Part shown: positions 1-64,000 of the stretch, piece after piece
Position numbering within the stretch: the first letter of the stretch is position 1
Layout: each line of letters opens with the position of its first letter
Source: Candidatus Latescibacterota bacterium
GTDB taxonomy: Bacteria; Latescibacterota; UBA2968; GCA-2709665
NCBI GenBank assembly: GCA_963662665.2
Contig: CAXXJS010000005.1
Coordinates: 1 to 64,000 of the forward strand
Direction of reading: 5' to 3'
DNA: 64,000 nucleotides
Program-made: the position numbers and the translations under genes
Notes under the pieces: generated by a model
Databases searched by the model: none
Told to the model about the DNA's origin: nothing
Seen by the model: the letters and a program-made list of their open reading frames with translations, nothing else

Positions 1-1255
1 CGCTTCGGGGAACAAAGGCCGCGCTCAGGGCGAACCGTCCCTGGGGCGCAACGGTCGCCGGCGAGTCTGCCGCGCCGAGGACGTAGGCTGCGCCTTCAAT
101 AATGGCGCTTTCAACGCGAAGCGCGACCTGGCCCTGATTGAGGACGGTCACGTGGCGCGTCATGTGCTGCCCTACGTTTACGGAGCCAAAATCGAGGCCC
201 ACCCGCGGCAGGGGCGAAAATACGGCGCGCGGCGCCAGTCCGCTCCCTCGCAGAGGAATGGACCATTCCCCGAAGTCGGTTGCGGAGACCACCAATTCCG
301 TTGCAGCCGACCCTGCGCGCGTGGGAACGAACGTAACGTCTATTCGTGTTTCACTGCCGGGGCCGGGCCACGGGACGACACCGACCTCAACGTGAAAGGG
401 ATCCTGCGGACTGGCGATCTTCATCGGCCCGGCCGTTTCGGGCCCGGCGCCGGTGTTTCTGACGACAACGACCGCTGTCGCCGCTTGCCCTATTGGTATT
501 GCACCGAAATCCAGACCTCCGGCCGGCAGGATCGCCGCCTTCGCCTCCGGCAGCGACGAAAAGACGGTGCGCGGCGCCCGGCCGCTTCCTCGCAGAGGAA
601 TGGACCATGTCCCGAAGTCGGCCGCGGAGATCACCATTTCCGTAGCAACAGACCCCACGCGAGTGGGGGCGAACGTAACGTCTATCCGCGTTTCACCGCC
701 GGGGGCGAGCCACGGGACAACACCGCCCTCAACGCGAAAGGGATCCTGCAGACCGGCAACTTTCATCGGCCCGTCCCCCACGGCCGTGCTGCCGGTGTTC
801 TTGACGACGACGACCGCCGTTGCCGCCTGCCCAACGGATATTGCACCGAAATCCAGCCCCTTTGCAGGCAGGATCGCCAGCCTGGGCGGAACGACCACCG
901 CCAGAATCGGTACCGACAGGTGCTGGTCCATGAACCGGGAATCGATCCGCAACGTCAATTCGCCAACGTGCCGACCGACCGCGTTTGCACGGAAGCGCAC
1001 CTCGACGCGGCCGGCGCCCTTCGCATCCAGGCGCAGTGTTTCCGCTCCTGCGGCAAAACCGCTGCCGCTGATGCCGAGAATCACGCTGAGCGCTTCGTCG
1101 TGCAGGTTTTCGAGATCAACGGACCCATTGGCTTCAGCCCCCACGTCGACCTCGCCCAGGTCGAGCGCCTCCGGGACAATGGCGAGGGGCTGGGCGCGAA
1201 GTCCCGCTGTAAGGCAAAGGAGAGCGAGAAGAAAAGAAGAATGCAGATCGTCCAG
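1..1255 (-). CDS. Secreted protein with tandem Ig-like (choice-of-anchor D/ASH-type) domains; runs off the window at its 3' end, start codon uncertain
   Basis: Manual translation gives a signal-like LLALLCLTAGLRAQP, then repeated LDFGAIxVGQAATAVVVVxNTG...IDVTFxPT...IPLRGSG units. Missing from the ORF track because it has no stop in the window. Confidence 0.7.
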   Translation of the reverse strand, partial: MDDLHSSFLLALLCLTAGLRAQPLAIVPEALDLGEVDVGAEANGSVDLENLHDEALSVILGISGSGFAAGAETLRLDAKGAGRVEVRFRANAVGRHVGELTLRIDSRFMDQHLSVPILAVVVPPRLAILPAKGLDFGAISVGQAATAVVVVKNTGSTAVGDGPMKVAGLQDPFRVEGGVVPWLAPGGETRIDVTFAPTRVGSVATEMVISAADFGTWSIPLRGSGRAPRTVFSSLPEAKAAILPAGGLDFGAIPIGQAATAVVVVRNTGAGPETAGPMKIASPQDPFHVEVGVVPWPGPGSETRIDVTFVPTRAGSAATELVVSATDFGEWSIPLRGSGLAPRAVFSPLPRVGLDFGSVNVGQHMTRHVTVLNQGQVALRVESAIIEGAAYVLGAADSPATVAPQGRFALSAAFVPRS

Positions 1256-1441
1256 GCCGCATGAATGCCGATTTACAGGGTTGTTTGAGACCCGCGTTTG
1301 AGAGAAGCCGAAGATAACCCCTGCGGGATTCCCGGCGCCGATTCAGGCGACACTCATTCTGTGCGTACATAAGTCCGGATTACCTGCCGTGTCAGGTGGA
1401 GGAAAGCGGCTGCACACACGGCCGCGTCGATACCAATATAC

Positions 1442-1480
1442 AAAAGGGGGGCGCGGAATTCAATCCGTGCCCCCTCTTTT
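1442..1480. terminator. Hairpin with A-tract and T-tract; bidirectional terminator-like
   Basis: aaaaggggggcgcgga-attcaa-tccgtgccccctctttt. Confidence 0.5.
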
Positions 1481-1589
1481 AACTATGGCTGGATTTGCAG
1501 GGGCAACCCTTGCGGTTGCGCGGTCCGCGAGGTGTGGTACGCCACACAAATATCCTCCCGAAATACAGGTGTGATTTCTCTCGATATAG

Positions 1590-1618
1590 TTGACACATTC
1601 CGCCATTTGGCATATAAT
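1590..1618 (+). promoter_or_regulatory. Consensus sigma70 promoter
   Basis: TTGACA (1590-1595), 17 nt, TATAAT (1613-1618), upstream of the CDS at 1761. Confidence 0.75.
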
Positions 1619-1760
1619 CAAATAGATACCAAAGGTTCATACTCCGGCGATCGGCGCTGCAATCGGCAGGTAGAGACAGACGAGTTCTTGGGAAAGTCGC
1701 TCAAAATGACGGTGCGGGCTGTCGACGGGTGGATGTTTACCGCTCAGATTGGAGGAGATA

Positions 1761-2426
1761 ATGCGTATTTTCGTGGTAATCTTGTCGATGGCATTTGCCT
1801 CGATCCAAAACATCCAGGCGCAGCCGGCGGACGTCGCAAGTCATGTTGCGGCGCTTAAGGGAAAGACGTTTTGGCTGAAGATCGCTTTTGTAGAGGTGAA
1901 CGACGGGATTCGAGGCATCGATGCCGCGAATGTCCTGGAGAACGGCGAGGTCTCATACCGCGCTGCAATAGGCGGTTTTCGCCAGTCTCAATCCCAGTCG
2001 GCTGAGGATTTCGCCGAAGAGGTCCGGAATATCATCACGAGGGATGAACTTTCGGGGTGGAGCGTGCGGGTCATCCAAAGGGGCGCGAAAGCGGTCATCC
2101 GAAAAGCAGAGGCGGGGGAAAAGGAGGTCTACATTGAACTGGACAAACTGTCGGGCGCCCGGCATGCCGTCCGTCTCAAGGTCAATAGAGACAATTACAC
2201 AATTGCCGAGGTTGAACGCCTCTTCAACATCGCTTTTGCTGGCGGCGAAGCGGAATTGGCAGGTCCCGAGGAAACCGTGCTGCTCAAGATGAATATGACC
2301 ATTGAAGAAGTGATCGCCCGGAAGGGCAATCCCGGGACGCGCGTTGAACTCGGCTCCAAAACCATTCTCGCCTATGATGACTTGAAGTTGATATTCAAGG
2401 ACGGAAAGCTGGTGGATGCAGAGTGA
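1761..2426 (+). CDS. Hypothetical exported protein
   Basis: GGAG RBS; signal peptide MRIFVVILSMAFASIQNIQA; C-terminal MTIEEVIARKGNP...LIFKDGKLVD resembles a SmpA/BamE-like motif. Confidence 0.7.
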   Translation: MRIFVVILSMAFASIQNIQAQPADVASHVAALKGKTFWLKIAFVEVNDGIRGIDAANVLENGEVSYRAAIGGFRQSQSQSAEDFAEEVRNIITRDELSGWSVRVIQRGAKAVIRKAEAGEKEVYIELDKLSGARHAVRLKVNRDNYTIAEVERLFNIAFAGGEAELAGPEETVLLKMNMTIEEVIARKGNPGTRVELGSKTILAYDDLKLIFKDGKLVDAE

Positions 2427-2613
2427 GTGACCCTCTGTGATCTTACCTACTTCCCGGTACATGCCTTCCAACGGTACACGCGTCGCGGAACCAGTACAAT
2501 AGAACGCTCCCGTCGGTTCCGAACGAGAGTATACCATTCCCATCCCCAAATTTCGCCTTGCGCCTCTGGCGTCAATGAGTTCCACTCGATGCGCGATGCC
2601 GAATTTGAGCGAT

Positions 2614-2650
2614 GTCTCAATCCCTATTCTGATGGATAATTCTCACCGGT
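2614..2650 (-). repeat. Solitary degenerate CRISPR repeat
   Basis: gtctcaatccctattctgatggataattctcaccggt, 28/37 identical to the main array repeat, same orientation. Confidence 0.75.
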
Positions 2651-2953
2651 GTCGTTTCGGCGCCCGGCGCGGGCACGTTCGGCATCCGCCTTCTCCCACG
2701 CTGCCAATTGTTCCGCGGTGGGAACATACAGGCCTGCTCTCCTGTAGTCTTCGTCACGGTAAGGCGTGCCGTCGGCATGCCAGGCGAGGCCGACGATCGG
2801 GTCGGTGAACCTTTCACCTTTACGTCCGGAATCTCGTCTATCCATGCGGTACCAGGCACCTTTTTCATGTAGGCTCCTCACCGGGCATTGTGGCCTGTGG
2901 TTAGTGGCCAATCCGTTTTCTTTCGCCCTGATCAGGCCATCCATGAACGGCAT
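2624..2953 (-). CDS. Small hypothetical protein, paralog of 10707-10994 (start uncertain: 2953 or 2845)
   Basis: WHADGTPYRDEDYRRAGLYVPTAEQLAAW is 18/29 identical to the paralog; the stop codon lies inside the degenerate repeat. Confidence 0.65.
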   Translation of the reverse strand: MPFMDGLIRAKENGLATNHRPQCPVRSLHEKGAWYRMDRRDSGRKGERFTDPIVGLAWHADGTPYRDEDYRRAGLYVPTAEQLAAWEKADAERARAGRRNDTGENYPSE

Positions 2954-3673
2954 AAGGGTGCAACTTACCTTGATTCGCAATTCTTCGGGGAAGTAAAACC
3001 GAATATATGCAAGTAGATAAAGGCGATTTAACTTCTGATTACCAGGATACACCAGGTCACTGGACGTGGACTGAAAAAACGTCCTTTTTGACGACCGTTA
3101 CGCCCCGTTTCAGGGGTTTTCGTCGCGTTGCCGAGTTGCTGTTTTTTCACATAGAGGCTTAGCGTGAATAAAATCGCAAAAAAGGCGGTTTCCTTACCCA
3201 AGGCATTGTATTATATTGTGGTTACGCAAATCACGATAACACAATGAAACAGCGGGAAACTACCGCGGAAGATCAGGATAGACATCTCAGGGTGTCTTTC
3301 GAAATTCTTCCCGGTAAGCCGGTAGAATCCACCTTCGACGGGGCGTCCTGAGCAGCCTGCCTGTGCGTGTACGCTCGCAAACACGCGACAGCGTTGTGAT
3401 GCTGCCTCGTGACGTGGCGGGCTGTTTATTTCGAATTCGGGCTGATCCGTCACAGCCCGGGCACTGCATGGCGACAACCGAACGGATAATAATGCGATTT
3501 GTAGCATATTGCGGCCCGGAACAGCCAAAAAGCCACCCGCACTGGTGCGGGCCCTTCGATACCACCGAATCAGGGCCTTCCCGTAACGCGTTGCGCTGCT
3601 CTTCGCCCGGTGGAGACCGGCTTCGGCCCGGATCCCGCAACGCCGGCGGAACGGCGAAGGAGGCAGGGCACCG

Positions 3674-7517
<3,844 letters not shown>

Positions 7518-7525
<8 letters not shown>

Positions 7526-9362
7526 CCTGCGCGAGATGCTTGCCGATGGACGGGTCCTGGTGACAGACGGCGCCATGGGCACGGTGCTCTACGAACGGGG
7601 CGTGTTCGTGAACGTCTGCTACGACGAACTCAACGCGACGCACCCGGAACTCGTCGGGAACGTGCACGCGCAATACCTCCACGCCGGGGCGGACATCCTG
7701 GAGACGAACACCTTCGGCGCGAACCCGGTGAAACTCTCGTCGTACCGTCTTGAGGACCGCACCGAGGAACTGAACCGTCTCGCCGCCGGGATCGCCGTGC
7801 GGGCGGGGAGGGGACGGGCGGTGGTGACGGGCGCGATCGGGCCGCTGGGGATTCGGGTCGAGCCGTTGGGGCCCACGTCCCTGGAGGAGGCTCGGGAGTA
7901 CTTCGGCCGTCAGGTGGACGGGCTGCTGGCGGGTGGCGTGGACGGGTTCATCCTGGAGACCTTTTCCGACCTGGCCGAACTGGAGCAGGCGTTCCGGGCG
8001 GTGAAGAGCCGGTGCGATCTTCCCGTGATCGTCCAGGTGACGGTGGAAGGCGACGACGGCAAGACGGCTTCGGGCGCTTCGGCCGAGCAGGCCACACGTG
8101 CGGCGGATACCTGGGGCGCCGACGTGGTGGGCCTCAACTGCTCAATCGGCCCGGCGGTTGTGCTGGAGGCGCTGGAGGGCATGGCCCGGGTCACCTCCCG
8201 TCCCCTCTCGGCCCAACCCAACGCGGGGTCCCCCACGGTGGTGCGCGAACGCAAGATGTACCTCACGCGGCCCGACTACATGGCGCAATATGCGCGCCGC
8301 CTCATCGAAGCGGGCGCGCGGATCGTGGGCGGCTGTTGCGGAACGACCCCGGAGCACATCCGCCGCATCAGCGAGCAGGTCGCCGCCAGCCAGCCGCGCA
8401 CGACGTCGGTTCGGGTTACCCGCGAAACGGCCATCGACGTGGACGGGAAGCCGAAGCCTCCGCTGGCAACGCGTTCCGCCCTCGGCCGCCGGTTGGCACG
8501 GGGCGACTTCGTCACCTCGGTTCAGATCCTCCCTCCGCGGGGATGGGACACCACAGCACTCGTGAGGGACTGCGGCGCGCTGGGCGCAGCCGGGGCCGAT
8601 GTGATCGCCGTACACGAGGACCGCGGCGCCGCGCGGCTCGGAGTGTTCGCCGCTGCCGCATCAATCGCGCGCTCCTGCCCGGGCATCGAGCCCCTGGTCC
8701 ACTATACCTGTCGGGACCGCAAGCTCACCCGGATGATGAGCGACCTCCTGGGTGCGGCCGCGACCGGCCTGCACAACGTTCTGCTCCTGACGGGCGATCC
8801 TCCGGGGCCCGATCACTACCCCGACTACCAGTCTGTTGTCGACGTCGACTCAATCGGTCTCACGAACGTTGTGACGGGACTGAACGCCGGAATCGGTCCC
8901 TCCGGCAACGATCTGGGCGATCCGGCCGGTTTCGTGGCGGGCGTCGCGCTGAACCAGGCGGCCCACGACCGCATCCGGGAACTGGGCCGCTTCCACTGGA
9001 AGGTGGATGCCGGTGCTGATTTCGCCGTGTCTCAGCCGGTCTTCGACGCTGGCCAACTGCGGGGATTCCTGGCGGAAGTCGAGCAGAGAATCCCGGTGAT
9101 CGCGGGCATTCTGCCACTCGTGAGCGCACGCCAGGCGGAGTATCTGCAGAACGAGGTACCGGGCGTGCATGTACCGGACGAGGTGGTGGAGAGGATGCGG
9201 CGTGCAGAGAGGCGAGGGGTTGGCGCGGCCGTGGCCGAGGGGGTGGCAATCGCGTGTGAAATTGCCGGAGAGGTGCGGGGCGAGGTCGCCGGGATTCAGG
9301 TCTCGGCGATCCGGGCAGGGGTGGAAGCCGTGTTGGGGGTGGTGGAGGGGTTGAGGGGGTAA
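7518..9362 (+). CDS. yitJ: Bifunctional homocysteine S-methyltransferase / methylenetetrahydrofolate reductase
   Basis: DGAMGTVL...[14 protein letters not shown] domain; C-terminal MTHFR domain ([31 protein letters not shown]); ATG at 7518 overlaps the end of metH. Confidence 0.9.
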
Positions 9363-9437
9363 GGATGTTTACACGACGGCGACGGTGAACAGCTCAAGTC
9401 CTCGATTCAGTTGGAATACAATATGAAATCGGAGAAA

Positions 9438-10364
9438 TCATATTGATTGGCAAATGGAGATTCTCCCCAAACGCCCCACCACCTCACCACCCCGCAGGTT
9501 GCTCACATACACCTTCTCCGCCCCGGCGTCCCTTAGCCGGCGGATCGAGCGCGCGCAGATGTCGTCGGCGCTCATCCCGGCTGTGAACTCTGCCGTAATC
9601 TCGCGGGCCGGAACCGGGAAATAGCGATTCAGATAACCGAGCGTGCGGGGATTGGCGCTGCGGTACAGGAACACGCCGTACACGACCGGAATGTCCACAC
9701 CCAGGCGTTCCAGCTCAGTGCGGAACAGCTTCACCCGGCCGAGCGAGTGGTGCGATACGATCTGCGTGAGGACGAAGTCGGCGTTGTAGTCCTGCGCGGC
9801 CACAAAGCGGGCCTGCTCGACCGGATCGCGGTGCGGGTTCGCCCATCCTCCAAGCGGGAACCCGGGCTGTACGCGTCGCAGGATGGCGCGCAGGTCCCTG
9901 CCGTGGGGAACGCATCGCTCGGGCCCGACCGTGTGGTCGCCCCCCACCACGGCCACCCCTGCCACCCCCAATCCCACCGCTCGCCGCGCAAAGAGACGGC
10001 AATACTCCAGCGGGTGTTTGCACGTCAGAAAAGGCACCACCGTCTCCAGGTCCGCGGCGGCGCCAAGATTCGCGGTCAGATGGGCCAGGCTCTCCTCCTC
10101 CGGGTCTCCGGCGGCGTTGTCGGTGAGGAGGACGAAAGTTCCGTTGCGGGCGAGACGCCGGACCGAATGGTACATGTCGATCCAAACGTCAATGCCACGG
10201 GTCGCGTCCAGACCCAGCCGGGGAGGCCGCAACTCGACGCCGACCAACGGCCCCGGTGCGCGCAATCGCGCCAGGATGTCGGTCGACGGGCCGGGGCGCA
10301 CGTCCTCGGGGCGGCGGTGGACCTGGATCCCCCCTTCCCGGTCAGTCGATTGAGATATCATCAC
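9438..10364 (-). CDS. Methylenetetrahydrofolate reductase-like (FAD-linked TIM barrel) protein
   Basis: VELRPP, LTDN, PFLTCKH, VVGGD, ADFVLTQ motifs; next to the met genes. Confidence 0.75.
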   Translation of the reverse strand: MMISQSTDREGGIQVHRRPEDVRPGPSTDILARLRAPGPLVGVELRPPRLGLDATRGIDVWIDMYHSVRRLARNGTFVLLTDNAAGDPEEESLAHLTANLGAAADLETVVPFLTCKHPLEYCRLFARRAVGLGVAGVAVVGGDHTVGPERCVPHGRDLRAILRRVQPGFPLGGWANPHRDPVEQARFVAAQDYNADFVLTQIVSHHSLGRVKLFRTELERLGVDIPVVYGVFLYRSANPRTLGYLNRYFPVPAREITAEFTAGMSADDICARSIRRLRDAGAEKVYVSNLRGGEVVGRLGRISICQSI

Positions 10365-10473
10365 ATGTCAGCTCCCTGATCATCCTATGACCGAAACCGA
10401 GGCCGGCGTTCAGCCGCGGGTTCGGTACCGCGTCGCGCGTATCCGGTCCCGGCCGGCGGGACGTCCGGTGAGG

Positions 10474-10499
10474 AAAAAAGCGGCAATTGGACCGCTTTT
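10474..10499 (-). terminator. Intrinsic terminator closing the mini-array transcript
   Basis: Minus strand aaaagcggt-ccaatt-gccgctttttt, about 12 nt after the last mini-array repeat. Confidence 0.7.
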
Positions 10500-10511
10500 C
10501 CACGGCCTCGT

Positions 10512-10693
10512 GTTTCAATCCATGTTCTGATGGAAAATTCCCGGCCAGAGAATATAAGCCTTCCGTCCCGATTCCGAAAATGGTGTTTCAACTCTTATTC
10601 CAATGGAAGTCTCTCACGGGACACCGACTGCCGGTCACCGGCCACTGCCTCTATGAGTTTTACTCCTCGTTCTGATGGAAGTATCCCAACGGG
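10512..10693 (-). CRISPR. Degenerate CRISPR mini-array (3 repeats, 2 spacers of 36 nt)
   Basis: Repeats at 10512-10548 (30/37 to consensus), 10585-10620 (36 nt, diverged) and 10657-10693 (32/37); spacers at 10549-10584 and 10621-10656. Confidence 0.9.
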
Positions 10694-10706
10694 TGTTCCC
10701 GACCGA

Positions 10707-10994
10707 TTAGTCGGTATCCAATTCGCGTTTCAGGTCGGCGATCCACCGTTCGGTCTCGGCCCAGTGGGCGAGCTGTTCGCGGGTGGGCACGGGCAGGTTG
10801 GCCTTTTCGTAGTCCGCATCGGTAAACGGTCGGCCGTCCGGGTGCCAGCATTGGAAGGCGGCGGGGTCCTGGCGATTCTTAACGTGTTCAGACATATCGA
10901 ATTTCATTCCTTGCTGTGATGGAAGATGTCCAACGAATCGAGCCGTCGACGATCTCTCCGTCCTGGTCTGTGTTTTGGCCCGGGCACTGCTCAT
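10707..10994 (-). CDS. Small hypothetical protein directly upstream of the mini-array
   Basis: ATGA overlap with the upstream gene; contains WHPDGRPFTDADYEKANLPVPTREQLAHW; stop is 13 nt before the first repeat. Confidence 0.7.
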   Translation of the reverse strand: MSSARAKTQTRTERSSTARFVGHLPSQQGMKFDMSEHVKNRQDPAAFQCWHPDGRPFTDADYEKANLPVPTREQLAHWAETERWIADLKRELDTD

Positions 10995-11542
10995 TTATCT
11001 TCCCGGATCCTGGCCAGCGCCTCGCTCGCGGCGTCTGCGATTGAACCCGGAGAATCCTTGAGATTCTCGTGTATCCATTCGAGATACCTCACCGCCCGCC
11101 GCTCCCGGAATTCGCCGAGTTGCCGGATGATGGTCTCCCCCAGACCGGCGCCTATAGGATACCTGTCCCTGGACATATGCTCGAAGAGGCTATCGAGCAG
11201 ATTCAACAGGTGTTGGCGAATCTCTTCCGAATCGGGTGAGGGTTTCCAGACGTAGCGCGGGTTTTCCTCGCTCACCAGAACGTCGGGTTGACCGGGCCGG
11301 ATCTGCCGTTCCTCTTCCCAGCCGCCATGGCGCATCACCGGCCCGATGGGGACGGGATCGCGATCGGGCCGGCGGTGTGGATGGTTCGCACAATAGGTGT
11401 AGAACGGGTCCTCTATCGCGATGTCCCTGATCTCGCACCAGGGCGGTATGCTCGAATCCGCGTGCAGCAACCAGTCGCGCTCGCCCTTGTTCTTTCTGTT
11501 GAACCAGCAGGTTCCGCAACAGTCGGATCCTCCATTCGGCAT
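10991..11542 (-). CDS. Hypothetical protein with Cys-rich N-terminus and helical (HEAT-like) C-terminus
   Basis: DCCGTCWFN...WCEIR...YCANHPH; C-terminal QLGEFRERRAV...AASEALARI; GGAGG RBS. Confidence 0.8.
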   Translation of the reverse strand: MPNGGSDCCGTCWFNRKNKGERDWLLHADSSIPPWCEIRDIAIEDPFYTYCANHPHRRPDRDPVPIGPVMRHGGWEEERQIRPGQPDVLVSEENPRYVWKPSPDSEEIRQHLLNLLDSLFEHMSRDRYPIGAGLGETIIRQLGEFRERRAVRYLEWIHENLKDSPGSIADAASEALARIREDK

Positions 11543-11666
11543 CGCTCAGCCCTCCGCCCTGCGGTACCTTCGCAACCCCTCCCGCAACCGGTCTTGCAGT
11601 ATCGTTCGCACCGTCACATCGTTCGATCCAGTTGGAATCCTTCGCCAGTCAAAACATAAAGTGCAT

Positions 11667-11687
11667 TTGTCGCAAGTATTGCGACAA
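11667..11687. promoter_or_regulatory. Palindromic operator TTGTCGCA-N5-TGCGACAA (putative WYL-regulator site)
   Basis: Perfect 8-bp arms in AT-rich DNA upstream of the 11542 operon; identical arms at 41734-41754. Confidence 0.7.
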
Positions 11688-11870
11688 CATTAAATTTCGC
11701 AATAAGACTTTAACGTAAAATGGGTGCTGCCGTCAGCCGGAAACAGTGAGAAGAGAAGCCGGTGTGAAGGTGGGGCGGACATTCCTGTCTGCCCTTTTCA
11801 ATGTCCTTCTGTCGAGATGCAGGCGGAAAGAAGGCGCGCGATTTTCTACGCGGGGGCCCACTATCCGCAG

Positions 11871-12953
11871 TCAAGCCAGGTTGGCCACGCGGCGCTCGGC
11901 GGCGGCGATGTCGGCGACGCCGTCAAGCACGGTGATCTCCAGATGGAACTCGCGGGTGGCGCCGGGTTCCAGGTATTCCAGGAAGTTGTGCGTGCGGTTC
12001 CAGGCACGCCCGAGGGGCGAACAGTTGCCCGGCTCCACGCCGGTCACGTAGCCGGCGGCGGCGAAGTGCTGCCACTGGGTGACCAGCGGCAGTTCGGCAG
12101 CCGGCATGCGCCACTGCAGGCCGTACGTCAGCCGGTCGTTAATCAACGCAACGGTCACGTTGCCGTTGGCGTCCGGTACCGGCCGGTGTACGTAAACGTC
12201 GTCGCCGGCGGCCGGCTCCGGGGCGCGCGCCCGCTCGTACACAGCCGCATCGACCGGGCGGTCCTGCAGCCACTCGGTACTTAGCCGGCTGTTGACCAGA
12301 AACCGGGTACCCTCGTCGAGCAGGGGGAAGCCGGGATTGGTGTGGTACACCAGCATCAACGGCGAGCGCAACCCGCCGAGGTTCTCCACGCAGTCGTGGA
12401 TGCTGATGCGGCGCTCGCCCAGCGTCGTGGTGATTTCGCGGCGCAGTTCGAGCGTCGTGCCAAGTGCCACCGCTTCGCGCATGGTGCCGGCGATGCGCAG
12501 GCGGTATTCGTCTCCCAGCCAGTCTCCTCCGGCGCTAACCTCGCGCGCTGGAATTGCGGACAGCCGCCCGTGCAGGCCCAACTCCTCGCCTTCCTCCTCA
12601 GGGTCGGTTTCGGGATGGCCGACGAAGGTCATGCCGCAACTGATCAGCAGGCCGCCGAAGAAACTGCGCATCCAGCCGTAGCCGACGGACTCGAAGAATG
12701 CCGGGCCAACGTCCCCCGTGGCGCTGCGGAAACACAGCGACCGCCCCCGGTAGGTTGCGGCAGCGATGTCGAGCGCCCGTCCGGGCAGCACAGAAAAGCT
12801 CAGTCCGGAGGCGTTGCTCACCTCGATCAATCCGGCGCCGCGCTCATTGCCCTCGGTCAACTCCGCACGGCGAACAGCCGCAAGCTGGCTCATGTCGCCG
12901 ACCAACTGCAGTAGCTCCGCCTTCGTGTAGCCGCGTCCAAACAGATGCGCCAT
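11871..12953 (-). CDS. Aldose 1-epimerase family protein (DUF4432-like)
   Basis: VLPGRALDIA, FFGGLLISCG, LGLHGR, YHTNPGFPLL, GVEPGN motifs; GAGG RBS. Confidence 0.85.
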   Translation of the reverse strand: MAHLFGRGYTKAELLQLVGDMSQLAAVRRAELTEGNERGAGLIEVSNASGLSFSVLPGRALDIAAATYRGRSLCFRSATGDVGPAFFESVGYGWMRSFFGGLLISCGMTFVGHPETDPEEEGEELGLHGRLSAIPAREVSAGGDWLGDEYRLRIAGTMREAVALGTTLELRREITTTLGERRISIHDCVENLGGLRSPLMLVYHTNPGFPLLDEGTRFLVNSRLSTEWLQDRPVDAAVYERARAPEPAAGDDVYVHRPVPDANGNVTVALINDRLTYGLQWRMPAAELPLVTQWQHFAAAGYVTGVEPGNCSPLGRAWNRTHNFLEYLEPGATREFHLEITVLDGVADIAAAERRVANLA

Positions 12954-13088
12954 GCTCTCTCCTCTCGTGGAAGGTGCGGCGCCCGGTACACGAGTTCGTT
13001 CACGATTCAGTTCCGGTTCTTTTGGAAAATGTACAGCGATTGTCGTGCGTACCCAGTGCACCTCGACCATTCGGTTTCTTGGTGATGT

Positions 13089-13709
13089 TTAAGCAACCTC
13101 GAACAGACAGCGCAGCCACTCGTTTGTGGTATCGCGGATGCCATCCACGTCAACTACGAACTCCTGCCCCCTGCCACCAGAATCGACATGGATCCATGGG
13201 GCGTTGCGCCGACACAATTTGACTCTACGACTAATCCGACTGCAACCGTCAGCCGGCCAAAACCAATCAGGTAGCCTCCAGTACGACCGCAGACAGGGTG
13301 CGCCTTTTTCGACTTCCTCCGGAGCGGTCAAGACGATACGGCTGTCTTTTTTCTGAAATACGCCGCCGCCCGGCAAGTCTCTTCCTCCAATATTGAGCCT
13401 CTGTGTTGACACGTAGACCGTGTTGTTTGGTCGTTTGCGAAGACTGCGGTGCCGTTTCTTAAATGAACCGTGGAGATGTGGGTGCTCCGAAAGCCACGGA
13501 TACTCGCACAGAGCGCGGTCGTAGTCTTCATCAGTCCGAAGCGATAAAACCTCATGAACCTGAAGCCAGCCAAAAAGCATATGAACATTCGGTGCGGATC
13601 TGACGTAACGCCAACTTTCGCTACTATCTCTCTCGACTCGACGGAACGTTCCGAAGAAAAGGAACAGGTCACCCTGACGGACACCATGATCGGCCAGCCG
13701 TTGGTTGCG
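13089..13709 (-). pseudogene. 5'-truncated Nmad3-family gene
   Basis: GDLFLFFGTFR, HMLFGWLQV, HPHL, WRLPDWF and GRGQEFV match the intact paralog at 17095-17949; the N-terminus is replaced by intron DNA. Confidence 0.75.
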
Positions 13710-13948
13710 CGTGTTGCCCCCTTTCCCGAGATCCAGACGGGTCGGCTCCCCCATTACGTCTATCGAGGCCTACTCAACGTTCACTCACGTTACGGCCTGC
13801 ACACTCGCGGAGTCGCCTCATGAACCCCTACACCGGAGGCTTCGGCGATTTCATTGCCAACATTCCTGCTCCGATTTCTACCGACTCCAACGACATCTGT
13901 CGGGTTGGAATGTCGCCCACTGGAGTTCCACACCGGTTCAAGACGCAC
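13710..13948 (-). mobile_element. Group II intron 5' fragment (domain I only, no RT gene)
   Basis: Minus strand starts GTGCG at 13948 and contains gcgagtgtgcaggccgtaacgtgagtgaacgttgagtaggcctcga...gagccgacccg, recognised as bacterial group II intron domain I. Confidence 0.7.
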
Positions 13949-14152
13949 TGATATCCTGTAGCTGTTTTTCAGGGACGGAAAGGTGGTTGCTGAGTGATCG
14001 ACCAACTGCGACCCCGATACACAATCTACATTAGGTGTGTCATTGCTCCACATTTCCAGCCCCTGCCGAATCCATACCACAACGCAACGCAAGTATCCGC
14101 GCATCTTCACCCCGGTTTGGCGAACATCCGTTCGTGGCGTCCCGGAACGTGG

Positions 14153-15016
14153 TCAGCCGCTATCGGCGTTCGTCTTCACTTCGATGATCAGGCGGCAGTG
14201 GTCGCTTGGTCCCCATTCGCGGACTTCGTTCATCGCCCGCACCCTGACCCTATCGTGGAATCCGCGCGACGCAAATGCATAGTCCAGTTGATTCACAGCC
14301 GATCCCGGCCAATCTCCTTTATTCTTGTACGTCGGCACGTTTTTCGTAACGCTCGGAACGTCGTCCGGCGCTCTTCTTGGGGATCGACCGAAGGGAACCT
14401 GGGGGCCCAGGAATTCCAGTCCAAGCGCCTTCATGCGATTCCAGACCGTTCGCTCGCGTTCCGGCAATGACAGTCGTGTGCCGGTCGCGCCGTAGAACAT
14501 ATTCAGATCGCCTGCCGCCAGAATCCTGTGTCTGGACTGGTCGGTGTGACCGACGAGAGTCGATCGGTCAGAAATGATTCGATGTGCCGACGCATCCGAG
14601 TAACCGACGCTCCATGGGCTTTCCGTAGACGGATGCGGCTTAAGCCAGCGCGCGTACATTGAGACAGCGACGAAGGCCTCATCTTCACTCTCGCAAGGGA
14701 TCACCCTCGCGGCGGCAATGGTCCCGATTCCGCTGACGCCGATATCGTTGGCACCGAGGTCACTGATCGGCGGCACCTGTCGGTAATGCTCGACTTTGAT
14801 TCGTTCGGACAACCTCACGACCAGCGGCCAGCGGTCGTAAAGCTGGCGGTTCCAAAACACCGTATCATCGTATTCGACCGGATGTACAAGGTCGCTTGGC
14901 GGACCGGCCGCTTCCTGCAAGAGCGCCAGGTCGGCCTCTCCGTTTTTCGCCATCCGCACCAGTTCGCGCCACGGCTATGGACGTTTATCGATGTTCCAGC
15001 TCACCACCTTGATCAT
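14153..15016 (-). pseudogene. Endonuclease/exonuclease/phosphatase (EEP) family gene with in-frame TAG at codon 14
   Basis: MIKVVSWNIDKRP*PWRE...LALLQEA...AAGDLN...QLDYAFAS...GPSDHC; TAG at 14975-14977. Confidence 0.8.
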
Positions 15017-15221
15017 ACGATCTCCTTCGTTTGCTTCAGAGCGTCCATTTCAATACCAATGGATCTGTCGAAAATAAAATCGTGCTGACCAAGTGGCGGG
15101 TGTGAAAAAAAAAGTATCCCCATCCGGAGGATGGGGATTAAGGCTTCTCTTCTAAGGGGCGGCATACATTGCGCACTGAAATTCAGACCCGGAGACTGGT
15201 GTTTAATCGGCACTTACCAAG

Positions 15222-15800
15222 CTATGATAGGCTATTTTTCCCATCCGAACCATGCCTTAGATAGTCGTACCCACGAAGATTGGCCGTCTTCTTGACGATT
15301 TTTTCAATTATTGATAGACGGGTTGACCTGGATGGCAAATGAATTCCAAGCTCGCCCGCGATCTGTCTAAGTGTTGAAACATTGTACTCCTGTTTATCCG
15401 CCAACTTACGCTCTACATCTTGAGGTGGCAACCCCTTTAACTCCTCCGCTATTGCTTTTACTTGCTGGCGGCCCTGTGCCGTATAGGCGTTGCGCTGAGA
15501 CTTCCTCGTTGCCTTACTGTCCGGCGAGAGGCCGAGAACATTCGAAAGCAACGGGTCAGACTCAGCCACGCGAACACAATCCCTTATTGTCTCTATAGTT
15601 GACGTGACACCCTGTACGTCTTCTCCCGCAGGAAGCGACCTCAACCTGATCCGGAAATCTTGAAGAAACTTTATCAAGGCTTCCAATTCGCGATCAAGGC
15701 GCAGTTTTGTTTCGTCAGCAGGCAACGCATCCACCAAATCGGACAGCTTGCTGAGGAAGCTGTCCAATTTCCTTCCTGTCAACTTTACTGAATCGCTCAT
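15222..15800 (-). CDS. Hypothetical protein downstream of ParA
   Basis: 192-aa ORF starting 2 nt after the parA stop; C-terminal LRQIAGELGI...SIIEKI resembles a Rho-N/SAP-like helical motif. Confidence 0.7.
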   Translation of the reverse strand: MSDSVKLTGRKLDSFLSKLSDLVDALPADETKLRLDRELEALIKFLQDFRIRLRSLPAGEDVQGVTSTIETIRDCVRVAESDPLLSNVLGLSPDSKATRKSQRNAYTAQGRQQVKAIAEELKGLPPQDVERKLADKQEYNVSTLRQIAGELGIHLPSRSTRLSIIEKIVKKTANLRGYDYLRHGSDGKNSLS

Positions 15801-15802
15801 CT

Positions 15803-16741
15803 TTAGAACATCTCCAACATTTCGTCTACGATTCTCGGATACTCCTGCTTGCCCGCAGCTCGTCTGGCATTGTCGGAATCATGCCGCCAAATTGGAAGGC
15901 TGTTTTCGGCGGCTTCAGTGTATCCGATCAACTCGGTTGTATGGGTATCGAAGCATTTGCCTGTACCTAACGTCGATCGGACCTCCGTCATCTTACTAGC
16001 ATGGGCCGTCGTTTGCATTGCACCGCCGATTCGTACCCGCACGAAAAGAACGGCGCCCAACTCCGCAACACGGTGTCCATCAGGCTGTCGGCCGGCCAGG
16101 ACGGCTGCGGAACTTACGGTCTCGCCGATATTCTTAACTTTTCCGATAAGGATGTTCAAGCCAATGGTAGAAAGATGATCTGGTATCGCAGTCACGATAT
16201 AATAATGACTCGCAACAAGCGCATTCTGCGTCATCAGATAGAGGTTTGGTGGACAGTCTATGAGAATGTAATCGTACATGTCTCGAACTTCATCGATGGT
16301 TTTAACAAGAAAATCTCGATCACGCAAAAACTGTCGTGCGTTCTTCCTTAACATCTCCATACTCGGATATGCGCCTGCGATTTGGCCACCGCCAATATCC
16401 TCACCGATCAGATCTATATCGCACGGGATCAAATCAACTCGCGGATGCCGTCGACTGTCCCGTAAACGAATTGGGTTCTCCCACCGATATCTCTTCACGT
16501 CTATAGGATTCCCGTCCAAGTATCTCTTATACATGGTGGCAATCGTTCCGACTCTGTCTTTGCGCCGTTGCCAGTCTTCGATAGAGGCGCACAGAAAAGT
16601 CAGGTTCGTCTGTGGATCGATATCGATCAGTAAGACTCTCTTGCTTTTACGTTCAGCCAACCAACACCCGACATGGTAGGCTGACGTTGTCTTTGCGACA
16701 CCACCCTTGTAATTGATAAACGCGAAAACCTTTGCTGCCAC
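15803..16741 (-). CDS. ParA/Soj-family ATPase
   Basis: NYKGGVAKTT, LLIDIDPQTNLT, DYILIDCPPNL. Confidence 0.9.
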   Translation of the reverse strand: MAAKVFAFINYKGGVAKTTSAYHVGCWLAERKSKRVLLIDIDPQTNLTFLCASIEDWQRRKDRVGTIATMYKRYLDGNPIDVKRYRWENPIRLRDSRRHPRVDLIPCDIDLIGEDIGGGQIAGAYPSMEMLRKNARQFLRDRDFLVKTIDEVRDMYDYILIDCPPNLYLMTQNALVASHYYIVTAIPDHLSTIGLNILIGKVKNIGETVSSAAVLAGRQPDGHRVAELGAVLFVRVRIGGAMQTTAHASKMTEVRSTLGTGKCFDTHTTELIGYTEAAENSLPIWRHDSDNARRAAGKQEYPRIVDEMLEMF

Positions 16742-16822
16742 TATTTATGTCCCCCAAGCAGACAACCACATAATGCGAATTTCAGCTATGTTCAGAGCAG
16801 AAGATCGATGCTACACGCCGGT

Positions 16823-17098
16823 TCATCCGGATAGAGTGACAGGCACTCCCAGATAACGGGCAAACCGCAGGAGCACAACGCTTTGACCGGGATTAACTAC
16901 GGGCCAAGTGTCAGCAAGCCGAGAGCGTATCCGTTGGAAGTCTCGTTCAATCACGAGACACCCATTCACGTTTGAGATCTGTGGAGGGCTGTTGACAGAC
17001 TTAACACGACTACCCTTCAAATATATACCATTTAGTGGGCGAAAAGCAACCCCATTTCCCTTTATATCACTTATTCTGATCGAAAGCTGGTCCGTCAA
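16823..17098 (-). CDS. Small hypothetical protein
   Basis: TTG start overlaps the Nmad3 TGA (TTGA); 91 aa. Confidence 0.45.
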   Translation of the reverse strand: MTDQLSIRISDIKGNGVAFRPLNGIYLKGSRVKSVNSPPQISNVNGCLVIERDFQRIRSRLADTWPVVNPGQSVVLLRFARYLGVPVTLSG

Positions 17099-17949
17099 GT
17101 GTCGAACATTTCGCGCAGCCAAACGTTGGCTTCCGGAATACCGTCGGCGTCGAACACGAACTCCTGCCCTCGGCCGACTGTGTTGACGTATGTCCACGGT
17201 TTTCGGCGTCGCCAAAGTTTCTTTTCGTAGTGGTAGCTGAGCACCGGACGACCGCCTGGGGGATAAAACCACAACGGCAGCCTCCATCTGCTGCGATTTG
17301 CCGATCCCGACGCCGTCAACGTGAAACGGTCGCCGTTACCAACGAACAGCCCGGCACCGCTTCGCGCGTTCAGCCCCTTGACGTTGAGCGTGTCTCTCGC
17401 GATATAGACCGTGTTTTTGTCCCACCGCCGATTCAGGTGAGGATGTCCAGCTAACCAAGGGCGTTCGGCGCGTGCGCGCGTGAGATTCTCCCCTACCGGC
17501 ACGGCCACCGCTACCTGGAGCCAACCGAACAGCCTGTGAACGTGAGGAGCGTTTCGGACGTACCGCCACGTGCCCTCGTGCCCCGGTTCGACGGCGCGAA
17601 ACCAACCGAAGTAGAGAAAGAGATCGCCTGGCCCAACACCCTGGTTCTCCAGATGGCTCTGAGCTTTTTCCACCTGCCCGAACGCCGGCCGCCAACCGGG
17701 CAAGCGCTCAAGGGCATCGGCGTTCAGATCAGGATCCAGATGGCACCGGTCCCCTCCCTTTATTCGACGGTTGGACAGACTCTCCACGATTGGACCGAGA
17801 GACTCGCCACGCCATTGTACGTCCCTGAAGCGCGCCGGGCTTCTCTTGTACGGAATGGGTAGAGACAATGCGGTACCGTCCGGAAAAATGGGACTGGGTA
17901 CCCGACCGTTCGCCGAGTCAAATCCCTTTCGACTGAATATGACCTTCAT
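17095..17949 (-). CDS. Nucleotide modification-associated domain 3 (Nmad3) protein
   Basis: MKVIFSRKGFDS...PSPIFPDG.ALSLPIP, HLDPDL, AFGQ, GDLFLYFGWFR, GRGQEFV. Confidence 0.85.
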   Translation of the reverse strand: MKVIFSRKGFDSANGRVPSPIFPDGTALSLPIPYKRSPARFRDVQWRGESLGPIVESLSNRRIKGGDRCHLDPDLNADALERLPGWRPAFGQVEKAQSHLENQGVGPGDLFLYFGWFRAVEPGHEGTWRYVRNAPHVHRLFGWLQVAVAVPVGENLTRARAERPWLAGHPHLNRRWDKNTVYIARDTLNVKGLNARSGAGLFVGNGDRFTLTASGSANRSRWRLPLWFYPPGGRPVLSYHYEKKLWRRRKPWTYVNTVGRGQEFVFDADGIPEANVWLREMFDT

Positions 17950-18695
17950 AGCTTTCCCCCCCTACGACAGCGTGCGGTTTCCCGAAATTGCTGCAAAGTG
18001 AAGAGTCGGCAAAGTCAACAGTTCCATTCCTGTCGCGGTCCCCAACAAGGCATGGAGCGCCATCCGGAGAACAGATCACACTTCGACAAGTGTTTCATCA
18101 ATGTGAATGCTCGCGAAGGGATTCAATCCTTGTTCTGATGGAAGAGTCCCAACGGGCTGCTCCTGTATCTGGACGGCGCGGCCGTAGATCCGGAGTTTCA
18201 ATCCTTGTTCTGATGGAAGAGTCCCAACGGGCTGTTTTCTTTGGTGTCATGTTCGCAGCTACACACTATGTTTCAATCCTTGTTCTGATGGAAGAGTCCC
18301 AACGGGCTTCGGAACAGTACGTCTATGTGTCGTTTGCATTGTGGTTTCAATCCTTGTTCTGATGGAAGAGTCCCAACGGGAGTGCTACTGCGATGCAATC
18401 GAAGATGAGATTTACGACGAATGGTTCGAGTTTCAATCCTTGTTCTGATGGAAGAGTCCCAACGGGTTGGCGCCCTTGATGATCCGGTGGGATGCCTGCA
18501 GGTTAGTTTCAATCCTTGTTCTGATGGAAGAGTCCCAACGGGCCTCGTACGTCGTGGCATTGTTATAGCCCATCCTTTTCGTTTCAATCCTTGTTCTGAT
18601 GGAAGAGTCCCAACGGGCCCTACGTGCCAATTTAGAGTGAGACAACTCCCCCTCCGGGATTAATGTCGTACATTGGGCGGAGAGGAGAGCACGAG

Positions 18696-19163
18696 ATGAG
18701 GTCAAGAGTCGATGTTGGAGACAACGGCAGCAAGGGGTCTCTGGTTGTGGAGGTCCCGCGCGGGACCTCCACAACCACGAGGCCGGATCCGGAGGTGCCG
18801 GCGCGTGCGAAGCGTCGCCGGTTCACTTCGCGGTACAAGCTTCGCATTCTGGAAGAGGCGGAGGCTTGCCGGGCCCCTGGTGAAGTAGGCGCGCTACTGC
18901 GCCGCGAAGGGTTGTATTCCTCGCAGTTGACCCAGTGGCGTCGTGCGCGTCGCGAGGGGTCGCTCAAGGCGCTATCCAAGTCGCGGGGACCCAAGGGACG
19001 TCGCCGCGACGAGGTCGCCGTCGAGAACGAGCAACTGCGCAAGGAAAACGCCCGTTTGCGTCGACGGCTGGAGCAGGCGAACACGATCCTCGAGATCCAA
19101 AAAAAAGCCTCCGAGATCCTGGGCATCCCCCTGAACCGTCCGCCAAGCGACGACGACGTATGA
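18696..19163 (+). CDS. IS3 transposase OrfA
   Basis: KRRRFTSRYKLRIL...LLRREGLYSSQLTQWR; A-run near 19099. Confidence 0.85.
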   Translation: MRSRVDVGDNGSKGSLVVEVPRGTSTTTRPDPEVPARAKRRRFTSRYKLRILEEAEACRAPGEVGALLRREGLYSSQLTQWRRARREGSLKALSKSRGPKGRRRDEVAVENEQLRKENARLRRRLEQANTILEIQKKASEILGIPLNRPPSDDDV

Positions 19164-20173
19164 TGCGTGCGGCAGAACAACTGGCCCCGAAGGTCGGGTT
19201 GGCGGGGGCGTGCCGGGCCTTGGGTGTGGCGCGTGCGTCGGTCCACCGTGCGCGTAAACCATCGCGATGCGGTCCTCGTGGCGCGCGCCCCTCGTCGCCA
19301 CGTGCGCTTTCCCAAACCGAGCGCGCTGCCGTGCTGGACATCCTGCACGAGGAGCGCTTCTCAGACCGGGCCCCAGCGGCAGTCTACGCCGCGTTGCTGG
19401 AGGAAGGACGGTATCTCTGCTCGATCCGCACGATGTATCGGGTACTGCACGACGCAGGGGAGGTGCGCCAGCGGCGACACCAGCGGCGTCATCCACGTCT
19501 CGAACCACCCCGGTTGATGGCCAGTGCGCCCAACCAGGTCTGGACGTGGGATATCACGCGTCTGCCAGGACCCCGCAAGTGGGTGACCTATCCCCTCTAC
19601 GTGGTACTGGATCTGTTCTCCCGCTATGTCGTGGCCTGGATGGTCGCCACAAGGGAGAGCGCCACAAACGCAAAGCGGCTTATTGCCAACGCGTGCCAAA
19701 AGCAGGGCATTCAACCCGAACAGCTGACGCTGCACCAGGACCGCGGCGCACCGATGACGGCCAAGACGTTTTCCCAGTTGCTGATGGATCTCGACATCCT
19801 GGCCAGCTACTCTCGACCCCGCGTTTCCGATGACAACCCGTATTCTGAAAGCCACTTCAAGACGCTCAAATACACGCCATCATACCCCGAGCGCTTCACC
19901 GATCCGCAATAAGCGCGCACCTATTTACAGGCCTTCTTTCCCTGGTACAACACACAACACCGTCACAGCGGCCTGGGCTTACTCACGCCCGACACTGTCC
20001 ACTATGGGTTGACACAGCAGATTCAAGCCGTCAGACAAACGGTGCTGGACCAGGCTTATCATAAACACCCTGAACGATTTGTTAAGGGGCATCCTCGTCC
20101 GCCAAGCGTTCCGGACGAAGTGTGGATAAACCAACCCGCGAATACCATCGAATGCCATCAGTTACTTCACTAA
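19160..20173 (+). pseudogene. IS3 transposase OrfB (DDE) with premature TAA at 19910-19912
   Basis: PNQVWTWDIT, LDLFSRYVV, HQDRG, DNPYSESHFKTLK; frame continues WYNTQHRHSGLGLLTP after the stop. Confidence 0.85.
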
Positions 20174-20534
20174 ATTCCAACGGGCGTTGTCTCATTTCTA
20201 TTGACACGTTCCGGGGTATGATGTTCACGCCGTAGTAGAAGCCCGTCTCGATGTTTCAATCCTTGTTCTGATGGAAGAGTCCCAACGGGCCAACAGGGTG
20301 CAGGCCTGGTCCTCCCCGAACTCGTCTATGTTTCAATCCTTGTTCTGATGGAAGAGTCCCAACGGGAATTCCTCTAATTCATCGCTGTCAAGGTCTCCAT
20401 CGTGTTTCAATCCTTGTTCTGATGGAAGAGTCCCAACGGGGGCTGGCTATCTTCGCCTGCCGGACGGACCCGTCCTGTTTCAATCCTTGTTCTGATGGAA
20501 GAGTCCCAACGGGCATGGGTATCATGAACCATCC

Positions 20535-21760
20535 TAGTACCCTTTGACGGCTAAAGCACGGCGTAGTCTGGATACAGCTTTCTCAGTTTGATGCGAGCAT
20601 CGTCGGTCGTGAACCGCCAATGGACGGCCTTGCTATTGTTGTTGCGATCATTCGCCCAGGCGGAAGTCTGCTCTTTGAGTGAATCGATATCGGGGATGCG
20701 CTGCTTCAAGCATTGGTTGCTCAAGACACTCAGTTCGATCTCGGCGATGTTGAGCCAACTCCCGTGTTTGGGCGTGTAGTGGATTTCGAGACGCCTGGCC
20801 AGACGGCGAGCTTCTTCGGGTGAGAACGCCTCGTAGAGTGCCGCGGGCGTGTGCGTGTTGAGGTTATCACACACCAGGACGACGGTTTCGGCTTCACGGT
20901 AGTCCGTATCCAGAAGCTCCTTGATCTCCTGGGCCCAGTCCAGTGCGGTCTTGCGTTGCCTTACACGGACCTTGCGCCAGCACGAAAGCGGTTCAGTGAA
21001 CATGAAGTTCACGGCGGTTCCGTTACGTTCATACTCGTAGTCGTAGCGTTCAGGTTTGCCCGGACGTGTAGTGACCGGAACACGCGTCTCCTTGACCAAC
21101 TGAACCGGGTGTTCGTCCATATTGACAACGGGCCTCAGGGCGTCGTACGGCCGCTGATAGACATCCAGGATATCCTCCATCGCGGCGACAAACGCGGCGT
21201 TTTGCTTGGGCGGAATCACCCAGCACGTTCTCAGGTGAGGCCTAAGTTTGTTTTTTTAAGCGTTCGCTGCACCGTCCGGTATGAGATGCTATCGACGATC
21301 TCCAGGGCTACGAGCTCATCGGCCAAAAGCTTCAGCGTCCACCGCTTACGTCCCTTTGGAGGTTCACTGCAAGCCAACGCGATCAATCGGGCTTCCTTAG
21401 CACCATCCAGCTTTCTTTCGGTGGGAGGATGGGCGCGCTTCTTTCGCTCAAGGGCCGAATCCAGGCCCTCCAACACAAAACGCTTCCGGATGCCCTCAAC
21501 CGTAGACCGATTGCACGAAAAGGCCTCCGTGATCTGCCGATCCAGCCAGGCCGGACCCTCTGCATCGGCCTTGAGAAGCACATGCGCGTGCCTGATTCGG
21601 TACGCTTGCGTCTTGCCTTTGCTTACCAGATCCTGCAGCCGTTCCCGTTCTTCGGGACTCAGACGTACGACGTATTTCTTCGGCATGCCGATGGCTCCTT
21701 CGTCTTCAGGGGAGACATCGAACTATAAGCACGCCCAGTCTTAGAAGTCAATAGGTACTA
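20535..21760 (-). mobile_element. IS630-family element (ORFs 21231-21686 and 20551-21219 joined by a frameshift)
   Basis: IRs tagtaccctttgac / gtcaataggtacta; TA target; MDEHPVQL, CDNLNTH, PKHGSWLNIAEIE. Confidence 0.92.
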
Positions 21761-22834
21761 GGAGCCTGTCGGAGTACGTATGGATAAGGGTTTGAATTCA
21801 GTGTCGACAGGCGGAATGAGAGGTGGATGGAGTGCGACGACGAGTTGCGGCAATGTCCTATGCGGGACTGGGAAGCCAGTCATGCCGATAGAGCTTCAGG
21901 AGATTGTGGGTGATGCAGATGAGGGTCCATTCTGCGGTGACTTTATTGATGCCTCTGAAGGTAAAGCGGTCGAAGCGTCGAAGTTGCTTGATCTGTCCAA
22001 ACACGGGCTCCACGATGTGCTTTCGCTTTGCGTAGGTGCATCGCCCTTTGATGGTGCGTAACTTTCTGGCCATTCTTTCCTTGGGCGTTGCGTTTTTGGG
22101 GATGCGGCCGCGTGGAGGCTTGGGATCCGGGTCTGTGTGCTTGTGTTTTTGGGTGGCAATGTAAGCATCGATGCCTTTGGGGAGCTTCTGTATCTCGTGT
22201 TGGTTGTAGTATCCTGAATCCGCGGTTAGGCGTTTTGGATTCTGGCCCGTATGGGTCTTGATCCGCTTGACCATGGATATCGTCTGATTTTTGTCGTTGG
22301 CGTCCTGGGTAACGTCGGCCGCCAGGATGATCTGCGCCTTCTCATCAACGGCAGCCTGACAGTTGTAGGCTTGCAGGAAGGTGCCGCCCGAAAGCATAAT
22401 CCGTGAGTCCGGGTCGGTGAAGTTGCGCTGTTTTTTGGCATCCGGTTCTTTGGAAGGGGGTCTTGGCTTCCTCCCGGGGCGTTTGCGTTGCTCGCGCTTT
22501 TTCAATTTTTCTTCATAGGCCGCCTGTTTGGTGGCATACTCCGCTTGAGCCTCGGCTTCCAGTTCCGCCATCGCCTCGCGGATCTTTTCCAGACGCCCTT
22601 TCCCGAACGCCCAGCCTTCGGCGAGTTCGTCGCCGCGCTTGCCCTTGCCATACTGCGCATCTTCGGCAGCGTCCGTCGCTTCGGCTTGCGCCAGAAGGCG
22701 CTTGACCTCGACCTCAAGTTCTGACGCCTTCTTCTTCATACGTGTCAATGATCGGTGTAAAGGCGCCACCCATGATCGGCTTAAAGGCGCCAGTGAGCGA
22801 GGGTCAAAAGGGGGGTCTCAGACGGGACATGTAA

Positions 22835-23614
22835 TTAGGTTTTAGTGACCTCCTTTGCAAGGGTGATTTTGTGTGGTGTACGTAGGGGACGCGGAGACCG
22901 ATAGCTGTGACCGTCGAGGATGATGCGGTAGGCGGCGTGTCGCAGTCGGTCGAGTGTTGCAGCGCCGAGGAGTCGATTGGAGAAGGCGTTACCCCACTCG
23001 TTGAAGTCGAGGTTGGAGGTGACGATAGTGGCAGCGCGTTCATAGCGTTCGGCGATGAGGTCATGGAAGTCGTCCTCGTGCGGCGGGCTAAGGGGTCGGA
23101 GTCCGAAGTCATCGATGACGAGGAGGGGGACCTTGGCCAGGGCGTGGAAACGGCGATCGAAGGTATGGGTGGCTCTGGCGGCGTGCAGGTGTCCCAACAG
23201 TTTGGTTTGTGTGTAGAAGAGCACATCGTAGCCGTTGCGGACGGCGCAGTGACCTAAGGCCTGGGCGATGTGGCTTTTGCCAGTGCCGCAGGGTCCGGCG
23301 ATGAGGACAGCGACCTTCTCGTGGATGAAGTGGCAGGACGCCAGTTCCTGGATTTGCGTCTGATTGATCTTGGGATTGAAGGAGAAGTCAAAGCCTTCGA
23401 GGGTTTTTTCGTTTCTGAAGCCTGCGCGACGTACTCTGAGGGCGAACTTTTTCTGTTCGCGTCTTGCGACTTCGTCCTGGATGAGTAAGGCGAGGAACTC
23501 AGCATAGGACAACTGTTTTTCGGTGGCCTCGCGGTTTCTTGTCGGCAGGGATTCGACGATGCCGGACAAACGCAGTTGTTTGAGCAAGGGCGCCAGCTCA
23601 GGCATGGGGTTCAT
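22835..23614 (-). CDS. istB: IS21 helper ATPase
   Basis: GPCGTGKSH, LLVIDDFG, TSN, LDRLRH. Confidence 0.95.
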   Translation of the reverse strand: MNPMPELAPLLKQLRLSGIVESLPTRNREATEKQLSYAEFLALLIQDEVARREQKKFALRVRRAGFRNEKTLEGFDFSFNPKINQTQIQELASCHFIHEKVAVLIAGPCGTGKSHIAQALGHCAVRNGYDVLFYTQTKLLGHLHAARATHTFDRRFHALAKVPLLVIDDFGLRPLSPPHEDDFHDLIAERYERAATIVTSNLDFNEWGNAFSNRLLGAATLDRLRHAAYRIILDGHSYRSPRPLRTPHKITLAKEVTKT

Positions 23615-25185
23615 GGCCGTGTCTCCTTGGAATGGGCAGCGTTGTCTATGTGATGGAACAGATCGGTTGTCTCTCTGCAAAAAAGCCCAGCGCCTTTATA
23701 GACGTCAGGCAGCTTATCGGGCGTGTTTGGTGTGTCGGGCTGCTGGTCGAGTCCCCGATCCAGGATGGTTTTGACGGTGCGATACAGGGGACTGTCGAAA
23801 GCCAATGCGCGGGCGCAGGCGGCTTCCAGGCGGGCGGGGCCATAGCGTTTTTCCATCCTGATGACCCCTTGTGCCGCGCGTAGCTTGTCGAGGACCCTGT
23901 CTGCAAAGAGGCACTCGATGAGCTCCCGGCAGGCCGGCCCGATGCGTTTGGCCTGTTTCAAGCACCATTGCGGATCTCGCATCTTGTAGGCCCTGGCGTC
24001 GGGTGGCAGATGGTCATCCACAGTGGAACGGGCGCCGGGATTGTGCAGACGGGAATGGGCGGCCACCAGTTGTTGATCCTTGTAGATCCGGACCGTGGTT
24101 GGTCCTGCCCGCAGCCAGAGGTCGCGGCGCACGAGGCTAAAAGGCACACTGTAGCGGCACTTTTCGAACTGCACGTGGCAGTCGCCGTGTACTTTGACGG
24201 GGGTCCAGGACGCTTCTTCAGGGGGGATATCGGGCAAAGGCGTGAGGAGATGACGCTCGGTTTGCGCAAAGCGGTTCAGCGGCTTTTCCTGCGTGGTGCC
24301 GTGGATGCGGTTGCCGGCGATGGCGAGCACCCATTCTCGAAGTTGTGCATTCGCGTCGGCCACGCTTCGGAAGTCGCGTAGTGGCAGGAAGTTTCTCTTC
24401 ACATATTTGACGCCGGCCTCGACGCGTCCCTTCTTCTTGGGGTCTCGTGGGGGACACGGTGAGATGAGAAAGCCATAGCCTTCGGCGCAGGCGGCGTAAG
24501 CACGCTGCACGCCCGGATCGTAATAACACGCGCGGGTGATGGCGCTCTTGGGGTTATCGATCATCACCCTTTTGGGCACACCAGCGAAGAACTCGAAGGC
24601 GTGGCGGTGGCAAAGCAACCACGTCGCGACCTTCTGGTCGGTGACGAACGCCGCGTATTGGTGACGACTCCAGGCCAAGACCATGACAAAGACCCAGGTC
24701 GAGCAGACCTGGCCCGTATGCACGTCCTGGATGCGTGGACCGGCGCCAAAGTCCACCTGCGCAACATCGCCCGGAGAGAAACCCAGAACCGTCGTGACCC
24801 GCGGATGGGTCTGTTCCAACCCCTGCAGAAAACGGCGGATGGACGAGTAACTGCCGGAAAATCCGTACTTGCAAACAAGCGCCTGGTGGATCGTCGTACC
24901 CTGGATGCCCTGTCGCCACCAGCGGGTGACTTCCTCCCGATACGGGAGCACCAGGGAAACAGCCGCACGGGTCGAAGCCAACTCCAACACTTTCGCAAGC
25001 GTGGCTTCCTCAGGCACGGGTTTGCAAAGGTCCAGAAAACCGTGACGAGCAGCAAGGCGGCGCAGTTGACCCACTTTCTTGCGACCCATCAATCCGGCTT
25101 CGGCAATCGCGCGGTCGGACTGTCCCAACCGCATGCAGACAATCACGTGTCGGTATTCGTGCATCTCGAACCTCCGGTTTGACAT
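23611..25185 (-). CDS. istA: IS21 transposase
   Basis: AQVDFG, LAWSRH, IDNPKS, KGRVEAGVKYVK, RIHGTT. Confidence 0.95.
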   Translation of the reverse strand: MSNRRFEMHEYRHVIVCMRLGQSDRAIAEAGLMGRKKVGQLRRLAARHGFLDLCKPVPEEATLAKVLELASTRAAVSLVLPYREEVTRWWRQGIQGTTIHQALVCKYGFSGSYSSIRRFLQGLEQTHPRVTTVLGFSPGDVAQVDFGAGPRIQDVHTGQVCSTWVFVMVLAWSRHQYAAFVTDQKVATWLLCHRHAFEFFAGVPKRVMIDNPKSAITRACYYDPGVQRAYAACAEGYGFLISPCPPRDPKKKGRVEAGVKYVKRNFLPLRDFRSVADANAQLREWVLAIAGNRIHGTTQEKPLNRFAQTERHLLTPLPDIPPEEASWTPVKVHGDCHVQFEKCRYSVPFSLVRRDLWLRAGPTTVRIYKDQQLVAAHSRLHNPGARSTVDDHLPPDARAYKMRDPQWCLKQAKRIGPACRELIECLFADRVLDKLRAAQGVIRMEKRYGPARLEAACARALAFDSPLYRTVKTILDRGLDQQPDTPNTPDKLPDVYKGAGLFCRETTDLFHHIDNAAHSKETRP

Positions 25186-27883
25186 CTTGTATCCCTCCTG
25201 ACTTGTGCGAATAGTTATCCACTGTGTCGTCAGAAGGTAAACAACGATGAACGGAATGCCCGAGACCCCTTTTCCGGTTACCTCACATGGCGCTATTACG
25301 GCGATCCTCGCGTGGCGCCTTTACGGCGATCCTCACGTGGCGCCATTATGGCGATCCCCAAATGGCTCCATATGACCGATCACTAACAATACGGCCATAG
25401 CTCATCGCTTTGTGCTTCGAAGCGTTCGCCTTGACTTTCGTACCATCCAGCGCCACGTGTCCCAGTTTGACCAGACCACCCTACTGGCAAAGCCCCAGCA
25501 CCTGAGTGAACATGCCCGACAGGGCCTTAAGATGACGCTCTCGAAACGCCGCGATCGTATCGTGATCCGGATGCTGATCCAAACTCAACACGCGGAATGC
25601 CACAGAGTCATACGTGGCACGCTCAATCTTCCGCGAACTTGTGATGCCTTCACAATAGGCAAACAACAGCAGGCCTACCATCATTCTCGGATCGTACGGC
25701 GGTTGGCCACCCTTCGACCCATCATACGACCCATAGATCGACGACAAATCCAGTTGCCCGACGATGTCTAAAATGAAATACGCCTTGTGCTGTTTTGGAA
25801 GCCAGTCCCGTAGATCCGGAGGCAACAGCATCACTTGCTCTGGATGGTATTCACGAAAACGCGTGGGAGTGTCCATCACAACCTCAAGTTTAGGGTCCTT
25901 GTCGACACTCCTATTATACGAAACTTTCGCCCTCTTGGGTACTCCGACAGGCTCCTAGGCACATTAGATCGTTTCAATCCTTGTTCTGATGGAAGAGTCC
26001 CAACGGGAAAGCCTACAGGACCAACACCAGAAGACTTAGACGCAGGTTTCAATCCTTGTTCTGATGGAAGAGTCCCAACGGGTGCGAGATCTGGGTCACA
26101 AGGCTACGCCTGTCCACTAGTTTCAATCCTTGTTCTGATGGAAGAGTCCCAACGGGCGGTAGGGGCACAGACGACAATCTGCCGCAGCTTGTTGAGTTTC
26201 AATCCTTGTTCTGATGGAAGAGTCCCAACGGGCTGGGCGATGATGCGTGGACACCTGACGAGTTGTGGCAGTTTCAATCCTTGTTCTGATGGAAGAGTCC
26301 CAACGGGCTCGCGGACCGTCCCGCCCTGTAGGATGGTCGCTGAAATCCTCACCACATCATGTTTCAATCCTTGTTCTGATGGAAGAGTCCCAACGGGGAG
26401 GGCGCGAACCTGCAGGGGGCGACGTTCGAGGGTATGTTTCAATCCTTGTTCTGATGGAAGAGTCCCAACGGGTCGTTTATTCCTGAACGTGTTCGGAATC
26501 ACGGAACAGGGTTTCAATCCTTGTTCTGATGGAAGAGTCCCAACGGGATCGAAAGGGTTTCCCCGACCACCGGGCCCTCATTTAGTTTCAATCCTTGTTC
26601 TGATGGAAGAGTCCCAACGGGGGCTGTCTACTGTCAGCACCTGGGATTTCCGGCTGAGTTTCAATCCTTGTTCTGATGGAAGAGTCCCAACGGGCCGTCA
26701 AGCCTTGCCCCTGTTCCTCTGTCTGAGATACTGTTTCAATCCTTGTTCTGATGGAAGAGTCCCAACGGGCTACGACAGCCGGAACCTATACCGTTACCTA
26801 TCGCGGTTTCAATCCTTGTTCTGATGGAAGAGTCCCAACGGGGAACCCTGGCCGGACCGGTTGCGGATTTCCTTGCGGTTTCAATCCTTGTTCTGATGGA
26901 AGAGTCCCAACGGGGCGTTGGGCATGTTGTTGGGTTGGGGTGCATATAAGTTTCAATCCTTGTTCTGATGGAAGAGTCCCAACGGGCTTAAGAACTCCAT
27001 CCGCACAACCTCCAATTAATGGTTTCAATCCTTGTTCTGATGGAAGAGTCCCAACGGGGAAACAAGCCCCAACTGCATACACCTTGTCATGGCGTGTTTC
27101 AATCCTTGTTCTGATGGAAGAGTCCCAACGGGAAAAAGACCCTCTTCGTTATTCTCCAACACGCCTTCGTGTTTCAATCCTTGTTCTGATGGAAGAGTCC
27201 CAACGGGCGGGAACCCGCGACACGCAGATGATCGGAAGCTCGTCGTTTCAATCCTTGTTCTGATGGAAGAGTCCCAACGGGCTTCCGGGCATCTGACAGG
27301 TCTTCCAGAACCTTTTCATATTCTTGTTTCAATCCTTGTTCTGATGGAAGAGTCCCAACGGGCACCGGCTGCTGCGTTACCGGGACCTGACCAGCGGGTT
27401 TCAATCCTTGTTCTGATGGAAGAGTCCCAACGGGTGTGGCAGGTGTTCCCGTCCTTTGTCGAGCGGTAAGGGGTTTCAATCCTTGTTCTGATGGAAGAGT
27501 CCCAACGGGCCCACCACGGCTCAAAAGGAATGGCTGGCAGCCTTCCGAGTTTCAATCCTTGTTCTGATGGAAGAGTCCCAACGGGAAATGATTATTCGGA
27601 CTATTGCCAACGCCATAGAATCGTTTCAATCCTTGTTCTGATGGAAGAGTCCCAACGGGAGGGGGGAGATCGGTTGTAAGCCGTGCATGGCAACGCTGTT
27701 TCAATCCTTGTTCTGATGGAAGAGTCCCAACGGGTTCGCGGTTCAGGTTCGCCGACGTCAGGTACAGACAGTGTTTCAATCCTTGTTCTGATGGAAGAGT
27801 CCCAACGGGCTTGCAGGGATGCGGTGGCGACGTCCAGGTTGTTTGCGTTTCAATCCTTGTTCTGATGGAAGAGTCCCAACGGG

Positions 27884-28054
27884 CGCATTTTAGCCATATC
27901 AAATGAAATTCCAACGGTTTAACGAAACTACAGGCGATTCAAAAGCGCAATTTGACAACTCAATTTTGCTCCCAAGCACAGACATTGTCCCCTCCTTTGC
28001 AGAATTGAATGTTCGCAACATCTTAATTATTAATAGATTGTGTCGAGATTGTTG
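27884..28054 (-). promoter_or_regulatory. CRISPR leader
   Basis: AT-rich non-coding stretch between the cas4 stop and the first repeat. Confidence 0.75.
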
Positions 28055-28651
28055 TTAGACGCAGATATTTCTGTAACAACAGTCCCCACACTTGGCGCGA
28101 TGAGGCGTCTTTTTGGGCAGTCGTCCGGTCCGAATAATGTCGAGGATTTCAGATACAGCAGTCTTTGCAGTGGTTTCCTCGGCTTCTCCGATGGGCACTT
28201 CGACCAGCCGGCTACCACCCCGCACGTAGGCGATGTAACCACGTGTTACCGGTTTTTGATAAGCTTCGCGGGTCAGGAGCCCATAGAGAGTAATTTGGAT
28301 TCGATGGGTTTTGAAAGCGTTCTCTCGATAGGGCGTATACTTGTAATCGAGCGGTGCAAACGTCCCATCGTGCAATGCCAAGACCTCATCGACGACTCCT
28401 CGAACGCCTAGCTCGGGTGACGCCATATATACGTTGAGATCTCTATTTACCACGCCGATCTTTTTTCGCAAGTAGGATTGATTTTCCCGTTCCCTGCGTC
28501 TGTGGACCTCCCGTCCCTTGAGCACCTTGAAGCGCCGGTCTTCAAACTGCGGGATGTTGAGCACGTTCATGAAATATGTGAAACGAGGACAGTATACGTG
28601 CTCGATCACCTCGGACGGCGTGATCATGACTGTTGTTTCGGTGTCGCTCAC
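28055..28651 (-). CDS. cas4: CRISPR-associated exonuclease Cas4
   Basis: YCPR, GVVDEV, PLDYKY, QITLY, C-terminal CGDCCYRNIC Fe-S cysteines. Confidence 0.95.
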   Translation of the reverse strand: MSDTETTVMITPSEVIEHVYCPRFTYFMNVLNIPQFEDRRFKVLKGREVHRRRERENQSYLRKKIGVVNRDLNVYMASPELGVRGVVDEVLALHDGTFAPLDYKYTPYRENAFKTHRIQITLYGLLTREAYQKPVTRGYIAYVRGGSRLVEVPIGEAEETTAKTAVSEILDIIRTGRLPKKTPHRAKCGDCCYRNICV

Positions 28652-28953
28652 AGGAATAGACTCTTTACGTCGTCGGTAACCAGTTTCTGGTCGAATGCCT
28701 GTCCTTGAAGTACAACTTTACCGAAATCCATCGCACACATGGGGAAAATGTACACCCGGTCGGTTTCCTCATCTATGTGTTCCTCTATACGCATCGACAG
28801 TTCGTCGAGTCGGTTGTGCTTTACTGTGCCGAGAAAGACGGATTTTTGAACTCGATAGAGGCCGGCTTCTTGACAGGCTTTGCCCACCTTCCGCCGGCAT
28901 TTGTCGTCTGAGATGTCGTAGAGAACCCAGGTGAGAGATTCGTCGGATTTCAT
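28648..28953 (-). CDS. cas2: Cas2
   Basis: WVLYDISDD...RVQKSVFLG. Confidence 0.96.
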   Translation of the reverse strand: MKSDESLTWVLYDISDDKCRRKVGKACQEAGLYRVQKSVFLGTVKHNRLDELSMRIEEHIDEETDRVYIFPMCAMDFGKVVLQGQAFDQKLVTDDVKSLFL

Positions 28954-29948
28954 GTTGCCATCTCTTGTGTGTTCGGCTCGTTCGCAATCAGTTCATTGGC
29001 GATGCGGTGCAGGTCGAATTGTATGCTGTCGCGTCGAGTGATGTTCCTGCCGCGGTAGCGAATGGCCTCGTCGAGAAACGCCGTGAACGCTTCAATGAGG
29101 ACGGCCTTGCCAGGCTTGTTCAGAGTGAGTCCGTTCTGCAATTTGTCGAACAGGTCTTTTTTAATTTTGCGCGCAGAAAATAGCGCAAGCACGGTCTCGT
29201 CCGCCCAAATCCGGTATTGCTCGATGAGATCAAATACAAGGGAGGGTTTATTGTAGTGATCGGTATGAACAAAGCCTATGTATGGATCGAGTCCCGCAAG
29301 TAAACATGCTCGTTCGACCGCCCCGTACAGGACGCCATAGGCATAATTGAGCAGGCAGTTGAACGGGTCCTTTGCCGGATTTCGGCTCCGGCCTTCAAAC
29401 CTGTAGTGAGTTGGCAGAAGCAGAGAAACTGCCGCCCAGTAGGTTCGCCCCGCACGACCCTCCAGGCCGAGAAGGGTCTGGCGTGCGGCACCAACATTAC
29501 CTGTGACGTCCTGCGTCTGCTCCTTCAATGTCTTGAGGCTGTCGATGGCTTCGGTAAGTTGCGCCGACAACCGCGTCCGACGTTTGCGCATTTTCGTCAA
29601 CAGCGCGATCTGGTTATCAAATTTGCGCTCGACCCAACCGTGGGCGAGTTGCCTGCCGATGTCGGTTTCTGCTGCCGCAAATTGCATCCGCCGTATGGCG
29701 GTGGTCGAACCCGGTCGACCGTGCCAAACCCGACCAAACGGATCGCCGTATTTATCCAGAAACAGAATATCGATATTCTTCTCTGTCGCCAATTGGACAG
29801 CGTCTGTAGAAAAAGCGGCACCTGTAGTTATCAGAATGGACTGGACCTTGCGGGCAGAGACTTCCGAAACCTTGCCATCTGCTCTGATATGGAAGAGTTC
29901 GCCGCGCCGTTGGAGGTAGGCTCCGTAGGTGTTGATGACGAGTTGCAT
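28950..29948 (-). CDS. cas1: Cas1
   Basis: LLGLEGRAGRTYW, FNCLLNYAYGVLY, GLDPYIGFVH, SLVFDLIEQYR. Confidence 0.97.
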   Translation of the reverse strand: MQLVINTYGAYLQRRGELFHIRADGKVSEVSARKVQSILITTGAAFSTDAVQLATEKNIDILFLDKYGDPFGRVWHGRPGSTTAIRRMQFAAAETDIGRQLAHGWVERKFDNQIALLTKMRKRRTRLSAQLTEAIDSLKTLKEQTQDVTGNVGAARQTLLGLEGRAGRTYWAAVSLLLPTHYRFEGRSRNPAKDPFNCLLNYAYGVLYGAVERACLLAGLDPYIGFVHTDHYNKPSLVFDLIEQYRIWADETVLALFSARKIKKDLFDKLQNGLTLNKPGKAVLIEAFTAFLDEAIRYRGRNITRRDSIQFDLHRIANELIANEPNTQEMAT

Positions 29949-29969
29949 TGGAAGTCCTAGGAGATCAGG

Positions 29970-32387
29970 TCATATCATCTGACAGTGTTGTTCCTCATCA
30001 GGTAAAACCAGATGTGCAAACCCGGTATCTGAGCGATAGTCGTCAGAATCCAGCAATTTCCAGAGAAAATTATCCTCTCCATCACCCAGGGGTGCCGCAA
30101 CAGAGTCCGCAATTTTCGGCGGTACAGGAACTAGGAATTGTTGCACCAGAGCCGAGAAACGTTTCTTATCCCAGAATTTCAACCCCCGGCGAAATCGCCA
30201 GTCCATATACCGCTCCAGCAATTGCTGTCCTCCTTCCGGGGCAAACTGCGCCATCAAGAGTTGCATGGTGTCGCTCAAATCTTCAACAGGCTGATCAACG
30301 AACACACTATTTCTCGGCGGCCCTGAAATGAATGGTATAATTCCTGAAAGGGCTGACCATTTCCCCCTCGAAGCCTCATCAAGACTCTTCCTCATGAAAG
30401 CCGTATTGGAATTCTCATCCCAACAGAGCTGATAATACTTATCCAGAGCTTCACCCAACTCTTCTTCTTTGATAGACCCAGCTTCTCTTAATACCCGGTC
30501 TGTATGCTTTCGTGAGGTTTCGTCCCGGTAAATCCATACCCGGCTATCTCGTCCATCTTCACGCAAAAAAGGAAAGAGAATAACCTGCGAGCGATGCTTC
30601 TCGCCGTGACGATTTGCACGACCGGCAACCTGTGCCGCCGAAGGCAGGATCGGCAATGCACGCAAGATCGTCTGAAAACTTAGATCCACCCCGGCCTCCA
30701 ATATCTGCGTACATACGGCAATGATCGGTTTGTGTTTTTTTAAGTCAGCTTGAATAGATTGGATAACCCTAGCTTTATGGGCGGGAAGCATCAAGGCGGT
30801 CAAACAGTGTCTTTCCGTCCCATTCGTCGCAGTCGAACAAATCTGGCAATAAACCTCAACCGCATCCCGTATTGTATTCATCACAACTGCGACGCTCCCT
30901 ACTCGCTTCACCGCCTCGACCGCTCTTTCAGCAACACACTCCACACCTAATCCGCCCCTCTCGACGGAAAGTTCAAATCTTCCTGATGGTCTGATCTGCG
31001 GTGCGAGTTTAACAACAGGATGCAACAGACCTGAGTCCGTAGGAGGGAGGGTTGCTGTTGTAAAAAGCACTTGAAAGTCCAGTTGTTCGGCCAACACGCG
31101 CAAAATACGCAGAAAGACATTCCAGTACCTCACGTCAATAATCTGTGGCTCATCAACAATGACAAATGCTCGCCGCAAAGCCTCCACTCGAAGGGTCTGA
31201 TGTGCTCGCCGGGGGAAAATAGCTCGGAAAAATTGGTTGAAGGTCGTCGTCAGAATCGGCGTTTGCCAAGTCTCCGTCACGTCTACTTGATCGTCATCAA
31301 GTTCAGCAAGAGATAGATGGTGATGTTGAAGTACCTCAACTCCTGTCGTTTCCGAAATCTCAGCCGTATTCTGTGAGAGAATCGAAAGATAAGGTGCAAC
31401 GTACAGGATTCTCCGGCAGCGTCCAGAGGCACAGGCATTTAAGCCGGTTCGCAAAGCAGACAGCGTTTTCCCATAACCTGTGGGCAGACAAAGCGTGTAA
31501 AATAGCTCTTGGGAGTGGTTCTGATAAGTCTCCACGACTCCTTGCTGGATATTCTGCCGTAAGCCGACCAGCGCAGGGTCGGCTCCGTCTTCGATAGCGG
31601 CTCTCCCCTTGTCTTCACAGACGTCTGTCAATTTTTCCTGCCCATAGACAGCCTCAGTCCGCTCCAGTGTTGTCTCCTGTAAGCCGCCTGCATGATAACG
31701 ATCCGCTGCCACTAGCCGGGCCGCTGCATTGGGAATCGACCATGCGGCTTGGGCCAGAGAGATTTCACAGGATTCAGCGGTCTTTTGCTTCTGTTTCAAG
31801 TACTTCATGCGGTCCCGGCGAACCCGTTTCTGCCACTGTGTGGGAAATTCCTCCAGCCACTCTTGGAACCTGTCTACAGTTAAACAGACTTCTGGAAAGT
31901 AGGAAGAAGCAAAAGAGAAAATTCCGTCCATATCCGAGGCGTCGATAGCTTCATCAAAATGCCGTAATTTGGCTCCCGTCTCATCCCATGGTGGCTCTTC
32001 TTCATCTAGATCTTCCAGCTTGCCGTGGTGGTCATAGACCGCCCGGGACCAGTCCAGCACAATATCTCGGAGGATTAGTCGCTTTTCGCGGCTTAAATCC
32101 CAAGCATCTACAAGAGACTCCGCACCGTAAGCGAACAGGGCAGCTCCCAATGGAGCATGTGGAGGCCCCTTCTCGCGGCTGCCGCGGATGTAATCTTGCC
32201 AGTCTGCGTGCGCCTTAGCTGCATCGTGTAGAAGACCCGCCAAGAATGCGATGCGCTCCTCGTAGCCTCCCTTGTCAGACCCACATACAGTCGCTACCGC
32301 TACAAGATGATCTCGAAGAAGGTGCTTTCCGCCATCCTCTTCGGTTGGTCGGGCAATGCACTGGTCAAAAGGGATTACCACAGGCAC
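29970..32387 (-). CDS. cas3: Cas3 HD nuclease-helicase
   Basis: LRDHL, LLHDAAKA, LPTGYGKT, DEPQ, TATLP, TQILEAGVDL, QVAGRANRHG; GTG start overlaps cas5. Confidence 0.95.
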   Translation of the reverse strand: MPVVIPFDQCIARPTEEDGGKHLLRDHLVAVATVCGSDKGGYEERIAFLAGLLHDAAKAHADWQDYIRGSREKGPPHAPLGAALFAYGAESLVDAWDLSREKRLILRDIVLDWSRAVYDHHGKLEDLDEEEPPWDETGAKLRHFDEAIDASDMDGIFSFASSYFPEVCLTVDRFQEWLEEFPTQWQKRVRRDRMKYLKQKQKTAESCEISLAQAAWSIPNAAARLVAADRYHAGGLQETTLERTEAVYGQEKLTDVCEDKGRAAIEDGADPALVGLRQNIQQGVVETYQNHSQELFYTLCLPTGYGKTLSALRTGLNACASGRCRRILYVAPYLSILSQNTAEISETTGVEVLQHHHLSLAELDDDQVDVTETWQTPILTTTFNQFFRAIFPRRAHQTLRVEALRRAFVIVDEPQIIDVRYWNVFLRILRVLAEQLDFQVLFTTATLPPTDSGLLHPVVKLAPQIRPSGRFELSVERGGLGVECVAERAVEAVKRVGSVAVVMNTIRDAVEVYCQICSTATNGTERHCLTALMLPAHKARVIQSIQADLKKHKPIIAVCTQILEAGVDLSFQTILRALPILPSAAQVAGRANRHGEKHRSQVILFPFLREDGRDSRVWIYRDETSRKHTDRVLREAGSIKEEELGEALDKYYQLCWDENSNTAFMRKSLDEASRGKWSALSGIIPFISGPPRNSVFVDQPVEDLSDTMQLLMAQFAPEGGQQLLERYMDWRFRRGLKFWDKKRFSALVQQFLVPVPPKIADSVAAPLGDGEDNFLWKLLDSDDYRSDTGFAHLVLPDEEQHCQMI

Positions 32388-33100
32388 ACGGTCCCCTCTT
32401 CCGGTATGTCTAGAAACGCCCATCTGTCCGCATCCGAAGCCTCGACGGGCGTAAACGTAATTGGCCTCCCCTGCACTTCATAGATCAGGCTAATTGATCC
32501 CTCAAAACGGCGATTCCCAAGATGTTCGTACAGAACCCCTCCCACGCGGGCATATTCGTCTTCCTCTTGAGGCCTTAGCCGGGAGATCGCCTTACTCGGA
32601 ACTACAGATACGCAGGTCGTATCCTCGTGCTCTTCTAGCTTCAATGACTTAACTGCGGTATCTGGATAGGCGGCATAAAAAACAGGAAATGTCAAACAAT
32701 ACGCGCTTCCCAGATATGTGTGATAGTGGCTGTGTCCTTCTTGGAGTCGGCTTTCCAGTTCCTCCTGTAAAGGTCCCTGATAATAGACTCGATAATGTGG
32801 ATTCACCACGATCTCAATGGCCGTTGGTCGGTTGAAGTCCGATCCGCCGCCAACCCAGCCCTTTCCAAGCATACTCATTTCGTGTGCTACCGTGCGGACC
32901 GGCCGCAGGAGCCGGATACCACAGCGCGGAGATTCTGGCAGCGACTCAAGGCCGAGAATCGAAGCAATCAGACCGTGAAGTGCCGTCCGCGTGATAAAGG
33001 GGTAGCTAGCGTGCGTTCCGAGGGTATCTGGACGCCGATAATGGGCCAAACCGCTGCGTAATTCAAACGCCAGTACACTCATTTCGGACATATTGGGCAC
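32375..33100 (-). CDS. cas5: Cas5
   Basis: LAHYRRPDT...SYPFITRTALHGLIASILG; TYLGSAYC. Confidence 0.9.
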   Translation of the reverse strand: MPNMSEMSVLAFELRSGLAHYRRPDTLGTHASYPFITRTALHGLIASILGLESLPESPRCGIRLLRPVRTVAHEMSMLGKGWVGGGSDFNRPTAIEIVVNPHYRVYYQGPLQEELESRLQEGHSHYHTYLGSAYCLTFPVFYAAYPDTAVKSLKLEEHEDTTCVSVVPSKAISRLRPQEEDEYARVGGVLYEHLGNRRFEGSISLIYEVQGRPITFTPVEASDADRWAFLDIPEEGTVCLW

Positions 33101-33102
33101 TC

Positions 33103-34071
33103 CTACATGTTCATTGCTTCGCCGGGGAGGTCTCCGATACCTTGAAGTCCAAGGTGTTGCCAGAGTCGAATACGCTCGATTTTTCCCTCGTTTGCATTCA
33201 ACGTCTCAGCCAATCTTTCTACATTCAGCTTAATTTCTACTAGTGAAGACGGAGGTCGTTCTCCCAGCCAAGCATCTCGTCCAGGCTCAATCTGTACCCT
33301 TTCTTCCAGAAACCCGATCCGGTCAAAAGGATCTTTATATTCAACGTGAATTAACAATAAAGGCTGCTGAATCCCCCTCCCGCGCGCCTGTCGGTTGATC
33401 GTACCCTTCCAGAGTCCTTCGAGAAGCACCTCAACATCATCTTCGCTCATCCTAGTATCCCCTGCAATCTGCGCGTTTATCACACCAGGCATGGCGAACG
33501 TAGCAAACGGCAGAGTATAAGTCGTCCAGATCGTACCTTGGCTCTTGCCCTCTTCTTCGCCTTCGTCGGTGATTTCGGTATCCCTTGACGGCATAACGAC
33601 GGTTCCTTGGACGTACTTAGTTTCTACTGGATGAAGTGAGTGTGCCCAACCAAACTGGACGGGACCCACCTGATGAAAGCTCTTCTTTTTCACGCTAAAA
33701 ACCGCCCCAAAAACGCGCATGTCGAAGGCCGAGGTAAGCAACGCATCCCGAAGGTCTTCCGCCTCTTCACGTTCTGCCCTTTCAAGGATTGTTGTTGCCA
33801 GCTTCTCTCTGCCTAGCAACCTGTTTCCATCCGTCCGCTCCTCCCGGCAGAAAACAAACATCGAACTGTTTTCACCGCCGTCTGGGTAGCGAGCCAAAAC
33901 ATAATCCCTCACATCCCGCTTGATACTGACATCCGACAACGAAATCCGCCCGTCTTCCTCACCGAAAATCCGTCGTGCATCGCTGTCGCGCAGGGGATCG
34001 CGATTGGGAATGCCGTCTTTCACGCATTTTACGAAGAGGATTTCGCCGCTTCGAATCGAATTTCCGTTCAT
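33103..34071 (-). CDS. cas7: Cas7 (Csh2/Csd2-like)
   Basis: PNRDP, SDVSIKRDVRDY, FDMRVFGAVF, GPVQFG. Confidence 0.92.
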   Translation of the reverse strand: MNGNSIRSGEILFVKCVKDGIPNRDPLRDSDARRIFGEEDGRISLSDVSIKRDVRDYVLARYPDGGENSSMFVFCREERTDGNRLLGREKLATTILERAEREEAEDLRDALLTSAFDMRVFGAVFSVKKKSFHQVGPVQFGWAHSLHPVETKYVQGTVVMPSRDTEITDEGEEEGKSQGTIWTTYTLPFATFAMPGVINAQIAGDTRMSEDDVEVLLEGLWKGTINRQARGRGIQQPLLLIHVEYKDPFDRIGFLEERVQIEPGRDAWLGERPPSSLVEIKLNVERLAETLNANEGKIERIRLWQHLGLQGIGDLPGEAMNM

Positions 34072-34083
34072 TTTTCATATCTC

Positions 34084-36165
34084 CTATGAGTTTTGTTCAG
34101 ACTGATTTGCCGTCTCGGTCTGTCCTTCGCCTCTGAGTCTGTCGAATCCCTGAAGACTGTGGCCTGCCCAAAAAGACGCCATAAATTCGTCTTTACTTTT
34201 CTCCGTATCCTGCTTTAGACGGTCATATTCCGTAAGAACGACGCCCACTCTCTGGAGAAGATCCACGCCTAGCCTCAGTTTTTCATATCTCGGTACTACT
34301 TCAAAAATCTGTTTGAGTCCTTGTCTCCACACTCTCTCGGGCGTGAGGTCGCTACCAAATGTCAACACCCTCTGCTTGAGGTAATCTTTCTTGGTCACGG
34401 CATAATACTGCCTGCTGAATTGCTGCATTACAGCACCGCAAGCAAAGCCGAGTTCCGCCGAAGATTCAAGCTGTACTTGCTCGACAGGATGCTCGAAAAC
34501 GATTTGAAGCAACTCCTTCCAAGGCCGCATCGCCATATTCTGCTCTCCTTTTGAGAGTTTATGCTGATACTGCGTCCAGAATTCAAGAAATGTCAGGAAA
34601 AAGATCACTTCCTCACGTATTTCATTACGCGAATTTGGGTACCGCGGCGTAATGCTCCGCAGCCGTTCCGCTACATTCCGGATGGGTCGCCGCAGGCCGA
34701 GGGACTGTCGGTGAAGGGCGGCCTGAAGTTGGTCCCACACGTATGGGCCTCCGTATCCTCTCGCTAACATAAAGGGCAAGGTGCGATAACGTGTGTAATA
34801 ATATGCCTTTTGACTTTCACTAGCTTCAGGCAGAAGAACTTGGAGCAGTTGGATAACCATATCAGAAACATGCTTTGCTACCTTCTGCAAGCCAGTTACT
34901 GTAGATGGAATAACATCCTCAATATAGGCGCGGAGATGAATATCACCCCTACCTGGATCTCCTGAGTAATAAATGAGGCTGAGACGGTAATCATCTGTCT
35001 CGACATTCTCAGGCAGAAAGCATTCAAAGCCGGTTACGGAATCTATATGCCTATCTAACATCGAACCCGTTCTTGAAGGCGGCTTGAGCATTGCTTCGAT
35101 ATTTTCCGCGAACTCTTCTCTGACTTCATCATCTTCAAAAACCCGATCCAAGATGGGAAGAAGCAACCCGCTTCCTCGAATCGCCGGGAAGTCGCTTAGA
35201 CTCTTGTGTGCAGTCAGGCGAATACCCTCTCGGTTGGAAACAGGCGAGAAAATTTCTCGGGTTAGTACAGCTTGAACAGATCGAGTAAAGCTTTCAAAAA
35301 GACAGGCTCCGTATACCAGGGCCTTGTAACACTCGGGACAGCTTCCGATGCCTTCGACCATCATCTTTTCGTTACCCCCCTGGGGCAAAGGGCAGGTCCA
35401 CGTAGGCAAATACCAAGGCCAAGACTTGCAGTAGATTGTAACCAAAGGGGCATCTTTCCCACAGAATGTGCAAACTCCTTCACGCTCTCCCTTTTCTGAA
35501 CCCTCCTGTAATTTGGCCTCCCAGAAAAGCTCCAGAACTCGGCTGTGGTCAGGCTGGATGAACTTGCCGGGGAAAAGGTGGCTGTGGCCGATATGGCTTT
35601 CCGAATAATTCCCGCTGTACCTATAGGCTGCTTCTTCCCCCCGCATGTCCGAAAGGATTAGAATGCCTAGCAGCTTGGTTTTTTCGTTGGTTTGAACCTC
35701 TTCCAAAACAGTTCGATGGACCGCGCTTGCCACCTCCTTAATGAGATCGTCGTCGAGTATTAGGGAGGGAGTTTTCTCTAATCGGCCCTTAAGGAAACTG
35801 AATACACCTTCTGATGATTCTCTGAATGCCTTCATGTGAGGATCGTAGCAGGGATAAGCTGCAACACCGTACACACCCTGCGGATGGATGGGATTACCTC
35901 CCTGCGGCAACACAAAAGGGGCTCCCACTGCCCGCTCTCTATCTGGATCAAAATCGGATTTTTTGCCCTCGCTAATTTCCTGTCCCCATACTTGGTAAAA
36001 GGCTGCTAATCCTGTATCATCTGAGATTTCAACTACAATGACGTGACGATAGAAATTTTTTACCTTTTCATTCTGCACATCCGAAATCAACTTCAGGATT
36101 TTCTTAGCATCCATACCACCTTCCAGCAGAGGCCGCCCCATTCTGATTAAATCTTCGACAATCAT
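34084..36165 (-). CDS. cas8b: Type I-B large subunit Cas8b (TM1802/Csh1-like)
   Basis: Lies between cas6 and cas7; 693 aa; CTFCG...CPECY Zn motif; C-terminal helical Cas11-like part (internal MAMRPW start possible). Confidence 0.8.
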   Translation of the reverse strand: MIVEDLIRMGRPLLEGGMDAKKILKLISDVQNEKVKNFYRHVIVVEISDDTGLAAFYQVWGQEISEGKKSDFDPDRERAVGAPFVLPQGGNPIHPQGVYGVAAYPCYDPHMKAFRESSEGVFSFLKGRLEKTPSLILDDDLIKEVASAVHRTVLEEVQTNEKTKLLGILILSDMRGEEAAYRYSGNYSESHIGHSHLFPGKFIQPDHSRVLELFWEAKLQEGSEKGEREGVCTFCGKDAPLVTIYCKSWPWYLPTWTCPLPQGGNEKMMVEGIGSCPECYKALVYGACLFESFTRSVQAVLTREIFSPVSNREGIRLTAHKSLSDFPAIRGSGLLLPILDRVFEDDEVREEFAENIEAMLKPPSRTGSMLDRHIDSVTGFECFLPENVETDDYRLSLIYYSGDPGRGDIHLRAYIEDVIPSTVTGLQKVAKHVSDMVIQLLQVLLPEASESQKAYYYTRYRTLPFMLARGYGGPYVWDQLQAALHRQSLGLRRPIRNVAERLRSITPRYPNSRNEIREEVIFFLTFLEFWTQYQHKLSKGEQNMAMRPWKELLQIVFEHPVEQVQLESSAELGFACGAVMQQFSRQYYAVTKKDYLKQRVLTFGSDLTPERVWRQGLKQIFEVVPRYEKLRLGVDLLQRVGVVLTEYDRLKQDTEKSKDEFMASFWAGHSLQGFDRLRGEGQTETANQSEQNS

Positions 36166-36860
36166 AGCGATCCTCCTGTAGAAATTTTCGCATTCTGGGC
36201 TCGAACGAGAGTACCGAATCCACGCGAAACGGATTTCCCGATTCCTACTCTATCCGGCAAACGGAAGTTTACACTGAATGAGCCCGTAAATCCCTGCATC
36301 GTAATGCCCTTTAGGCGGCTGCTAACCGGACGCAATTTTGAACAGTCAGCCTTTAACTTCAAGGTCACATTGTGCTGAAACGACTTGGCAAAGGAGAGAC
36401 AATTGCCCACAAGAATTCGCTCAAGAAGTCGGAAACGATCTATGGATTTGGGCATCGTGCGAAATCTGTGTTCATTCTCTTGGTTTAGTGCCAGCCACGG
36501 CGACAGAAATCGATATGTCACCATACTCTTAGATTCTCCAATTTCAATCCGTCGTTTTTGAACTATGGATTCCTGAACTGAAAGAGTTTCCAACCCGATT
36601 TGGGCCTGATCTACCTCCAGCCACAACTGAGCCAACAAAGCACTCCCCTCTTCAAGCCCGACTAAAACTGCTTGGCGATTCAGAATTTTGAACTGAATGC
36701 GAGGATAATTGTAAATCAGAGTTCCATCTTCATTATGTTGATGAAGTAAAATATGCTCTGCAAATTCGTTTCCAAAAAAGCCTCGCAACTGTGGAGTCTC
36801 ATTTGGATATAATTCGCGGGTCAACTTTAGATGGTACTCCGTTACGGATAGCTCTCGCAT
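36162..36860 (-). CDS. cas6: CRISPR endoribonuclease Cas6
   Basis: LRGFFG, HQH, YPRIQFK, SPWLALNQEN, G-loop GIGKSVSRGFG. Confidence 0.93.
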   Translation of the reverse strand: MRELSVTEYHLKLTRELYPNETPQLRGFFGNEFAEHILLHQHNEDGTLIYNYPRIQFKILNRQAVLVGLEEGSALLAQLWLEVDQAQIGLETLSVQESIVQKRRIEIGESKSMVTYRFLSPWLALNQENEHRFRTMPKSIDRFRLLERILVGNCLSFAKSFQHNVTLKLKADCSKLRPVSSRLKGITMQGFTGSFSVNFRLPDRVGIGKSVSRGFGTLVRAQNAKISTGGSL

Positions 36861-37710
36861 CCATCTGTCCTTGTTATCGCGGATGATCCCTGTTCATTCT
36901 TGAAACCTTGACGTGATAACCGCTTGGTTTCAGTACCCCCCAGTCGGGCTCATCCACCACCTTGATCAAACTGCCATTTTTCTCTCTTTCTTCCAGTCAG
37001 TATGCCTTCAGCAGTTTTTTCTTAACAGGGCGGTCGTGGTGCCTAAAGTCATCAGCCGAAAGCGATCTGGATTCGGCATTGATGCCCGTGCCTTTTGCAG
37101 CGACATCCGCCCAAGATACCACAAACGACGTCACCGTGTTGTCAGACCCAACAGGAACAGAATCACCAGCACCAATATGAGGTATTCGATCGCGACCAAT
37201 CTCCCAGAGTGCGTCGGATCTGCGTTTTCCCGGTTGGTCCTACAGGTGTTGCATAATGCGACGCTTGCCGCTCGTCAAGTCGGGACGTGGCGCAACGGAT
37301 CTGGAGCGGCCTATCTGTTTCACCCTTTCATTTGGCGGCGCCGGCCACACGATATCTCAAGAAAGTTGCTTTTCTCTGGCCAACTGGTTACATTCTTTTC
37401 AGCGACCAGAATGGGCCGGCGTCAGCCGACCCGGGACAATGTCCCTGGCCGCTATTTTTTTGCACCATACTTCGGCAAACTCGCCCTCCTGCGGGCGAAA
37501 GTGAACGGACCGAGTTGGTCCTTGCTTTTGGGAAGCTCGGTCCGCAAGTGTCGCCGAATGCAACATCAATACGGGAAAGGCCGCACGATCGCCCACTTCA
37601 CGTCTCCGCCAGACTTCTCCCTCTCATCATCTCAGGTGAGATCACGTCGGCCGCGATCTTCTGTTCAATAACTCCGGCATCCATCCTCGTGTCCACCTGA
37701 ATCTCCGCGG

Positions 37711-38316
37711 CTAATCCTGTGCGGAATTGGCTTTCTCGACGGCCCTTCTCGCGGCGTGGCTGGCCTCCCTGACGGCATCGCCGACCGCTCTTCTTGCGGC
37801 CCTCTCGGCTTTGTAGGCGGCTTCGCGTTTCATCCTGGCGTCTTTATACATCTGCAGGACGTTCTGGTAGTTCTCCCAGGCGGCAATGTTCCTTTCCCGG
37901 CCCGTTTCGAATATCGCCCTGGCGGCGCTGGCGGCGGCATTCTTGGCGGCCCTTTCGGCTTTGTAGGCCGCATCGTATTTCATCCTGGCATCTTCGTTAA
38001 TATGCAGCGCGAACTGGTAGTTCTCGCCGGCCGCCGCAACAGATCTCTCCCGATCCGCATAGTAAATCGCCCGGGCGTGTTTGTAAATCACCCAGGCGTC
38101 TCCGTATACCTCCCTGGCGTCACTCCGGCCCCGACGCCGCCGGGAGAAAGCAGATCTGTCTCTGCCGGCAAGGTTTTCGTACATGGCGACGCTCCAAGCA
38201 ATTTCCCAGGCGTCGTGTTTCGCTCGTGCCGTTTCTGGCGCATCGCTTTCAATTGCGGCCGCGTCGATTGTAAGCGTGGTGATGGCTAAGACGACGCATT
38301 GGACTGTGCGTATCAT
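37711..38316 (-). CDS. Hypothetical exported alpha-helical protein with internal repeat
   Basis: GGAG RBS; signal peptide; duplicated ENYQ...DARMK..AAYKAERAA segment. Confidence 0.65.
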   Translation of the reverse strand: MIRTVQCVVLAITTLTIDAAAIESDAPETARAKHDAWEIAWSVAMYENLAGRDRSAFSRRRRGRSDAREVYGDAWVIYKHARAIYYADRERSVAAAGENYQFALHINEDARMKYDAAYKAERAAKNAAASAARAIFETGRERNIAAWENYQNVLQMYKDARMKREAAYKAERAARRAVGDAVREASHAARRAVEKANSAQD

Positions 38317-38440
38317 GGTCTTTTCTCCCGGCTGTGGATTTGTGGTGTGTCTTCGGGACAACGGTCGCGTCGTTTGCGATCCTGGGAGTCAAACCGGCGC
38401 GACAAAGGCAGGATGCCCTCGGTCCGGGGGAATGGCAGCG

Positions 38441-38560
38441 GTCAGTGGTCGGTGGCAAGTGATCGGCAAGAACAGCAAAAGTCAAAAAACCAATCGGTTG
38501 ACGTCTGCGCCTGGACATGGACGGCCATCGTCTGCGCGGCGAGGGCAGAATGCCCTCGGT
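38441..38560. repeat. Dispersed ~120-130-bp intergenic repeat (copies also at ~41800-41890, ~41903-42032, ~44661-44788)
   Basis: Shared blocks cagtggtc...gtgatc, aaaaccaatcggttgacgtc and gagggcag..atgccctcggtcc. Confidence 0.75.
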
Positions 38561-38617
38561 CCCGGGAATTCGGACCAGCCGTCGGCAATCACGGGTCAAT
38601 CAAGGGCGAATGGCCGA

Positions 38618-39268
38618 TCAATCTGTCCCCATCCGTACCATCGCGGTCTTCAGCGCCTCGCCCAGCATTTTCACCTTGTAGTCCCAACTCATACGGCCAC
38701 TTGGGCTGACACATTCGATGGCCTCGACGCCGAAGCGGCGACAGGCACGTTGCGCGACCGATCCGAGTCCGATGACCGTCCTGCCATTGCACTCGTGTCG
38801 GGTGATTCTGTCGAAGGATTCGTCGACGTGTCGGGTCGGGAACGGCGGCCACTGCTTGTACGGCAATAGATGAAACGCTTGCGAAACATAGATGTCCTCG
38901 CGGGTCAGGTTCGCCCGCTCCAGGGCCAGTGTCAGTACTTTATTGAAGGGCATACTCGGCAGCCAACCCTGCTCCTTCAACACGTCGCGATGTTCGTGGA
39001 CCGATGGGGCGTCGAGCCAGTAGTGTGCGACCAGTATCGGACCCGTCTCGCAGTTCGACACGATCTGGTAGGGCGTTACCCACTCGCCGTCAAACCCGAC
39101 GTCTGCGAGCGTTTTGTACTTTTGCTCGTTTCCGGATATTATGAACTCACGGCGGCGAGCGATAATCTCGGCTCTCGTCACGCTATCCTCCACTCCAACA
39201 CTCTTGCTGTGGCCAATGCCGGCATATCTAACCTGACTGATTCGTGAACCCGCTTTAGGTCCTGCCAT
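38618..39268 (-). CDS. Uracil-DNA-glycosylase-fold-like hypothetical protein (start uncertain)
   Basis: IYVSQAFHLLP, VIGLGSVAQ and C-terminal SPSGR resemble UDG-superfamily motifs. Confidence 0.55.
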   Translation of the reverse strand: MAGPKAGSRISQVRYAGIGHSKSVGVEDSVTRAEIIARRREFIISGNEQKYKTLADVGFDGEWVTPYQIVSNCETGPILVAHYWLDAPSVHEHRDVLKEQGWLPSMPFNKVLTLALERANLTREDIYVSQAFHLLPYKQWPPFPTRHVDESFDRITRHECNGRTVIGLGSVAQRACRRFGVEAIECVSPSGRMSWDYKVKMLGEALKTAMVRMGTD

Positions 39269-39897
39269 TCAGTTGCGATGTGCATGTATATGCATGATAG
39301 GGAATTTTTGTTGAATTATCTCTGAATTAATAGGCTATTTTGTTGATTTTTTGGTGAAAAATGGTGAATTTTGCGCCAGTGAGGCCGAGGTTGGCGACGG
39401 AAGCTGAAATCCTCAGCCCTCTATCGAAATGCGGTTCAGACAATCAGCGGGAAGAAGAACGGCGGTAAGGGAGGAGAGGAGGAAACTTCTGCTGGCTTCG
39501 CGGCTGCCACGCGGTGGAAACGGCGCGGCGAGGGCAAGTATGCCCTCGGTCAGGGGAGACGGAAGCAGCTTACAGCCGGCAGAGGTCAACCAAAGACGAA
39601 AAGCAGATCAATCTACATCAGCATTTCATTTGCACGGATCAACAAAGGCGCGATGCGGGCGGGACGCCCGCGCTCCCAGGGGGAGCCAGTACCCCAAACC
39701 TCACGCTGGTGTCTCCAATGTGCGGCGACCGGCCGGTTGCCCCTGCGATCTCCGTGCATGAATCGGCCTACAGTCGCCAGTAGCCGGCATCTATCAGTCG
39801 GCCTGCCGGAGTGGAATTCGGTTGCCGATCTGTCTGTTATAATTTAAAATGAATCTCCGATGGGATTCACCATATTCTACCTCACTGAATCCAAGGA

Positions 39898-40215
39898 GTG
39901 TTCCCGATCAAGCCTTCCGTGCCGTTTGACAAACACCATTTCGATTTCCTCAGTAATGCGGAACCCGCTCGCGCCTACCTCAAGTGTCCTGTCCCAAAAA
40001 TACCTCACCATTCTTCCGCCGATTCTTCCCGTCTCGCTACGTTGGGCCGACCTGCCCAGGTCGGAGGCGCCTGCGAGCCGGGCGACTCGACGGCCGAATT
40101 CAGGCAACTTATTTCTGGGACAGAACACTAGGTGGCGCTTGAGGAATACGACAGGGATCACGACAGGGCGGTCCTTCTGCTTGCGCTCGAAGACGTCGCA
40201 TTGGCACGTAATTGA
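39898..40215 (+). pseudogene. HI1420-like addiction-module antitoxin fragment split by a MITE
   Basis: FLSNAEPARAYLK, insertion, then VALEEYDRDHDRAVLLLALEDVALARN*; HTH C-terminus absent. Confidence 0.6.
39982..40131. mobile_element. MITE-like non-autonomous element
   Basis: Terminal IR agtgtcctgtcccaaaaata / tatttctgggacagaacact; internal hairpin ccgacctg-cc-caggtcgg. Confidence 0.7.
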
Positions 40216-40227
40216 AAGGAGTTACCC

Positions 40228-40428
40228 ATGCTCAGCACTACTTTAGGGATAGTCAAGGACGGCAGAATCGAAACTCTGGAAAGCGTCCGTTTGCCCGAAG
40301 GAAAAAGGGTATTGGTAACGATCTTGCCCGATGACGATACGTTCTGGCAGGAAGCCAGCCAGGAAAGCCTGAAGCAGATTTGGAACAATGATGAGGACGA
40401 TATTTATGTCAGATTACTTGACGAATGA
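40228..40428 (+). CDS. Small antitoxin-like protein
   Basis: AAGGAG RBS; GIVKDGRIE...LPEGKRVLVTIL...SLKQIWNNDEDDIY; overlaps the toxin gene. Confidence 0.7.
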   Translation: MLSTTLGIVKDGRIETLESVRLPEGKRVLVTILPDDDTFWQEASQESLKQIWNNDEDDIYVRLLDE

Positions 40429-40714
40429 TATCGTACTCGTCCGATATCCGTTTTCTGACTCGCAGATTTCCAAAGTGCGTCCGGCCATTATTGTGAGTGC
40501 GCCGCACATGTCTCACGATGTATTCATTGTCCCGCTGACCAGCAGAACAGCGACTCTCCTTCCTGGCGAGTTTGTGCTCGAGAATTGGAAGGTATCGGGA
40601 CTCAATGTCACATCTGCCGTCAAGCGAGGCAAATATACGATTCATCAACGGTTGGTTCTGAAGAAAGTTGGATGCCTCACACAAAGCGATCAAATGACGT
40701 TGATTGGATCTTAG
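40406..40714 (+). CDS. PemK/MazF-family toxin (possibly truncated at the C-terminus)
   Basis: DIVLVRYPFSD...KVRPAIIVS...IVPLTS...GLNVTS. Confidence 0.85.
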   Translation: MSDYLTNDIVLVRYPFSDSQISKVRPAIIVSAPHMSHDVFIVPLTSRTATLLPGEFVLENWKVSGLNVTSAVKRGKYTIHQRLVLKKVGCLTQSDQMTLIGS

Positions 40715-40730
40715 AGAGATTGGCTGAACC

Positions 40731-41690
40731 CTACGTAGATTCCTTTTCATAGACTCTCCCCGCCTCAATCATATCCTCCGCGATCTCCTGTCTCAGTGCC
40801 TCCGGCGCGAGGACCTGGCAATCCGGACCCCAGCTTCGGATCCAGGGCTTCATCTCGAGCGTATGTTTCACCCTGAGCCGCATCCTGCAGCCTCCCCCCG
40901 GCTCGTCCGTCACCTCCACCACGCCCGGCCAGTCCGATTCGCGCACGCGGTAGGAGACCTTTTCTGAAAACCGAAGCGCCACGTCCACAACCTCGTCACC
41001 GCCCATGATACCCCACGAATGCTGCAGAAAATCGTAAGGATCGAATCCGTCCCGTACAACAATCCCACTCTCCATCAGCGCCGCCCGCTCGATACGTTCC
41101 ACTTTGAACTCTCTAATGTCCTGCCGCAAATGATCGTATCCGATGACGTAACAGGCGTACCCCACGGGTGACGGCTCGATGAAGTAGGGGTCGACGTTGC
41201 GTTCGGTCGTTTCCCCGGTCTGTGGATTGTGATAGGTCAGACGCACCTGCCTGCGTTCGGACCAGGCGCGCGTGAGGGTTTCCAGAACGCGAATATGTTC
41301 GCGGTCGGGCCTGCGTTTGTCTGCTACCGCCGCGGTTCGATTAATGTGTTCGCCAATGGATTCCGGCATTGCGATTGCGAGCTTCTCCAGGGCCGACACC
41401 ACGTGCGGATTGTGTTCGTCGCTGTGCGCGGAGAGCAGACGCGCGGCCAGATAGAGCGCCAGGGCTTCGTGCAGATTCACGCGGACGGTGGTCAGATACC
41501 GGTCTTTCAGGACACCGAACCGGCCGTTATCCTCCCAAATCGGCGACCCCGCCTCTCCAAGCGACTGAATGTCCCGGTACACCGTGCTTCGATGCACGCC
41601 GAATCGCGCGGCGATATCGGTCGCTCTCTTTCCGCCCGGGGATCGATAGAGAAACGTCTCAATCGCATTGAGCCGCGCCGCGCGGCTCAT
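40731..41690 (-). CDS. WYL-domain transcriptional regulator (HTH-WYL-WCX, PafB/C-like)
   Basis: HTH IAARFGVHRSTVYRDIQSL; WYL core VDPY...YVIGYDHLRQDIREFKVERI; WCX WIRSWGPDCQVLAPEALR. Confidence 0.93.
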   Translation of the reverse strand: MSRAARLNAIETFLYRSPGGKRATDIAARFGVHRSTVYRDIQSLGEAGSPIWEDNGRFGVLKDRYLTTVRVNLHEALALYLAARLLSAHSDEHNPHVVSALEKLAIAMPESIGEHINRTAAVADKRRPDREHIRVLETLTRAWSERRQVRLTYHNPQTGETTERNVDPYFIEPSPVGYACYVIGYDHLRQDIREFKVERIERAALMESGIVVRDGFDPYDFLQHSWGIMGGDEVVDVALRFSEKVSYRVRESDWPGVVEVTDEPGGGCRMRLRVKHTLEMKPWIRSWGPDCQVLAPEALRQEIAEDMIEAGRVYEKEST

Positions 41691-41732
41691 CGTTCGCTCC
41701 ATTTGGAATCCTCCGCGTAAACGTAAACAGGG

Positions 41733-41755
41733 ATTGTCGCATCTATTGCGACAAT
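41733..41755. promoter_or_regulatory. Palindromic operator upstream of the WYL gene
   Basis: ATTGTCGCA-TCTAT-TGCGACAAT with 9-bp perfect arms. Confidence 0.75.
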
Positions 41756-42287
41756 TTATAGAAAAAGCTTACAGTTACCAGCCGTAATCTGTCAGCAATC
41801 AGTGGTCAGTTGCAAGTGATCAGCACAAACATCGAAAATAAAAAACCAATCGGTTGACGTCTGTGCCGGGACGTAAGAAGATACAGTCGGCGCGGGGAAA
41901 GGCAGTGGTCAGCAATCAGTTTACAGCCGTCAGCCAGAAGCGAAAAACCGAAAACCAATCGGGTGACGTCAGCGCCGTGACGTGGACGGTCATAGTCGGC
42001 GTATCGAGGGCAGGGATGCCCTCGGTCCGGGGGACAAAGGCAGCCGTTGCCGGCCCTTCGACCCTTCGACAGGCTCAGGGCAACGCATGCTCAGGGATCG
42101 GCTCGGATTCTGCGACTCCCCCTAAAGGGGGGAGTGTTTGAACCTTCAAACGGGCTCGTCCGTTAATTGCCACCTGTTTGGTTGAAGCTGAGCAATGCGA
42201 AACCGCGGCAGGGTAGTGGCAGAACAAAGCCTGCCAATGGGTAATACTGGCAGGCGAGTTGTAGACGATAATGTCGGGCGGTTGTTT

Positions 42288-42536
42288 TTACTCTTTGGCG
42301 CCTATTTTTGCTTCGTTCGCGGCAATCCGCTCGCCGAAGGAATCCAATCGTGTGTCAATTGCATCAAACTTGGTTTCCATTTTATTTTCCAAATTGCCTA
42401 TTCTTTGAGTCAGTCGATCTTCCAATCTGTCTATTCCTTGATTGATTCCGGATGAGAAACTCCACAGAGAGCCCCATAAGGCCAGTAGAAAAATGGCGAA
42501 TCGAAGATTGTCTTCATTGAGTATCTTACCGTTCAC
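42288..42536 (-). CDS. Small membrane-anchored coiled-coil protein
   Basis: Hydrophobic segment followed by IDRLEDRL...IDTRLD heptads. Confidence 0.6.
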   Translation of the reverse strand: MNGKILNEDNLRFAIFLLALWGSLWSFSSGINQGIDRLEDRLTQRIGNLENKMETKFDAIDTRLDSFGERIAANEAKIGAKE

Positions 42537-42771
42537 GTTACACCCCAGAGGATGGATTTGCCGCGTGCCCCTTAACAGTAGAAATCTATCATATCCGAGT
42601 GTCCTGTCAAGCCGTAATGTTACAAGGAAGATTGCTGCGAGTTCTACGGATAAAGGTCGGGAAAAGCTGGTTGTGAAGGTTGCGGTCGGTCGGTATCAAC
42701 CGCCGAAGGTGGAGATAAAAGAGGACATTGTCATGGCTGCAAGTCCGGAGGAGTTGCATTAGACCGAGCCG

Positions 42772-43152
42772 TCACCTCATTTCTCCACACGCCTTCAACA
42801 GAACCGCAGGCAGCCGTTTCAGCTGTTCGTTACGGGGGTCGACTTCAAATCCGCCTGACTCCAGCGCCGTAACGCCGAGCAGGGGTTCGGCGCCCGCATC
42901 CCCATAGACAATGGTCCCGCCGACCACTTCTCCTTCGAACTCCAGTTCGGCAATCGTGATGTCCATGGCGACGGATTTTCCGTCTGCAAGTACGTACTCG
43001 CGGCTGCCTCTCGGTGTGAGACCGATCGCATCGAGATGCACCCGTGGCACGAGCGAATCGAACGCGCCTGTATCGACGAGATATTTTCCAGTCCAGGTGC
43101 GTTCCGGATCCGCGGGGTTACGGATGGTTACGTCGACGCAGGTCGCGCCCAT
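42772..43152 (-). CDS. Clan AA (retropepsin-like) aspartic protease
   Basis: YLVDTGA; EPLLGVTALE. Confidence 0.88.
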   Translation of the reverse strand: MGATCVDVTIRNPADPERTWTGKYLVDTGAFDSLVPRVHLDAIGLTPRGSREYVLADGKSVAMDITIAELEFEGEVVGGTIVYGDAGAEPLLGVTALESGGFEVDPRNEQLKRLPAVLLKACGEMR

Positions 43153-43325
43153 TGGCCGTTCTCCAGGTGAACGGGTTTCACCATTGAATTCATTAAATCA
43201 TAGCGAATTTCTGCGACCAAAGCAAGACGCGGCCGGCGCCTGACCAACGGCCGGTCGCCCCTGCGAATATCGCGCATCGGGGTGATTTCGCAGGAGCATC
43301 CGAGTGGTTGGCCGTTTCGCGCCCG

Positions 43326-43643
43326 TCAGTCGGTTGTAACGGCCGTGCCGCTGACCGAGACCATGAGCATGCTGCCCTGTCCGACGACCTCGTAATCCAG
43401 ATCGATACCAACGACGGCGTTGCCGCCCTGCTGGCGTGCCGCTTCTTCCATTTCACCAAGCGCGATCTCGCGGGCGTGTTTCAGTTCTTTCTCATACGCC
43501 GCGGAACGCCCGCCCACGATGTCGCGAATGCCGGCGAAGAAGTCCTTGAAGATATTCGCGCCGAGAATGGCCTCGCCGGTGACGATGCCCCTGTAATCAC
43601 GGATGGTCTTGCCTTCGATACCTGGGGTGGTAGTCAGAATCAC
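43326..43643 (-). CDS. YbjQ/UPF0145 family protein
   Basis: [39 protein letters not shown]; GTG start after GAGGAG. Confidence 0.92.
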
Positions 43644-43712
43644 GTTCGTGTCTCCTCGATTAAGGTTGACGGTTGGCGGCCGGTATACGGTGTCGGGCTC
43701 CTCCATTAAGGC

Positions 43713-44576
43713 CTATTTGTAGCTGTTGTAGACGATCGCGAGCCAGCGGTCGGTGCTCATCCACCCCTGCCCCCACGACTGCCATTTCTCCGGCACCCCG
43801 GCAGCCTGGATTTCTTCCAGCGCCTTTCCTGCCGCGATGGACTCCCTGACCAGGTTCGCGCACGTTTCCAGCATCTCCAGCGCCGTCCTCATGTCGTCCG
43901 GTACGGCGAGCGGCCCGTGACCGGGGATTATACGCGCATCCGGAGAGATTTGTTTCAGGAGGGACCGGACGGCCTCGATATAGCCCTGGACGTTTCCGCC
44001 GCCGCGGAGGTCGACATACGGGAATCTGCCGTTGAAGAAGAGATCTCCGGTGTGGACGACGTTGGATCCGGTAAAGAACACCACACCGTCGCCGTCGGTG
44101 TGGGCATTTGGAAAGTGGACCACGCGCAATTCCTCGCCGTTGAAATGAATCGACAGGCCTTCATCGAATGTGATTTCCGGCAGGGCGGTTTCGGGTAACG
44201 GCCTGTCGTCAACGCGCCTGGCAGCAAGGCGGTCCCGGACGTTTCTGTGCGCGACGATGACGCCTCTCTCTCCAAAATGCGCGTTCCCGCCGGTATGGTC
44301 GCCATGATAATGCGTATTCAGGACGAAGGTTGGATCTCCGCCCCCCATCTCGCCGATGGCGGCGCGGATCTTTTCGGCCAGCGGCGCGAACTGATCGTCC
44401 ACAATCAGGACGCCGTCCGCGCCAACGGACACGCCGATGTTGCCGCCGCTTCCTTCAAGCATATAGATACGGTCCGTGAGTCTGGTGGATTTAATCTTGA
44501 CCGCGGAAAAATCCCTCTGCGCGAATGCAGTGCCGGTGAAAGCCAATAACGCGGCAATCGTTATCCATCCGGACAT
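43713..44576 (-). CDS. Exported MBL-fold metallo-hydrolase
   Basis: NTHYHGDHTGGN, AHTDGD, HTGDL, IPGHG; signal peptide. Confidence 0.92.
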   Translation of the reverse strand: MSGWITIAALLAFTGTAFAQRDFSAVKIKSTRLTDRIYMLEGSGGNIGVSVGADGVLIVDDQFAPLAEKIRAAIGEMGGGDPTFVLNTHYHGDHTGGNAHFGERGVIVAHRNVRDRLAARRVDDRPLPETALPEITFDEGLSIHFNGEELRVVHFPNAHTDGDGVVFFTGSNVVHTGDLFFNGRFPYVDLRGGGNVQGYIEAVRSLLKQISPDARIIPGHGPLAVPDDMRTALEMLETCANLVRESIAAGKALEEIQAAGVPEKWQSWGQGWMSTDRWLAIVYNSYK

Positions 44577-45037
44577 AGCGAAGATCCTCCATAGTCGGTG
44601 AAAAGGAAGAAGGAAGAAGGAAGAAGGAAGAAGGAAGAAACAGAGCGAACGGCAAGCATTGGTCAGTGGTTAGTGACCAGTGATCAGCAGAAACAGCGAA
44701 AACAAAAAAACCAATCGGTTGACGTCAATGCCGCGACGCAGAAGGCCATAGTCGGGGTGCTGAGGGCAGGATGCACTCGGTCCGGGGGGAAAAAACGAAA
44801 TTGGAGAAATCGATCGATTGACGGCGACCCTGCGCACGATTTCGTTGGGGCAACCCTTGTGATTGCCCGCGCCGCGCGGCTTATGGCGGCCTTCTTCCCT
44901 CTCCCGTCTTCCCGAATTCAAAAAAGGCCCTGGAACCTGGGCGACCGGCCGGTCGCCCCTACCCTGGACCTTTGAATCCAACCTTGCAGGCGACTCAAGA
45001 CAGAATCCGGATCGCCCGTTTTTTCCCGCGACTTCCT

Positions 45038-45766
45038 CTACGCCGTCTGTCCGTCGATGGTGCCCACTTCGATCTTGAGCTCATCCCGGTTCACGACGCG
45101 GTCGACGCGCCCGTCGCGCACCCACACAACCCTGTCGGAAACGCTCAGCATCTTGTGGTCGTGCGTGGCCGAAACCACGGTTACGCCCGAATCCTTGTTC
45201 ATCTGACGAAGGAGTTCGATAATCTCCGTACCGGTGCGCAGATCCAGGTTTCCAGTGGGTTCGTCGGCCAGAATCAGCGCCGGATCGTTGGCGAACGCAC
45301 GGGCGACCGCCACGCGCTGCTGCTGTCCGCCCGAGAGCTCGAACGGCTTGTGCGACACCCGGTCGCCCAACCCGACCTTTTCCAATAGACCCACGCCCTT
45401 GTCGCGTGCCTCGTCGCTGGTCAACCCCGCAAATACCATTGGCAGCGTCACGTTCTCCAATGCCGTCATCACCGGAATCAGATTGAACGTCTGGAAAATA
45501 TACCCTATTTTTCGGCAACGCAACCAGGCCAATTCATACGCGTCGAGTTGCGCTACGTCGACGTCATCGATGTATACCTTGCCGTCGCTGGGTTTATCGA
45601 GCCCGCCGACCATATTGAACAGGGTGGTTTTTCCGGAGCCTGAAGGTCCCATGATCGAGATGTACTCGCCCTGTTCAATTTCGATATCCACACCCTTGAG
45701 CGCAGATACCCGCACGTCGCCCATCTCGTAGACCTTTTTCACATCCTGAGTTCTTACGACGGCCAT
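45038..45766 (-). CDS. ABC transporter ATP-binding protein (LolD/MacB-like)
   Basis: GPSGSGKTT, LSGGQQQRVA, LADEPTGNLD. Confidence 0.95.
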   Translation of the reverse strand: MAVVRTQDVKKVYEMGDVRVSALKGVDIEIEQGEYISIMGPSGSGKTTLFNMVGGLDKPSDGKVYIDDVDVAQLDAYELAWLRCRKIGYIFQTFNLIPVMTALENVTLPMVFAGLTSDEARDKGVGLLEKVGLGDRVSHKPFELSGGQQQRVAVARAFANDPALILADEPTGNLDLRTGTEIIELLRQMNKDSGVTVVSATHDHKMLSVSDRVVWVRDGRVDRVVNRDELKIEVGTIDGQTA

Positions 45767-45815
45767 CGGCGCCCTCCAGGCAAGTTGATGTGCTGCAAAG
45801 TGACGTTCACGTCCT

Positions 45816-45979
45816 TAGCAGCCCGTTGAAAAAGTCCATCCGGGCTGCGTCCGGCCCTTGTGGCCGAATTACTGCGTTGCGCTTCCTCCCAGAATCCCCG
45901 ATTCGACGCGGTCGCGCGCCTTGTCTTCGGCCACAATGACTCGGCCTCGCCTGCAGAGCGACTTTTCAACGGACTGCTA
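45816..45979. mobile_element. MITE-like element (truncated copy at ~51930-51979)
   Basis: IR tagcagcccgttgaaaa / ttttcaacggactgcta with TA ends. Confidence 0.7.
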
Positions 45980-46666
45980 GACTTCCAACCGCATCGCGTC
46001 AACGGGCTCCATTTTTGCGGCTCTATACGCCGGCAGGATTCCGCCCATCAGTGAGAGGAAGGAACCCAGCACAATAGCCCACACCACACGCTCCAGAATG
46101 TCGGGCCACGGCACGAAACCGATAACGGTGTTGCCATAGCCGATCCAGGACGTCAGAATGGACAGCAGAAGGCCCACGGCCGCGCCCAGAACCGTGCCGG
46201 CCATACCCATAAACGAGGACTCCAGAATAAACAGCTTGACGATAAACCCATCCAGCGCTCCCATACACTTCATGGTCCCAATTTCCCGGAAGCGCTCGGA
46301 GACGGACATCAGCATCGCGTTTGTGATCCCCACCAGGCACACCAGCAGAGAAAGCACAACCAGCCATGTGTTCTTGGCCTCCTCCTGTCGGTTGGCTTCG
46401 CTCTCCTGACTGATGTCGATCCCCTTTTGCTGGAGAATCAGGTTCATTTTGGGATCGTTGGCATCTCGAAGGCTGTTGACGATGGAACTGGTTGTCCAGA
46501 TGGACATGAGGAAGGCGATGGCCAGAACAATGCTGCTCACCGTAATCAACGACCGCCCGAACCGTATCTTCACGCTGTTGAAACTGATCTCGACGGCCTT
46601 TCTGATTGGCAGTTTGACCTGCGTGCCGATTTCCCGGCGGGCAGGCGATGCATTACTTTGCGCCAT
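45977..46666 (-). CDS. FtsX-like ABC permease
   Basis: GITNAMLMSVSERFREIGTMKCMGA; PAYRAAKMEPVDAMR. Confidence 0.9.
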   Translation of the reverse strand: MAQSNASPARREIGTQVKLPIRKAVEISFNSVKIRFGRSLITVSSIVLAIAFLMSIWTTSSIVNSLRDANDPKMNLILQQKGIDISQESEANRQEEAKNTWLVVLSLLVCLVGITNAMLMSVSERFREIGTMKCMGALDGFIVKLFILESSFMGMAGTVLGAAVGLLLSILTSWIGYGNTVIGFVPWPDILERVVWAIVLGSFLSLMGGILPAYRAAKMEPVDAMRLEV

Positions 46667-46727
46667 GAACTCCTCCCACAACGAACTGAACGAACATTGC
46701 GGCGCGGGACCCCCCTTGCCGCAGTAC

Positions 46728-48377
46728 TTATCTGACTTCCGGGTCGCGCATCACGGGGACGTGGGTGCGCCCCTGACGTCTCGAATAGTACGCCCGATCC
46801 GCCAAAAGCTTTCCTGCCCGGTCGAACAATGCCAGCGTCTGAACGATTTCCGGGTCCTGGGTTACGGCGACCCGGCCCGCCTCCCGGTCTCCCCAACGGA
46901 ATTTCGCGAAATATCGTTTCATCTGCCGCTTGATCAGGCCGATGCCCGATTCGAAATCTCCATCTGAAAACGTCAGATCTGAATCCCACGCCTTTAGGAA
47001 CGCCTTGAATTCAGACATCTCGCGCTCGCCTGGCGTATATTGTTCAAGATACACCGAAAAATCCGAAAATGCACGGGTGAACTCGGACCCATGGCGGCTG
47101 GCGAATTCGAAAAAGTGCCGCGGGGTCAACCTCTGTTCAAAATCGCCGGGGCGCTCGGGTTCCAACTCCACGTCGGGCGTAATCCCGCCGCTGCCATACA
47201 CCTTCCGATGCAATATCTGCGTAAAATAGACCGGTTGGGAGTACACGCTGTCCGGGTCGGCATTGGGATCGTAGCCGTCGTGCGCCGCTTGCAGGTAAGC
47301 CCGCCTGTCGCTGGAATACGGACGCTGGATCGGACGTTCGCTTGGCGTGAAATAGCTAGCCACCGTAAGCAGAACCGCGCCGCCGTTCTTGAGGGAATAC
47401 TGCTTTTGAACGAGTCCTTTGCCAAACGTGGTCCGCCCGACGATAAGCCCTCGATCGTAGTCCTGAACGGCGCCCGCCACAATCTCCGAAGCGCTGGCGC
47501 TGTAACTGTCGACGAGTACCATCAGCGGCATATCGAGCGGTACAACAGGGTCGCGATCCGCGAAATGATCTTCACGAGAGCCCCTTCTGCGACCCTCGGT
47601 ATACACCAGGAGGCGGTCTTTCTCGAGGAACTGATCCGCCACGGCCACAGCCTGCTCCAGGTACCCGCCGCTGTTGCCGCGCAAATCCAGAATGAGCTTT
47701 CCGGCACCCTGATCGATCAGGCCGTCGAGTGCGACCCGCAATTCCCGGGACGTTCGACTCGCGAACCGGTCGACCTTCACGTAGCCCACTTCCTGATTCA
47801 GCTTAAACACATACGGCACGCTGGGCACTTCGATTTTGTCGCGAATGATCTCAAAACTGAGCGGGTCGGCCACCCCGGGCCGGTGAACCAGGACGTTCAC
47901 CCTGCTGTCCTTAGGACCCTTGAGGCGCTTTTTTACGTCATCGGTCTTCCGCACGCCAACCACCGACACCCCGTCGATCTTCACAATTCGGTCGCCGGCC
48001 TGGAGGCCGGCTTTATAGGCCGGTGATCCGACAATTGGTGAAAGTACCGTGAGTTGGCTCGCGATTATATCGAAATAAATCCCGATTCCCTCAAACGAGC
48101 CCTGCATCCGCTCCCGGGTGTCCTGGAGTTCCTCCGGCGAAATATAGGTTGAATGGGGATCAAGCCTGGAGAGATAGCCCTCGATTGCGCCGTGATACAA
48201 CTCTACAGGATCTGTATTCTCGTAATACTGGCGCCGTACCAGGTCGGCCAACTGATCCAGCGTATGCGCCTGCATCGCCGTATTCACGCGCGGTGCGGAG
48301 TCGGCGACCGCCGTGCCTGGACGACAGGCTGCCCACACCAGAATCAGGAGGAAAACTGCCCGGCATACGACCGACAT
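46728..48377 (-). CDS. S41 C-terminal processing peptidase
   Basis: LDPHS, PDZ domain, LDLRGNSGG, SASASEIVAGA, TFGKG. Confidence 0.93.
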   Translation of the reverse strand: MSVVCRAVFLLILVWAACRPGTAVADSAPRVNTAMQAHTLDQLADLVRRQYYENTDPVELYHGAIEGYLSRLDPHSTYISPEELQDTRERMQGSFEGIGIYFDIIASQLTVLSPIVGSPAYKAGLQAGDRIVKIDGVSVVGVRKTDDVKKRLKGPKDSRVNVLVHRPGVADPLSFEIIRDKIEVPSVPYVFKLNQEVGYVKVDRFASRTSRELRVALDGLIDQGAGKLILDLRGNSGGYLEQAVAVADQFLEKDRLLVYTEGRRRGSREDHFADRDPVVPLDMPLMVLVDSYSASASEIVAGAVQDYDRGLIVGRTTFGKGLVQKQYSLKNGGAVLLTVASYFTPSERPIQRPYSSDRRAYLQAAHDGYDPNADPDSVYSQPVYFTQILHRKVYGSGGITPDVELEPERPGDFEQRLTPRHFFEFASRHGSEFTRAFSDFSVYLEQYTPGEREMSEFKAFLKAWDSDLTFSDGDFESGIGLIKRQMKRYFAKFRWGDREAGRVAVTQDPEIVQTLALFDRAGKLLADRAYYSRRQGRTHVPVMRDPEVR

Positions 48378-48489
48378 ACAAACCTTCCGGAAGTCGCGCG
48401 AGTTCGTAATCAGATCGCCCCAAAAAGCGACTCAACATAACGACGACAACCGCAGATGTCAAGGAGAAACCACATCCGCCGCGGCTCGA

Positions 48490-49215
48490 TCAACCCCTCG
48501 CGCCGGCGGCCCCTTTTTTCGACTTACGCATCGAAAACACCATCAACTGCTTGGAAAACAGGTAATATTCCCTGAAATTCAATTTGCTGGTGCTGTACTG
48601 CCGGTTGCGAAACACGTATGGCACCTCGACGAACGTCGACCAGGTACCCTTGACCAGAATCTCGAGCAAAATCTTGTACCCCGGAGACGTCAGCGTCACG
48701 CCCTGCAACACACGCCGATGAAGGAAAAAGTACCCGCTGAGCGGATCCTGAACTCCCGTCAGCTGTCTCGCGGCGAGAACACCGGCCTGGGAAATCATCT
48801 TTCGATACCACGGCCACCGCTCCACGCGGCTTTCCGGATTATAACGGCTGCCCAGCGCGAGATCATACTCACGCAGCCCGAGAATCAACCGGGGCAGTAC
48901 CAAAGGATCGTGGCTCAGATCCGCGTCGATCACGCCCAGGCAGTCGCGGTTCGATTTCTGAAACCCCTCCATCACCGCGCTGCCCAGTCCCAGCTTGCCG
49001 GCCCGGTGTACCACCTGAACGGGATATCGATCTCTGAGCGCTTCTGCTTCCTCGCCGGTGCCATCCGGTGAATTGTCGTCAACGACGATCAATTCCAGGT
49101 CGATTTCCCGGAGCTGTCCGACCGCCGCGAAAACCTCTTCCGCCAGAAGTGAAATGTTCGGGCGCTCGTTGTAGGTCGGCGTAATCAGAGAGACGCGCAA
49201 CGGGGTTTCACTCAT
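48490..49215 (-). CDS. Polyprenol-phosphate mannose synthase-like GT2
   Basis: PTYNE, VVDDNSPDGT, IDADLSHDP, DPLSGYF. Confidence 0.92.
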   Translation of the reverse strand: MSETPLRVSLITPTYNERPNISLLAEEVFAAVGQLREIDLELIVVDDNSPDGTGEEAEALRDRYPVQVVHRAGKLGLGSAVMEGFQKSNRDCLGVIDADLSHDPLVLPRLILGLREYDLALGSRYNPESRVERWPWYRKMISQAGVLAARQLTGVQDPLSGYFFLHRRVLQGVTLTSPGYKILLEILVKGTWSTFVEVPYVFRNRQYSTSKLNFREYYLFSKQLMVFSMRKSKKGAAGARG

Positions 49216-49313
49216 GCGAATCACCTCATAAGATGGGACCGGGTGCGTTGAATCCTGCGACGGCGACGTACGCAGGGACTGGAAATTACCGTATCCTGTG
49301 TAAGAGGTGGCAA

Positions 49314-50225
49314 TTACCGGCCGGTGACACCCATTAACCTGCCAGTCTGCTCCAGATTACCGGAAAAGGATCGAAGTACAGGATTGAACAGCCTGCGGAC
49401 GCGGTCCAGCTTGAGGCCCGCCCTGCGGGGTCTGGATGCGATTTGCCCCAGTTCCACGGAAGTTATCGGCACGGCAAGTTCGGCGTCGAGACCGAAACAA
49501 TGGCAAATTCGCTCAACCATTTCATGCCTGCTGAAAAATTCAGGCCCCGCAAAGTGGATCGCGCCCCGGAAATCAGCGCGGCACAGGCCAAGGAGAAATA
49601 AGGCGAGTTCATCCACACTGGTGGGATTTGCCCATTCGTCGGTAACTACCCGGATGGTTTCGCCCCGCAGCAGCGATTCCAGAGCCCACGTCACGAAATT
49701 GTGCCGGCAACCCGCACGATACCCGTACAGCACTGCCGTCCGGACCACGAGTCCCTGACACGAGGACGCCAGAACGGCCGTCTCTGCTTCCAACTTGGTC
49801 CGTCCGTAAACGTTTACCGGGTTGGTAGGATCGGTCTCGGCGTATGGGCCGGCCAGACCGTCGAACACATAGTTCGTCGAAACGGTCACCAATCCGCTGC
49901 CTGCGTTTTCACACGCCCGAATCAGGTTCAGAGTTCCGCATACATTGACACGGTGCGCAAGGTCCGGATTACGCTCACACTGGTCCACCCCGGCCTCAGC
50001 GGCCGCGTTTATCACCCAGTCGGGCCGAACGCGCGCGACCGCCTCGTCAACCGCCGCCGCATCCGTAACGTCCACCCGCAGACACTCCGACCCGGAAAAC
50101 GGCGGCCGCGGCCGCCGGGCGGCCGGAATCCGGCGTACGCCCTCGAACGGCACGTCACAAAGCGCCCGTCCCAGGAATCCTGAAGCCCCGACAATCAATG
50201 CGGTTTTTAAGTTCTCGTCACCCAT
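49314..50225 (-). CDS. dTDP-4-dehydrorhamnose reductase (RmlD)-family SDR
   Basis: GASGFLG, STNYVFDG, YGRTK. Confidence 0.88.
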   Translation of the reverse strand: MGDENLKTALIVGASGFLGRALCDVPFEGVRRIPAARRPRPPFSGSECLRVDVTDAAAVDEAVARVRPDWVINAAAEAGVDQCERNPDLAHRVNVCGTLNLIRACENAGSGLVTVSTNYVFDGLAGPYAETDPTNPVNVYGRTKLEAETAVLASSCQGLVVRTAVLYGYRAGCRHNFVTWALESLLRGETIRVVTDEWANPTSVDELALFLLGLCRADFRGAIHFAGPEFFSRHEMVERICHCFGLDAELAVPITSVELGQIASRPRRAGLKLDRVRRLFNPVLRSFSGNLEQTGRLMGVTGR

Positions 50226-50270
50226 TGACACCACCCGGATACGGTACCCACGCAGGGCTCGATGTTCCCC

Positions 50271-51845
50271 TTATCGCGAAATGGACGGCGGCGGCTCAAC
50301 AAGGCGCAGGTACATTGCCATTCCGCGGAAGAGCGCGCCGGCGTTTACAGCGCGCTCGAGATGGGCATTCGCCAGCGCCGCCAGTATACGGCCGGCCCCG
50401 TCCTGATAGGTCGAATGCCCGGTGTGCGCGTACAATCTCAAAAACACCTGAACGGCCACCCCGTTACCCGATGGCACCAGACGGTCCACCGCGTGGATAA
50501 CGGCACCGCCCTGTTCCGGCCAACGGTCGCGCAGCGCGCCCGAGTCATCGCGAAATCGCACCAACATCACATCGGCGAGTGCCGAGGCAAACCGGAGAAA
50601 GCTGGCGTCGCCATCGGCGTCGTAGATGTCCAGCGCGGCGCGCGCGACCAGGGCCTGGTCTGCAAGCAGACAAAGCGGATTGCCCTCCGGTTCCAATACG
50701 TGCAGCATGCCGCCGTCCGGACGGGAAAATCGCATGCGTAGTGACGCCATGACCCGTTGTGCGAGATCCAGGTAGACGGCCCTTCCGGAAGCCTGATAAA
50801 GTGCGACAAACCCGGTAACGGCCATTGCGTTCCACGAGGCGTAAACGGCCGGGTCCCTGGCGGGCACCTGTCCCGCCCCCAGCATGGCCGCGTTTCCGGA
50901 TTGCTCCGAAAACCCCGCCAGGCCGGCAACGAACATGCCCATTTTTTCCTGGTACAGTCCAGCCAGCAGCGCCTCGCCCAAATCGACCGCCGACGCGCTG
51001 TCCACCCGTGCCACAACATTCAGCCAACCCGCATTTACAGCCAGCGTCTTCTCTCTGTCGAGAGCGACTCCGTCCGGCGTGAGCTGGCGATTAAAGAAAG
51101 TCCCGTCGGAATCGCGCAACGGGCTTGAGAGGATGGCCTTCAGCCGTTTCAGCGCAATAGTCCGCGCCGCGGAATCATTGCCATCGAGGAGTGCGAGAAA
51201 GGCCTCCGCTCCCGGGATCTCTCCTCGTTCCAGCGCAGCCTTCGTGCTGTCTGTAAACTGGTGAAGCAGGCTCGAAGACGGCTCCAAAGGCGGGAGACTC
51301 GGCGCTTCTCTTTCCGCCCACCGCGCCAGGTTTGACCGCGCGCGCTCAAAATCCGTCCATCGCTTCGGGTTGTTGAAATACACCCGCACGCGGCGCAACA
51401 ATTCCCGCAGATCTTCCGGATCCATATAGGTGGACCCGGTCATCCATTCATCATTAGGAGTCAGTATCGCCGTTGAAGGCCAGCCACCGAGACCGAATCG
51501 TTCCGCCAGATCGGGGCGCCGGTCCACGTCGACCCGTACCGGCCACGTGCCCTGCCCGATCGCCCGCGCCAACTCAGGGTCTTCGAAGCAGCGTCTGACC
51601 ATTTCCCGGCACCAGTAGGACCGGCTGGAATAAAGATAGAGAAACAGCGGCCGATTGAGAACACGGGCGGAATCCCGCGCTGACCACGCCCGCCAATTCA
51701 CACGCCCGGGCGGTGGAGCGGATACGCTGGGAATCACGGTCGTTTGCGGACCCCGTTCGCATGCGGCAAGCCCCGAACTCAGAGTCGCGCACAAACACAC
51801 CAGTCGCAGCCGCCGGAACGCGAATATTCCAATCAGGCATTCCAT
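50271..51845 (-). CDS. DUF255/YyaL-like thioredoxin-domain protein
   Basis: WCREM...FEDPE, VDVDRRPDL, GGWPST, PSGNGVA. Confidence 0.8.
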   Translation of the reverse strand: MECLIGIFAFRRLRLVCLCATLSSGLAACERGPQTTVIPSVSAPPPGRVNWRAWSARDSARVLNRPLFLYLYSSRSYWCREMVRRCFEDPELARAIGQGTWPVRVDVDRRPDLAERFGLGGWPSTAILTPNDEWMTGSTYMDPEDLRELLRRVRVYFNNPKRWTDFERARSNLARWAEREAPSLPPLEPSSSLLHQFTDSTKAALERGEIPGAEAFLALLDGNDSAARTIALKRLKAILSSPLRDSDGTFFNRQLTPDGVALDREKTLAVNAGWLNVVARVDSASAVDLGEALLAGLYQEKMGMFVAGLAGFSEQSGNAAMLGAGQVPARDPAVYASWNAMAVTGFVALYQASGRAVYLDLAQRVMASLRMRFSRPDGGMLHVLEPEGNPLCLLADQALVARAALDIYDADGDASFLRFASALADVMLVRFRDDSGALRDRWPEQGGAVIHAVDRLVPSGNGVAVQVFLRLYAHTGHSTYQDGAGRILAALANAHLERAVNAGALFRGMAMYLRLVEPPPSISR

Positions 51846-52257
51846 GTCCGCTCAGCTTATGCCTCCCGCCCCGCGCGGCGACCCTCGAACCGTGAGCCGG
51901 GAATTGTGACCTGACGGCTCCGCTGAATCAGCCCATCCGGGCTGCGGCCGGCAGAGCGACTTTCCCAACGGACTGCTAATGCGAAGGGCCGTCTTTCCTC
52001 CCTTTACTTCAACTCAGGACGGGAGAATTATGACGGCCGAACGGAAAAGTCTGGAACAACAATCCGCCAGATGCGTTTATATCTTGAAATCGACGAAAAG
52101 ACTTGACATTTCGGTGGCGATTAACGTAACTTTTCTGCTTGGCGAGATCTCGGGTCGTCCAATTCCCGAATGCCGGTGGAAATGGATCGGGGCCGCCCGG
52201 TACCTTTGATTCTGCAATTGCTTCCGGGCCTCTGCAGGGTAGAACGTCTTCGATTCT

Positions 52258-52515
52258 TCAGCGGATCTTCGCAAGCGGTATCGCCTCTTCGACGAGCATA
52301 ATGGGGATATTGTCTTCAATGGGATACAGGTAAGCGCCGTCCTCGCGAACGAGGCCGCCGTCAACGGGGTTCTCGACGGGGGTTCCCCCCCGGTTGCATA
52401 CCTCGCCCTTTTCGATCAGTTCGTTGAGTCTTTCAATCAATCCCCGCCCAGCCGGACTGACGGATGTTCGGTTTTCCGGGCAAGCCAGAATTTCGAGCAG
52501 TTCCTTGTCGATCAC
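52258..52515 (-). CDS. Trm112-family protein
   Basis: ELLEILACPE...YPIEDNIPIML. Confidence 0.9.
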   Translation of the reverse strand: MIDKELLEILACPENRTSVSPAGRGLIERLNELIEKGEVCNRGGTPVENPVDGGLVREDGAYLYPIEDNIPIMLVEEAIPLAKIR

Positions 52516-52926
52516 CCCTGGCCCCTTTCAGTTTCAGCAGCTCGAATCACGGATTTCCCTTTTCAGCACTCAGGCAAAGAGAAAATATACAACAAGCGGT
52601 TGTCGAACAAGCTTTTTCCGGCAGGAGCGCCTATTCTGAACATTCGCTGACGTGTTTTGCCCGTTGTACCGCAATTTCGTTCCACAAATGAAACGATTTA
52701 CGGCTGGCAATCCCCGACTTTCCGGGCGTACGCCGCGTTGTGGACGTGTTGTCAAAACCTATGGCGAGTGGAGTGCCCGTGCCGTTACAGAAAACACCCG
52801 GGTCGCCGGACAAGAAAAGGGGCGCACACCGTTCAACCCCTATCCGCACCCGGTTTTTTATGCCATGTCGGGTGGAAATCGTACGTCGGGTCCAACCGCA
52901 GGATTAGACCTCAAGGAGCAGAGCCC

Positions 52927-53973
52927 ATGAATAGCAACCCGTTGTGCGTGTGCCTGACCGGCATCTTCCTCTCCGTTGCGTTCGCGTACCCTGGCCCGTC
53001 GTGGGCCACACCGGAGAGCCAGGCCGCCGCGCCTTTTCTTCTGTTCCAGCCCAGCGCGCGTTCCGCTGGTATGGGTGAAGCCTATATTGCGATTGCCGAT
53101 GGCGCAAACGCGACCTATTACAATCCAGCCGGCCTGGCGGACGACACGAACAGGCACATGAGTACCACGATGTATAAGCCTGTTCCTTCTCTGGCCAGCG
53201 ACATTTTCACCTCGTTCGGCGCCTACACACAGCCGGTCGAAGGCGTGGGCAATCTCGGGTTCAGCCTGATCTACACCTCCCTCGGATCACAGCACCGCAC
53301 CGACTCCCAGGGGCAGGATCTTGGCGAATTCACAAGCTTTGGCCTGGCCGTGGCGGTTTCTTATGGCACCTTTGTCGTAAAAAACGTCTCTGTGGGCGCT
53401 ACCATGAAGTTCATTCACGAGAAACTTGCCAGCCAGGGCGCCGGCATCGAAAAAGGCAAAGGCGCAGGCACATCTTTCGCCGGCGACCTGGGATTTATGT
53501 GGAAAGCCTCCGATCGGTTCACCCTGGCCTGGGCGCTGCGAAACGTGGGGCCGAACATCACGTTCATCGATGCGGATCAGGCCGACCCGCTGCCGCAGAA
53601 CTTCACCATCGGCTTCGCGTATACGGCGCTCCAGCAAGGGAACTCAACACTGCTCTTCGCCGCGGACATCTATAAACCTCTCGCAGACAGAGGCTTTTTT
53701 TCCTTTGTCACGGGTTGGAACGACCGCAACGGGAGCGAGGAACTCAAGGATATCGACTACCATACAGGCGTCGAATGGAAATACAACCTTTCCGAAGAAT
53801 CCGCCTTCGCTCTGCGGACCGGATATTTCCACGATGAGGATGGCGACCGGAAGAGCCCCACCTTCGGTCTGGGCCTGAAATACAACTGGGCGTCGTTCGA
53901 TCTCTCCTACTTCGCCAGGAGCAACTCCGCCCTCCGGAACGTCTTTCGCTTTACCGGCGGCTTCTCATTCTAA
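52927..53973 (+). CDS. PorV/PorQ-family T9SS outer-membrane protein
   Basis: APFLLFQPSARSAGMGEA, YYNPAGL, ADPLP, terminal Phe. Confidence 0.85.
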   Translation: MNSNPLCVCLTGIFLSVAFAYPGPSWATPESQAAAPFLLFQPSARSAGMGEAYIAIADGANATYYNPAGLADDTNRHMSTTMYKPVPSLASDIFTSFGAYTQPVEGVGNLGFSLIYTSLGSQHRTDSQGQDLGEFTSFGLAVAVSYGTFVVKNVSVGATMKFIHEKLASQGAGIEKGKGAGTSFAGDLGFMWKASDRFTLAWALRNVGPNITFIDADQADPLPQNFTIGFAYTALQQGNSTLLFAADIYKPLADRGFFSFVTGWNDRNGSEELKDIDYHTGVEWKYNLSEESAFALRTGYFHDEDGDRKSPTFGLGLKYNWASFDLSYFARSNSALRNVFRFTGGFSF

Positions 53974-54037
53974 GACAATGGAACGGCTTATCCTTCCGCT
54001 GTTTTTCGCTTGATTTCTCAAAAGGTCGAAAGCCATC

Positions 54038-57000
54038 GTGTGGTTGCGGCGGGTTGAACCCAGACGCAGGCTGCAAACGCAAAGAGCGCAGAAGCGCACG
54101 ACATTTTCGTTGCTTCTCGTCATCTGTGTTTTCTGTCTCGCTATACTTCCGCGCGTCGCTCAGGGCGCCGGGGAAACCTGGCGCATCCTGGCTGTCCGGG
54201 TTTCCTTTTCCACGGAAGATCCCGACGACGCCACCACCAGCGGAAACGGCGTCTTCGATCTCAGGACGTTCGAGACAGTCCGCGACGACTATATCTTCCC
54301 CTTCGACGCCCCCCCGCACGACAAATCCTATTTTGAAGCGCACCTTCAGGCCCTGCGCAACTACTATCTGGAAATTTCCAACCGTCAACTTGAAATCGAA
54401 TACTCCGTATTTCCGGAGGACCCGGACGGAAGCTACGTCATTGACAGGCCCCTGAAGGAATACGGCAACGGGCGCACCCGGAACGAAATCGCGCAGCGCA
54501 TCACGCAGCTCTTTCACGATGGTATCGCCGCTGCAGACACCGCCGAAGGCGATAACCTGGATTTTAGCGACTTCCAGGCCTTCGCGGTCTTTCACGCGGG
54601 GCTGGGCGCGGAAGCCGGCGGGCAGGCCATCAACGATATCCCGTCCGCCTTTGTCTCCGGTAAAGATCTCGACCTGTTTGTGAATGGGCCAATCGAGGTG
54701 GACCACGGCGCCGCGGTGGTCCGTAACGGCATGTTGCTTCCCGAAGCCGTGAGTACGGACGGCAGGGGCGGCCTGAACGGTACGCTCGTTCGTTTCTTCG
54801 CGCACCAGCTCGGCCTGCCCGGGCTGTCCAATTTCGAAGATGAACTCCCCGCGGTGGGAGACTGGAGTCCGCTGGATACGGGAGGACCCGGGGCCGTGGC
54901 CTCCGCCGCCCGCCTGAAACTACAGCCGCTGACCGGCGAGCCCGGAGACACCTTACTCATCGGTTTTGTCCCTAGCCGCCTCCTCGCGTGGTCCCGCATC
55001 CGCCTCGGATGGCTGGAGCCAGCGGTCGTCACGCGAAACGACACGGTGCGGCTGGTTGCGCCACATGTTGCGGGTTCGGACCTGCCCCAGGCTCTAAGGG
55101 TTCCCGTCAGCGCATCGGAGTACTTCCTCCTGGAAAACCGCATCTCGCGGCTGGGAGTACACGGGCGAGAGCCGAATATCGAATTTTCATCCGGAGGACG
55201 GGTCTGGCTCTCTGTGGACGACTATGACGCCTTCATTCCGGGTTCCGGCATTCTGATATGGCACGTCGACGACACTGTGATCCACGCCAGCGGCGAAGGC
55301 GTTGGCGTCAACAGCAATCCGCAGTATCTCATCTCCCCCGGACAATACCGGCGCGGCATCTCGCTTGAGGAGGCGGATGGCCTGGAAGATATTGGCAACA
55401 ACGCCGCGAATCGGGTCGTGCAGGCCGGAATAATCAGCCTGGATGCCATAGAAGGCGGCGCCAGGGATCCGTTCTACGCAGGCAACGCCACGCGCTTCGG
55501 GCCGGAAACCGTGCCCGGCACGAACAGCAACCTGAACTATCCTACCGGTATTACTATCCAGGTCCTCAGTCCTCCCGCCGATACCATGAACGTGGCCATT
55601 ACATTTGACTACCAGCAGGACGCCTGGCCGGTAACCGGGCTGGCGAACGTCGGATCGCAGGCCCCCCGGGCAATTGACCTGGACGGCGACGGTGTAAAGG
55701 AGATTCTGCGCAGCGGCGGCGACGCCGGCTACGGCACGGTCGGGACACCGCACGGAGGTCCGAACGCCCTGCCACTGCATCTGACCGGAAATCCCGCCAC
55801 ACTGACGCCGGATGCCGGGTTTCCGTTCCTCACGTCCTTTACTCCCGCAGTGGGCGACATCGACGGGGATGGCCAGGACGATTTCATCTACTCGTCGGGA
55901 TCCGTGCCGATCCTCTGGAGCCGGAATACCACCCCCGCACCAACGGCGCCCCCCGCGCCCGGAACGGCGCCCGAGGTCTCCTGCCCACCACTTATCGCAC
56001 CGTTTCCGGAAGCGCCCGTGGACGTCTGGGGATGGACGAATGGCACCGTCACGTGGGGTAACCTGGAGGGGTCGAATACGGGCATCACGCAAATGGCAGG
56101 CGGTCCCGTCACCAGCCTTGCGGCAGGAAACGTGGACGATGACCCGGACAACGAACTGGTTGCCCTGGCCGGCGCGGTCGGACTCTTCGTCGCCGAAGCG
56201 GACGGACGGGTATATCAGCTCACGACCTTCAGCGGGCAGATTGTCGGCGGCCCCGTACTGGGCGACCTGGATCGGGACGGCCGGGATGAAATCGTGACGC
56301 TGGCCGCCGACGGCGTGGTTTCCATTTTTTCCGGCGGGAGCATGACGGCGCAAAGCGTGCCGGTACCCGGGGGGGCGGGATCGGCGCCTGTGCTGGGCGA
56401 CCTGGATGAAGACGGCTACATCGAAGTACTCTTCGGCGGCGAGGGGAGGCTTTGGGTCGTACGCTTCAACGGGATACACCAGTCCGATACCCCGCTCGCG
56501 TTTCCGCTCAAGGACGAAGCCGGGCTGATTTCCTCGCCGCCAGTACTTGCCGACATCAATCTGGACGGCGATCTGGACATCTTCGCGGCCACGAAGGGCG
56601 GCCTGGTGTATGGTCTTGGCGCCGACGGGTCCAGTCTTCCGTCCTTTCCCCTGCCCGTTTCGGGCCCGGTACACGCCTCGCCGCTCGTTGACGACCTGGA
56701 CGGCGACGGCACCCTCGAGCTTGTTGTCTTTACGGCGGACGGCGGGGCATATCTCTGGCACCTGGAGACGTTCGACACCCACTTTACGGGGAATCATCTG
56801 GTCTGGAGCCAGGCCGGCGGCGGACCGGGCAACGCGAGTCGCCTTCTCTCGCTGCCCAGCGATCCACCTCCGGAAACCACGTCATTGCTTCTGCCTCCCG
56901 ACCAGGTCTACTGCTATCCGAATCCTATTCGAGGGCCGTCGGCCACGATTCGGTTTTTCCTTGGCAAGAACGCCCGTATCCAGGTTGCCGTGCTAAACGC

Positions 57001-57172
57001 GCTGGGAGAAATCGTGGAGCGGATGACCATGGAAAATCCCACGCCTCGTACGGACAACGAACTCCGCTGGAACACCGGCGAATATGCCAGCGGGTTTTAC
57101 GTGTGCCGCGTGGAAGCCATCTCGGAAGAACGAACCGAAGTCCGCTTTGTCAAAACCGCAATCATCAAATAA
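54038..57172 (+). CDS. M6-peptidase-like, FG-GAP repeat protein with T9SS C-terminal domain
   Basis: EYFLLENR, GILIWHVDD, multiple GDxDGDG repeats, YCYPNP...ASGFYVCRV CTD. Confidence 0.85.
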   Translation: MWLRRVEPRRRLQTQRAQKRTTFSLLLVICVFCLAILPRVAQGAGETWRILAVRVSFSTEDPDDATTSGNGVFDLRTFETVRDDYIFPFDAPPHDKSYFEAHLQALRNYYLEISNRQLEIEYSVFPEDPDGSYVIDRPLKEYGNGRTRNEIAQRITQLFHDGIAAADTAEGDNLDFSDFQAFAVFHAGLGAEAGGQAINDIPSAFVSGKDLDLFVNGPIEVDHGAAVVRNGMLLPEAVSTDGRGGLNGTLVRFFAHQLGLPGLSNFEDELPAVGDWSPLDTGGPGAVASAARLKLQPLTGEPGDTLLIGFVPSRLLAWSRIRLGWLEPAVVTRNDTVRLVAPHVAGSDLPQALRVPVSASEYFLLENRISRLGVHGREPNIEFSSGGRVWLSVDDYDAFIPGSGILIWHVDDTVIHASGEGVGVNSNPQYLISPGQYRRGISLEEADGLEDIGNNAANRVVQAGIISLDAIEGGARDPFYAGNATRFGPETVPGTNSNLNYPTGITIQVLSPPADTMNVAITFDYQQDAWPVTGLANVGSQAPRAIDLDGDGVKEILRSGGDAGYGTVGTPHGGPNALPLHLTGNPATLTPDAGFPFLTSFTPAVGDIDGDGQDDFIYSSGSVPILWSRNTTPAPTAPPAPGTAPEVSCPPLIAPFPEAPVDVWGWTNGTVTWGNLEGSNTGITQMAGGPVTSLAAGNVDDDPDNELVALAGAVGLFVAEADGRVYQLTTFSGQIVGGPVLGDLDRDGRDEIVTLAADGVVSIFSGGSMTAQSVPVPGGAGSAPVLGDLDEDGYIEVLFGGEGRLWVVRFNGIHQSDTPLAFPLKDEAGLISSPPVLADINLDGDLDIFAATKGGLVYGLGADGSSLPSFPLPVSGPVHASPLVDDLDGDGTLELVVFTADGGAYLWHLETFDTHFTGNHLVWSQAGGGPGNASRLLSLPSDPPPETTSLLLPPDQVYCYPNPIRGPSATIRFFLGKNARIQVAVLNALGEIVERMTMENPTPRTDNELRWNTGEYASGFYVCRVEAISEERTEVRFVKTAIIK

Positions 57173-57179
57173 TCGTCTG

Positions 57180-60100
57180 ATGGTAACAATGGACATACAC
57201 TGCTTACGGCGTTCGTGCAATCGCGGTCGAACGCGTTGTACTCCGGGAAGGATCTTCAGTATTTGCCTCGCCCTGTTGTGGTCGGCGGCGCTGCCGGCCG
57301 GCGCCCAGTTCGACGCCAACCATCCCGAACTGCGCTGGGAGGTCATGGAGACCGAGCATTTCAAGATATACTATCATCAGGGCCTCGCCGAATTTGCCCG
57401 CCGCGCCGCGACGGCCGCCGAAACCGTGTACGGCCCGGTCACGGACTTCTACGATTTTACGCCGGACGAAAAAATCCGGCTTATTGTCAAGGACACCGAC
57501 GACTACGCCAATGGCGCGGCCTTCTATTACCATAACACCATGGAAATCTGGGCATCCAACCTGGTTTTCGAACTACGTGGCGACACCGACTGGCTTCAGA
57601 ATGTGATCGCCCACGAATTCACCCATATTGTCGCCCTGCAGACGGCCCGCAAAGGTCCGCGACGCCTTCCTGCCATTTACTTCCACTATCTGGGTTACCA
57701 GAACGAAGAGCGGCGGGACGATATTCTCACGGGTTATCCGGACGTCTTTGCGTCCTACGCCGTTCCCCTTACCATCATACCGCCATGGTTCGCCGAAGGC
57801 ACCGCGCAATATATGGCGCCGGGCGTCCATTTCGACCGGTGGGACTCCCACCGGGACATGATCCTTCGCATGGCCACGTTGAACAACCGGCTGCTCACTT
57901 ACAATGAAATGGGTGTGTTCGGCTCCAAGACCGGTCTGGGACTCGAAAAAGTGTACGACCATGGCTACGCCCTGACGCTGTTTATCGTCAACACGTTCGG
58001 TGAAGACAAATTGCCGCGGATCTACCGCAATATGAACAGACTCTGGCGGACGGACTTCGAATCCGCCGTCCGCGGCGCGATCGGCATTTCCGGGCGCGAA
58101 CTCCACCGGCGCTGGGTTGCCGCTCTGGTGGAGCGGTACGAAATCCAGAAGGCCGAAATTCAGGGACGCGTTGTTGACGGTGAGATTCTTCAGGACATGG
58201 GGTACTTCAACCTCCACCCCCGCTGGTCGCCGGATGGGAATCGATTGGCCTATCTGTCCAATCGGGGCAGCGACTTCGGCCGTACCGCCCTGGTTGTGCA
58301 TACTCTGTCCGACAGCACGTCCGAGACAGTCGCCGGCGGCGCCGACACGGCGCCGGACTGGTCGCCGAGCGGGCCGGGCCTGATATTTTCGCGCCACAGT
58401 CCACCCGATCGATACGGCTCCCGGTTCTGGGATCTCTACACGGTCGACCCGACCGCGTCGCGGGGCGGGGGCCTGTTTCAGAAGACCACGGCGACGCTCG
58501 GACTGTCTCTCGCATTGCCGAACAACCAGAATCGGCTGACACGCGGCCTCCGGGCGAGCCATCCGTCGTATTCGCCCGACGGTAAACAGATTGCTTTCGT
58601 GATAAACGGCCGCGGCACGACAAACCTGGCCGTGATGGACGTCGCCGGGGGAAACGTCCGCCGACTCACGTCGTTCGACGACGGCTCACAGGTATACACG
58701 CCGCGCTGGTCGCCCGACGGTTCGCAGATTGCCTTTTCGGTCTTCCGGCCGAACGATACCCGTAACATCGCAATCATCCCCGCCAACGGCGGTCTGATGA
58801 GCACCGTCATCGCCTCCGCGGGCACCGACCGCGATCCCTGCTGGACTCCCGACGGGACAGGTCTCGTTTTTTCCTCGGATCAGGACGGCATCTTCAATCT
58901 CTACCACCAGAACCTGATCGACGGGTCAGTACACCGCGTCACCCGGGTACTGGGCGGCGCCCTGCAACCGCACGTCAATCCGAAAGACCGTCGGATAGCG
59001 TTCTCCCACTACGGCGTTGCCGGATACGAGATCCGGATCCTTACCGGAAAAGGCGCCTGGGAGCCGGTTGCTGCCGCAATCTTCCAGCCGGGGACCGGGC
59101 GGACGCCCGCCGCCGCGGCGAACGAAGAAGGCAGTCCGAAGAGCAGGTCCTACGGCAACGAATTCTCCTCGACCTCGATCTTTCCCCGTGTTGCCGTTGA
59201 CGCAGGAAAGTTGAAGCTCGGGATCTTTGCGGGATCCAACGATATTCTCAACAAACAGTCCCTGCTTGTGGGGGCCCTGGCCGCCCGCGACCGAGACCTG
59301 GACCTCTTCGCCGTCTACGAATATCGCCGGTGGCGGCCCACGGTCTTCCTGGAAGCCTATCGAGCCGTTCGCCACGAAAAAGAGGACGTACTCAACAGGG
59401 ATGAGAATTTCCGCATCTTCAGTCAGACATTCACGCTTTCCGGCGTGGAACTCGGGGCCTGGCGCAGGTTAGGTACCGGCAGTCGCCTGGACGCCCGATT
59501 CATCTACAACCTGTCGTCCACCGGCCAGGACGTGGCCCGTTTCAACGGGATGGACGAAGTAAGCGTGGGCGCCACCACCCATCATGGCTTCAATTTCGCA
59601 TTCACGTATTCCCTGCGCAACATCCGACGCACCAGAGACAGGGAAATCAACCCGCGAGCCGGCCGGGAATTGAGATTTCGCTACGATCGTCAGTTCAATT
59701 TCTTCATCAGCGGTTTCAAGGAAAACACGTCCATTCTGATCGAAACGTTCGACCGCTACTTCTTCAACCGGCTTACGCTGAGTTGGAGCGAATACCTGCC
59801 GGTGGGACCCGGACGGGGCGCCCTGGGGCTGCGCTTCCACGGCGGCCTGATCGACAAAGAAGTAGATGACTACTTCGACTATTTTCTCGGCGGCCTGCCT
59901 TATATGAAGGGCTATACGTTCTATAGCCTCGAGGGTCGCAGGGTCGCCATGGTTCGGGCCGCCTACCGTTTCCCCCGTCCAGACCGGGATGGATCGGCAG
60001 ACCGGCCCCATCTACTCCGATCAGCTCTTCGGATCCATCTACGCCGGCATCGGCCGCGCCTGGGACGGAGACGAAATGGACAACGTGCTCAACCGCGGTT

Positions 60101-60297
60101 GGAAAAGAGACATTGGTGTCCAGATCCGTTACGACGCCACCTCCTTTTACACCTTTCCGACCCGCGCCAGCATCGACGTCGCGTACGGAATGGATACGGT
60201 ACCCCGTGTTGTCCCCGGCGAGACGTTGGAAAAAAGCGGCTTCAAGATTTACTTCACACTGCTTTTCGGATACCTGCAAAGCGTGGGAGGAAGATAA
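57180..60297 (+). CDS. Gluzincin + TolB/PD40 propeller + BamA-like barrel protein; +1 frameshift near 59972
   Basis: AHEFTH, WFAEG, WSPDG repeats; C-terminus continues in ORF 59989-60297. Confidence 0.8.
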
Positions 60298-60397
60298 ACG
60301 AAAAGCGGGGCAACGTTAGACGGTAGAGGTCCGCACCGACACCAACGGGTTTTTCGATGAGAGATCCGGAGAGGTTTCGCAGATCCAGCGCCGGTAT

Positions 60398-60424
60398 GTG
60401 GGCGGTTCTCGAACCGCCCCTACA
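60398..60424. repeat. REP-like palindrome (similar GC-rich palindromes at ~11770, ~39656, ~44939)
   Basis: gtgggcggttctcgaaccgcccctaca. Confidence 0.55.
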
Positions 60425-60535
60425 ACGAATACAACGGTGCTGACGTTTACGTTTTGCTGTTCGGTTCCTGGTTTTTGCTTTAAGCTGACCGCTGATGGCT
60501 GAGAGCTGGCAGCTTGTTTCGAACAGGAGTTTATC

Positions 60536-61267
60536 GTGTACCGCTTCATCCCCTTGTTGATCGTGCTGACCGTTCTCCCGGTCCATGCCGCGGACCCTTC
60601 AGGCGGCGGCACATACTTAGCCGACCGATGGTTGCAGGATGAGGAACCCCTGCAGAGCGACCGGAAATCGCCCAAACTGGCCTTCGCGATGTCTCTTGTG
60701 GTTCCGGGTCTGGGTGAGCTCTACGCGGGCGAGCCGAAACGGGCGGCTGTTTTCCTGGGAATCGAAGCGCTTACGTGGTTCAACTACCTGCGCTGGCGGA
60801 GCAAGGGCAACGATCTCAAAGCGGAATTTCGAGCCTTTGCAGATCAAAATTGGGACGAAACCCGGTACCTCGCATGGCAGGAATACAACCGGGCAAGGGG
60901 TTCGCCATACATCGAAACGGAGACCCTGCCCTGTAAACGCGCCCAGGACGGCTGCCACACCGTGGACACTCAGCAATATTACGAAATGATCGGCAAGTAC
61001 GATCAGTTCGTATTCGGCTGGAGCGACGTCCGAGACGTGGGTTTCGAGACAGGCAACGGCGACGTGGAATCCAGCCGGCGCATCGACTACGAGGACCGGC
61101 GCAACGAAAGCAACAAACTGCTCAAGCGCGCCTCGGTCATTGTGGGACTGACAGTCGTCAACCGCATCGCGAGTTCCATCCACGCCGCGACCCGGGCCCG
61201 TTCCTTTCGATTCTCCGTATTGCCCGGACCGGACCGGACCGAAGTGGCAATCCATCTCCCGTTCTGA
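60536..61267 (+). CDS. Hypothetical exported/membrane protein
   Basis: Signal peptide; SLVVPGLGELYAG; QQYYEMIGKYDQF. Confidence 0.8.
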   Translation: MYRFIPLLIVLTVLPVHAADPSGGGTYLADRWLQDEEPLQSDRKSPKLAFAMSLVVPGLGELYAGEPKRAAVFLGIEALTWFNYLRWRSKGNDLKAEFRAFADQNWDETRYLAWQEYNRARGSPYIETETLPCKRAQDGCHTVDTQQYYEMIGKYDQFVFGWSDVRDVGFETGNGDVESSRRIDYEDRRNESNKLLKRASVIVGLTVVNRIASSIHAATRARSFRFSVLPGPDRTEVAIHLPF

Positions 61268-61301
61268 TCGCGTGGCAAAGCGTTTTTTACAGGCAGGTTA
61301 A

Positions 61302-61952
61302 ATGGTAAATCCGATATCAAGAGCCATCGTCTTTCGTGCGGTCCTTTCCCTCCTCCTGTTCGGCGCGCCCTCCGCCGGATTGGCAAACGGCAAGTCAGCG
61401 GCCAAAGCCGCCGTGCTATCGCTGGTTGTGCCCGGCCTGGGCGAGTTCTACGCCGGCGGCCGCCGTTCCGCACGCTTCTTCCTGGCAACGGAAGGAATCT
61501 GCTGGACCGGCATATCCACGTTCCGGTTCCTGGAATCCTACCGCATCGATGCGTATCGCGCCCACGCCGCGGTTCATGCAGGTATTTTTTTGGATAACCT
61601 GCCAGAGTCCTTCATCAAGGAAGTGGGAAACTTCAACAGCATTTACGAGCGAAACCTGCGCGAACGCTTCCTCGCCGGCGAACACGCGGATTTACGGGCA
61701 GAGACCCCCGAACGGACCTGGGAGTGGGACGCCGAAGCCTCCCGGATCAAGTTTCAGGACCTGCGCAGCAAGGCCACCTCTGCCGAACAGAAAGCCTTCC
61801 TCTTTATAGGTGGCCTCATATTCAACCGCTTCGCCAGTGCTCTCAATGCGGCTTCCATCGCGCGCAAGACCCGTGCGCGGAGCGTCACCGACCTCAAGCT
61901 TCACGTGGACCCCCGCGGCGGCCTGTACGCAAACATCCAACGCGGTTTCTGA
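61302..61952 (+). CDS. Hypothetical protein, paralog of the upstream gene
   Basis: SLVVPGLGEFYAG; C-terminal NRFASA matches NRIASS upstream. Confidence 0.8.
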   Translation: MVNPISRAIVFRAVLSLLLFGAPSAGLANGKSAAKAAVLSLVVPGLGEFYAGGRRSARFFLATEGICWTGISTFRFLESYRIDAYRAHAAVHAGIFLDNLPESFIKEVGNFNSIYERNLRERFLAGEHADLRAETPERTWEWDAEASRIKFQDLRSKATSAEQKAFLFIGGLIFNRFASALNAASIARKTRARSVTDLKLHVDPRGGLYANIQRGF

Positions 61953-62014
61953 GACCCGAGAACTCCGATACCCGCAGAAAATTCTCCCGACAGTCGTGAA
62001 AGGGCGAAAACAGC

Positions 62015-63607
62015 TTGGCTTCTAACGTTTCGAGGCAAGTATCTTGCGTCTGGCTTCCTGCCTCCCCAGGGATGGTGCTTTGCCTGCTTCTCAATTCCGC
62101 CGCGTTCGCGGATCCCGAAGCCCGCTGCGGCACTCCCTTCCTTCCGGCACGTCCACATCCCGTCGTGGCGTCAAAAAAAACGGCCGCCGAGACGTTTGAC
62201 GTTGGCGACCCCCTTACGGTTCGTGCGTTCAATTTCGGCGCGGTACCAGGTACCGATCCGTACTATCTGACCACAACAACCTGCCGCTTAAAGGGCGAAC
62301 ACTGCTACATCTTCGTGGAAGACGACATCTGGAACGGCCCGCGCGTCACGTCTACCGGACTCGCATCCCTCGCCCGTGCGTTCGACCGATCCACCCCCAG
62401 GTATCGCGAACGCGGAATCTATTCCATCGATACCCAGATCTTCGGCCCACCACCCGACGCCGACGGGGATCCGAGGGTACTGATCGTACTGCTGGATATA
62501 ATGGACAGTATCCTGAGCGGCACAATCCTGGGTTATTACGATACGGCGAACCAGGGGGCGCCGGTCGGCAGGGAGATCCTCTACATCGACAGCAATCCGC
62601 TTGACCTCGATAGCGACTTCGCGCGCGCCACCCTTGCCCACGAGTTCCAGCACATGCTGCACTGGAACGGCGACTCCGACGAAGACAGATGGGTGGACGA
62701 GGGCTGTTCGGAATACGCCGAACTGGCCTGTGGTTATAAGAACACCGCCGGCAGACTCGCACAGAACTTCCTCGGCGTTCCCAACCTGCTCAAATCGTCC
62801 GACTCCGCCGCCACTGTGCCGCCCAATACCGGCCTGACGGATGCCGCCAGCTGGTCCAAAGGCGCCTGCCTGCCTTTCCTTTTCGATCAGACCTTTCTGC
62901 TGATGACCTACTTCGCGCAGCGCTACGGCGATACGGCCGTCGCCCGCCTGGTCGCCGAACCGGCAAACGGCATCGACGGGTTCAACCTTGCCCTTGAGTC
63001 CCTCGACGCGGCCGAGGAATTTGAACAATTCTGGGCCAACTGGGCGGCGGCCGTGTTCCTGAACGACGAGGACGACGCGGGATACCACGGCCTCACCCTT
63101 GGACCGGTCAGAAGGGATACCGTCGCGGTTCCGTCCGATGACCTCGGCGGCGCTCTCCAACTCTGGGGCATCGACTATTTCGTACCCCGAACCACAGGAT
63201 TCCTCGGGCTCTCGCTGGACGTCAGGAGCGGCAGCGACCTGCTTGTGACGGTGGTTTCCCGTCGCGACGACAAGCGCGACGTCGCCGCCGTCTCCGTCCC
63301 GCGCGGCGTCACGCGCCGAATAGGTTACTACGCCGGCCCGTTAACCGCATTGGCCGTCACGCGCACGTCCCCCGGCGCCCACGCTTACACCCTCTCACTC
63401 GCGGCACGCGCGGGCGACGCCCCTGCAGCCGCGGACTTCGACGCCAGCGGCACGGTCGGTTTTCCGGATTTCATCGCGTTTGCCGCGGGCTTCGGCAAAT
63501 CTGCGGGCCAGCCCGGTTTCGACCCCTCGTTCGACTTCGACGGGGACCGCACCGTCTCGTTTGGGGACTTCATTGTGTTCGCAAGAAGTTTCGGAAAGTC
63601 ACCGTAA
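62015..63607 (+). CDS. Secreted zinc metallopeptidase (M30-like) with EF-hand/dockerin-like tail
   Basis: TLAHEFQHM, WVDEGCSEYA; DFDASGTVGFPDF...DFDGDRTVSFGDF. Confidence 0.85.
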   Translation: MASNVSRQVSCVWLPASPGMVLCLLLNSAAFADPEARCGTPFLPARPHPVVASKKTAAETFDVGDPLTVRAFNFGAVPGTDPYYLTTTTCRLKGEHCYIFVEDDIWNGPRVTSTGLASLARAFDRSTPRYRERGIYSIDTQIFGPPPDADGDPRVLIVLLDIMDSILSGTILGYYDTANQGAPVGREILYIDSNPLDLDSDFARATLAHEFQHMLHWNGDSDEDRWVDEGCSEYAELACGYKNTAGRLAQNFLGVPNLLKSSDSAATVPPNTGLTDAASWSKGACLPFLFDQTFLLMTYFAQRYGDTAVARLVAEPANGIDGFNLALESLDAAEEFEQFWANWAAAVFLNDEDDAGYHGLTLGPVRRDTVAVPSDDLGGALQLWGIDYFVPRTTGFLGLSLDVRSGSDLLVTVVSRRDDKRDVAAVSVPRGVTRRIGYYAGPLTALAVTRTSPGAHAYTLSLAARAGDAPAAADFDASGTVGFPDFIAFAAGFGKSAGQPGFDPSFDFDGDRTVSFGDFIVFARSFGKSP

Positions 63608-63664
63608 TTCGTCGCGTGGTTCGCTGCAAACCTTCCAATGACACCCTCCGTTTGAACTGCCTGG

Positions 63665-64000
63665 CTACTCCGCGAGCGCGGACCGACGCCAGTACTGGCC
63701 GAAGTGACGCTTAAGCCACGATAACGGCGTCCGCAACAACACGTTGTACCCACCCCAGGTCCATCGCGTAACCCGCTTCAGTCCGGCCACGGACGTCAAC
63801 ACGGCTGCACGGGCCTCATCCGGCCGCGCTGCCTCACGGCCGAGCGCCAGCAATTCCCGTTCGTAGTTGAATCGAACCATATTTTGCGCATGCGCGGCCA
63901 GTTTTTCTGGCGCCGGGACCCGGGTATGGGGGCACACCGAATGGCGCTCCGTAAACAGAAAAGACGAGATCCACTGCGAAGAGACCTCACCGCGGGCGCC
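63665..64000 (-). CDS. C-terminal part of a hypothetical protein (start may lie outside the window)
   Basis: Open frame ending at 63665, convergent with the peptidase gene. Confidence 0.45.
   Translation of the reverse strand, partial: GARGEVSSQWISSFLFTERHSVCPHTRVPAPEKLAAHAQNMVRFNYERELLALGREAARPDEARAAVLTSVAGLKRVTRWTWGGYNVLLRTPLSWLKRHFGQYWRRSALAE

What the first reader, a model, noticed from the sequence alone, without database searches (positions are those of the whole stretch)
10474..11542. Self-contained operon: Cys-rich gene, small gene, degenerate mini-array, terminator
Seen: ATGA coupling of the two genes; array starts 13 nt after the stop; three differently diverged repeats with two exact 36-nt spacers; terminator 12 nt later; no AT-rich leader. 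The 3' handle is retained on the minus strand (attgaaac, gttgaaac, gtaaaac). Inference: a maintained, non-adaptive guide cassette processed by the nearby Cas6, not just a decayed array tail. The main array's trailer repeat has only one mismatch.
Basis: partly seen in the sequence, partly recalled or inferred. Interest (0 to 1): 0.8.

Follow-up and report, generated by a model that had tools for sequence, protein, structure and literature searches.

The report
CRISPR repeats welded onto small genes
Behind a bacterial CRISPR array sits a small operon in which worn-down CRISPR repeats bracket a tiny conserved gene and two fossil spacers, a layout that recurs across the genus, even in relatives without CRISPR genes.

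Summary
The three degenerate repeats, the two 35/36-nt spacers and the closing hairpin are real. The gene model is not. A fourth degenerate repeat (10937-10901, minus strand) ends 5 nt before an in-frame ATG at 10895, so the small gene is 62 aa and the ATGA overlap belongs to a spurious 5' extension.

The unit repeat-small gene-repeat recurs 15 times in 11 genomes of the genus, always with a 2-5 nt gap to the ATG. Its repeats keep 83% identity over their 3' 25 nt where synonymous sites are saturated. Five of the 15 units lie in genomes where I found no Cas1, Cas6 or Cas7.

The mini-array itself is vertically inherited. It is found in 3 of 15 genomes plus one decayed copy, and only this genome has cas genes. 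It diverges at about the synonymous rate, and I found no target in host, phage, plasmid or viral collections.

My reading: it is a fossil array tail colonised by repeat-bounded genes, with a selected repeat-derived 5' element on the small gene. A working guide cassette is possible but unsupported. No RNA data exist, so Cas6b processing is untested.

The parts
11617..11687 (-). Promoter/operator region of the operon. It is a paralogue of the WYL regulator gene's own promoter and holds the 9-bp-arm palindrome at 11667-11687.
   Evidence: BLAST of 11543-11870 hits 41688-41754 at 79% over 71 nt, and the same place in G006. Alignment A1 shows the shared palindrome and 5' UTR block. The scan reports the palindrome as a stem. 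Function as an operator is inferred.
10991..11542 (-). Cys-rich gene, 183 aa. It has an invariant N-terminus with clustered Cys/His and a helical HEAT-like C-terminal half.
   Evidence: ORF. No Pfam, NCBIfam, PHROG or PADLOC family. 1416 homologues at E<=0.001. Alignment A2. AF2 mean pLDDT 66.7, with residues 1-65 below 50. Atlas neighbours include HEAT_2 clusters at scores of 0.92 or less.
10901..10937 (-). psiR0: fourth degenerate repeat, ending 5 nt before the small gene's ATG.
   Evidence: 9 mismatches to the array repeat. Found by the repeat finder D1 and by nhmmer, E 3.8e-05 genome-wide with a model that includes it. Orthologous and paralogous copies precede all 15 small-gene units.
10707..10895 (-). 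Small gene, 62 aa. It is acidic, with a conserved W-H-P-D-G core and a long C-terminal helix.
   Evidence: Start defined by homologues. Median dN/dS 0.26 over 68 pairs. AF2 pLDDT 78. No fold match at E<=0.001 in PDB or BFVD.
10657..10693 (-). psiRa: first mini-array repeat (5 mismatches; last 8 nt AGTAAAAC).
10622..10656 (-). psiS1: 35-nt fossil spacer.
   Evidence: 25/35 identical in G004. No target found.
10585..10621 (-). psiRb: second repeat (11 mismatches ungapped; last 8 nt GTTGAAAC).
   Evidence: Identical in G006.
10549..10584 (-). psiS2: 36-nt fossil spacer. Its 3' two-thirds are conserved in G004 and in a second copy in L114.
   Evidence: 29/36 identical in G004. L114 1677-1756 is 80% identical. 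The only seed matches are TTC plus 8-9 nt at 39365(-) and 39869(+).
10512..10548 (-). psiRc: third repeat (7 mismatches; last 8 nt ATTGAAAC, as in the array).
   Evidence: 31/37 identical in G004.
10474..10501 (-). Hairpin with T-run: the probable terminator of the operon, and perhaps of the ancestral array.
   Evidence: -16.8 kcal/mol, z -2.77. Not called by the consensus scan. Conserved in G006 only.
2614..2650 (-). Terminal solitary repeat next to the conserved 225-aa gene. It marks the far end of the repeat-bearing island.
   Evidence: 9 mismatches. Orthologous solitary repeats lie by the same gene in G011, G012 and G013.
18120..27883 (-). Type I-B CRISPR array: 37 repeats in three pieces (18120-18617, 20253-20513, 25971-27883), split by IS elements.
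28055..36860 (-). cas6b-cas8b-cas7-cas5-cas3-cas1-cas2-cas4 operon.
   Evidence: Pfam. G+C 0.45-0.55 against about 0.6 around it.
40731..41702 (-). WYL-domain regulator gene. Its promoter is duplicated in front of the Cys-rich operon.
   Evidence: Pfam HTH_11, WYL and WCX

Best explanation
The stretch is the far end of a tract of CRISPR-repeat-derived units that runs downstream of the type I-B array and is conserved across the genus.

Layout, on the minus strand: Cys-rich gene, psiR0, 62-aa gene, psiRa, psiS1, psiRb, psiS2, psiRc, hairpin.

Promoter: the operon has its own promoter, a duplicate of the promoter and operator of the neighbouring WYL regulator gene. I infer that it belongs to that regulator's regulon.

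Mini-array: the three-repeat mini-array is most likely the fossil trailer end of an ancestral array. It has been separated from the live array by genes that now sit between repeats. It no longer acquires spacers and drifts at about the neutral rate. It may still yield two crRNA-like RNAs in this genome, which has a matching Cas6b and Cascade, but these have no recognisable target.

Selected element: the part under selection is the repeat unit fused 2-5 nt upstream of the small gene's ATG. It acts in cis as the 5' element of that cistron. Its conservation does not depend on which CRISPR system the genome holds, or on whether it holds any.

Where Cas6b is present, a cut 8 nt before the repeat's end would have two effects. 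It would remove the AAGGA motif, and it would leave the AUG 10-13 nt from a crRNA-type 5' handle, so expression of the small gene could be tied to Cas6b/Cascade.

Shown: the anatomy, the conservation, the coding status and the distribution. Inferred: transcription, any cleavage, and the direction of any regulation.
For: Anatomy.

Own promoter: the paralogue of the WYL promoter. A multi-copy hairpin element follows the upstream gene.

Conservation of the operon: the Cys-rich gene is in 11 of 14 other genomes of the genus and in 0 of 46 outside it among the 61 genomes searched.

Repeat-gene fusion:
- There are 15 small-gene units in 11 genomes, all 15 with a 2-5 nt gap.
- In 98 of 105 unit pairs synonymous sites are saturated (mean identity 0.30). 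In those pairs the repeats keep 76% identity over 37 nt and 83% over the 3' 25 nt. Median dN/dS is 0.26.
- The flanks of the unit differ between contexts, while repeat-gene-repeat is kept.
- Tandem paralogue units with 217-246 nt spacing occur in G010.

Other genes start 0-5 nt after a solitary repeat: DUF6361/PADLOC ZacA, a PEMT/ICMT-type methyltransferase, Nmad3, a TylF-like fragment and a 70-aa ORF. In all, 24 of 72 solitary repeats have such a start, against 8.5 +/- 2.7 at random positions (maximum 17 in 1000 trials). Sixteen of the 24 are the small-gene family.

Independence from cas:
- Five units lie in G002, G006 and G008, and the mini-array lies in G004. Those genomes have no match to Cas1, Cas_Cas6_C, Cas6b_C or Cas_Cas7.
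- The arrays of G007, G010 and G013 use a different, hairpin-type repeat, yet their solitary repeats are of the window's type.

Fossil status of the mini-array: (59-84% against 66% at four-fold sites). No targets were found.

Assembly support: Logan contigs of two other runs cover 9400-11540 and 11765-18151 with 0 differences.
Against: No transcript data exist, so co-transcription, termination and any Cas6b cut are unshown.

The mini-array's flanks are much less alike between G000 and G004 (33% and 43%) than its elements. Spacer 2 and repeat c reach 81-84%, and the core of spacer 2 recurs in a second copy in L114. Some constraint on spacer 2 is therefore not excluded.

Two TTC-flanked 8-9-nt seed matches of spacer 2 lie within 600 bp of each other in the long non-coding stretch between the cas-side genes and the WYL gene. 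There are 17 such sites genome-wide. This hints at a target.

The AAGGA motif lies 9-12 nt from the ATG, which is longer than the 5-6 nt seen at other genes of this organism. Its role as a ribosome-binding site is therefore doubtful.

The units are related to each other, so the counts are not independent. Gene conversion among repeats could mimic selection within a genome.

The absence of cas rests on four Pfam families and two proteins, in genomes that are 95-97% complete.
Confidence: 0.5

Rival explanations
1. Working crRNA-like guide cassette (CreA/CreR-type). Cas6b cuts the operon transcript at the degenerate repeats. Cascade loaded with psiS1 or psiS2 binds a partly matching, PAM-flanked promoter and represses it without cleavage. 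Induction would come through the WYL-type promoter.
For: Degenerate repeats with retained handles and no leader. This matches what is described for ectopic repeats (PMC9458426, passages; bioRxiv 10.1101/2023.03.03.530964, passages).

The spacers are inherited across species.

Spacer 2 has two TTC + ACCAT.TT sites at 39365(-) and 39869(+). One lies about 100 nt upstream of the first gene on the cas side, and the other just after a TATAAT-like box. TTC is the PAM reported for haloarchaeal I-B CreTA.

Spacer 2 and repeat c are the best conserved elements.
Against: The seeds are only 8-9 nt, and the rest of the spacer does not match (14/36). The one 12-nt TTC match lies inside a membrane-protein gene.

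The seed of spacer 2 differs between G000/G006 and G004, while its 3' part is kept. That is the reverse of what a seed-driven guide predicts.

Three of the 4 genomes with the mini-array or its remnant lack cas genes.

I found no repeat-like unit near cas6b, where I-B regulatory mini-arrays are reported to lie.

Overall divergence is near neutral.
Confidence: 0.2
2. Pure relic. All the degenerate repeats are decaying leftovers of an old array into which genes were inserted. The repeat before the small gene survives only because it happens to carry that gene's translation start region, and Cas proteins play no part anywhere.
For: The units persist in cas-less genomes and beside arrays with another repeat type.

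Some gene-proximal repeats have mutated their last 8 nt into a stronger GAGAGGA-type motif in front of the DUF6361 gene.

The mini-array drifts neutrally.

IS elements and a group II intron fragment show that the tract is an insertion hotspot.
Against: The constraint covers the whole 3' 25 nt (83% identity), not just an AAGGA motif, and extends to repeats downstream of the gene.

The AAGGA-to-ATG distance is long for a ribosome-binding site.

No conserved RNA fold explains the constraint.
Confidence: 0.2
3. Anti-CRISPR-type operon of an integrated mobile element. The small acidic protein would be an Acr-like inhibitor, and the flanking solitary repeats would be RNA anti-CRISPRs (Racr) that soak up Cas6/Cas7. 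The element would have entered by recombination at an array repeat.
For: A small gene followed 1-15 nt later by a solitary repeat in one operon mirrors the acr-racr bicistron described for type I-C, where the gap is 11 nt (PMC10651486, passages).

The units occur irrespective of the host's cas content.

The island carries a ParA-like gene, IS elements and an intron fragment.
Against: The small gene has no relative in the collections searched: 0 in phages, 0 in plasmids, 0 of 17 pattern hits confirmed in viral contigs, and no PHROG family. It has no fold match to a solved Acr at a meaningful score; AcrIF25 scores E 6.1.

The tract sits at one chromosomal site across the genus and always in the array's orientation.

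Phages of these uncultured hosts are poorly sampled, so the blanks are weak evidence.
Confidence: 0.1

Closest known systems
CreA/CreR and other crRNA-like mini-arrays of type I systems (Cheng et al. 2022, PMC9458426; Shmakov et al. 2023, bioRxiv 10.1101/2023.03.03.530964; CreR preprint 10.1101/2023.03.10.532045, abstract only)
   Same: Ectopic, strongly degenerate repeats flank spacer-sized inserts. There is no leader and no spacer turnover. The last 8 nt (the handle) are largely kept. The system is type I-B.
   Different: This locus has three repeats; Shmakov et al. report only 12 mini-arrays with three or more repeats. It lies 25 kb from cas6b rather than inside or beside the cas operon. 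It sits at the 3' end of a protein-coding operon. I found no promoter target with a seed of 10 nt or more. It is also kept in relatives without cas genes.
Solitary repeat units / RNA anti-CRISPRs next to acr genes (Camara-Wilpert et al. 2023, PMC10651486)
   Same: Single repeat mimics sit within a few nucleotides of a small protein gene in the same transcription unit, and they occur in genomes with a different CRISPR type or none.
   Different: Here they are chromosomal, at one conserved site, and always in the array's orientation. They are fused to the START of the gene with a fixed 2-5 nt gap. I found no copy in phage, plasmid or viral collections.
Degenerate terminal repeats and conserved trailer-end spacers of ordinary CRISPR arrays (general knowledge, recalled)
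   Same: Old spacers shared between related genomes, degraded repeats, no leader, and an end-of-array terminator.
   Different: The tail is 7.4 kb from the live array and is separated from it by same-strand genes, several of which are themselves bounded by repeats. It has its own promoter.
Integron gene-cassette arrays (analogy only, recalled)
   Same: Same-orientation, tightly packed and mostly promoterless genes, each bounded by a short conserved repeat. The content differs between species at one chromosomal site, and cassettes are duplicated in tandem.
   Different: There is no integrase and no attC-type site. The bounding unit is a CRISPR repeat. No mobilising enzyme is identified, and movement of the units is inferred only from their differing flanks.

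Membership tests
Ordinary (adaptive) CRISPR array | Three or more direct repeats at a regular period with spacer-sized inserts | tested here: met
   Repeats start at 10512, 10585 and 10657. Spacing is 73 and 72 nt, with inserts of 36 and 35 nt.
Ordinary (adaptive) CRISPR array | Near-identical repeats and an AT-rich leader | tested here: not met
   5, 11 and 7 mismatches out of 37. The small gene's stop codon lies 13 nt upstream.
Ordinary (adaptive) CRISPR array | Spacer content varies between close relatives | tested here: not met
   The same two spacers occur in G006 (98%) and G004 (76%). A strain contig with 40 differences in 1685 nt has no gaps.
crRNA-like regulatory mini-array (CreA / CreR / crlRNA) | Degenerate repeats flanking a spacer-like insert, with the handle-forming end retained | tested here: met
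   The last 8 nt read AGTAAAAC, GTTGAAAC and ATTGAAAC.
crRNA-like regulatory mini-array (CreA / CreR / crlRNA) | Spacer partly complementary, from the PAM-proximal end, to a promoter of a cas, toxin or cargo gene | tested here: inconclusive
   The best matches are two TTC + 8-9 nt sites at 39365(-) and 39869(+). No seed of 10 nt or more lies in any non-coding region of the genome. One 12-nt match lies inside a gene. The PAM of this system is unknown.
crRNA-like regulatory mini-array (CreA / CreR / crlRNA) | Co-occurs with, and sits in or beside, the cognate cas operon in related genomes | tested here: not met
   It lies 25 kb from cas6b. Of the 4 genomes with the mini-array or its remnant, only G000 has Cas1, Cas6b and Cas7.
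crRNA-like regulatory mini-array (CreA / CreR / crlRNA) | Cas6 processing and effector-dependent repression | not testable with these tools
   No RNA run was listed. This needs bench work.
RNA anti-CRISPR (Racr) / viral solitary repeat unit | Solitary mimic of a CRISPR repeat outside an array | tested here: met
   10937-10901, 2650-2614 and C47:9054-9018.
RNA anti-CRISPR (Racr) / viral solitary repeat unit | Carried by a virus, provirus or plasmid | tested here: not met
   There is no relative of the adjoining small gene in phages, plasmids or viral contigs. The tract lies at one conserved chromosomal site. The collections sample these hosts poorly.
Type I-B CRISPR-Cas system (context) | cas6b, cas8b, cas7, cas5, cas3, cas1, cas2 and cas4 next to an array | tested here: met
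   Pfam Cas6b_N/C, Cas_TM1802, Cas_Cas7, Cas_Cas5d, Cas3 HD/helicase, Cas1, Cas2 and Cas4. The array is shown.
Intrinsic terminator | Stable G+C-containing hairpin followed by a T-run | tested here: inconclusive
   -16.8 kcal/mol, z -2.77. The T-run forms part of the stem, and the consensus scan did not list it.

The most novel reading that the evidence does not exclude
The tail of this CRISPR locus works as a gene-cassette platform. Whole genes occupy spacer positions between repeat-derived units: the 62-aa gene family, a DUF6361/ZacA defence-candidate gene, methyltransferases and Nmad3. The units are shuffled and duplicated by recombination at the repeats. The repeat fused to each start codon makes expression of the cassette answer to Cas6b/Cascade, because a cut mRNA begins with a crRNA handle 2-5 nt before its AUG. 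That would be a post-transcriptional counterpart of the CRISPR-repressed toxin modules, and a way for a host to sense loss or inhibition of its Cas proteins.
Probability: 0.15. Interest if true: 0.85.

Novelty: new variant of a known kind. Interest (0 to 1): 0.6.

Why it matters
Ectopic CRISPR repeats are known as guides for gene regulation (CreA, CreR, scaRNA) and as viral decoys (Racr). Here a repeat-derived unit is fused to the start codon of protein-coding genes at a fixed distance. It has been kept under constraint over a divergence that has saturated synonymous sites, and it survives both loss and replacement of the CRISPR system.

If the unit is a Cas6b/Cascade-responsive switch, this would be a new way of wiring host genes to the state of the immune system. 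If it is Cas-independent, it shows how array debris is recycled into gene-expression signals.

In either case it warns annotators in two ways. A degenerate 'mini-array' next to a cas locus can be an inherited fossil. And small genes can hide between repeats under a wrongly extended ORF.

Tried and rejected
Targets of the psi-spacers. The window-wide and genome-wide seed scans gave only short matches. A first scan was far too permissive and its output was cut. The 12-nt TTC match at C32:81505 lies inside a 505-aa membrane-protein gene and I rejected it as chance. The psi-spacers of G006 and G004, scanned against their own 20-kb loci, gave nothing above 8 nt.

Phage, plasmid and viral searches. 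The main array against phages gave no match. The psi-spacer block against phages gave none, and against plasmids gave one hit at E 0.9. Two exact 20-mers in viral contigs gave 0.

Expression. No RNA holder was listed. The laid runs were contigs only, so nothing can be said about transcripts or ends. That table was truncated, and I could not see which positions of the mini-array differ in run X8.

Function of the two proteins.
- Pfam, NCBIfam, PHROGs and PADLOC were all empty for both.
- The ESM Atlas gave no usable hit for the small protein and only 'hypothetical'/HEAT-like neighbours for the Cys-rich one.
- The fold search of the small protein found nothing at E<=0.001.
- The Cys-rich model was too poor in its N-terminal half to search.

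Is the Cys-rich family CRISPR-linked elsewhere? In 80 loci from many phyla, small-gene homologues appear only in the 5 loci of this genus (L024, L027, L028, L030, L031). Only 3 loci had array-like k-mer runs, which I did not examine further. Clustering of neighbouring genes showed only lineage-specific synteny.

Other blanks. There is no conserved RNA structure over the repeat plus the gene start (-0.92 kcal/mol), and the repeats themselves are unstructured. Rfam found only a group II intron fragment. The peak of read depth at 11577-11887 is a short multi-copy hairpin element at 11755-11814, not part of the operon. A sigma-70-type promoter inside psiS2 (TATATT box) has a poor -35 and was not called, so I dropped it.

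Literature. Searches for genes flanked by CRISPR repeats or Cas6 processing of host mRNAs found no description of repeat-start-codon fusions. These were 'CRISPR', 'solitary repeat', 'Cas6'; 'CRISPR array', 'flanked by CRISPR repeats', 'gene'; 'Cas6', 'mRNA processing', 'repeat-like', 'non-CRISPR', 'host mRNA'; at least 3 terms. These are word searches of open-access text, and the supplements of the papers read were closed and may list such cases.

Full report
CONTEXT. The window is contig C5:1-64000 of a 4.86-Mb, 66-contig genome that is 92% complete. On the minus strand lies a complete type I-B operon: cas6b 36860-36162, then cas8b, cas7, cas5, cas3, cas1, cas2 and cas4, ending at 28055 (Pfam). 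Its G+C is lower than that of its surroundings. It is followed by a CRISPR array of 37 copies of a 37-nt repeat. The array is read on the minus strand and its repeats end in ATTGAAAC. It is split into three pieces (27883-25971, 20513-20253, 18617-18120) by IS21-, IS4/5-, IS630- and rve-type transposase genes. Downstream, still on the minus strand, lie Nmad3, a ParA-like ATPase, a 192-aa protein, an EEP-family nuclease/phosphatase, a truncated Nmad3 beside a group II intron fragment, DUF4432, and then the finding. Beyond it lie methionine-synthase and MTHFR genes.

THE OBSERVATION. The three degenerate repeats (5, 11 and 7 mismatches), the 35- and 36-nt inserts, the retained last 8 nt, the 13-nt gap after the stop codon and the hairpin 10501-10474 are all there. 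The hairpin folds at -16.8 kcal/mol, z -2.77. A genome-wide scan at 12 mismatches or fewer finds only six degenerate copies outside the arrays, all in one orientation, so the repeats are not chance. The consensus terminator scan did not list the hairpin, because its T-run is part of the stem.

It lies inside the 95-aa ORF and ends 5 nt before an in-frame ATG at 10895. Three lines of evidence show that the gene starts there:
- Homologues in the protein collection are called at 58-64 aa in 7 of 9 clusters.
- In relatives the upstream extension is in another frame, or starts with TTG, and carries a 2-nt indel.
- All 15 related units start 2-5 nt after the repeat.

The ATGA 'coupling' is therefore an accident of an over-long ORF. 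The operon reads: Cys-rich gene (11542-10991), psiR0, 62-aa gene (10895-10707), psiRa, psiS1, psiRb, psiS2, psiRc, hairpin.

ITS OWN PROMOTER. The region upstream of the Cys-rich gene (11617-11687) is 79% identical over 71 nt to the region around the start of the WYL-domain regulator gene at 41688-41754. The same holds in G006. The alignment shows three shared features: a 9-bp-arm palindrome, a block of the 5' UTR, and even the remains of the regulator's first codons. I infer that the operon is driven by a duplicate of the regulator's autoregulated promoter. This is an inference from sequence only. The upstream DUF4432 gene is followed by a short hairpin element present in more than 30 copies in the genome. 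That element explains the depth peak and the contig breaks at 11542-11765 in public assemblies. 'Self-contained operon' is thus a fair description.

COMPARATIVE ANATOMY. The Cys-rich gene is present in 11 of the 14 other genomes of the genus (81-91% identity) and in none of the 46 more distant relatives searched. Beyond those, the family is large (1416 proteins at E<=0.001) and occurs in many phyla (225 confirmed stretches). Outside the genus it is not accompanied by the small gene, and only 3 of 80 loci show any array-like k-mer run. It is therefore not a CRISPR-associated family as such. It matches no Pfam, NCBIfam, PHROG or PADLOC model. Its invariant N-terminus with clustered Cys/His was not modelled with confidence, and its C-terminal half is helical.

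Within the genus, the tract between the WYL gene and a conserved 225-aa gene varies in content. It always carries solitary repeat-like units in the orientation of the genes.

The small gene is always bracketed by repeats:
- There are 15 units in 11 genomes, with a gap of 2-5 nt to the ATG in all 15.
- A further repeat follows 1-40 nt after the stop.
- The sequences flanking the unit are unrelated in different contexts.
- G010 has four or five paralogous units in tandem at 217-246 nt spacing, and G001 has three units.

The gene is protein-coding, with a median dN/dS of 0.26 over 68 pairs. In 98 of 105 unit pairs the synonymous sites are saturated (mean identity 0.30), while the preceding repeats stay 76% identical overall, 83% over the 3' 25 nt and 63% over the 5' 12 nt. 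That is purifying selection, or concerted evolution, on the repeat.

Other genes also begin 0-5 nt after a solitary repeat:
- a DUF6361 protein that matches the PADLOC model ZacA at 1.8e-95 (3 cases)
- a PEMT/ICMT-type membrane methyltransferase (2 cases)
- Nmad3 in G013
- a TylF-like methyltransferase fragment on contig C47 of this genome
- a 70-aa ORF.

In all, 24 of 72 solitary repeats have such a start, against 8.5 +/- 2.7 for random positions in the same loci and strands (maximum 17 in 1000 trials). Sixteen of the 24 are the small-gene family, so the count is not one of independent events.

INDEPENDENCE FROM CAS GENES.
- A relative of the window's Cas6b is found in 3 of 15 genomes: G000, G005 and G009.
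- Cas1 is found in 10 of 15.
- G002, G003, G004, G006 and G008 have no match to Cas1, Cas_Cas6_C, Cas6b_C or Cas_Cas7. G002 and G008 are single-contig genomes, 97% complete.
- Even so, G002, G006 and G008 keep repeat-small-gene units, and G004 keeps the mini-array.
- The arrays of G007, G010 and G013 use a different, hairpin-forming repeat that shares only its last 10 nt with the window's repeat. G001 uses a third kind. Their solitary repeats are still of the window's type and are nearly perfect in G010.
- Neither Cas6 family was found in G001, G007, G010, G011 or G013.

So whatever keeps the repeat in front of the small gene does not require Cas6b, at least not in most lineages.

THE MINI-ARCHAIC ARRAY. 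By BLAST, the block psiS1-psiRb-psiS2 is found in 3 of 15 genomes: G000, G006 (98%) and G004 (76%). A decayed copy follows one small-gene unit in G008. A metagenome contig of the G006 lineage has it too, 1.7 kb further from the small gene and with a second, diverged copy of psiS2-psiRc. The spacers are thus inherited, not acquired.

Between G000 and G004 the identities are:

| Element | Identical / total |
|---|---|
| psiRa | 22/37 |
| psiS1 | 25/35 |
| psiRb | 25/37 |
| psiS2 | 29/36 |
| psiRc | 31/37 |
| Four-fold degenerate sites of the Cys-rich gene | 44/67 (66%) |
| Flank on one side of the mini-array | 9/27 |
| Flank on the other side | 18/42 |

. The mini-array therefore evolves at about the synonymous rate, with at most a mild excess of conservation in psiS2 and psiRc. 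Only G000 among its holders has cas genes.

I found no target:
- Nothing turned up in phages, plasmids or viral contigs.
- In the genome, no PAM-flanked seed longer than 9 nt lies in non-coding DNA.
- The one 12-nt match is inside a gene.

The only lead is a pair of TTC + ACCAT.TT sites at 39365(-) and 39869(+), in the 960-bp non-coding stretch between the cas-side genes and a PemK-type toxin-antitoxin pair. They are 2 of 17 such sites genome-wide. The most economical reading is that the mini-array plus hairpin is the old trailer end of the array, now stranded behind genes that occupy spacer positions.

MECHANISM. Three things are shown: a conserved repeat-derived unit abuts the small gene's ATG, the gene is under purifying selection, and the arrangement persists without cas genes.

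The following is inferred. The unit is a cis-acting 5' element of the cistron. In this genome, which has a matching Cas6b, a cut 8 nt before the repeat's end would remove the AAGGA motif. It would leave an mRNA that begins with a crRNA-type handle and has its AUG 10-13 nt from the 5' end, inside the stretch that Cas5 and Cas7 would cover on a crRNA. (This last point rests on general knowledge of type I complexes, which I recall rather than tested.) Whether that would silence, stabilise or activate the message cannot be told from sequence.

The AAGGA lies 9-12 nt from the ATG. That is further than the 5-6 nt seen at the WYL and EEP genes, so its role as a ribosome-binding site is uncertain. No conserved RNA fold was found.

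COMPARISON WITH WHAT IS KNOWN. Ectopic degenerate repeats that make regulatory crRNA-like RNAs are described in three sources:
- CreA, in PMC9458426 (passages read).
- Mini-arrays, in bioRxiv 10.1101/2023.03.03.530964 (passages read).
- CreR, in a preprint of which I saw the abstract only.

The Shmakov preprint reports three points that bear on this locus. Mini-arrays are mostly of two repeats, with only 12 cases of three or more. Type I-B repeat-like sequences are enriched near cas6. Mini-arrays close to type III arrays are probably degraded repeats. Solitary repeat units next to acr genes, including an acr-racr bicistron with an 11-nt gap, are described for mobile elements (PMC10651486, passages read).

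This locus shares features with each, but fails the target and cas-linkage tests for the first kind and the mobile-element test for the second. My word searches found no description of CRISPR repeats fused at a fixed distance to the start codons of host genes. Supplements were closed and may hold such cases.

VERDICT. The sequence features are real, but the gene model and the emphasis need correcting. The mini-array is most likely an inherited fossil. A working guide cassette is not excluded (about 0.2). The unusual and better-supported feature is the selected repeat-start-codon fusion and the repeat-bounded genes in the array's tail.

Caveats:
- The genomes are metagenome-assembled.
- The units are related to each other.
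- The absence of cas rests on a few models.
- There are no RNA data.

Noticed in passing
window 18120-27883: The CRISPR array is interrupted by four transposase-bearing insertions: rve-type 18935-19912, IS630-type 20551-21686, a DDE_Tnp_1 gene at 21858-22769, and an IS21 pair at 22835-25185. These leave array pieces of 7, 4 and 26 repeats.
   Followed up: partly
window 13785-13922 (-): An Rfam group II intron D1-D4-4 fragment (67.7 bits, complete model) lies next to a truncated Nmad3 gene (13089-13754). There is no intron ORF nearby, so it is probably a remnant.
   Followed up: no
window 11755-11814 and more than 30 other places in the genome: A 40-60-nt hairpin-forming element downstream of the DUF4432 gene is multi-copy in the genome (85-97% identity) and occurs in relatives. 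It is REP-like and causes depth peaks and contig breaks in public assemblies.
   Followed up: partly
window 39269-40228: A 960-bp stretch without a convincing ORF lies between a UDG-superfamily-like gene and a PemK/MazF-type toxin-antitoxin pair (40228-40714). It holds a TATAAT-like box at about 39840 and the two short seed matches to psiS2. What is transcribed from it is unknown.
   Followed up: partly
G000 contig C47:9018-9160 (locus L115): A degenerate copy of the hairpin-type repeat used by the arrays of G007, G010 and G013 lies about 50 nt upstream of a solitary repeat of the window's type. That solitary repeat ends 1 nt before the ATG of a TylF-like methyltransferase fragment. Relics of two repeat families sit side by side, away from any array.
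   Followed up: partly
window 3674-10364: In this genome and in G006, the methionine-synthase/MTHFR block lies between the mini-array and the terminal solitary repeat at 2650-2614. In G010, G011, G012 and G013 the conserved 225-aa gene lies within a few kb of the Cys-rich operon, with a terminal solitary repeat between them in G011, G012 and G013. This suggests a rearrangement in the G000/G006 lineage.
   Followed up: no
L019 6500-9440 and L114 1492-3156: In the G006 lineage a 1.7-3.2-kb segment is inserted exactly at the 5' edge of psiRa. It brings a different, better-preserved repeat copy and, in L114, a second diverged psiS2-psiRc unit. This looks like recombination at repeats.
   Followed up: partly
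window 28000-37000: The cas operon has a G+C of 0.45-0.55 against about 0.6 for its flanks, and its Cas6b and Cas7 are only 28-38% identical to those of other genomes of the genus. The cas module here was probably acquired separately from the repeat-bearing tract.
   Followed up: no
Cys-rich family (alignment A2): The first 16 residues and a Cys/His-rich stretch are invariant across 32 sequences that are 55-86% identical to the window's protein; the family's genome records come from many phyla. The family has no Pfam model, and its closest relatives carry sponge-metagenome-type labels. It is an unusually conserved unknown protein and worth a study of its own.
   Followed up: partly

Follow-up and report, generated by a model that had tools for sequence, protein, structure and literature searches.

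Several regulators built around a WYL domain have been described together with the DNA sites that they recognize. BrxR, encoded in the BREX/BrxU island of pEFER (Picton et al. 2022, PMC9122601), is described as an HTH-WYL-WCX protein that recognizes inverted repeats with a 5-bp spacer. One of them lies in the promoter of its own gene, and a related box (R-BOX2) is found at a further promoter within the island; the arms are 11 bp long and lie downstream of the predicted -10 element, where the protein represses by blocking. CapW/BrxR-type repressors that are released by single-stranded DNA carry the same domain set in defence-island contexts, according to the account in PMC13622015. The mycobacterial regulators PafBC and SiwR are reported to act by 'sigma adaptation' at promoters with a canonical tA(N3)T -10 element and no -35 box, contacting DNA at about -26; the PafBC motif is given as tGTCgg(N10)tA(N3)T, with a -26 element (PMC8635444), and SiwR is reported to activate from a 19-bp palindrome between -10 and -35 (PMC10693628). 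A WYL regulator linked to cas genes, Sll7009 of Synechocystis, is cited within PMC9122601. Degenerate repeats of a resident type I system that flank short conserved 'spacers' outside real arrays are described for CreTA, CreR and regulatory mini-arrays (PMC10120712). Here, we compare with these systems a locus in which a 21-bp palindrome stands before a WYL regulator gene and before a distant small operon.

The pattern TTGTCGCA-N5-TGCGACAA has two exact copies in the window, which is the whole 64-kb stretch of DNA that was analysed. Copy 1 (TTGTCGCATCTATTGCGACAA, or TTGTCGCA-tctat-TGCGACAA, at 41734-41754) lies in the promoter of the WYL regulator gene itself, 31 nt before the ATG at 41702, and copy 2 (TTGTCGCAAGTATTGCGACAA, or TTGTCGCA-agtat-TGCGACAA, at 11667-11687) lies in the promoter of an operon headed by a gene for a 183-aa protein, with 125 nt between its end and the ATG at 11542. 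The two are identical at 19 of 21 positions overall, and their arms are identical at all 16 and perfectly palindromic, which bears out the positions and identity, and for copy 2 the distance, given in a preliminary description of this DNA. The exact pattern appeared in none of 100 dinucleotide-preserving shuffles of the window; with up to three mismatches allowed, the window still held two matches against an expected 0.30, and 6 of the 100 shuffles reached two. The half-site TTGTCGCA occurs five times in the window, four of them within the two palindromes. With no match in 24 distant loci, the element is not a common repeat in the sequence examined. We consider it probable, from sequence comparison, that the HTH-WYL-WCX regulator uses the palindrome as its operator, both at its own gene and at the operon of the 183-aa gene.

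The regulator gene (40731-41702, minus strand) encodes 323 aa with an N-terminal HTH_11 domain (Pfam, 1.4e-07), a central WYL domain (3.2e-18) and a C-terminal WCX domain (7.4e-17), the arrangement of a winged HTH, an Sm-like WYL domain and WCX that marks the HTH-WYL-WCX class, to which YafY, PafBC, BrxR, CapW and DriD belong. It aligns over its full length with PafBC (6sj9), the closest solved relative (E=3.2e-12), and matches other solved WYL-domain chains at E about 1e-5 to 1e-6. PADLOC models of cas-associated WYL proteins match it at ~1e-36, and positions 2-318 of a Cas3c model match at 1.7e-84; identity to the cas3-adjacent or cas3-fused WYL forms of Thermus/Deinococcus is 27-33%. The WYL domain retains R197-x-F199-K200-x-x-R203, which aligns with R-x-F-R-x-x-R of PafB/PafC; judged by this alignment, its predicted ligand pocket is of the arginine-containing kind, whose residues are stated in the literature to contact single-stranded DNA. 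The arginine motif is also shared with the CapW/BrxR-type repressors as described (PMC13622015), although their identity to the window protein is low.

A cassette of the palindrome, 8 nt and a TAnnnT hexamer is found upstream of all three intact orthologues of the WYL gene, in the window and in two related loci (L001, palindrome at 6296; L005, at 4066), with 31 nt separating palindrome and ATG in each. It directly precedes the 183-aa gene in the window and in six of the nine closest relatives (L001, L002, L003, L005, L006 and L020), and in a seventh locus, L007, a fragment flanked by repeats intervenes and a palindrome copy lies 820 nt upstream of the gene. The junction between promoter and gene is of a different type in window/L001, in the L002-L020 group and in L007, so that the promoter appears to have been recruited or kept in several arrangements. 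L007 holds three palindromes, of which one precedes a DUF4432 gene flanked by repeats and another an ABC ATPase gene, and the element therefore also occurs at genes other than the WYL and 183-aa genes. Five of the palindrome-bearing loci lack an intact WYL gene within a distance of 10 kb: none was seen in L002, L003, L006 and L007, and in L020 the gene is in fragments.

A further site was found in another phylum. On the Herpetosiphon plasmid pHAU01, the near-identical palindrome TTGTCGCG-ttagt-CACGACAA, the only exact match to TTGTCG-N9-CGACAA in 19 kb, heads an ORF for a 75-aa HTH protein, a WYL gene (Haur_5075) and a type I-B cas operon. The gene for the small HTH protein separates palindrome and WYL gene, and the Herpetosiphon site could instead be bound by this protein. 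Haur_5075 is 43% identical to the window regulator, their recognition helices read VHRSRIYHDLQ and VHRSTVYRDIQ, respectively, and WYL is the only gene common to this locus and the two sites of the window. Because an element tied to the WYL gene by conservation also stands before the operon, the best reading is that the operon belongs to the WYL regulon, and both promoters are most likely under the control of this regulator.

The same distribution has to be weighed for a different factor, such as a lineage LexA-like protein or another stress regulator, with the WYL gene and the operon as mere members of its regulon. L007, with three palindromes in 20 kb, two of which precede unrelated genes, and with no WYL gene within reach, would fit such a factor, as would the near-intact palindrome of L020 beside a fragmented WYL gene and the additional small HTH protein right after the Herpetosiphon palindrome. 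We nevertheless regard a different factor as unlikely: WYL is the sole gene shared by the palindrome contexts of two phyla, the 31-nt distance to the start is fixed in 3/3 orthologues, and the recognition helix is conserved together with the half-site between proteins of only 43% identity. A LexA box would be expected before lexA, recA and repair genes across a genome; neither lexA nor recA was found in the window or the loci, and no other regulator gene lies beside the two window sites. To our knowledge, the palindrome is also unlike known LexA boxes, which counts against the LexA-like version.

Both window sites have the same anatomy on the minus strand, in which the palindrome is followed by 8 nt and a -10-like TAnnnT hexamer, TACGTT at 41720-41725 for the WYL gene and TATGTT at 11653-11658 for the operon, without a -35 box; neither site was called as a canonical promoter in a sigma-70 scan. 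Of 14 sites collected, 12 have a TAnnnT hexamer exactly 8 nt from the palindrome toward the gene, and none has one at that spacing on the opposite side; the Herpetosiphon site fits as well, with TAGCAT as its hexamer. Pairwise comparison across contexts gives identities of 0.71 for the hexamer and 0.31-0.35 for the flanks.

The likeness of the two window sites runs on downstream, past the palindrome into the hexamer and a 24-nt block, which the preliminary description had not noticed. The block upstream of the operon (11617-11640, minus strand) is 22/24 identical to 41711-41688, the ribosome-binding site and first five codons of the WYL gene, and is itself non-coding, its ATG at 11619 being directly followed by TGA. 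In a by-eye alignment of upstream regions, the 5' leader (11543-11629, minus strand) goes back to the 3'-terminal part of a Peptidase_S58 gene; in L008, a full Peptidase_S58 gene (8642-9997, 3.3e-112) precedes the 183-aa gene, and L007 has a fragment. Copy 2 probably originated when the WYL promoter and its first 25 transcribed bases were copied onto a peptidase-gene remnant upstream of the 183-aa gene.

This extension into the leader and first codons, which reveals a copying event, would also be expected if the shared sequence were left over from a duplicated promoter, or belonged to a dispersed repeat between genes that carries an outward promoter, and served no dedicated regulator; a dispersed repeat (GACGTCAACCGATTGG...) does border the palindrome in the promoter of the WYL gene and in those of several 183-aa genes. 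However, copies of that repeat occur without the palindrome (window 38407-38566, 39521-39556 and 44663-44788; L001 3092-3196), and copy 2 and the Herpetosiphon palindrome have no such repeat beside them. The arms are near-identical, against identities of 0.31-0.41 for spacer, flanks and 8-nt gap, and perfect dyad symmetry is unexpected under drift, making such an origin without a regulator improbable. GTCGC is present in 15/15 left arms and CGAC in 14/15 right arms while the 5-nt spacer varies freely, which by comparison of these sequences is the pattern of a protein site and not of an RNA stem, with the provisos that arm conservation is partly built in because the sites were found through arm matching, and that many of the 15 are kin by descent (three orthologous WYL promoters and six homologous promoters of the L002-L020 group, one of which stands before a gene fragment in L003). 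An RNA hairpin that terminates or attenuates transcription of the upstream gene, or forms a stem in the 5' leader, is highly improbable: each copy is predicted to fold at ~-11 kcal/mol (z = -3.4 and -5.2) and a terminator scan flagged the 11667 copy on the plus strand, but a minus-strand U run follows neither hairpin, no plus-strand gene ends there, the arms show conserved sequence without compensatory changes, and the palindrome would lie upstream of the transcript if the hexamer is the -10 element.

Under the preferred reading, an operator of the WYL regulator, the geometry can be set beside that of the known systems. As described for BrxR, the promoter of the regulator gene carries a repeat whose arms are 5 bp apart and a further site lies elsewhere, and binding as a dimer, with both arms contacted, would be expected (PMC9122601); copy 1 would make the gene autoregulated. 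In contrast to the pEFER boxes, the arms here are 8 bp long and lie upstream of the -10-like hexamer, covering the zone of the -35 element and spacer, where a bound protein could still occlude RNA polymerase. The half-site core tGTCg resembles the tGTCgg of PafBC (PMC8635444); that regulator is a heterodimer with one half-site 10 nt from the -10 element, whereas the site here, from a different lineage, is a full dyad with an 8-nt gap, which suggests a homodimer. If the hexamer is taken as the -10 element, with the start that this assumes, the gene-proximal arm would fall at about -28 to -21, where PafBC and SiwR are reported to contact promoters without a -35 box, and ligand-dependent activation would therefore be as likely as repression by occlusion of the BrxR/CapW type. 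The WYL domain would sense a nucleic-acid signal, for example single-stranded DNA, and the two promoters would switch together.

Copy 2 would drive the 183-aa gene, a degenerate repeat (R0), a 62-aa ORF and a mini-array (R1-spacer-R2-spacer-R3) that ends in a terminator. The second target is not a recognised defence system, unlike that of the BrxR island as described (PMC9122601). The 183-aa protein (P0001, 10991-11542, minus strand) has a Cys-rich invariant N-terminus and a HEAT-like C-terminus; it had no match in Pfam or PADLOC and no fold match at E<=0.001. Its family comprises 1416 chromosomal homologues, with invariant MPNGGSDCCGTCWFN, C36, C51 and H54. Anti-CRISPR operons with an Aca operator were considered as a further model and rejected: the operon has no aca-like gene, and the 183-aa protein, a member of this chromosomal family, was unmatched in 50,697 phage and 72,556 plasmid records.

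Degenerate type I-B repeats are interspersed in the operon, often standing 2-5 nt ahead of a start codon. R0 (10901-10937, minus strand) differs from the array repeat at 9 of 37 positions and ends 5 nt before the ATG of the small ORF (10707-10895, minus strand; 62 aa), of which tblastn found copies in L001 and L004-L007 and whose proteins fall into 9 clusters. The mini-array (10512-10693, minus strand) consists of R1 (10657-10693), R2 (10585-10621) and R3 (10512-10548), with 5, 11 and 7 mismatches in 37 to the array repeat and with spacers of 35 and 36 nt, and is nearly identical in L001. A terminator-like hairpin with a U run closes the operon (10475-10500, minus strand; centroid -12.5 and MFE -18 kcal/mol, z = -2.19).

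As in CreTA/CreR and the regulatory mini-arrays, degenerate repeats of the resident system flank a spacer, with the difference, relative to the systems as described in PMC10120712, that repeats here also flank protein-coding ORFs and that the unit stands under a WYL-type promoter. A guide of that kind, with a seed of at least 10 nt next to a PAM at a toxin or cas promoter, was looked for within the 64 kb and rejected. None of the three spacers had a partially matching target beyond chance there, and the best full-length matches (21-22 of 35-36) were at the level of shuffled spacers. The sole 12-mer match lies inside a coding region and outside the seed, with none at the cas6, WYL or 183-aa promoters.

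The two sites are separated by a CRISPR-Cas I-B block (17968-38627) with three array pieces, IS elements, cas4-cas2-cas1-cas3-cas5-cas7-cas8b-cas6b and two ORFs. The preliminary description had placed the operon in the WYL regulon and proposed that, over the 30 kb, this gives a stress- or infection-responsive layer on a type I-B system. The first part is supported by the comparison of relatives, with the palindrome at 3/3 WYL orthologues, at 6/9 of the closest 183-aa loci and at the Herpetosiphon WYL gene; the second, as worded there, found no support. Its own observation that no full copy lies upstream of cas6 was confirmed, as the best match in 36861-37200 has 7/16 mismatches, and the three CRISPR leader regions gave 6/16. 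The 183-aa family is widespread, usually without a cas context, and none of 33 loci matched cas genes. Unlike the cas-linked WYL proteins, the window regulator lies outside the cas operon, 3.9 kb from cas6 with opposite-strand genes between, and keeps its partner operon in relatives with no cas genes nearby.

The CRISPR-Cas/IS block is missing between the same neighbours in L001, L004, L005 and L020, where synteny breaks, and the distance from WYL gene to operon is 3-6 kb in four relatives, with no cas genes between. Because these relatives lack the block that parts the two sites here, the 30-kb separation is, by this synteny, secondary, and the I-B block would be context that, as far as the motif indicates, stands outside the regulon. 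Since relatives keep the pair with no cas genes between and no operator was found at cas6 or the leaders, the link of regulator and operon to type I-B is, on present comparison, indirect, through the degenerate I-B repeats that punctuate the operon; the other remaining ties are the WYL subfamily member at the head of the Herpetosiphon I-B operon and the matches to cas-associated WYL profiles. The regulator and the operon would be ancestral neighbours, between which the CRISPR-Cas I-B locus has come to lie in this genome only.

The 21-bp palindrome occurs at two sites in the window, each facing minus-strand genes: TTGTCGCAAGTATTGCGACAA at 11667–11687, 125 nt from the ATG (11542) of the 183-aa gene, and TTGTCGCATCTATTGCGACAA at 41734–41754, 31 nt from the ATG (41702) of the WYL gene. 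The eight-base arms, written in the consensus as TTGTCGCA-N5-TGCGACAA, are identical in the two copies and perfectly complementary, and two of the five centre bases differ, giving an overall identity of 19/21. The preliminary description had proposed a near-identical palindrome at both promoters, and this was borne out with the coordinates as given; the exact pattern found no match in any of 100 shuffles of the window. Four of the five occurrences of the half-site TTGTCGCA in the 64 kb fall within the two palindromes. A scan at up to three mismatches found no third operator in the window, and relaxed patterns gave matches at chance level only. At the cas6 promoter, the cas8 start, the three CRISPR leaders and the region upstream of the DUF4432 and Nmad3 genes, no operator was found, the best matches having 5–7 mismatches in 16; the earlier statement that cas6 lacks a full upstream copy thus holds, the nearest matches at its promoter and the leaders lying in that same range. 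Near 38399, TTGTCGCG resembles a half-site without forming a dyad and was rejected as a third operator.

A dispersed intergenic repeat family, with the core GACGTCAACCGATTGG followed by a T run and GCTGAC-rich sequence, is also found in the window at 38407–38566, 39521–39556, 41755–42040 (two tandem copies) and 44663–44788, and at 3092–3196 and 5790–6268 of L001, a related locus. It lies often, not always, immediately upstream of palindromic promoters.

The WYL gene (40731–41702, minus strand) encodes a 323-aa protein with HTH_11, WYL and WCX domains, whose closest solved structure is PafBC (6sj9, E=3.2e-12) and whose WYL pocket motif is intact by comparison with PafBC. In the plus-strand region 39860–40714, a MazF/PemK-like toxin gene (40388–40714), with a possible antitoxin ORF upstream of it, converges on the 3′ end of the WYL gene and is absent from L001. 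At the other site, a minus-strand unit near 11.5 kb consists of a 125-nt leader between palindrome and gene, the 183-aa gene (11542–10991), a degenerate type I-B repeat, R0 (10937–10901), a 62-aa ORF (10895–10707) and, 3′ of this ORF, a mini-array of R1, a 35-nt spacer, R2, a 36-nt spacer and R3, and is closed by a hairpin and U run at 10500–10475. Between the two sites lies a complete type I-B set on the minus strand (cas6b at 36162–36860, cas8b, cas7, cas5, cas3, cas1, cas2 and cas4; 28055–36860), together with three array pieces (18120–18617, 20253–20513 and 25971–27883) that carry 37 occurrences of a 37-nt repeat and are separated by transposase genes. They look like the remains of one array (18120–27883) into which insertion sequences (rve, DDE_3, DDE_Tnp_1 and an IstB/Mu-transposase pair) have moved, leaving three pieces. 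A conserved minus-strand block at 13089–17949, found in the related loci L004 and L020 too, comprises a full Nmad3-domain gene and a second with the C-terminal part only, a gene for a ParA-like AAA_31 ATPase and an Exo_endo_phos gene. The sole match in an Rfam scan of the whole window is a group II intron D1–D4 fragment (RF02003, 67.7 bits; 13785–13922, minus strand) between the shorter of the Nmad3 genes and the Exo_endo_phos gene, with no intron-encoded protein noted. Two copies of a tandem 342-nt unit, 82% identical, lie at 206–883.

Exactly 8 nt after each window palindrome on the minus strand is a hexamer of the form TAnnnT (TATGTT at 11658–11653 and TACGTT at 41725–41720). No TTGACA-like hexamer is present 16–18 nt upstream of it at either site because the palindrome fills that space, and a scan for sigma-70 promoters gave none at the two palindromes. 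Across the window and its closest relatives, TAnnnT stands at 8 nt on the gene side of 12 of 14 sites and on the other side of none. Between sites of different contexts, identity is 0.71 in the hexamer, 0.41 in the centre, 0.31 in the 8-nt gap and 0.31–0.35 in the flanks; the arms, which were the search criterion, reach 0.86–0.88. All 15 left arms keep GTCGC and all but one of the 15 right arms keep CGAC, and the changes in the arms are not compensatory, a pattern that fits a candidate site for a protein better than an RNA stem. A terminator was likewise rejected, as neither hairpin is followed by a minus-strand U run and no plus-strand gene ends there.

We searched genome contigs with the 183-aa protein, scanned the resulting 33 loci for the palindrome at up to three mismatches and located genes by tblastn. 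The palindrome stands directly 5′ of the 183-aa gene in six of the nine closest loci (L001, L002, L003, L005, L006 and L020). L004 and L008 lack it at that position, and L007 has a copy 820 nt upstream of the gene, before a repeat-flanked chimeric fragment. None was found in the 24 more distant loci at this threshold. Intact WYL orthologues are present in L001 (90% identity) and L005 (86%), and in all three intact genes, including that of the window, the palindrome precedes the ATG by 31 nt. Extra copies stand before a truncated 183-aa gene in L003 and before a repeat-flanked DUF4432 gene and an ABC ATPase gene in L007. Only fragments of the WYL gene are left in L004 (1484–1900) and L020 (2631–2753 and 3857–4006), and the palindrome before the 183-aa gene is lost in the former and kept with two mismatches in the latter.

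Only 3.7 kb separates the WYL gene from the operon in L001. By blastn, L001 1–7330 corresponds to window 47949–40720 in four segments of 81–90% identity, 8374–10852 to window 13173–10691, and 13827–20549 to window 10679–3957. A UDG-like gene is kept in L004, L005 and L020, Nmad3 and ParA-like genes are kept in L004 and L020, and the alignments of L004, L005 and L020 each pass directly from window position 38628 or so to about 17967. Because of this jump, and because tblastn detected no cas genes in the 33 loci, the CRISPR-Cas/IS block is, by synteny, an insertion or deletion between ancestral neighbours. Judged by the same comparison, the pairing of the WYL regulator with the operon does not depend on that block.

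A tblastn search of plasmids with the WYL protein returned 31 records, of which the top match was pHAU01 of Herpetosiphon aurantiacus (43% identity in WYL). At 8631–8651 of this locus (L034) we found TTGTCGCG-ttagt-CACGACAA, the sole exact match to TTGTCG-N9-CGACAA in that 19 kb, followed in order by 8 nt, TAGCAT, an unannotated 75-aa HTH_11 ORF (8692–8919, plus strand), the WYL gene and a type I-B operon (Cst1, DevR/Cas7, Cas5, Cas3, Cas1, Cas2 and Cas4). The recognition helices read VHRSTVYRDIQ in the window's WYL protein and VHRSRIYHDLQ in that of Herpetosiphon. Neither the 183-aa nor the 62-aa protein has a homologue in L034, so WYL appears to be the only gene common to all the palindrome contexts. 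More distant WYL homologues (27–33% identity) in Thermus, Allomeiothermus and Deinococcus adjoin or are fused with cas3, or adjoin BREX or McrBC genes. No similar palindrome was found upstream of five such loci, where the sole dyads found were CRISPR repeats and GC-rich stems, as expected if specificity has diverged at this distance.

We consider it likely that the palindrome is the WYL operator, with binding, ligand, sign of control and start site each inferred: a WYL dimer would occupy the dyad and switch both promoters on a nucleic-acid signal. If the hexamer is taken as the −10 element, the proximal arm lies at about −28 to −21 and no −35 is present, and for this reason we rate activation and repression as about equally likely. 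Both modes have precedents. BrxR is described as a repressor that binds, at its own promoter and at a second box, inverted repeats whose arms are 5 bp apart (PMC9122601); the window palindrome likewise has a five-base centre and is found at the regulator's own promoter and a second site. CapW and BrxR are reported to be released by ssDNA (PMC13622015). PafBC is described as an activator with the motif tGTCgg(N10)tA(N3)T that contacts −28 to −23 at promoters without a −35 (PMC8635444), and SiwR as having a 19-bp palindrome between −10 and −35 (PMC10693628); the −35-less cassette, with its proximal arm at a similar position, would resemble these. The system as read here belongs to a familiar type, in which a WYL autoregulator also has a second operator, and what is unusual is the −35-less cassette and the repeat-punctuated target.

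The second promoter carries traces of its origin. A 24-nt block spanning the WYL ribosome-binding site and codons 1–5 (41711–41688) recurs at 11640–11617 with 22 identities, where it is non-coding, its ATG being followed directly by TGA, so copying brought the promoter, the operator and the start of the WYL transcript to the 183-aa gene. The leader at 11629–11543 has its homologue in the 3′ end of a Peptidase_S58 gene, which is intact immediately 5′ of the 183-aa gene in L008 (3.3e-112) and fragmentary in L007. Resemblance to the 5′ end of WYL gives way to resemblance to the 3′ end of the peptidase gene at CGAACGATG, a sequence common to both, which is consistent with joining by recombination at microhomology, as we infer. 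In the L002–L020 group the junction between promoter and gene is unlike that of the window, so the cassette would have reached the 183-aa gene, or been rearranged there, more than once.

The 183-aa protein has 1416 homologues and matches nothing in Pfam or PADLOC; an Atlas search returned only hypothetical or HEAT-like clusters. Its AlphaFold model (pLDDT 76) has no PDB fold match at E<=0.001, and the C-terminal 76 aa alone resembles alpha-repeat proteins. Alignment of the family suggests a metal site: the extreme N-terminus, MPNGGSDCCGTCWFN, is invariant, as are C36, C51 and H54. In distant genomes the gene stands beside McrBC, GmrSD, Schlafen/AlbA_2, MazF, ADP-ribosylglycohydrolase or one-carbon metabolism genes. 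A mobile or anti-CRISPR origin was rejected, as no phage or plasmid match was found.

The preliminary description had placed the operon in the WYL regulon as a stress- or infection-responsive layer on the type I-B system. Control of the operon by a WYL operator stands as the best reading; the layer on the local type I-B system is not supported in that form, the link to it being indirect. That link lies in the repeats. Degenerate I-B repeats flank protein-coding ORFs, beyond short spacers, at window 10512–10937 and in L001, L004–L007 and L020. Allowing up to 12 mismatches, we found 24 repeat-like 37-mers in the window and its relatives, all in gene orientation; relative to the array repeat, the 3′ 24 nt, the Cas6b-proximal part, are better kept (85% identical) than the 5′ 13 nt (63%). 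Several end 2–5 nt before the next ATG, that of the 62-aa ORF (window, L001, L004, L005 and L006) or of DUF6361 (L005). The genes so parted are the 183-aa gene and 62-aa ORF and, in relatives, also DUF4432, DUF6361 and nuclease-family genes. The first "spacer" of the mini-array is recognisably conserved in L003 and L005. A guide of the CreTA/CreR type is unsupported, since sliding matches and exact k-mers gave no target in the window above shuffled controls for either spacer or the segment after R3.

This arrangement suggests that Cas6b or Cascade may act on repeat-punctuated messages. Extending it, the WYL regulator could control a "coding CRISPR-like array", in which protein genes are parted by degenerate I-B repeats and Cas6b or Cascade acts on the messages, a possibility we hold to be speculative and rather unlikely. 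The ribosome-binding site of each message would then be lost or sequestered through cleavage by Cas6b or loading of Cascade, and output would depend both on the nucleic-acid alarm that WYL reads and on the functional state of the I-B machinery. In a narrow literature search we found no account of a comparable layout.

WYL regulators increasingly look like the common alarm switch of bacterial defence islands. To our knowledge, few WYL operators and very few regulons have been defined, and none in these uncultured lineages. The present case offers a precise candidate operator and promoter architecture conserved in two phyla, a predicted second target operon for a WYL regulator, a clear evolutionary trace of a promoter and operator copied onto a new gene, and a link, open to experimental test, from a WYL switch to transcripts with CRISPR repeats between their genes. 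Should the promoter turn out to depend on an activator, control like "sigma adaptation" would extend beyond Actinobacteria. If the coding-array reading is true, the operon would be a protein-coding relative of the CreTA-type guards of CRISPR-Cas, and the operator at the Chloroflexota I-B cas operon would make this WYL subfamily a dedicated component of I-B circuits.
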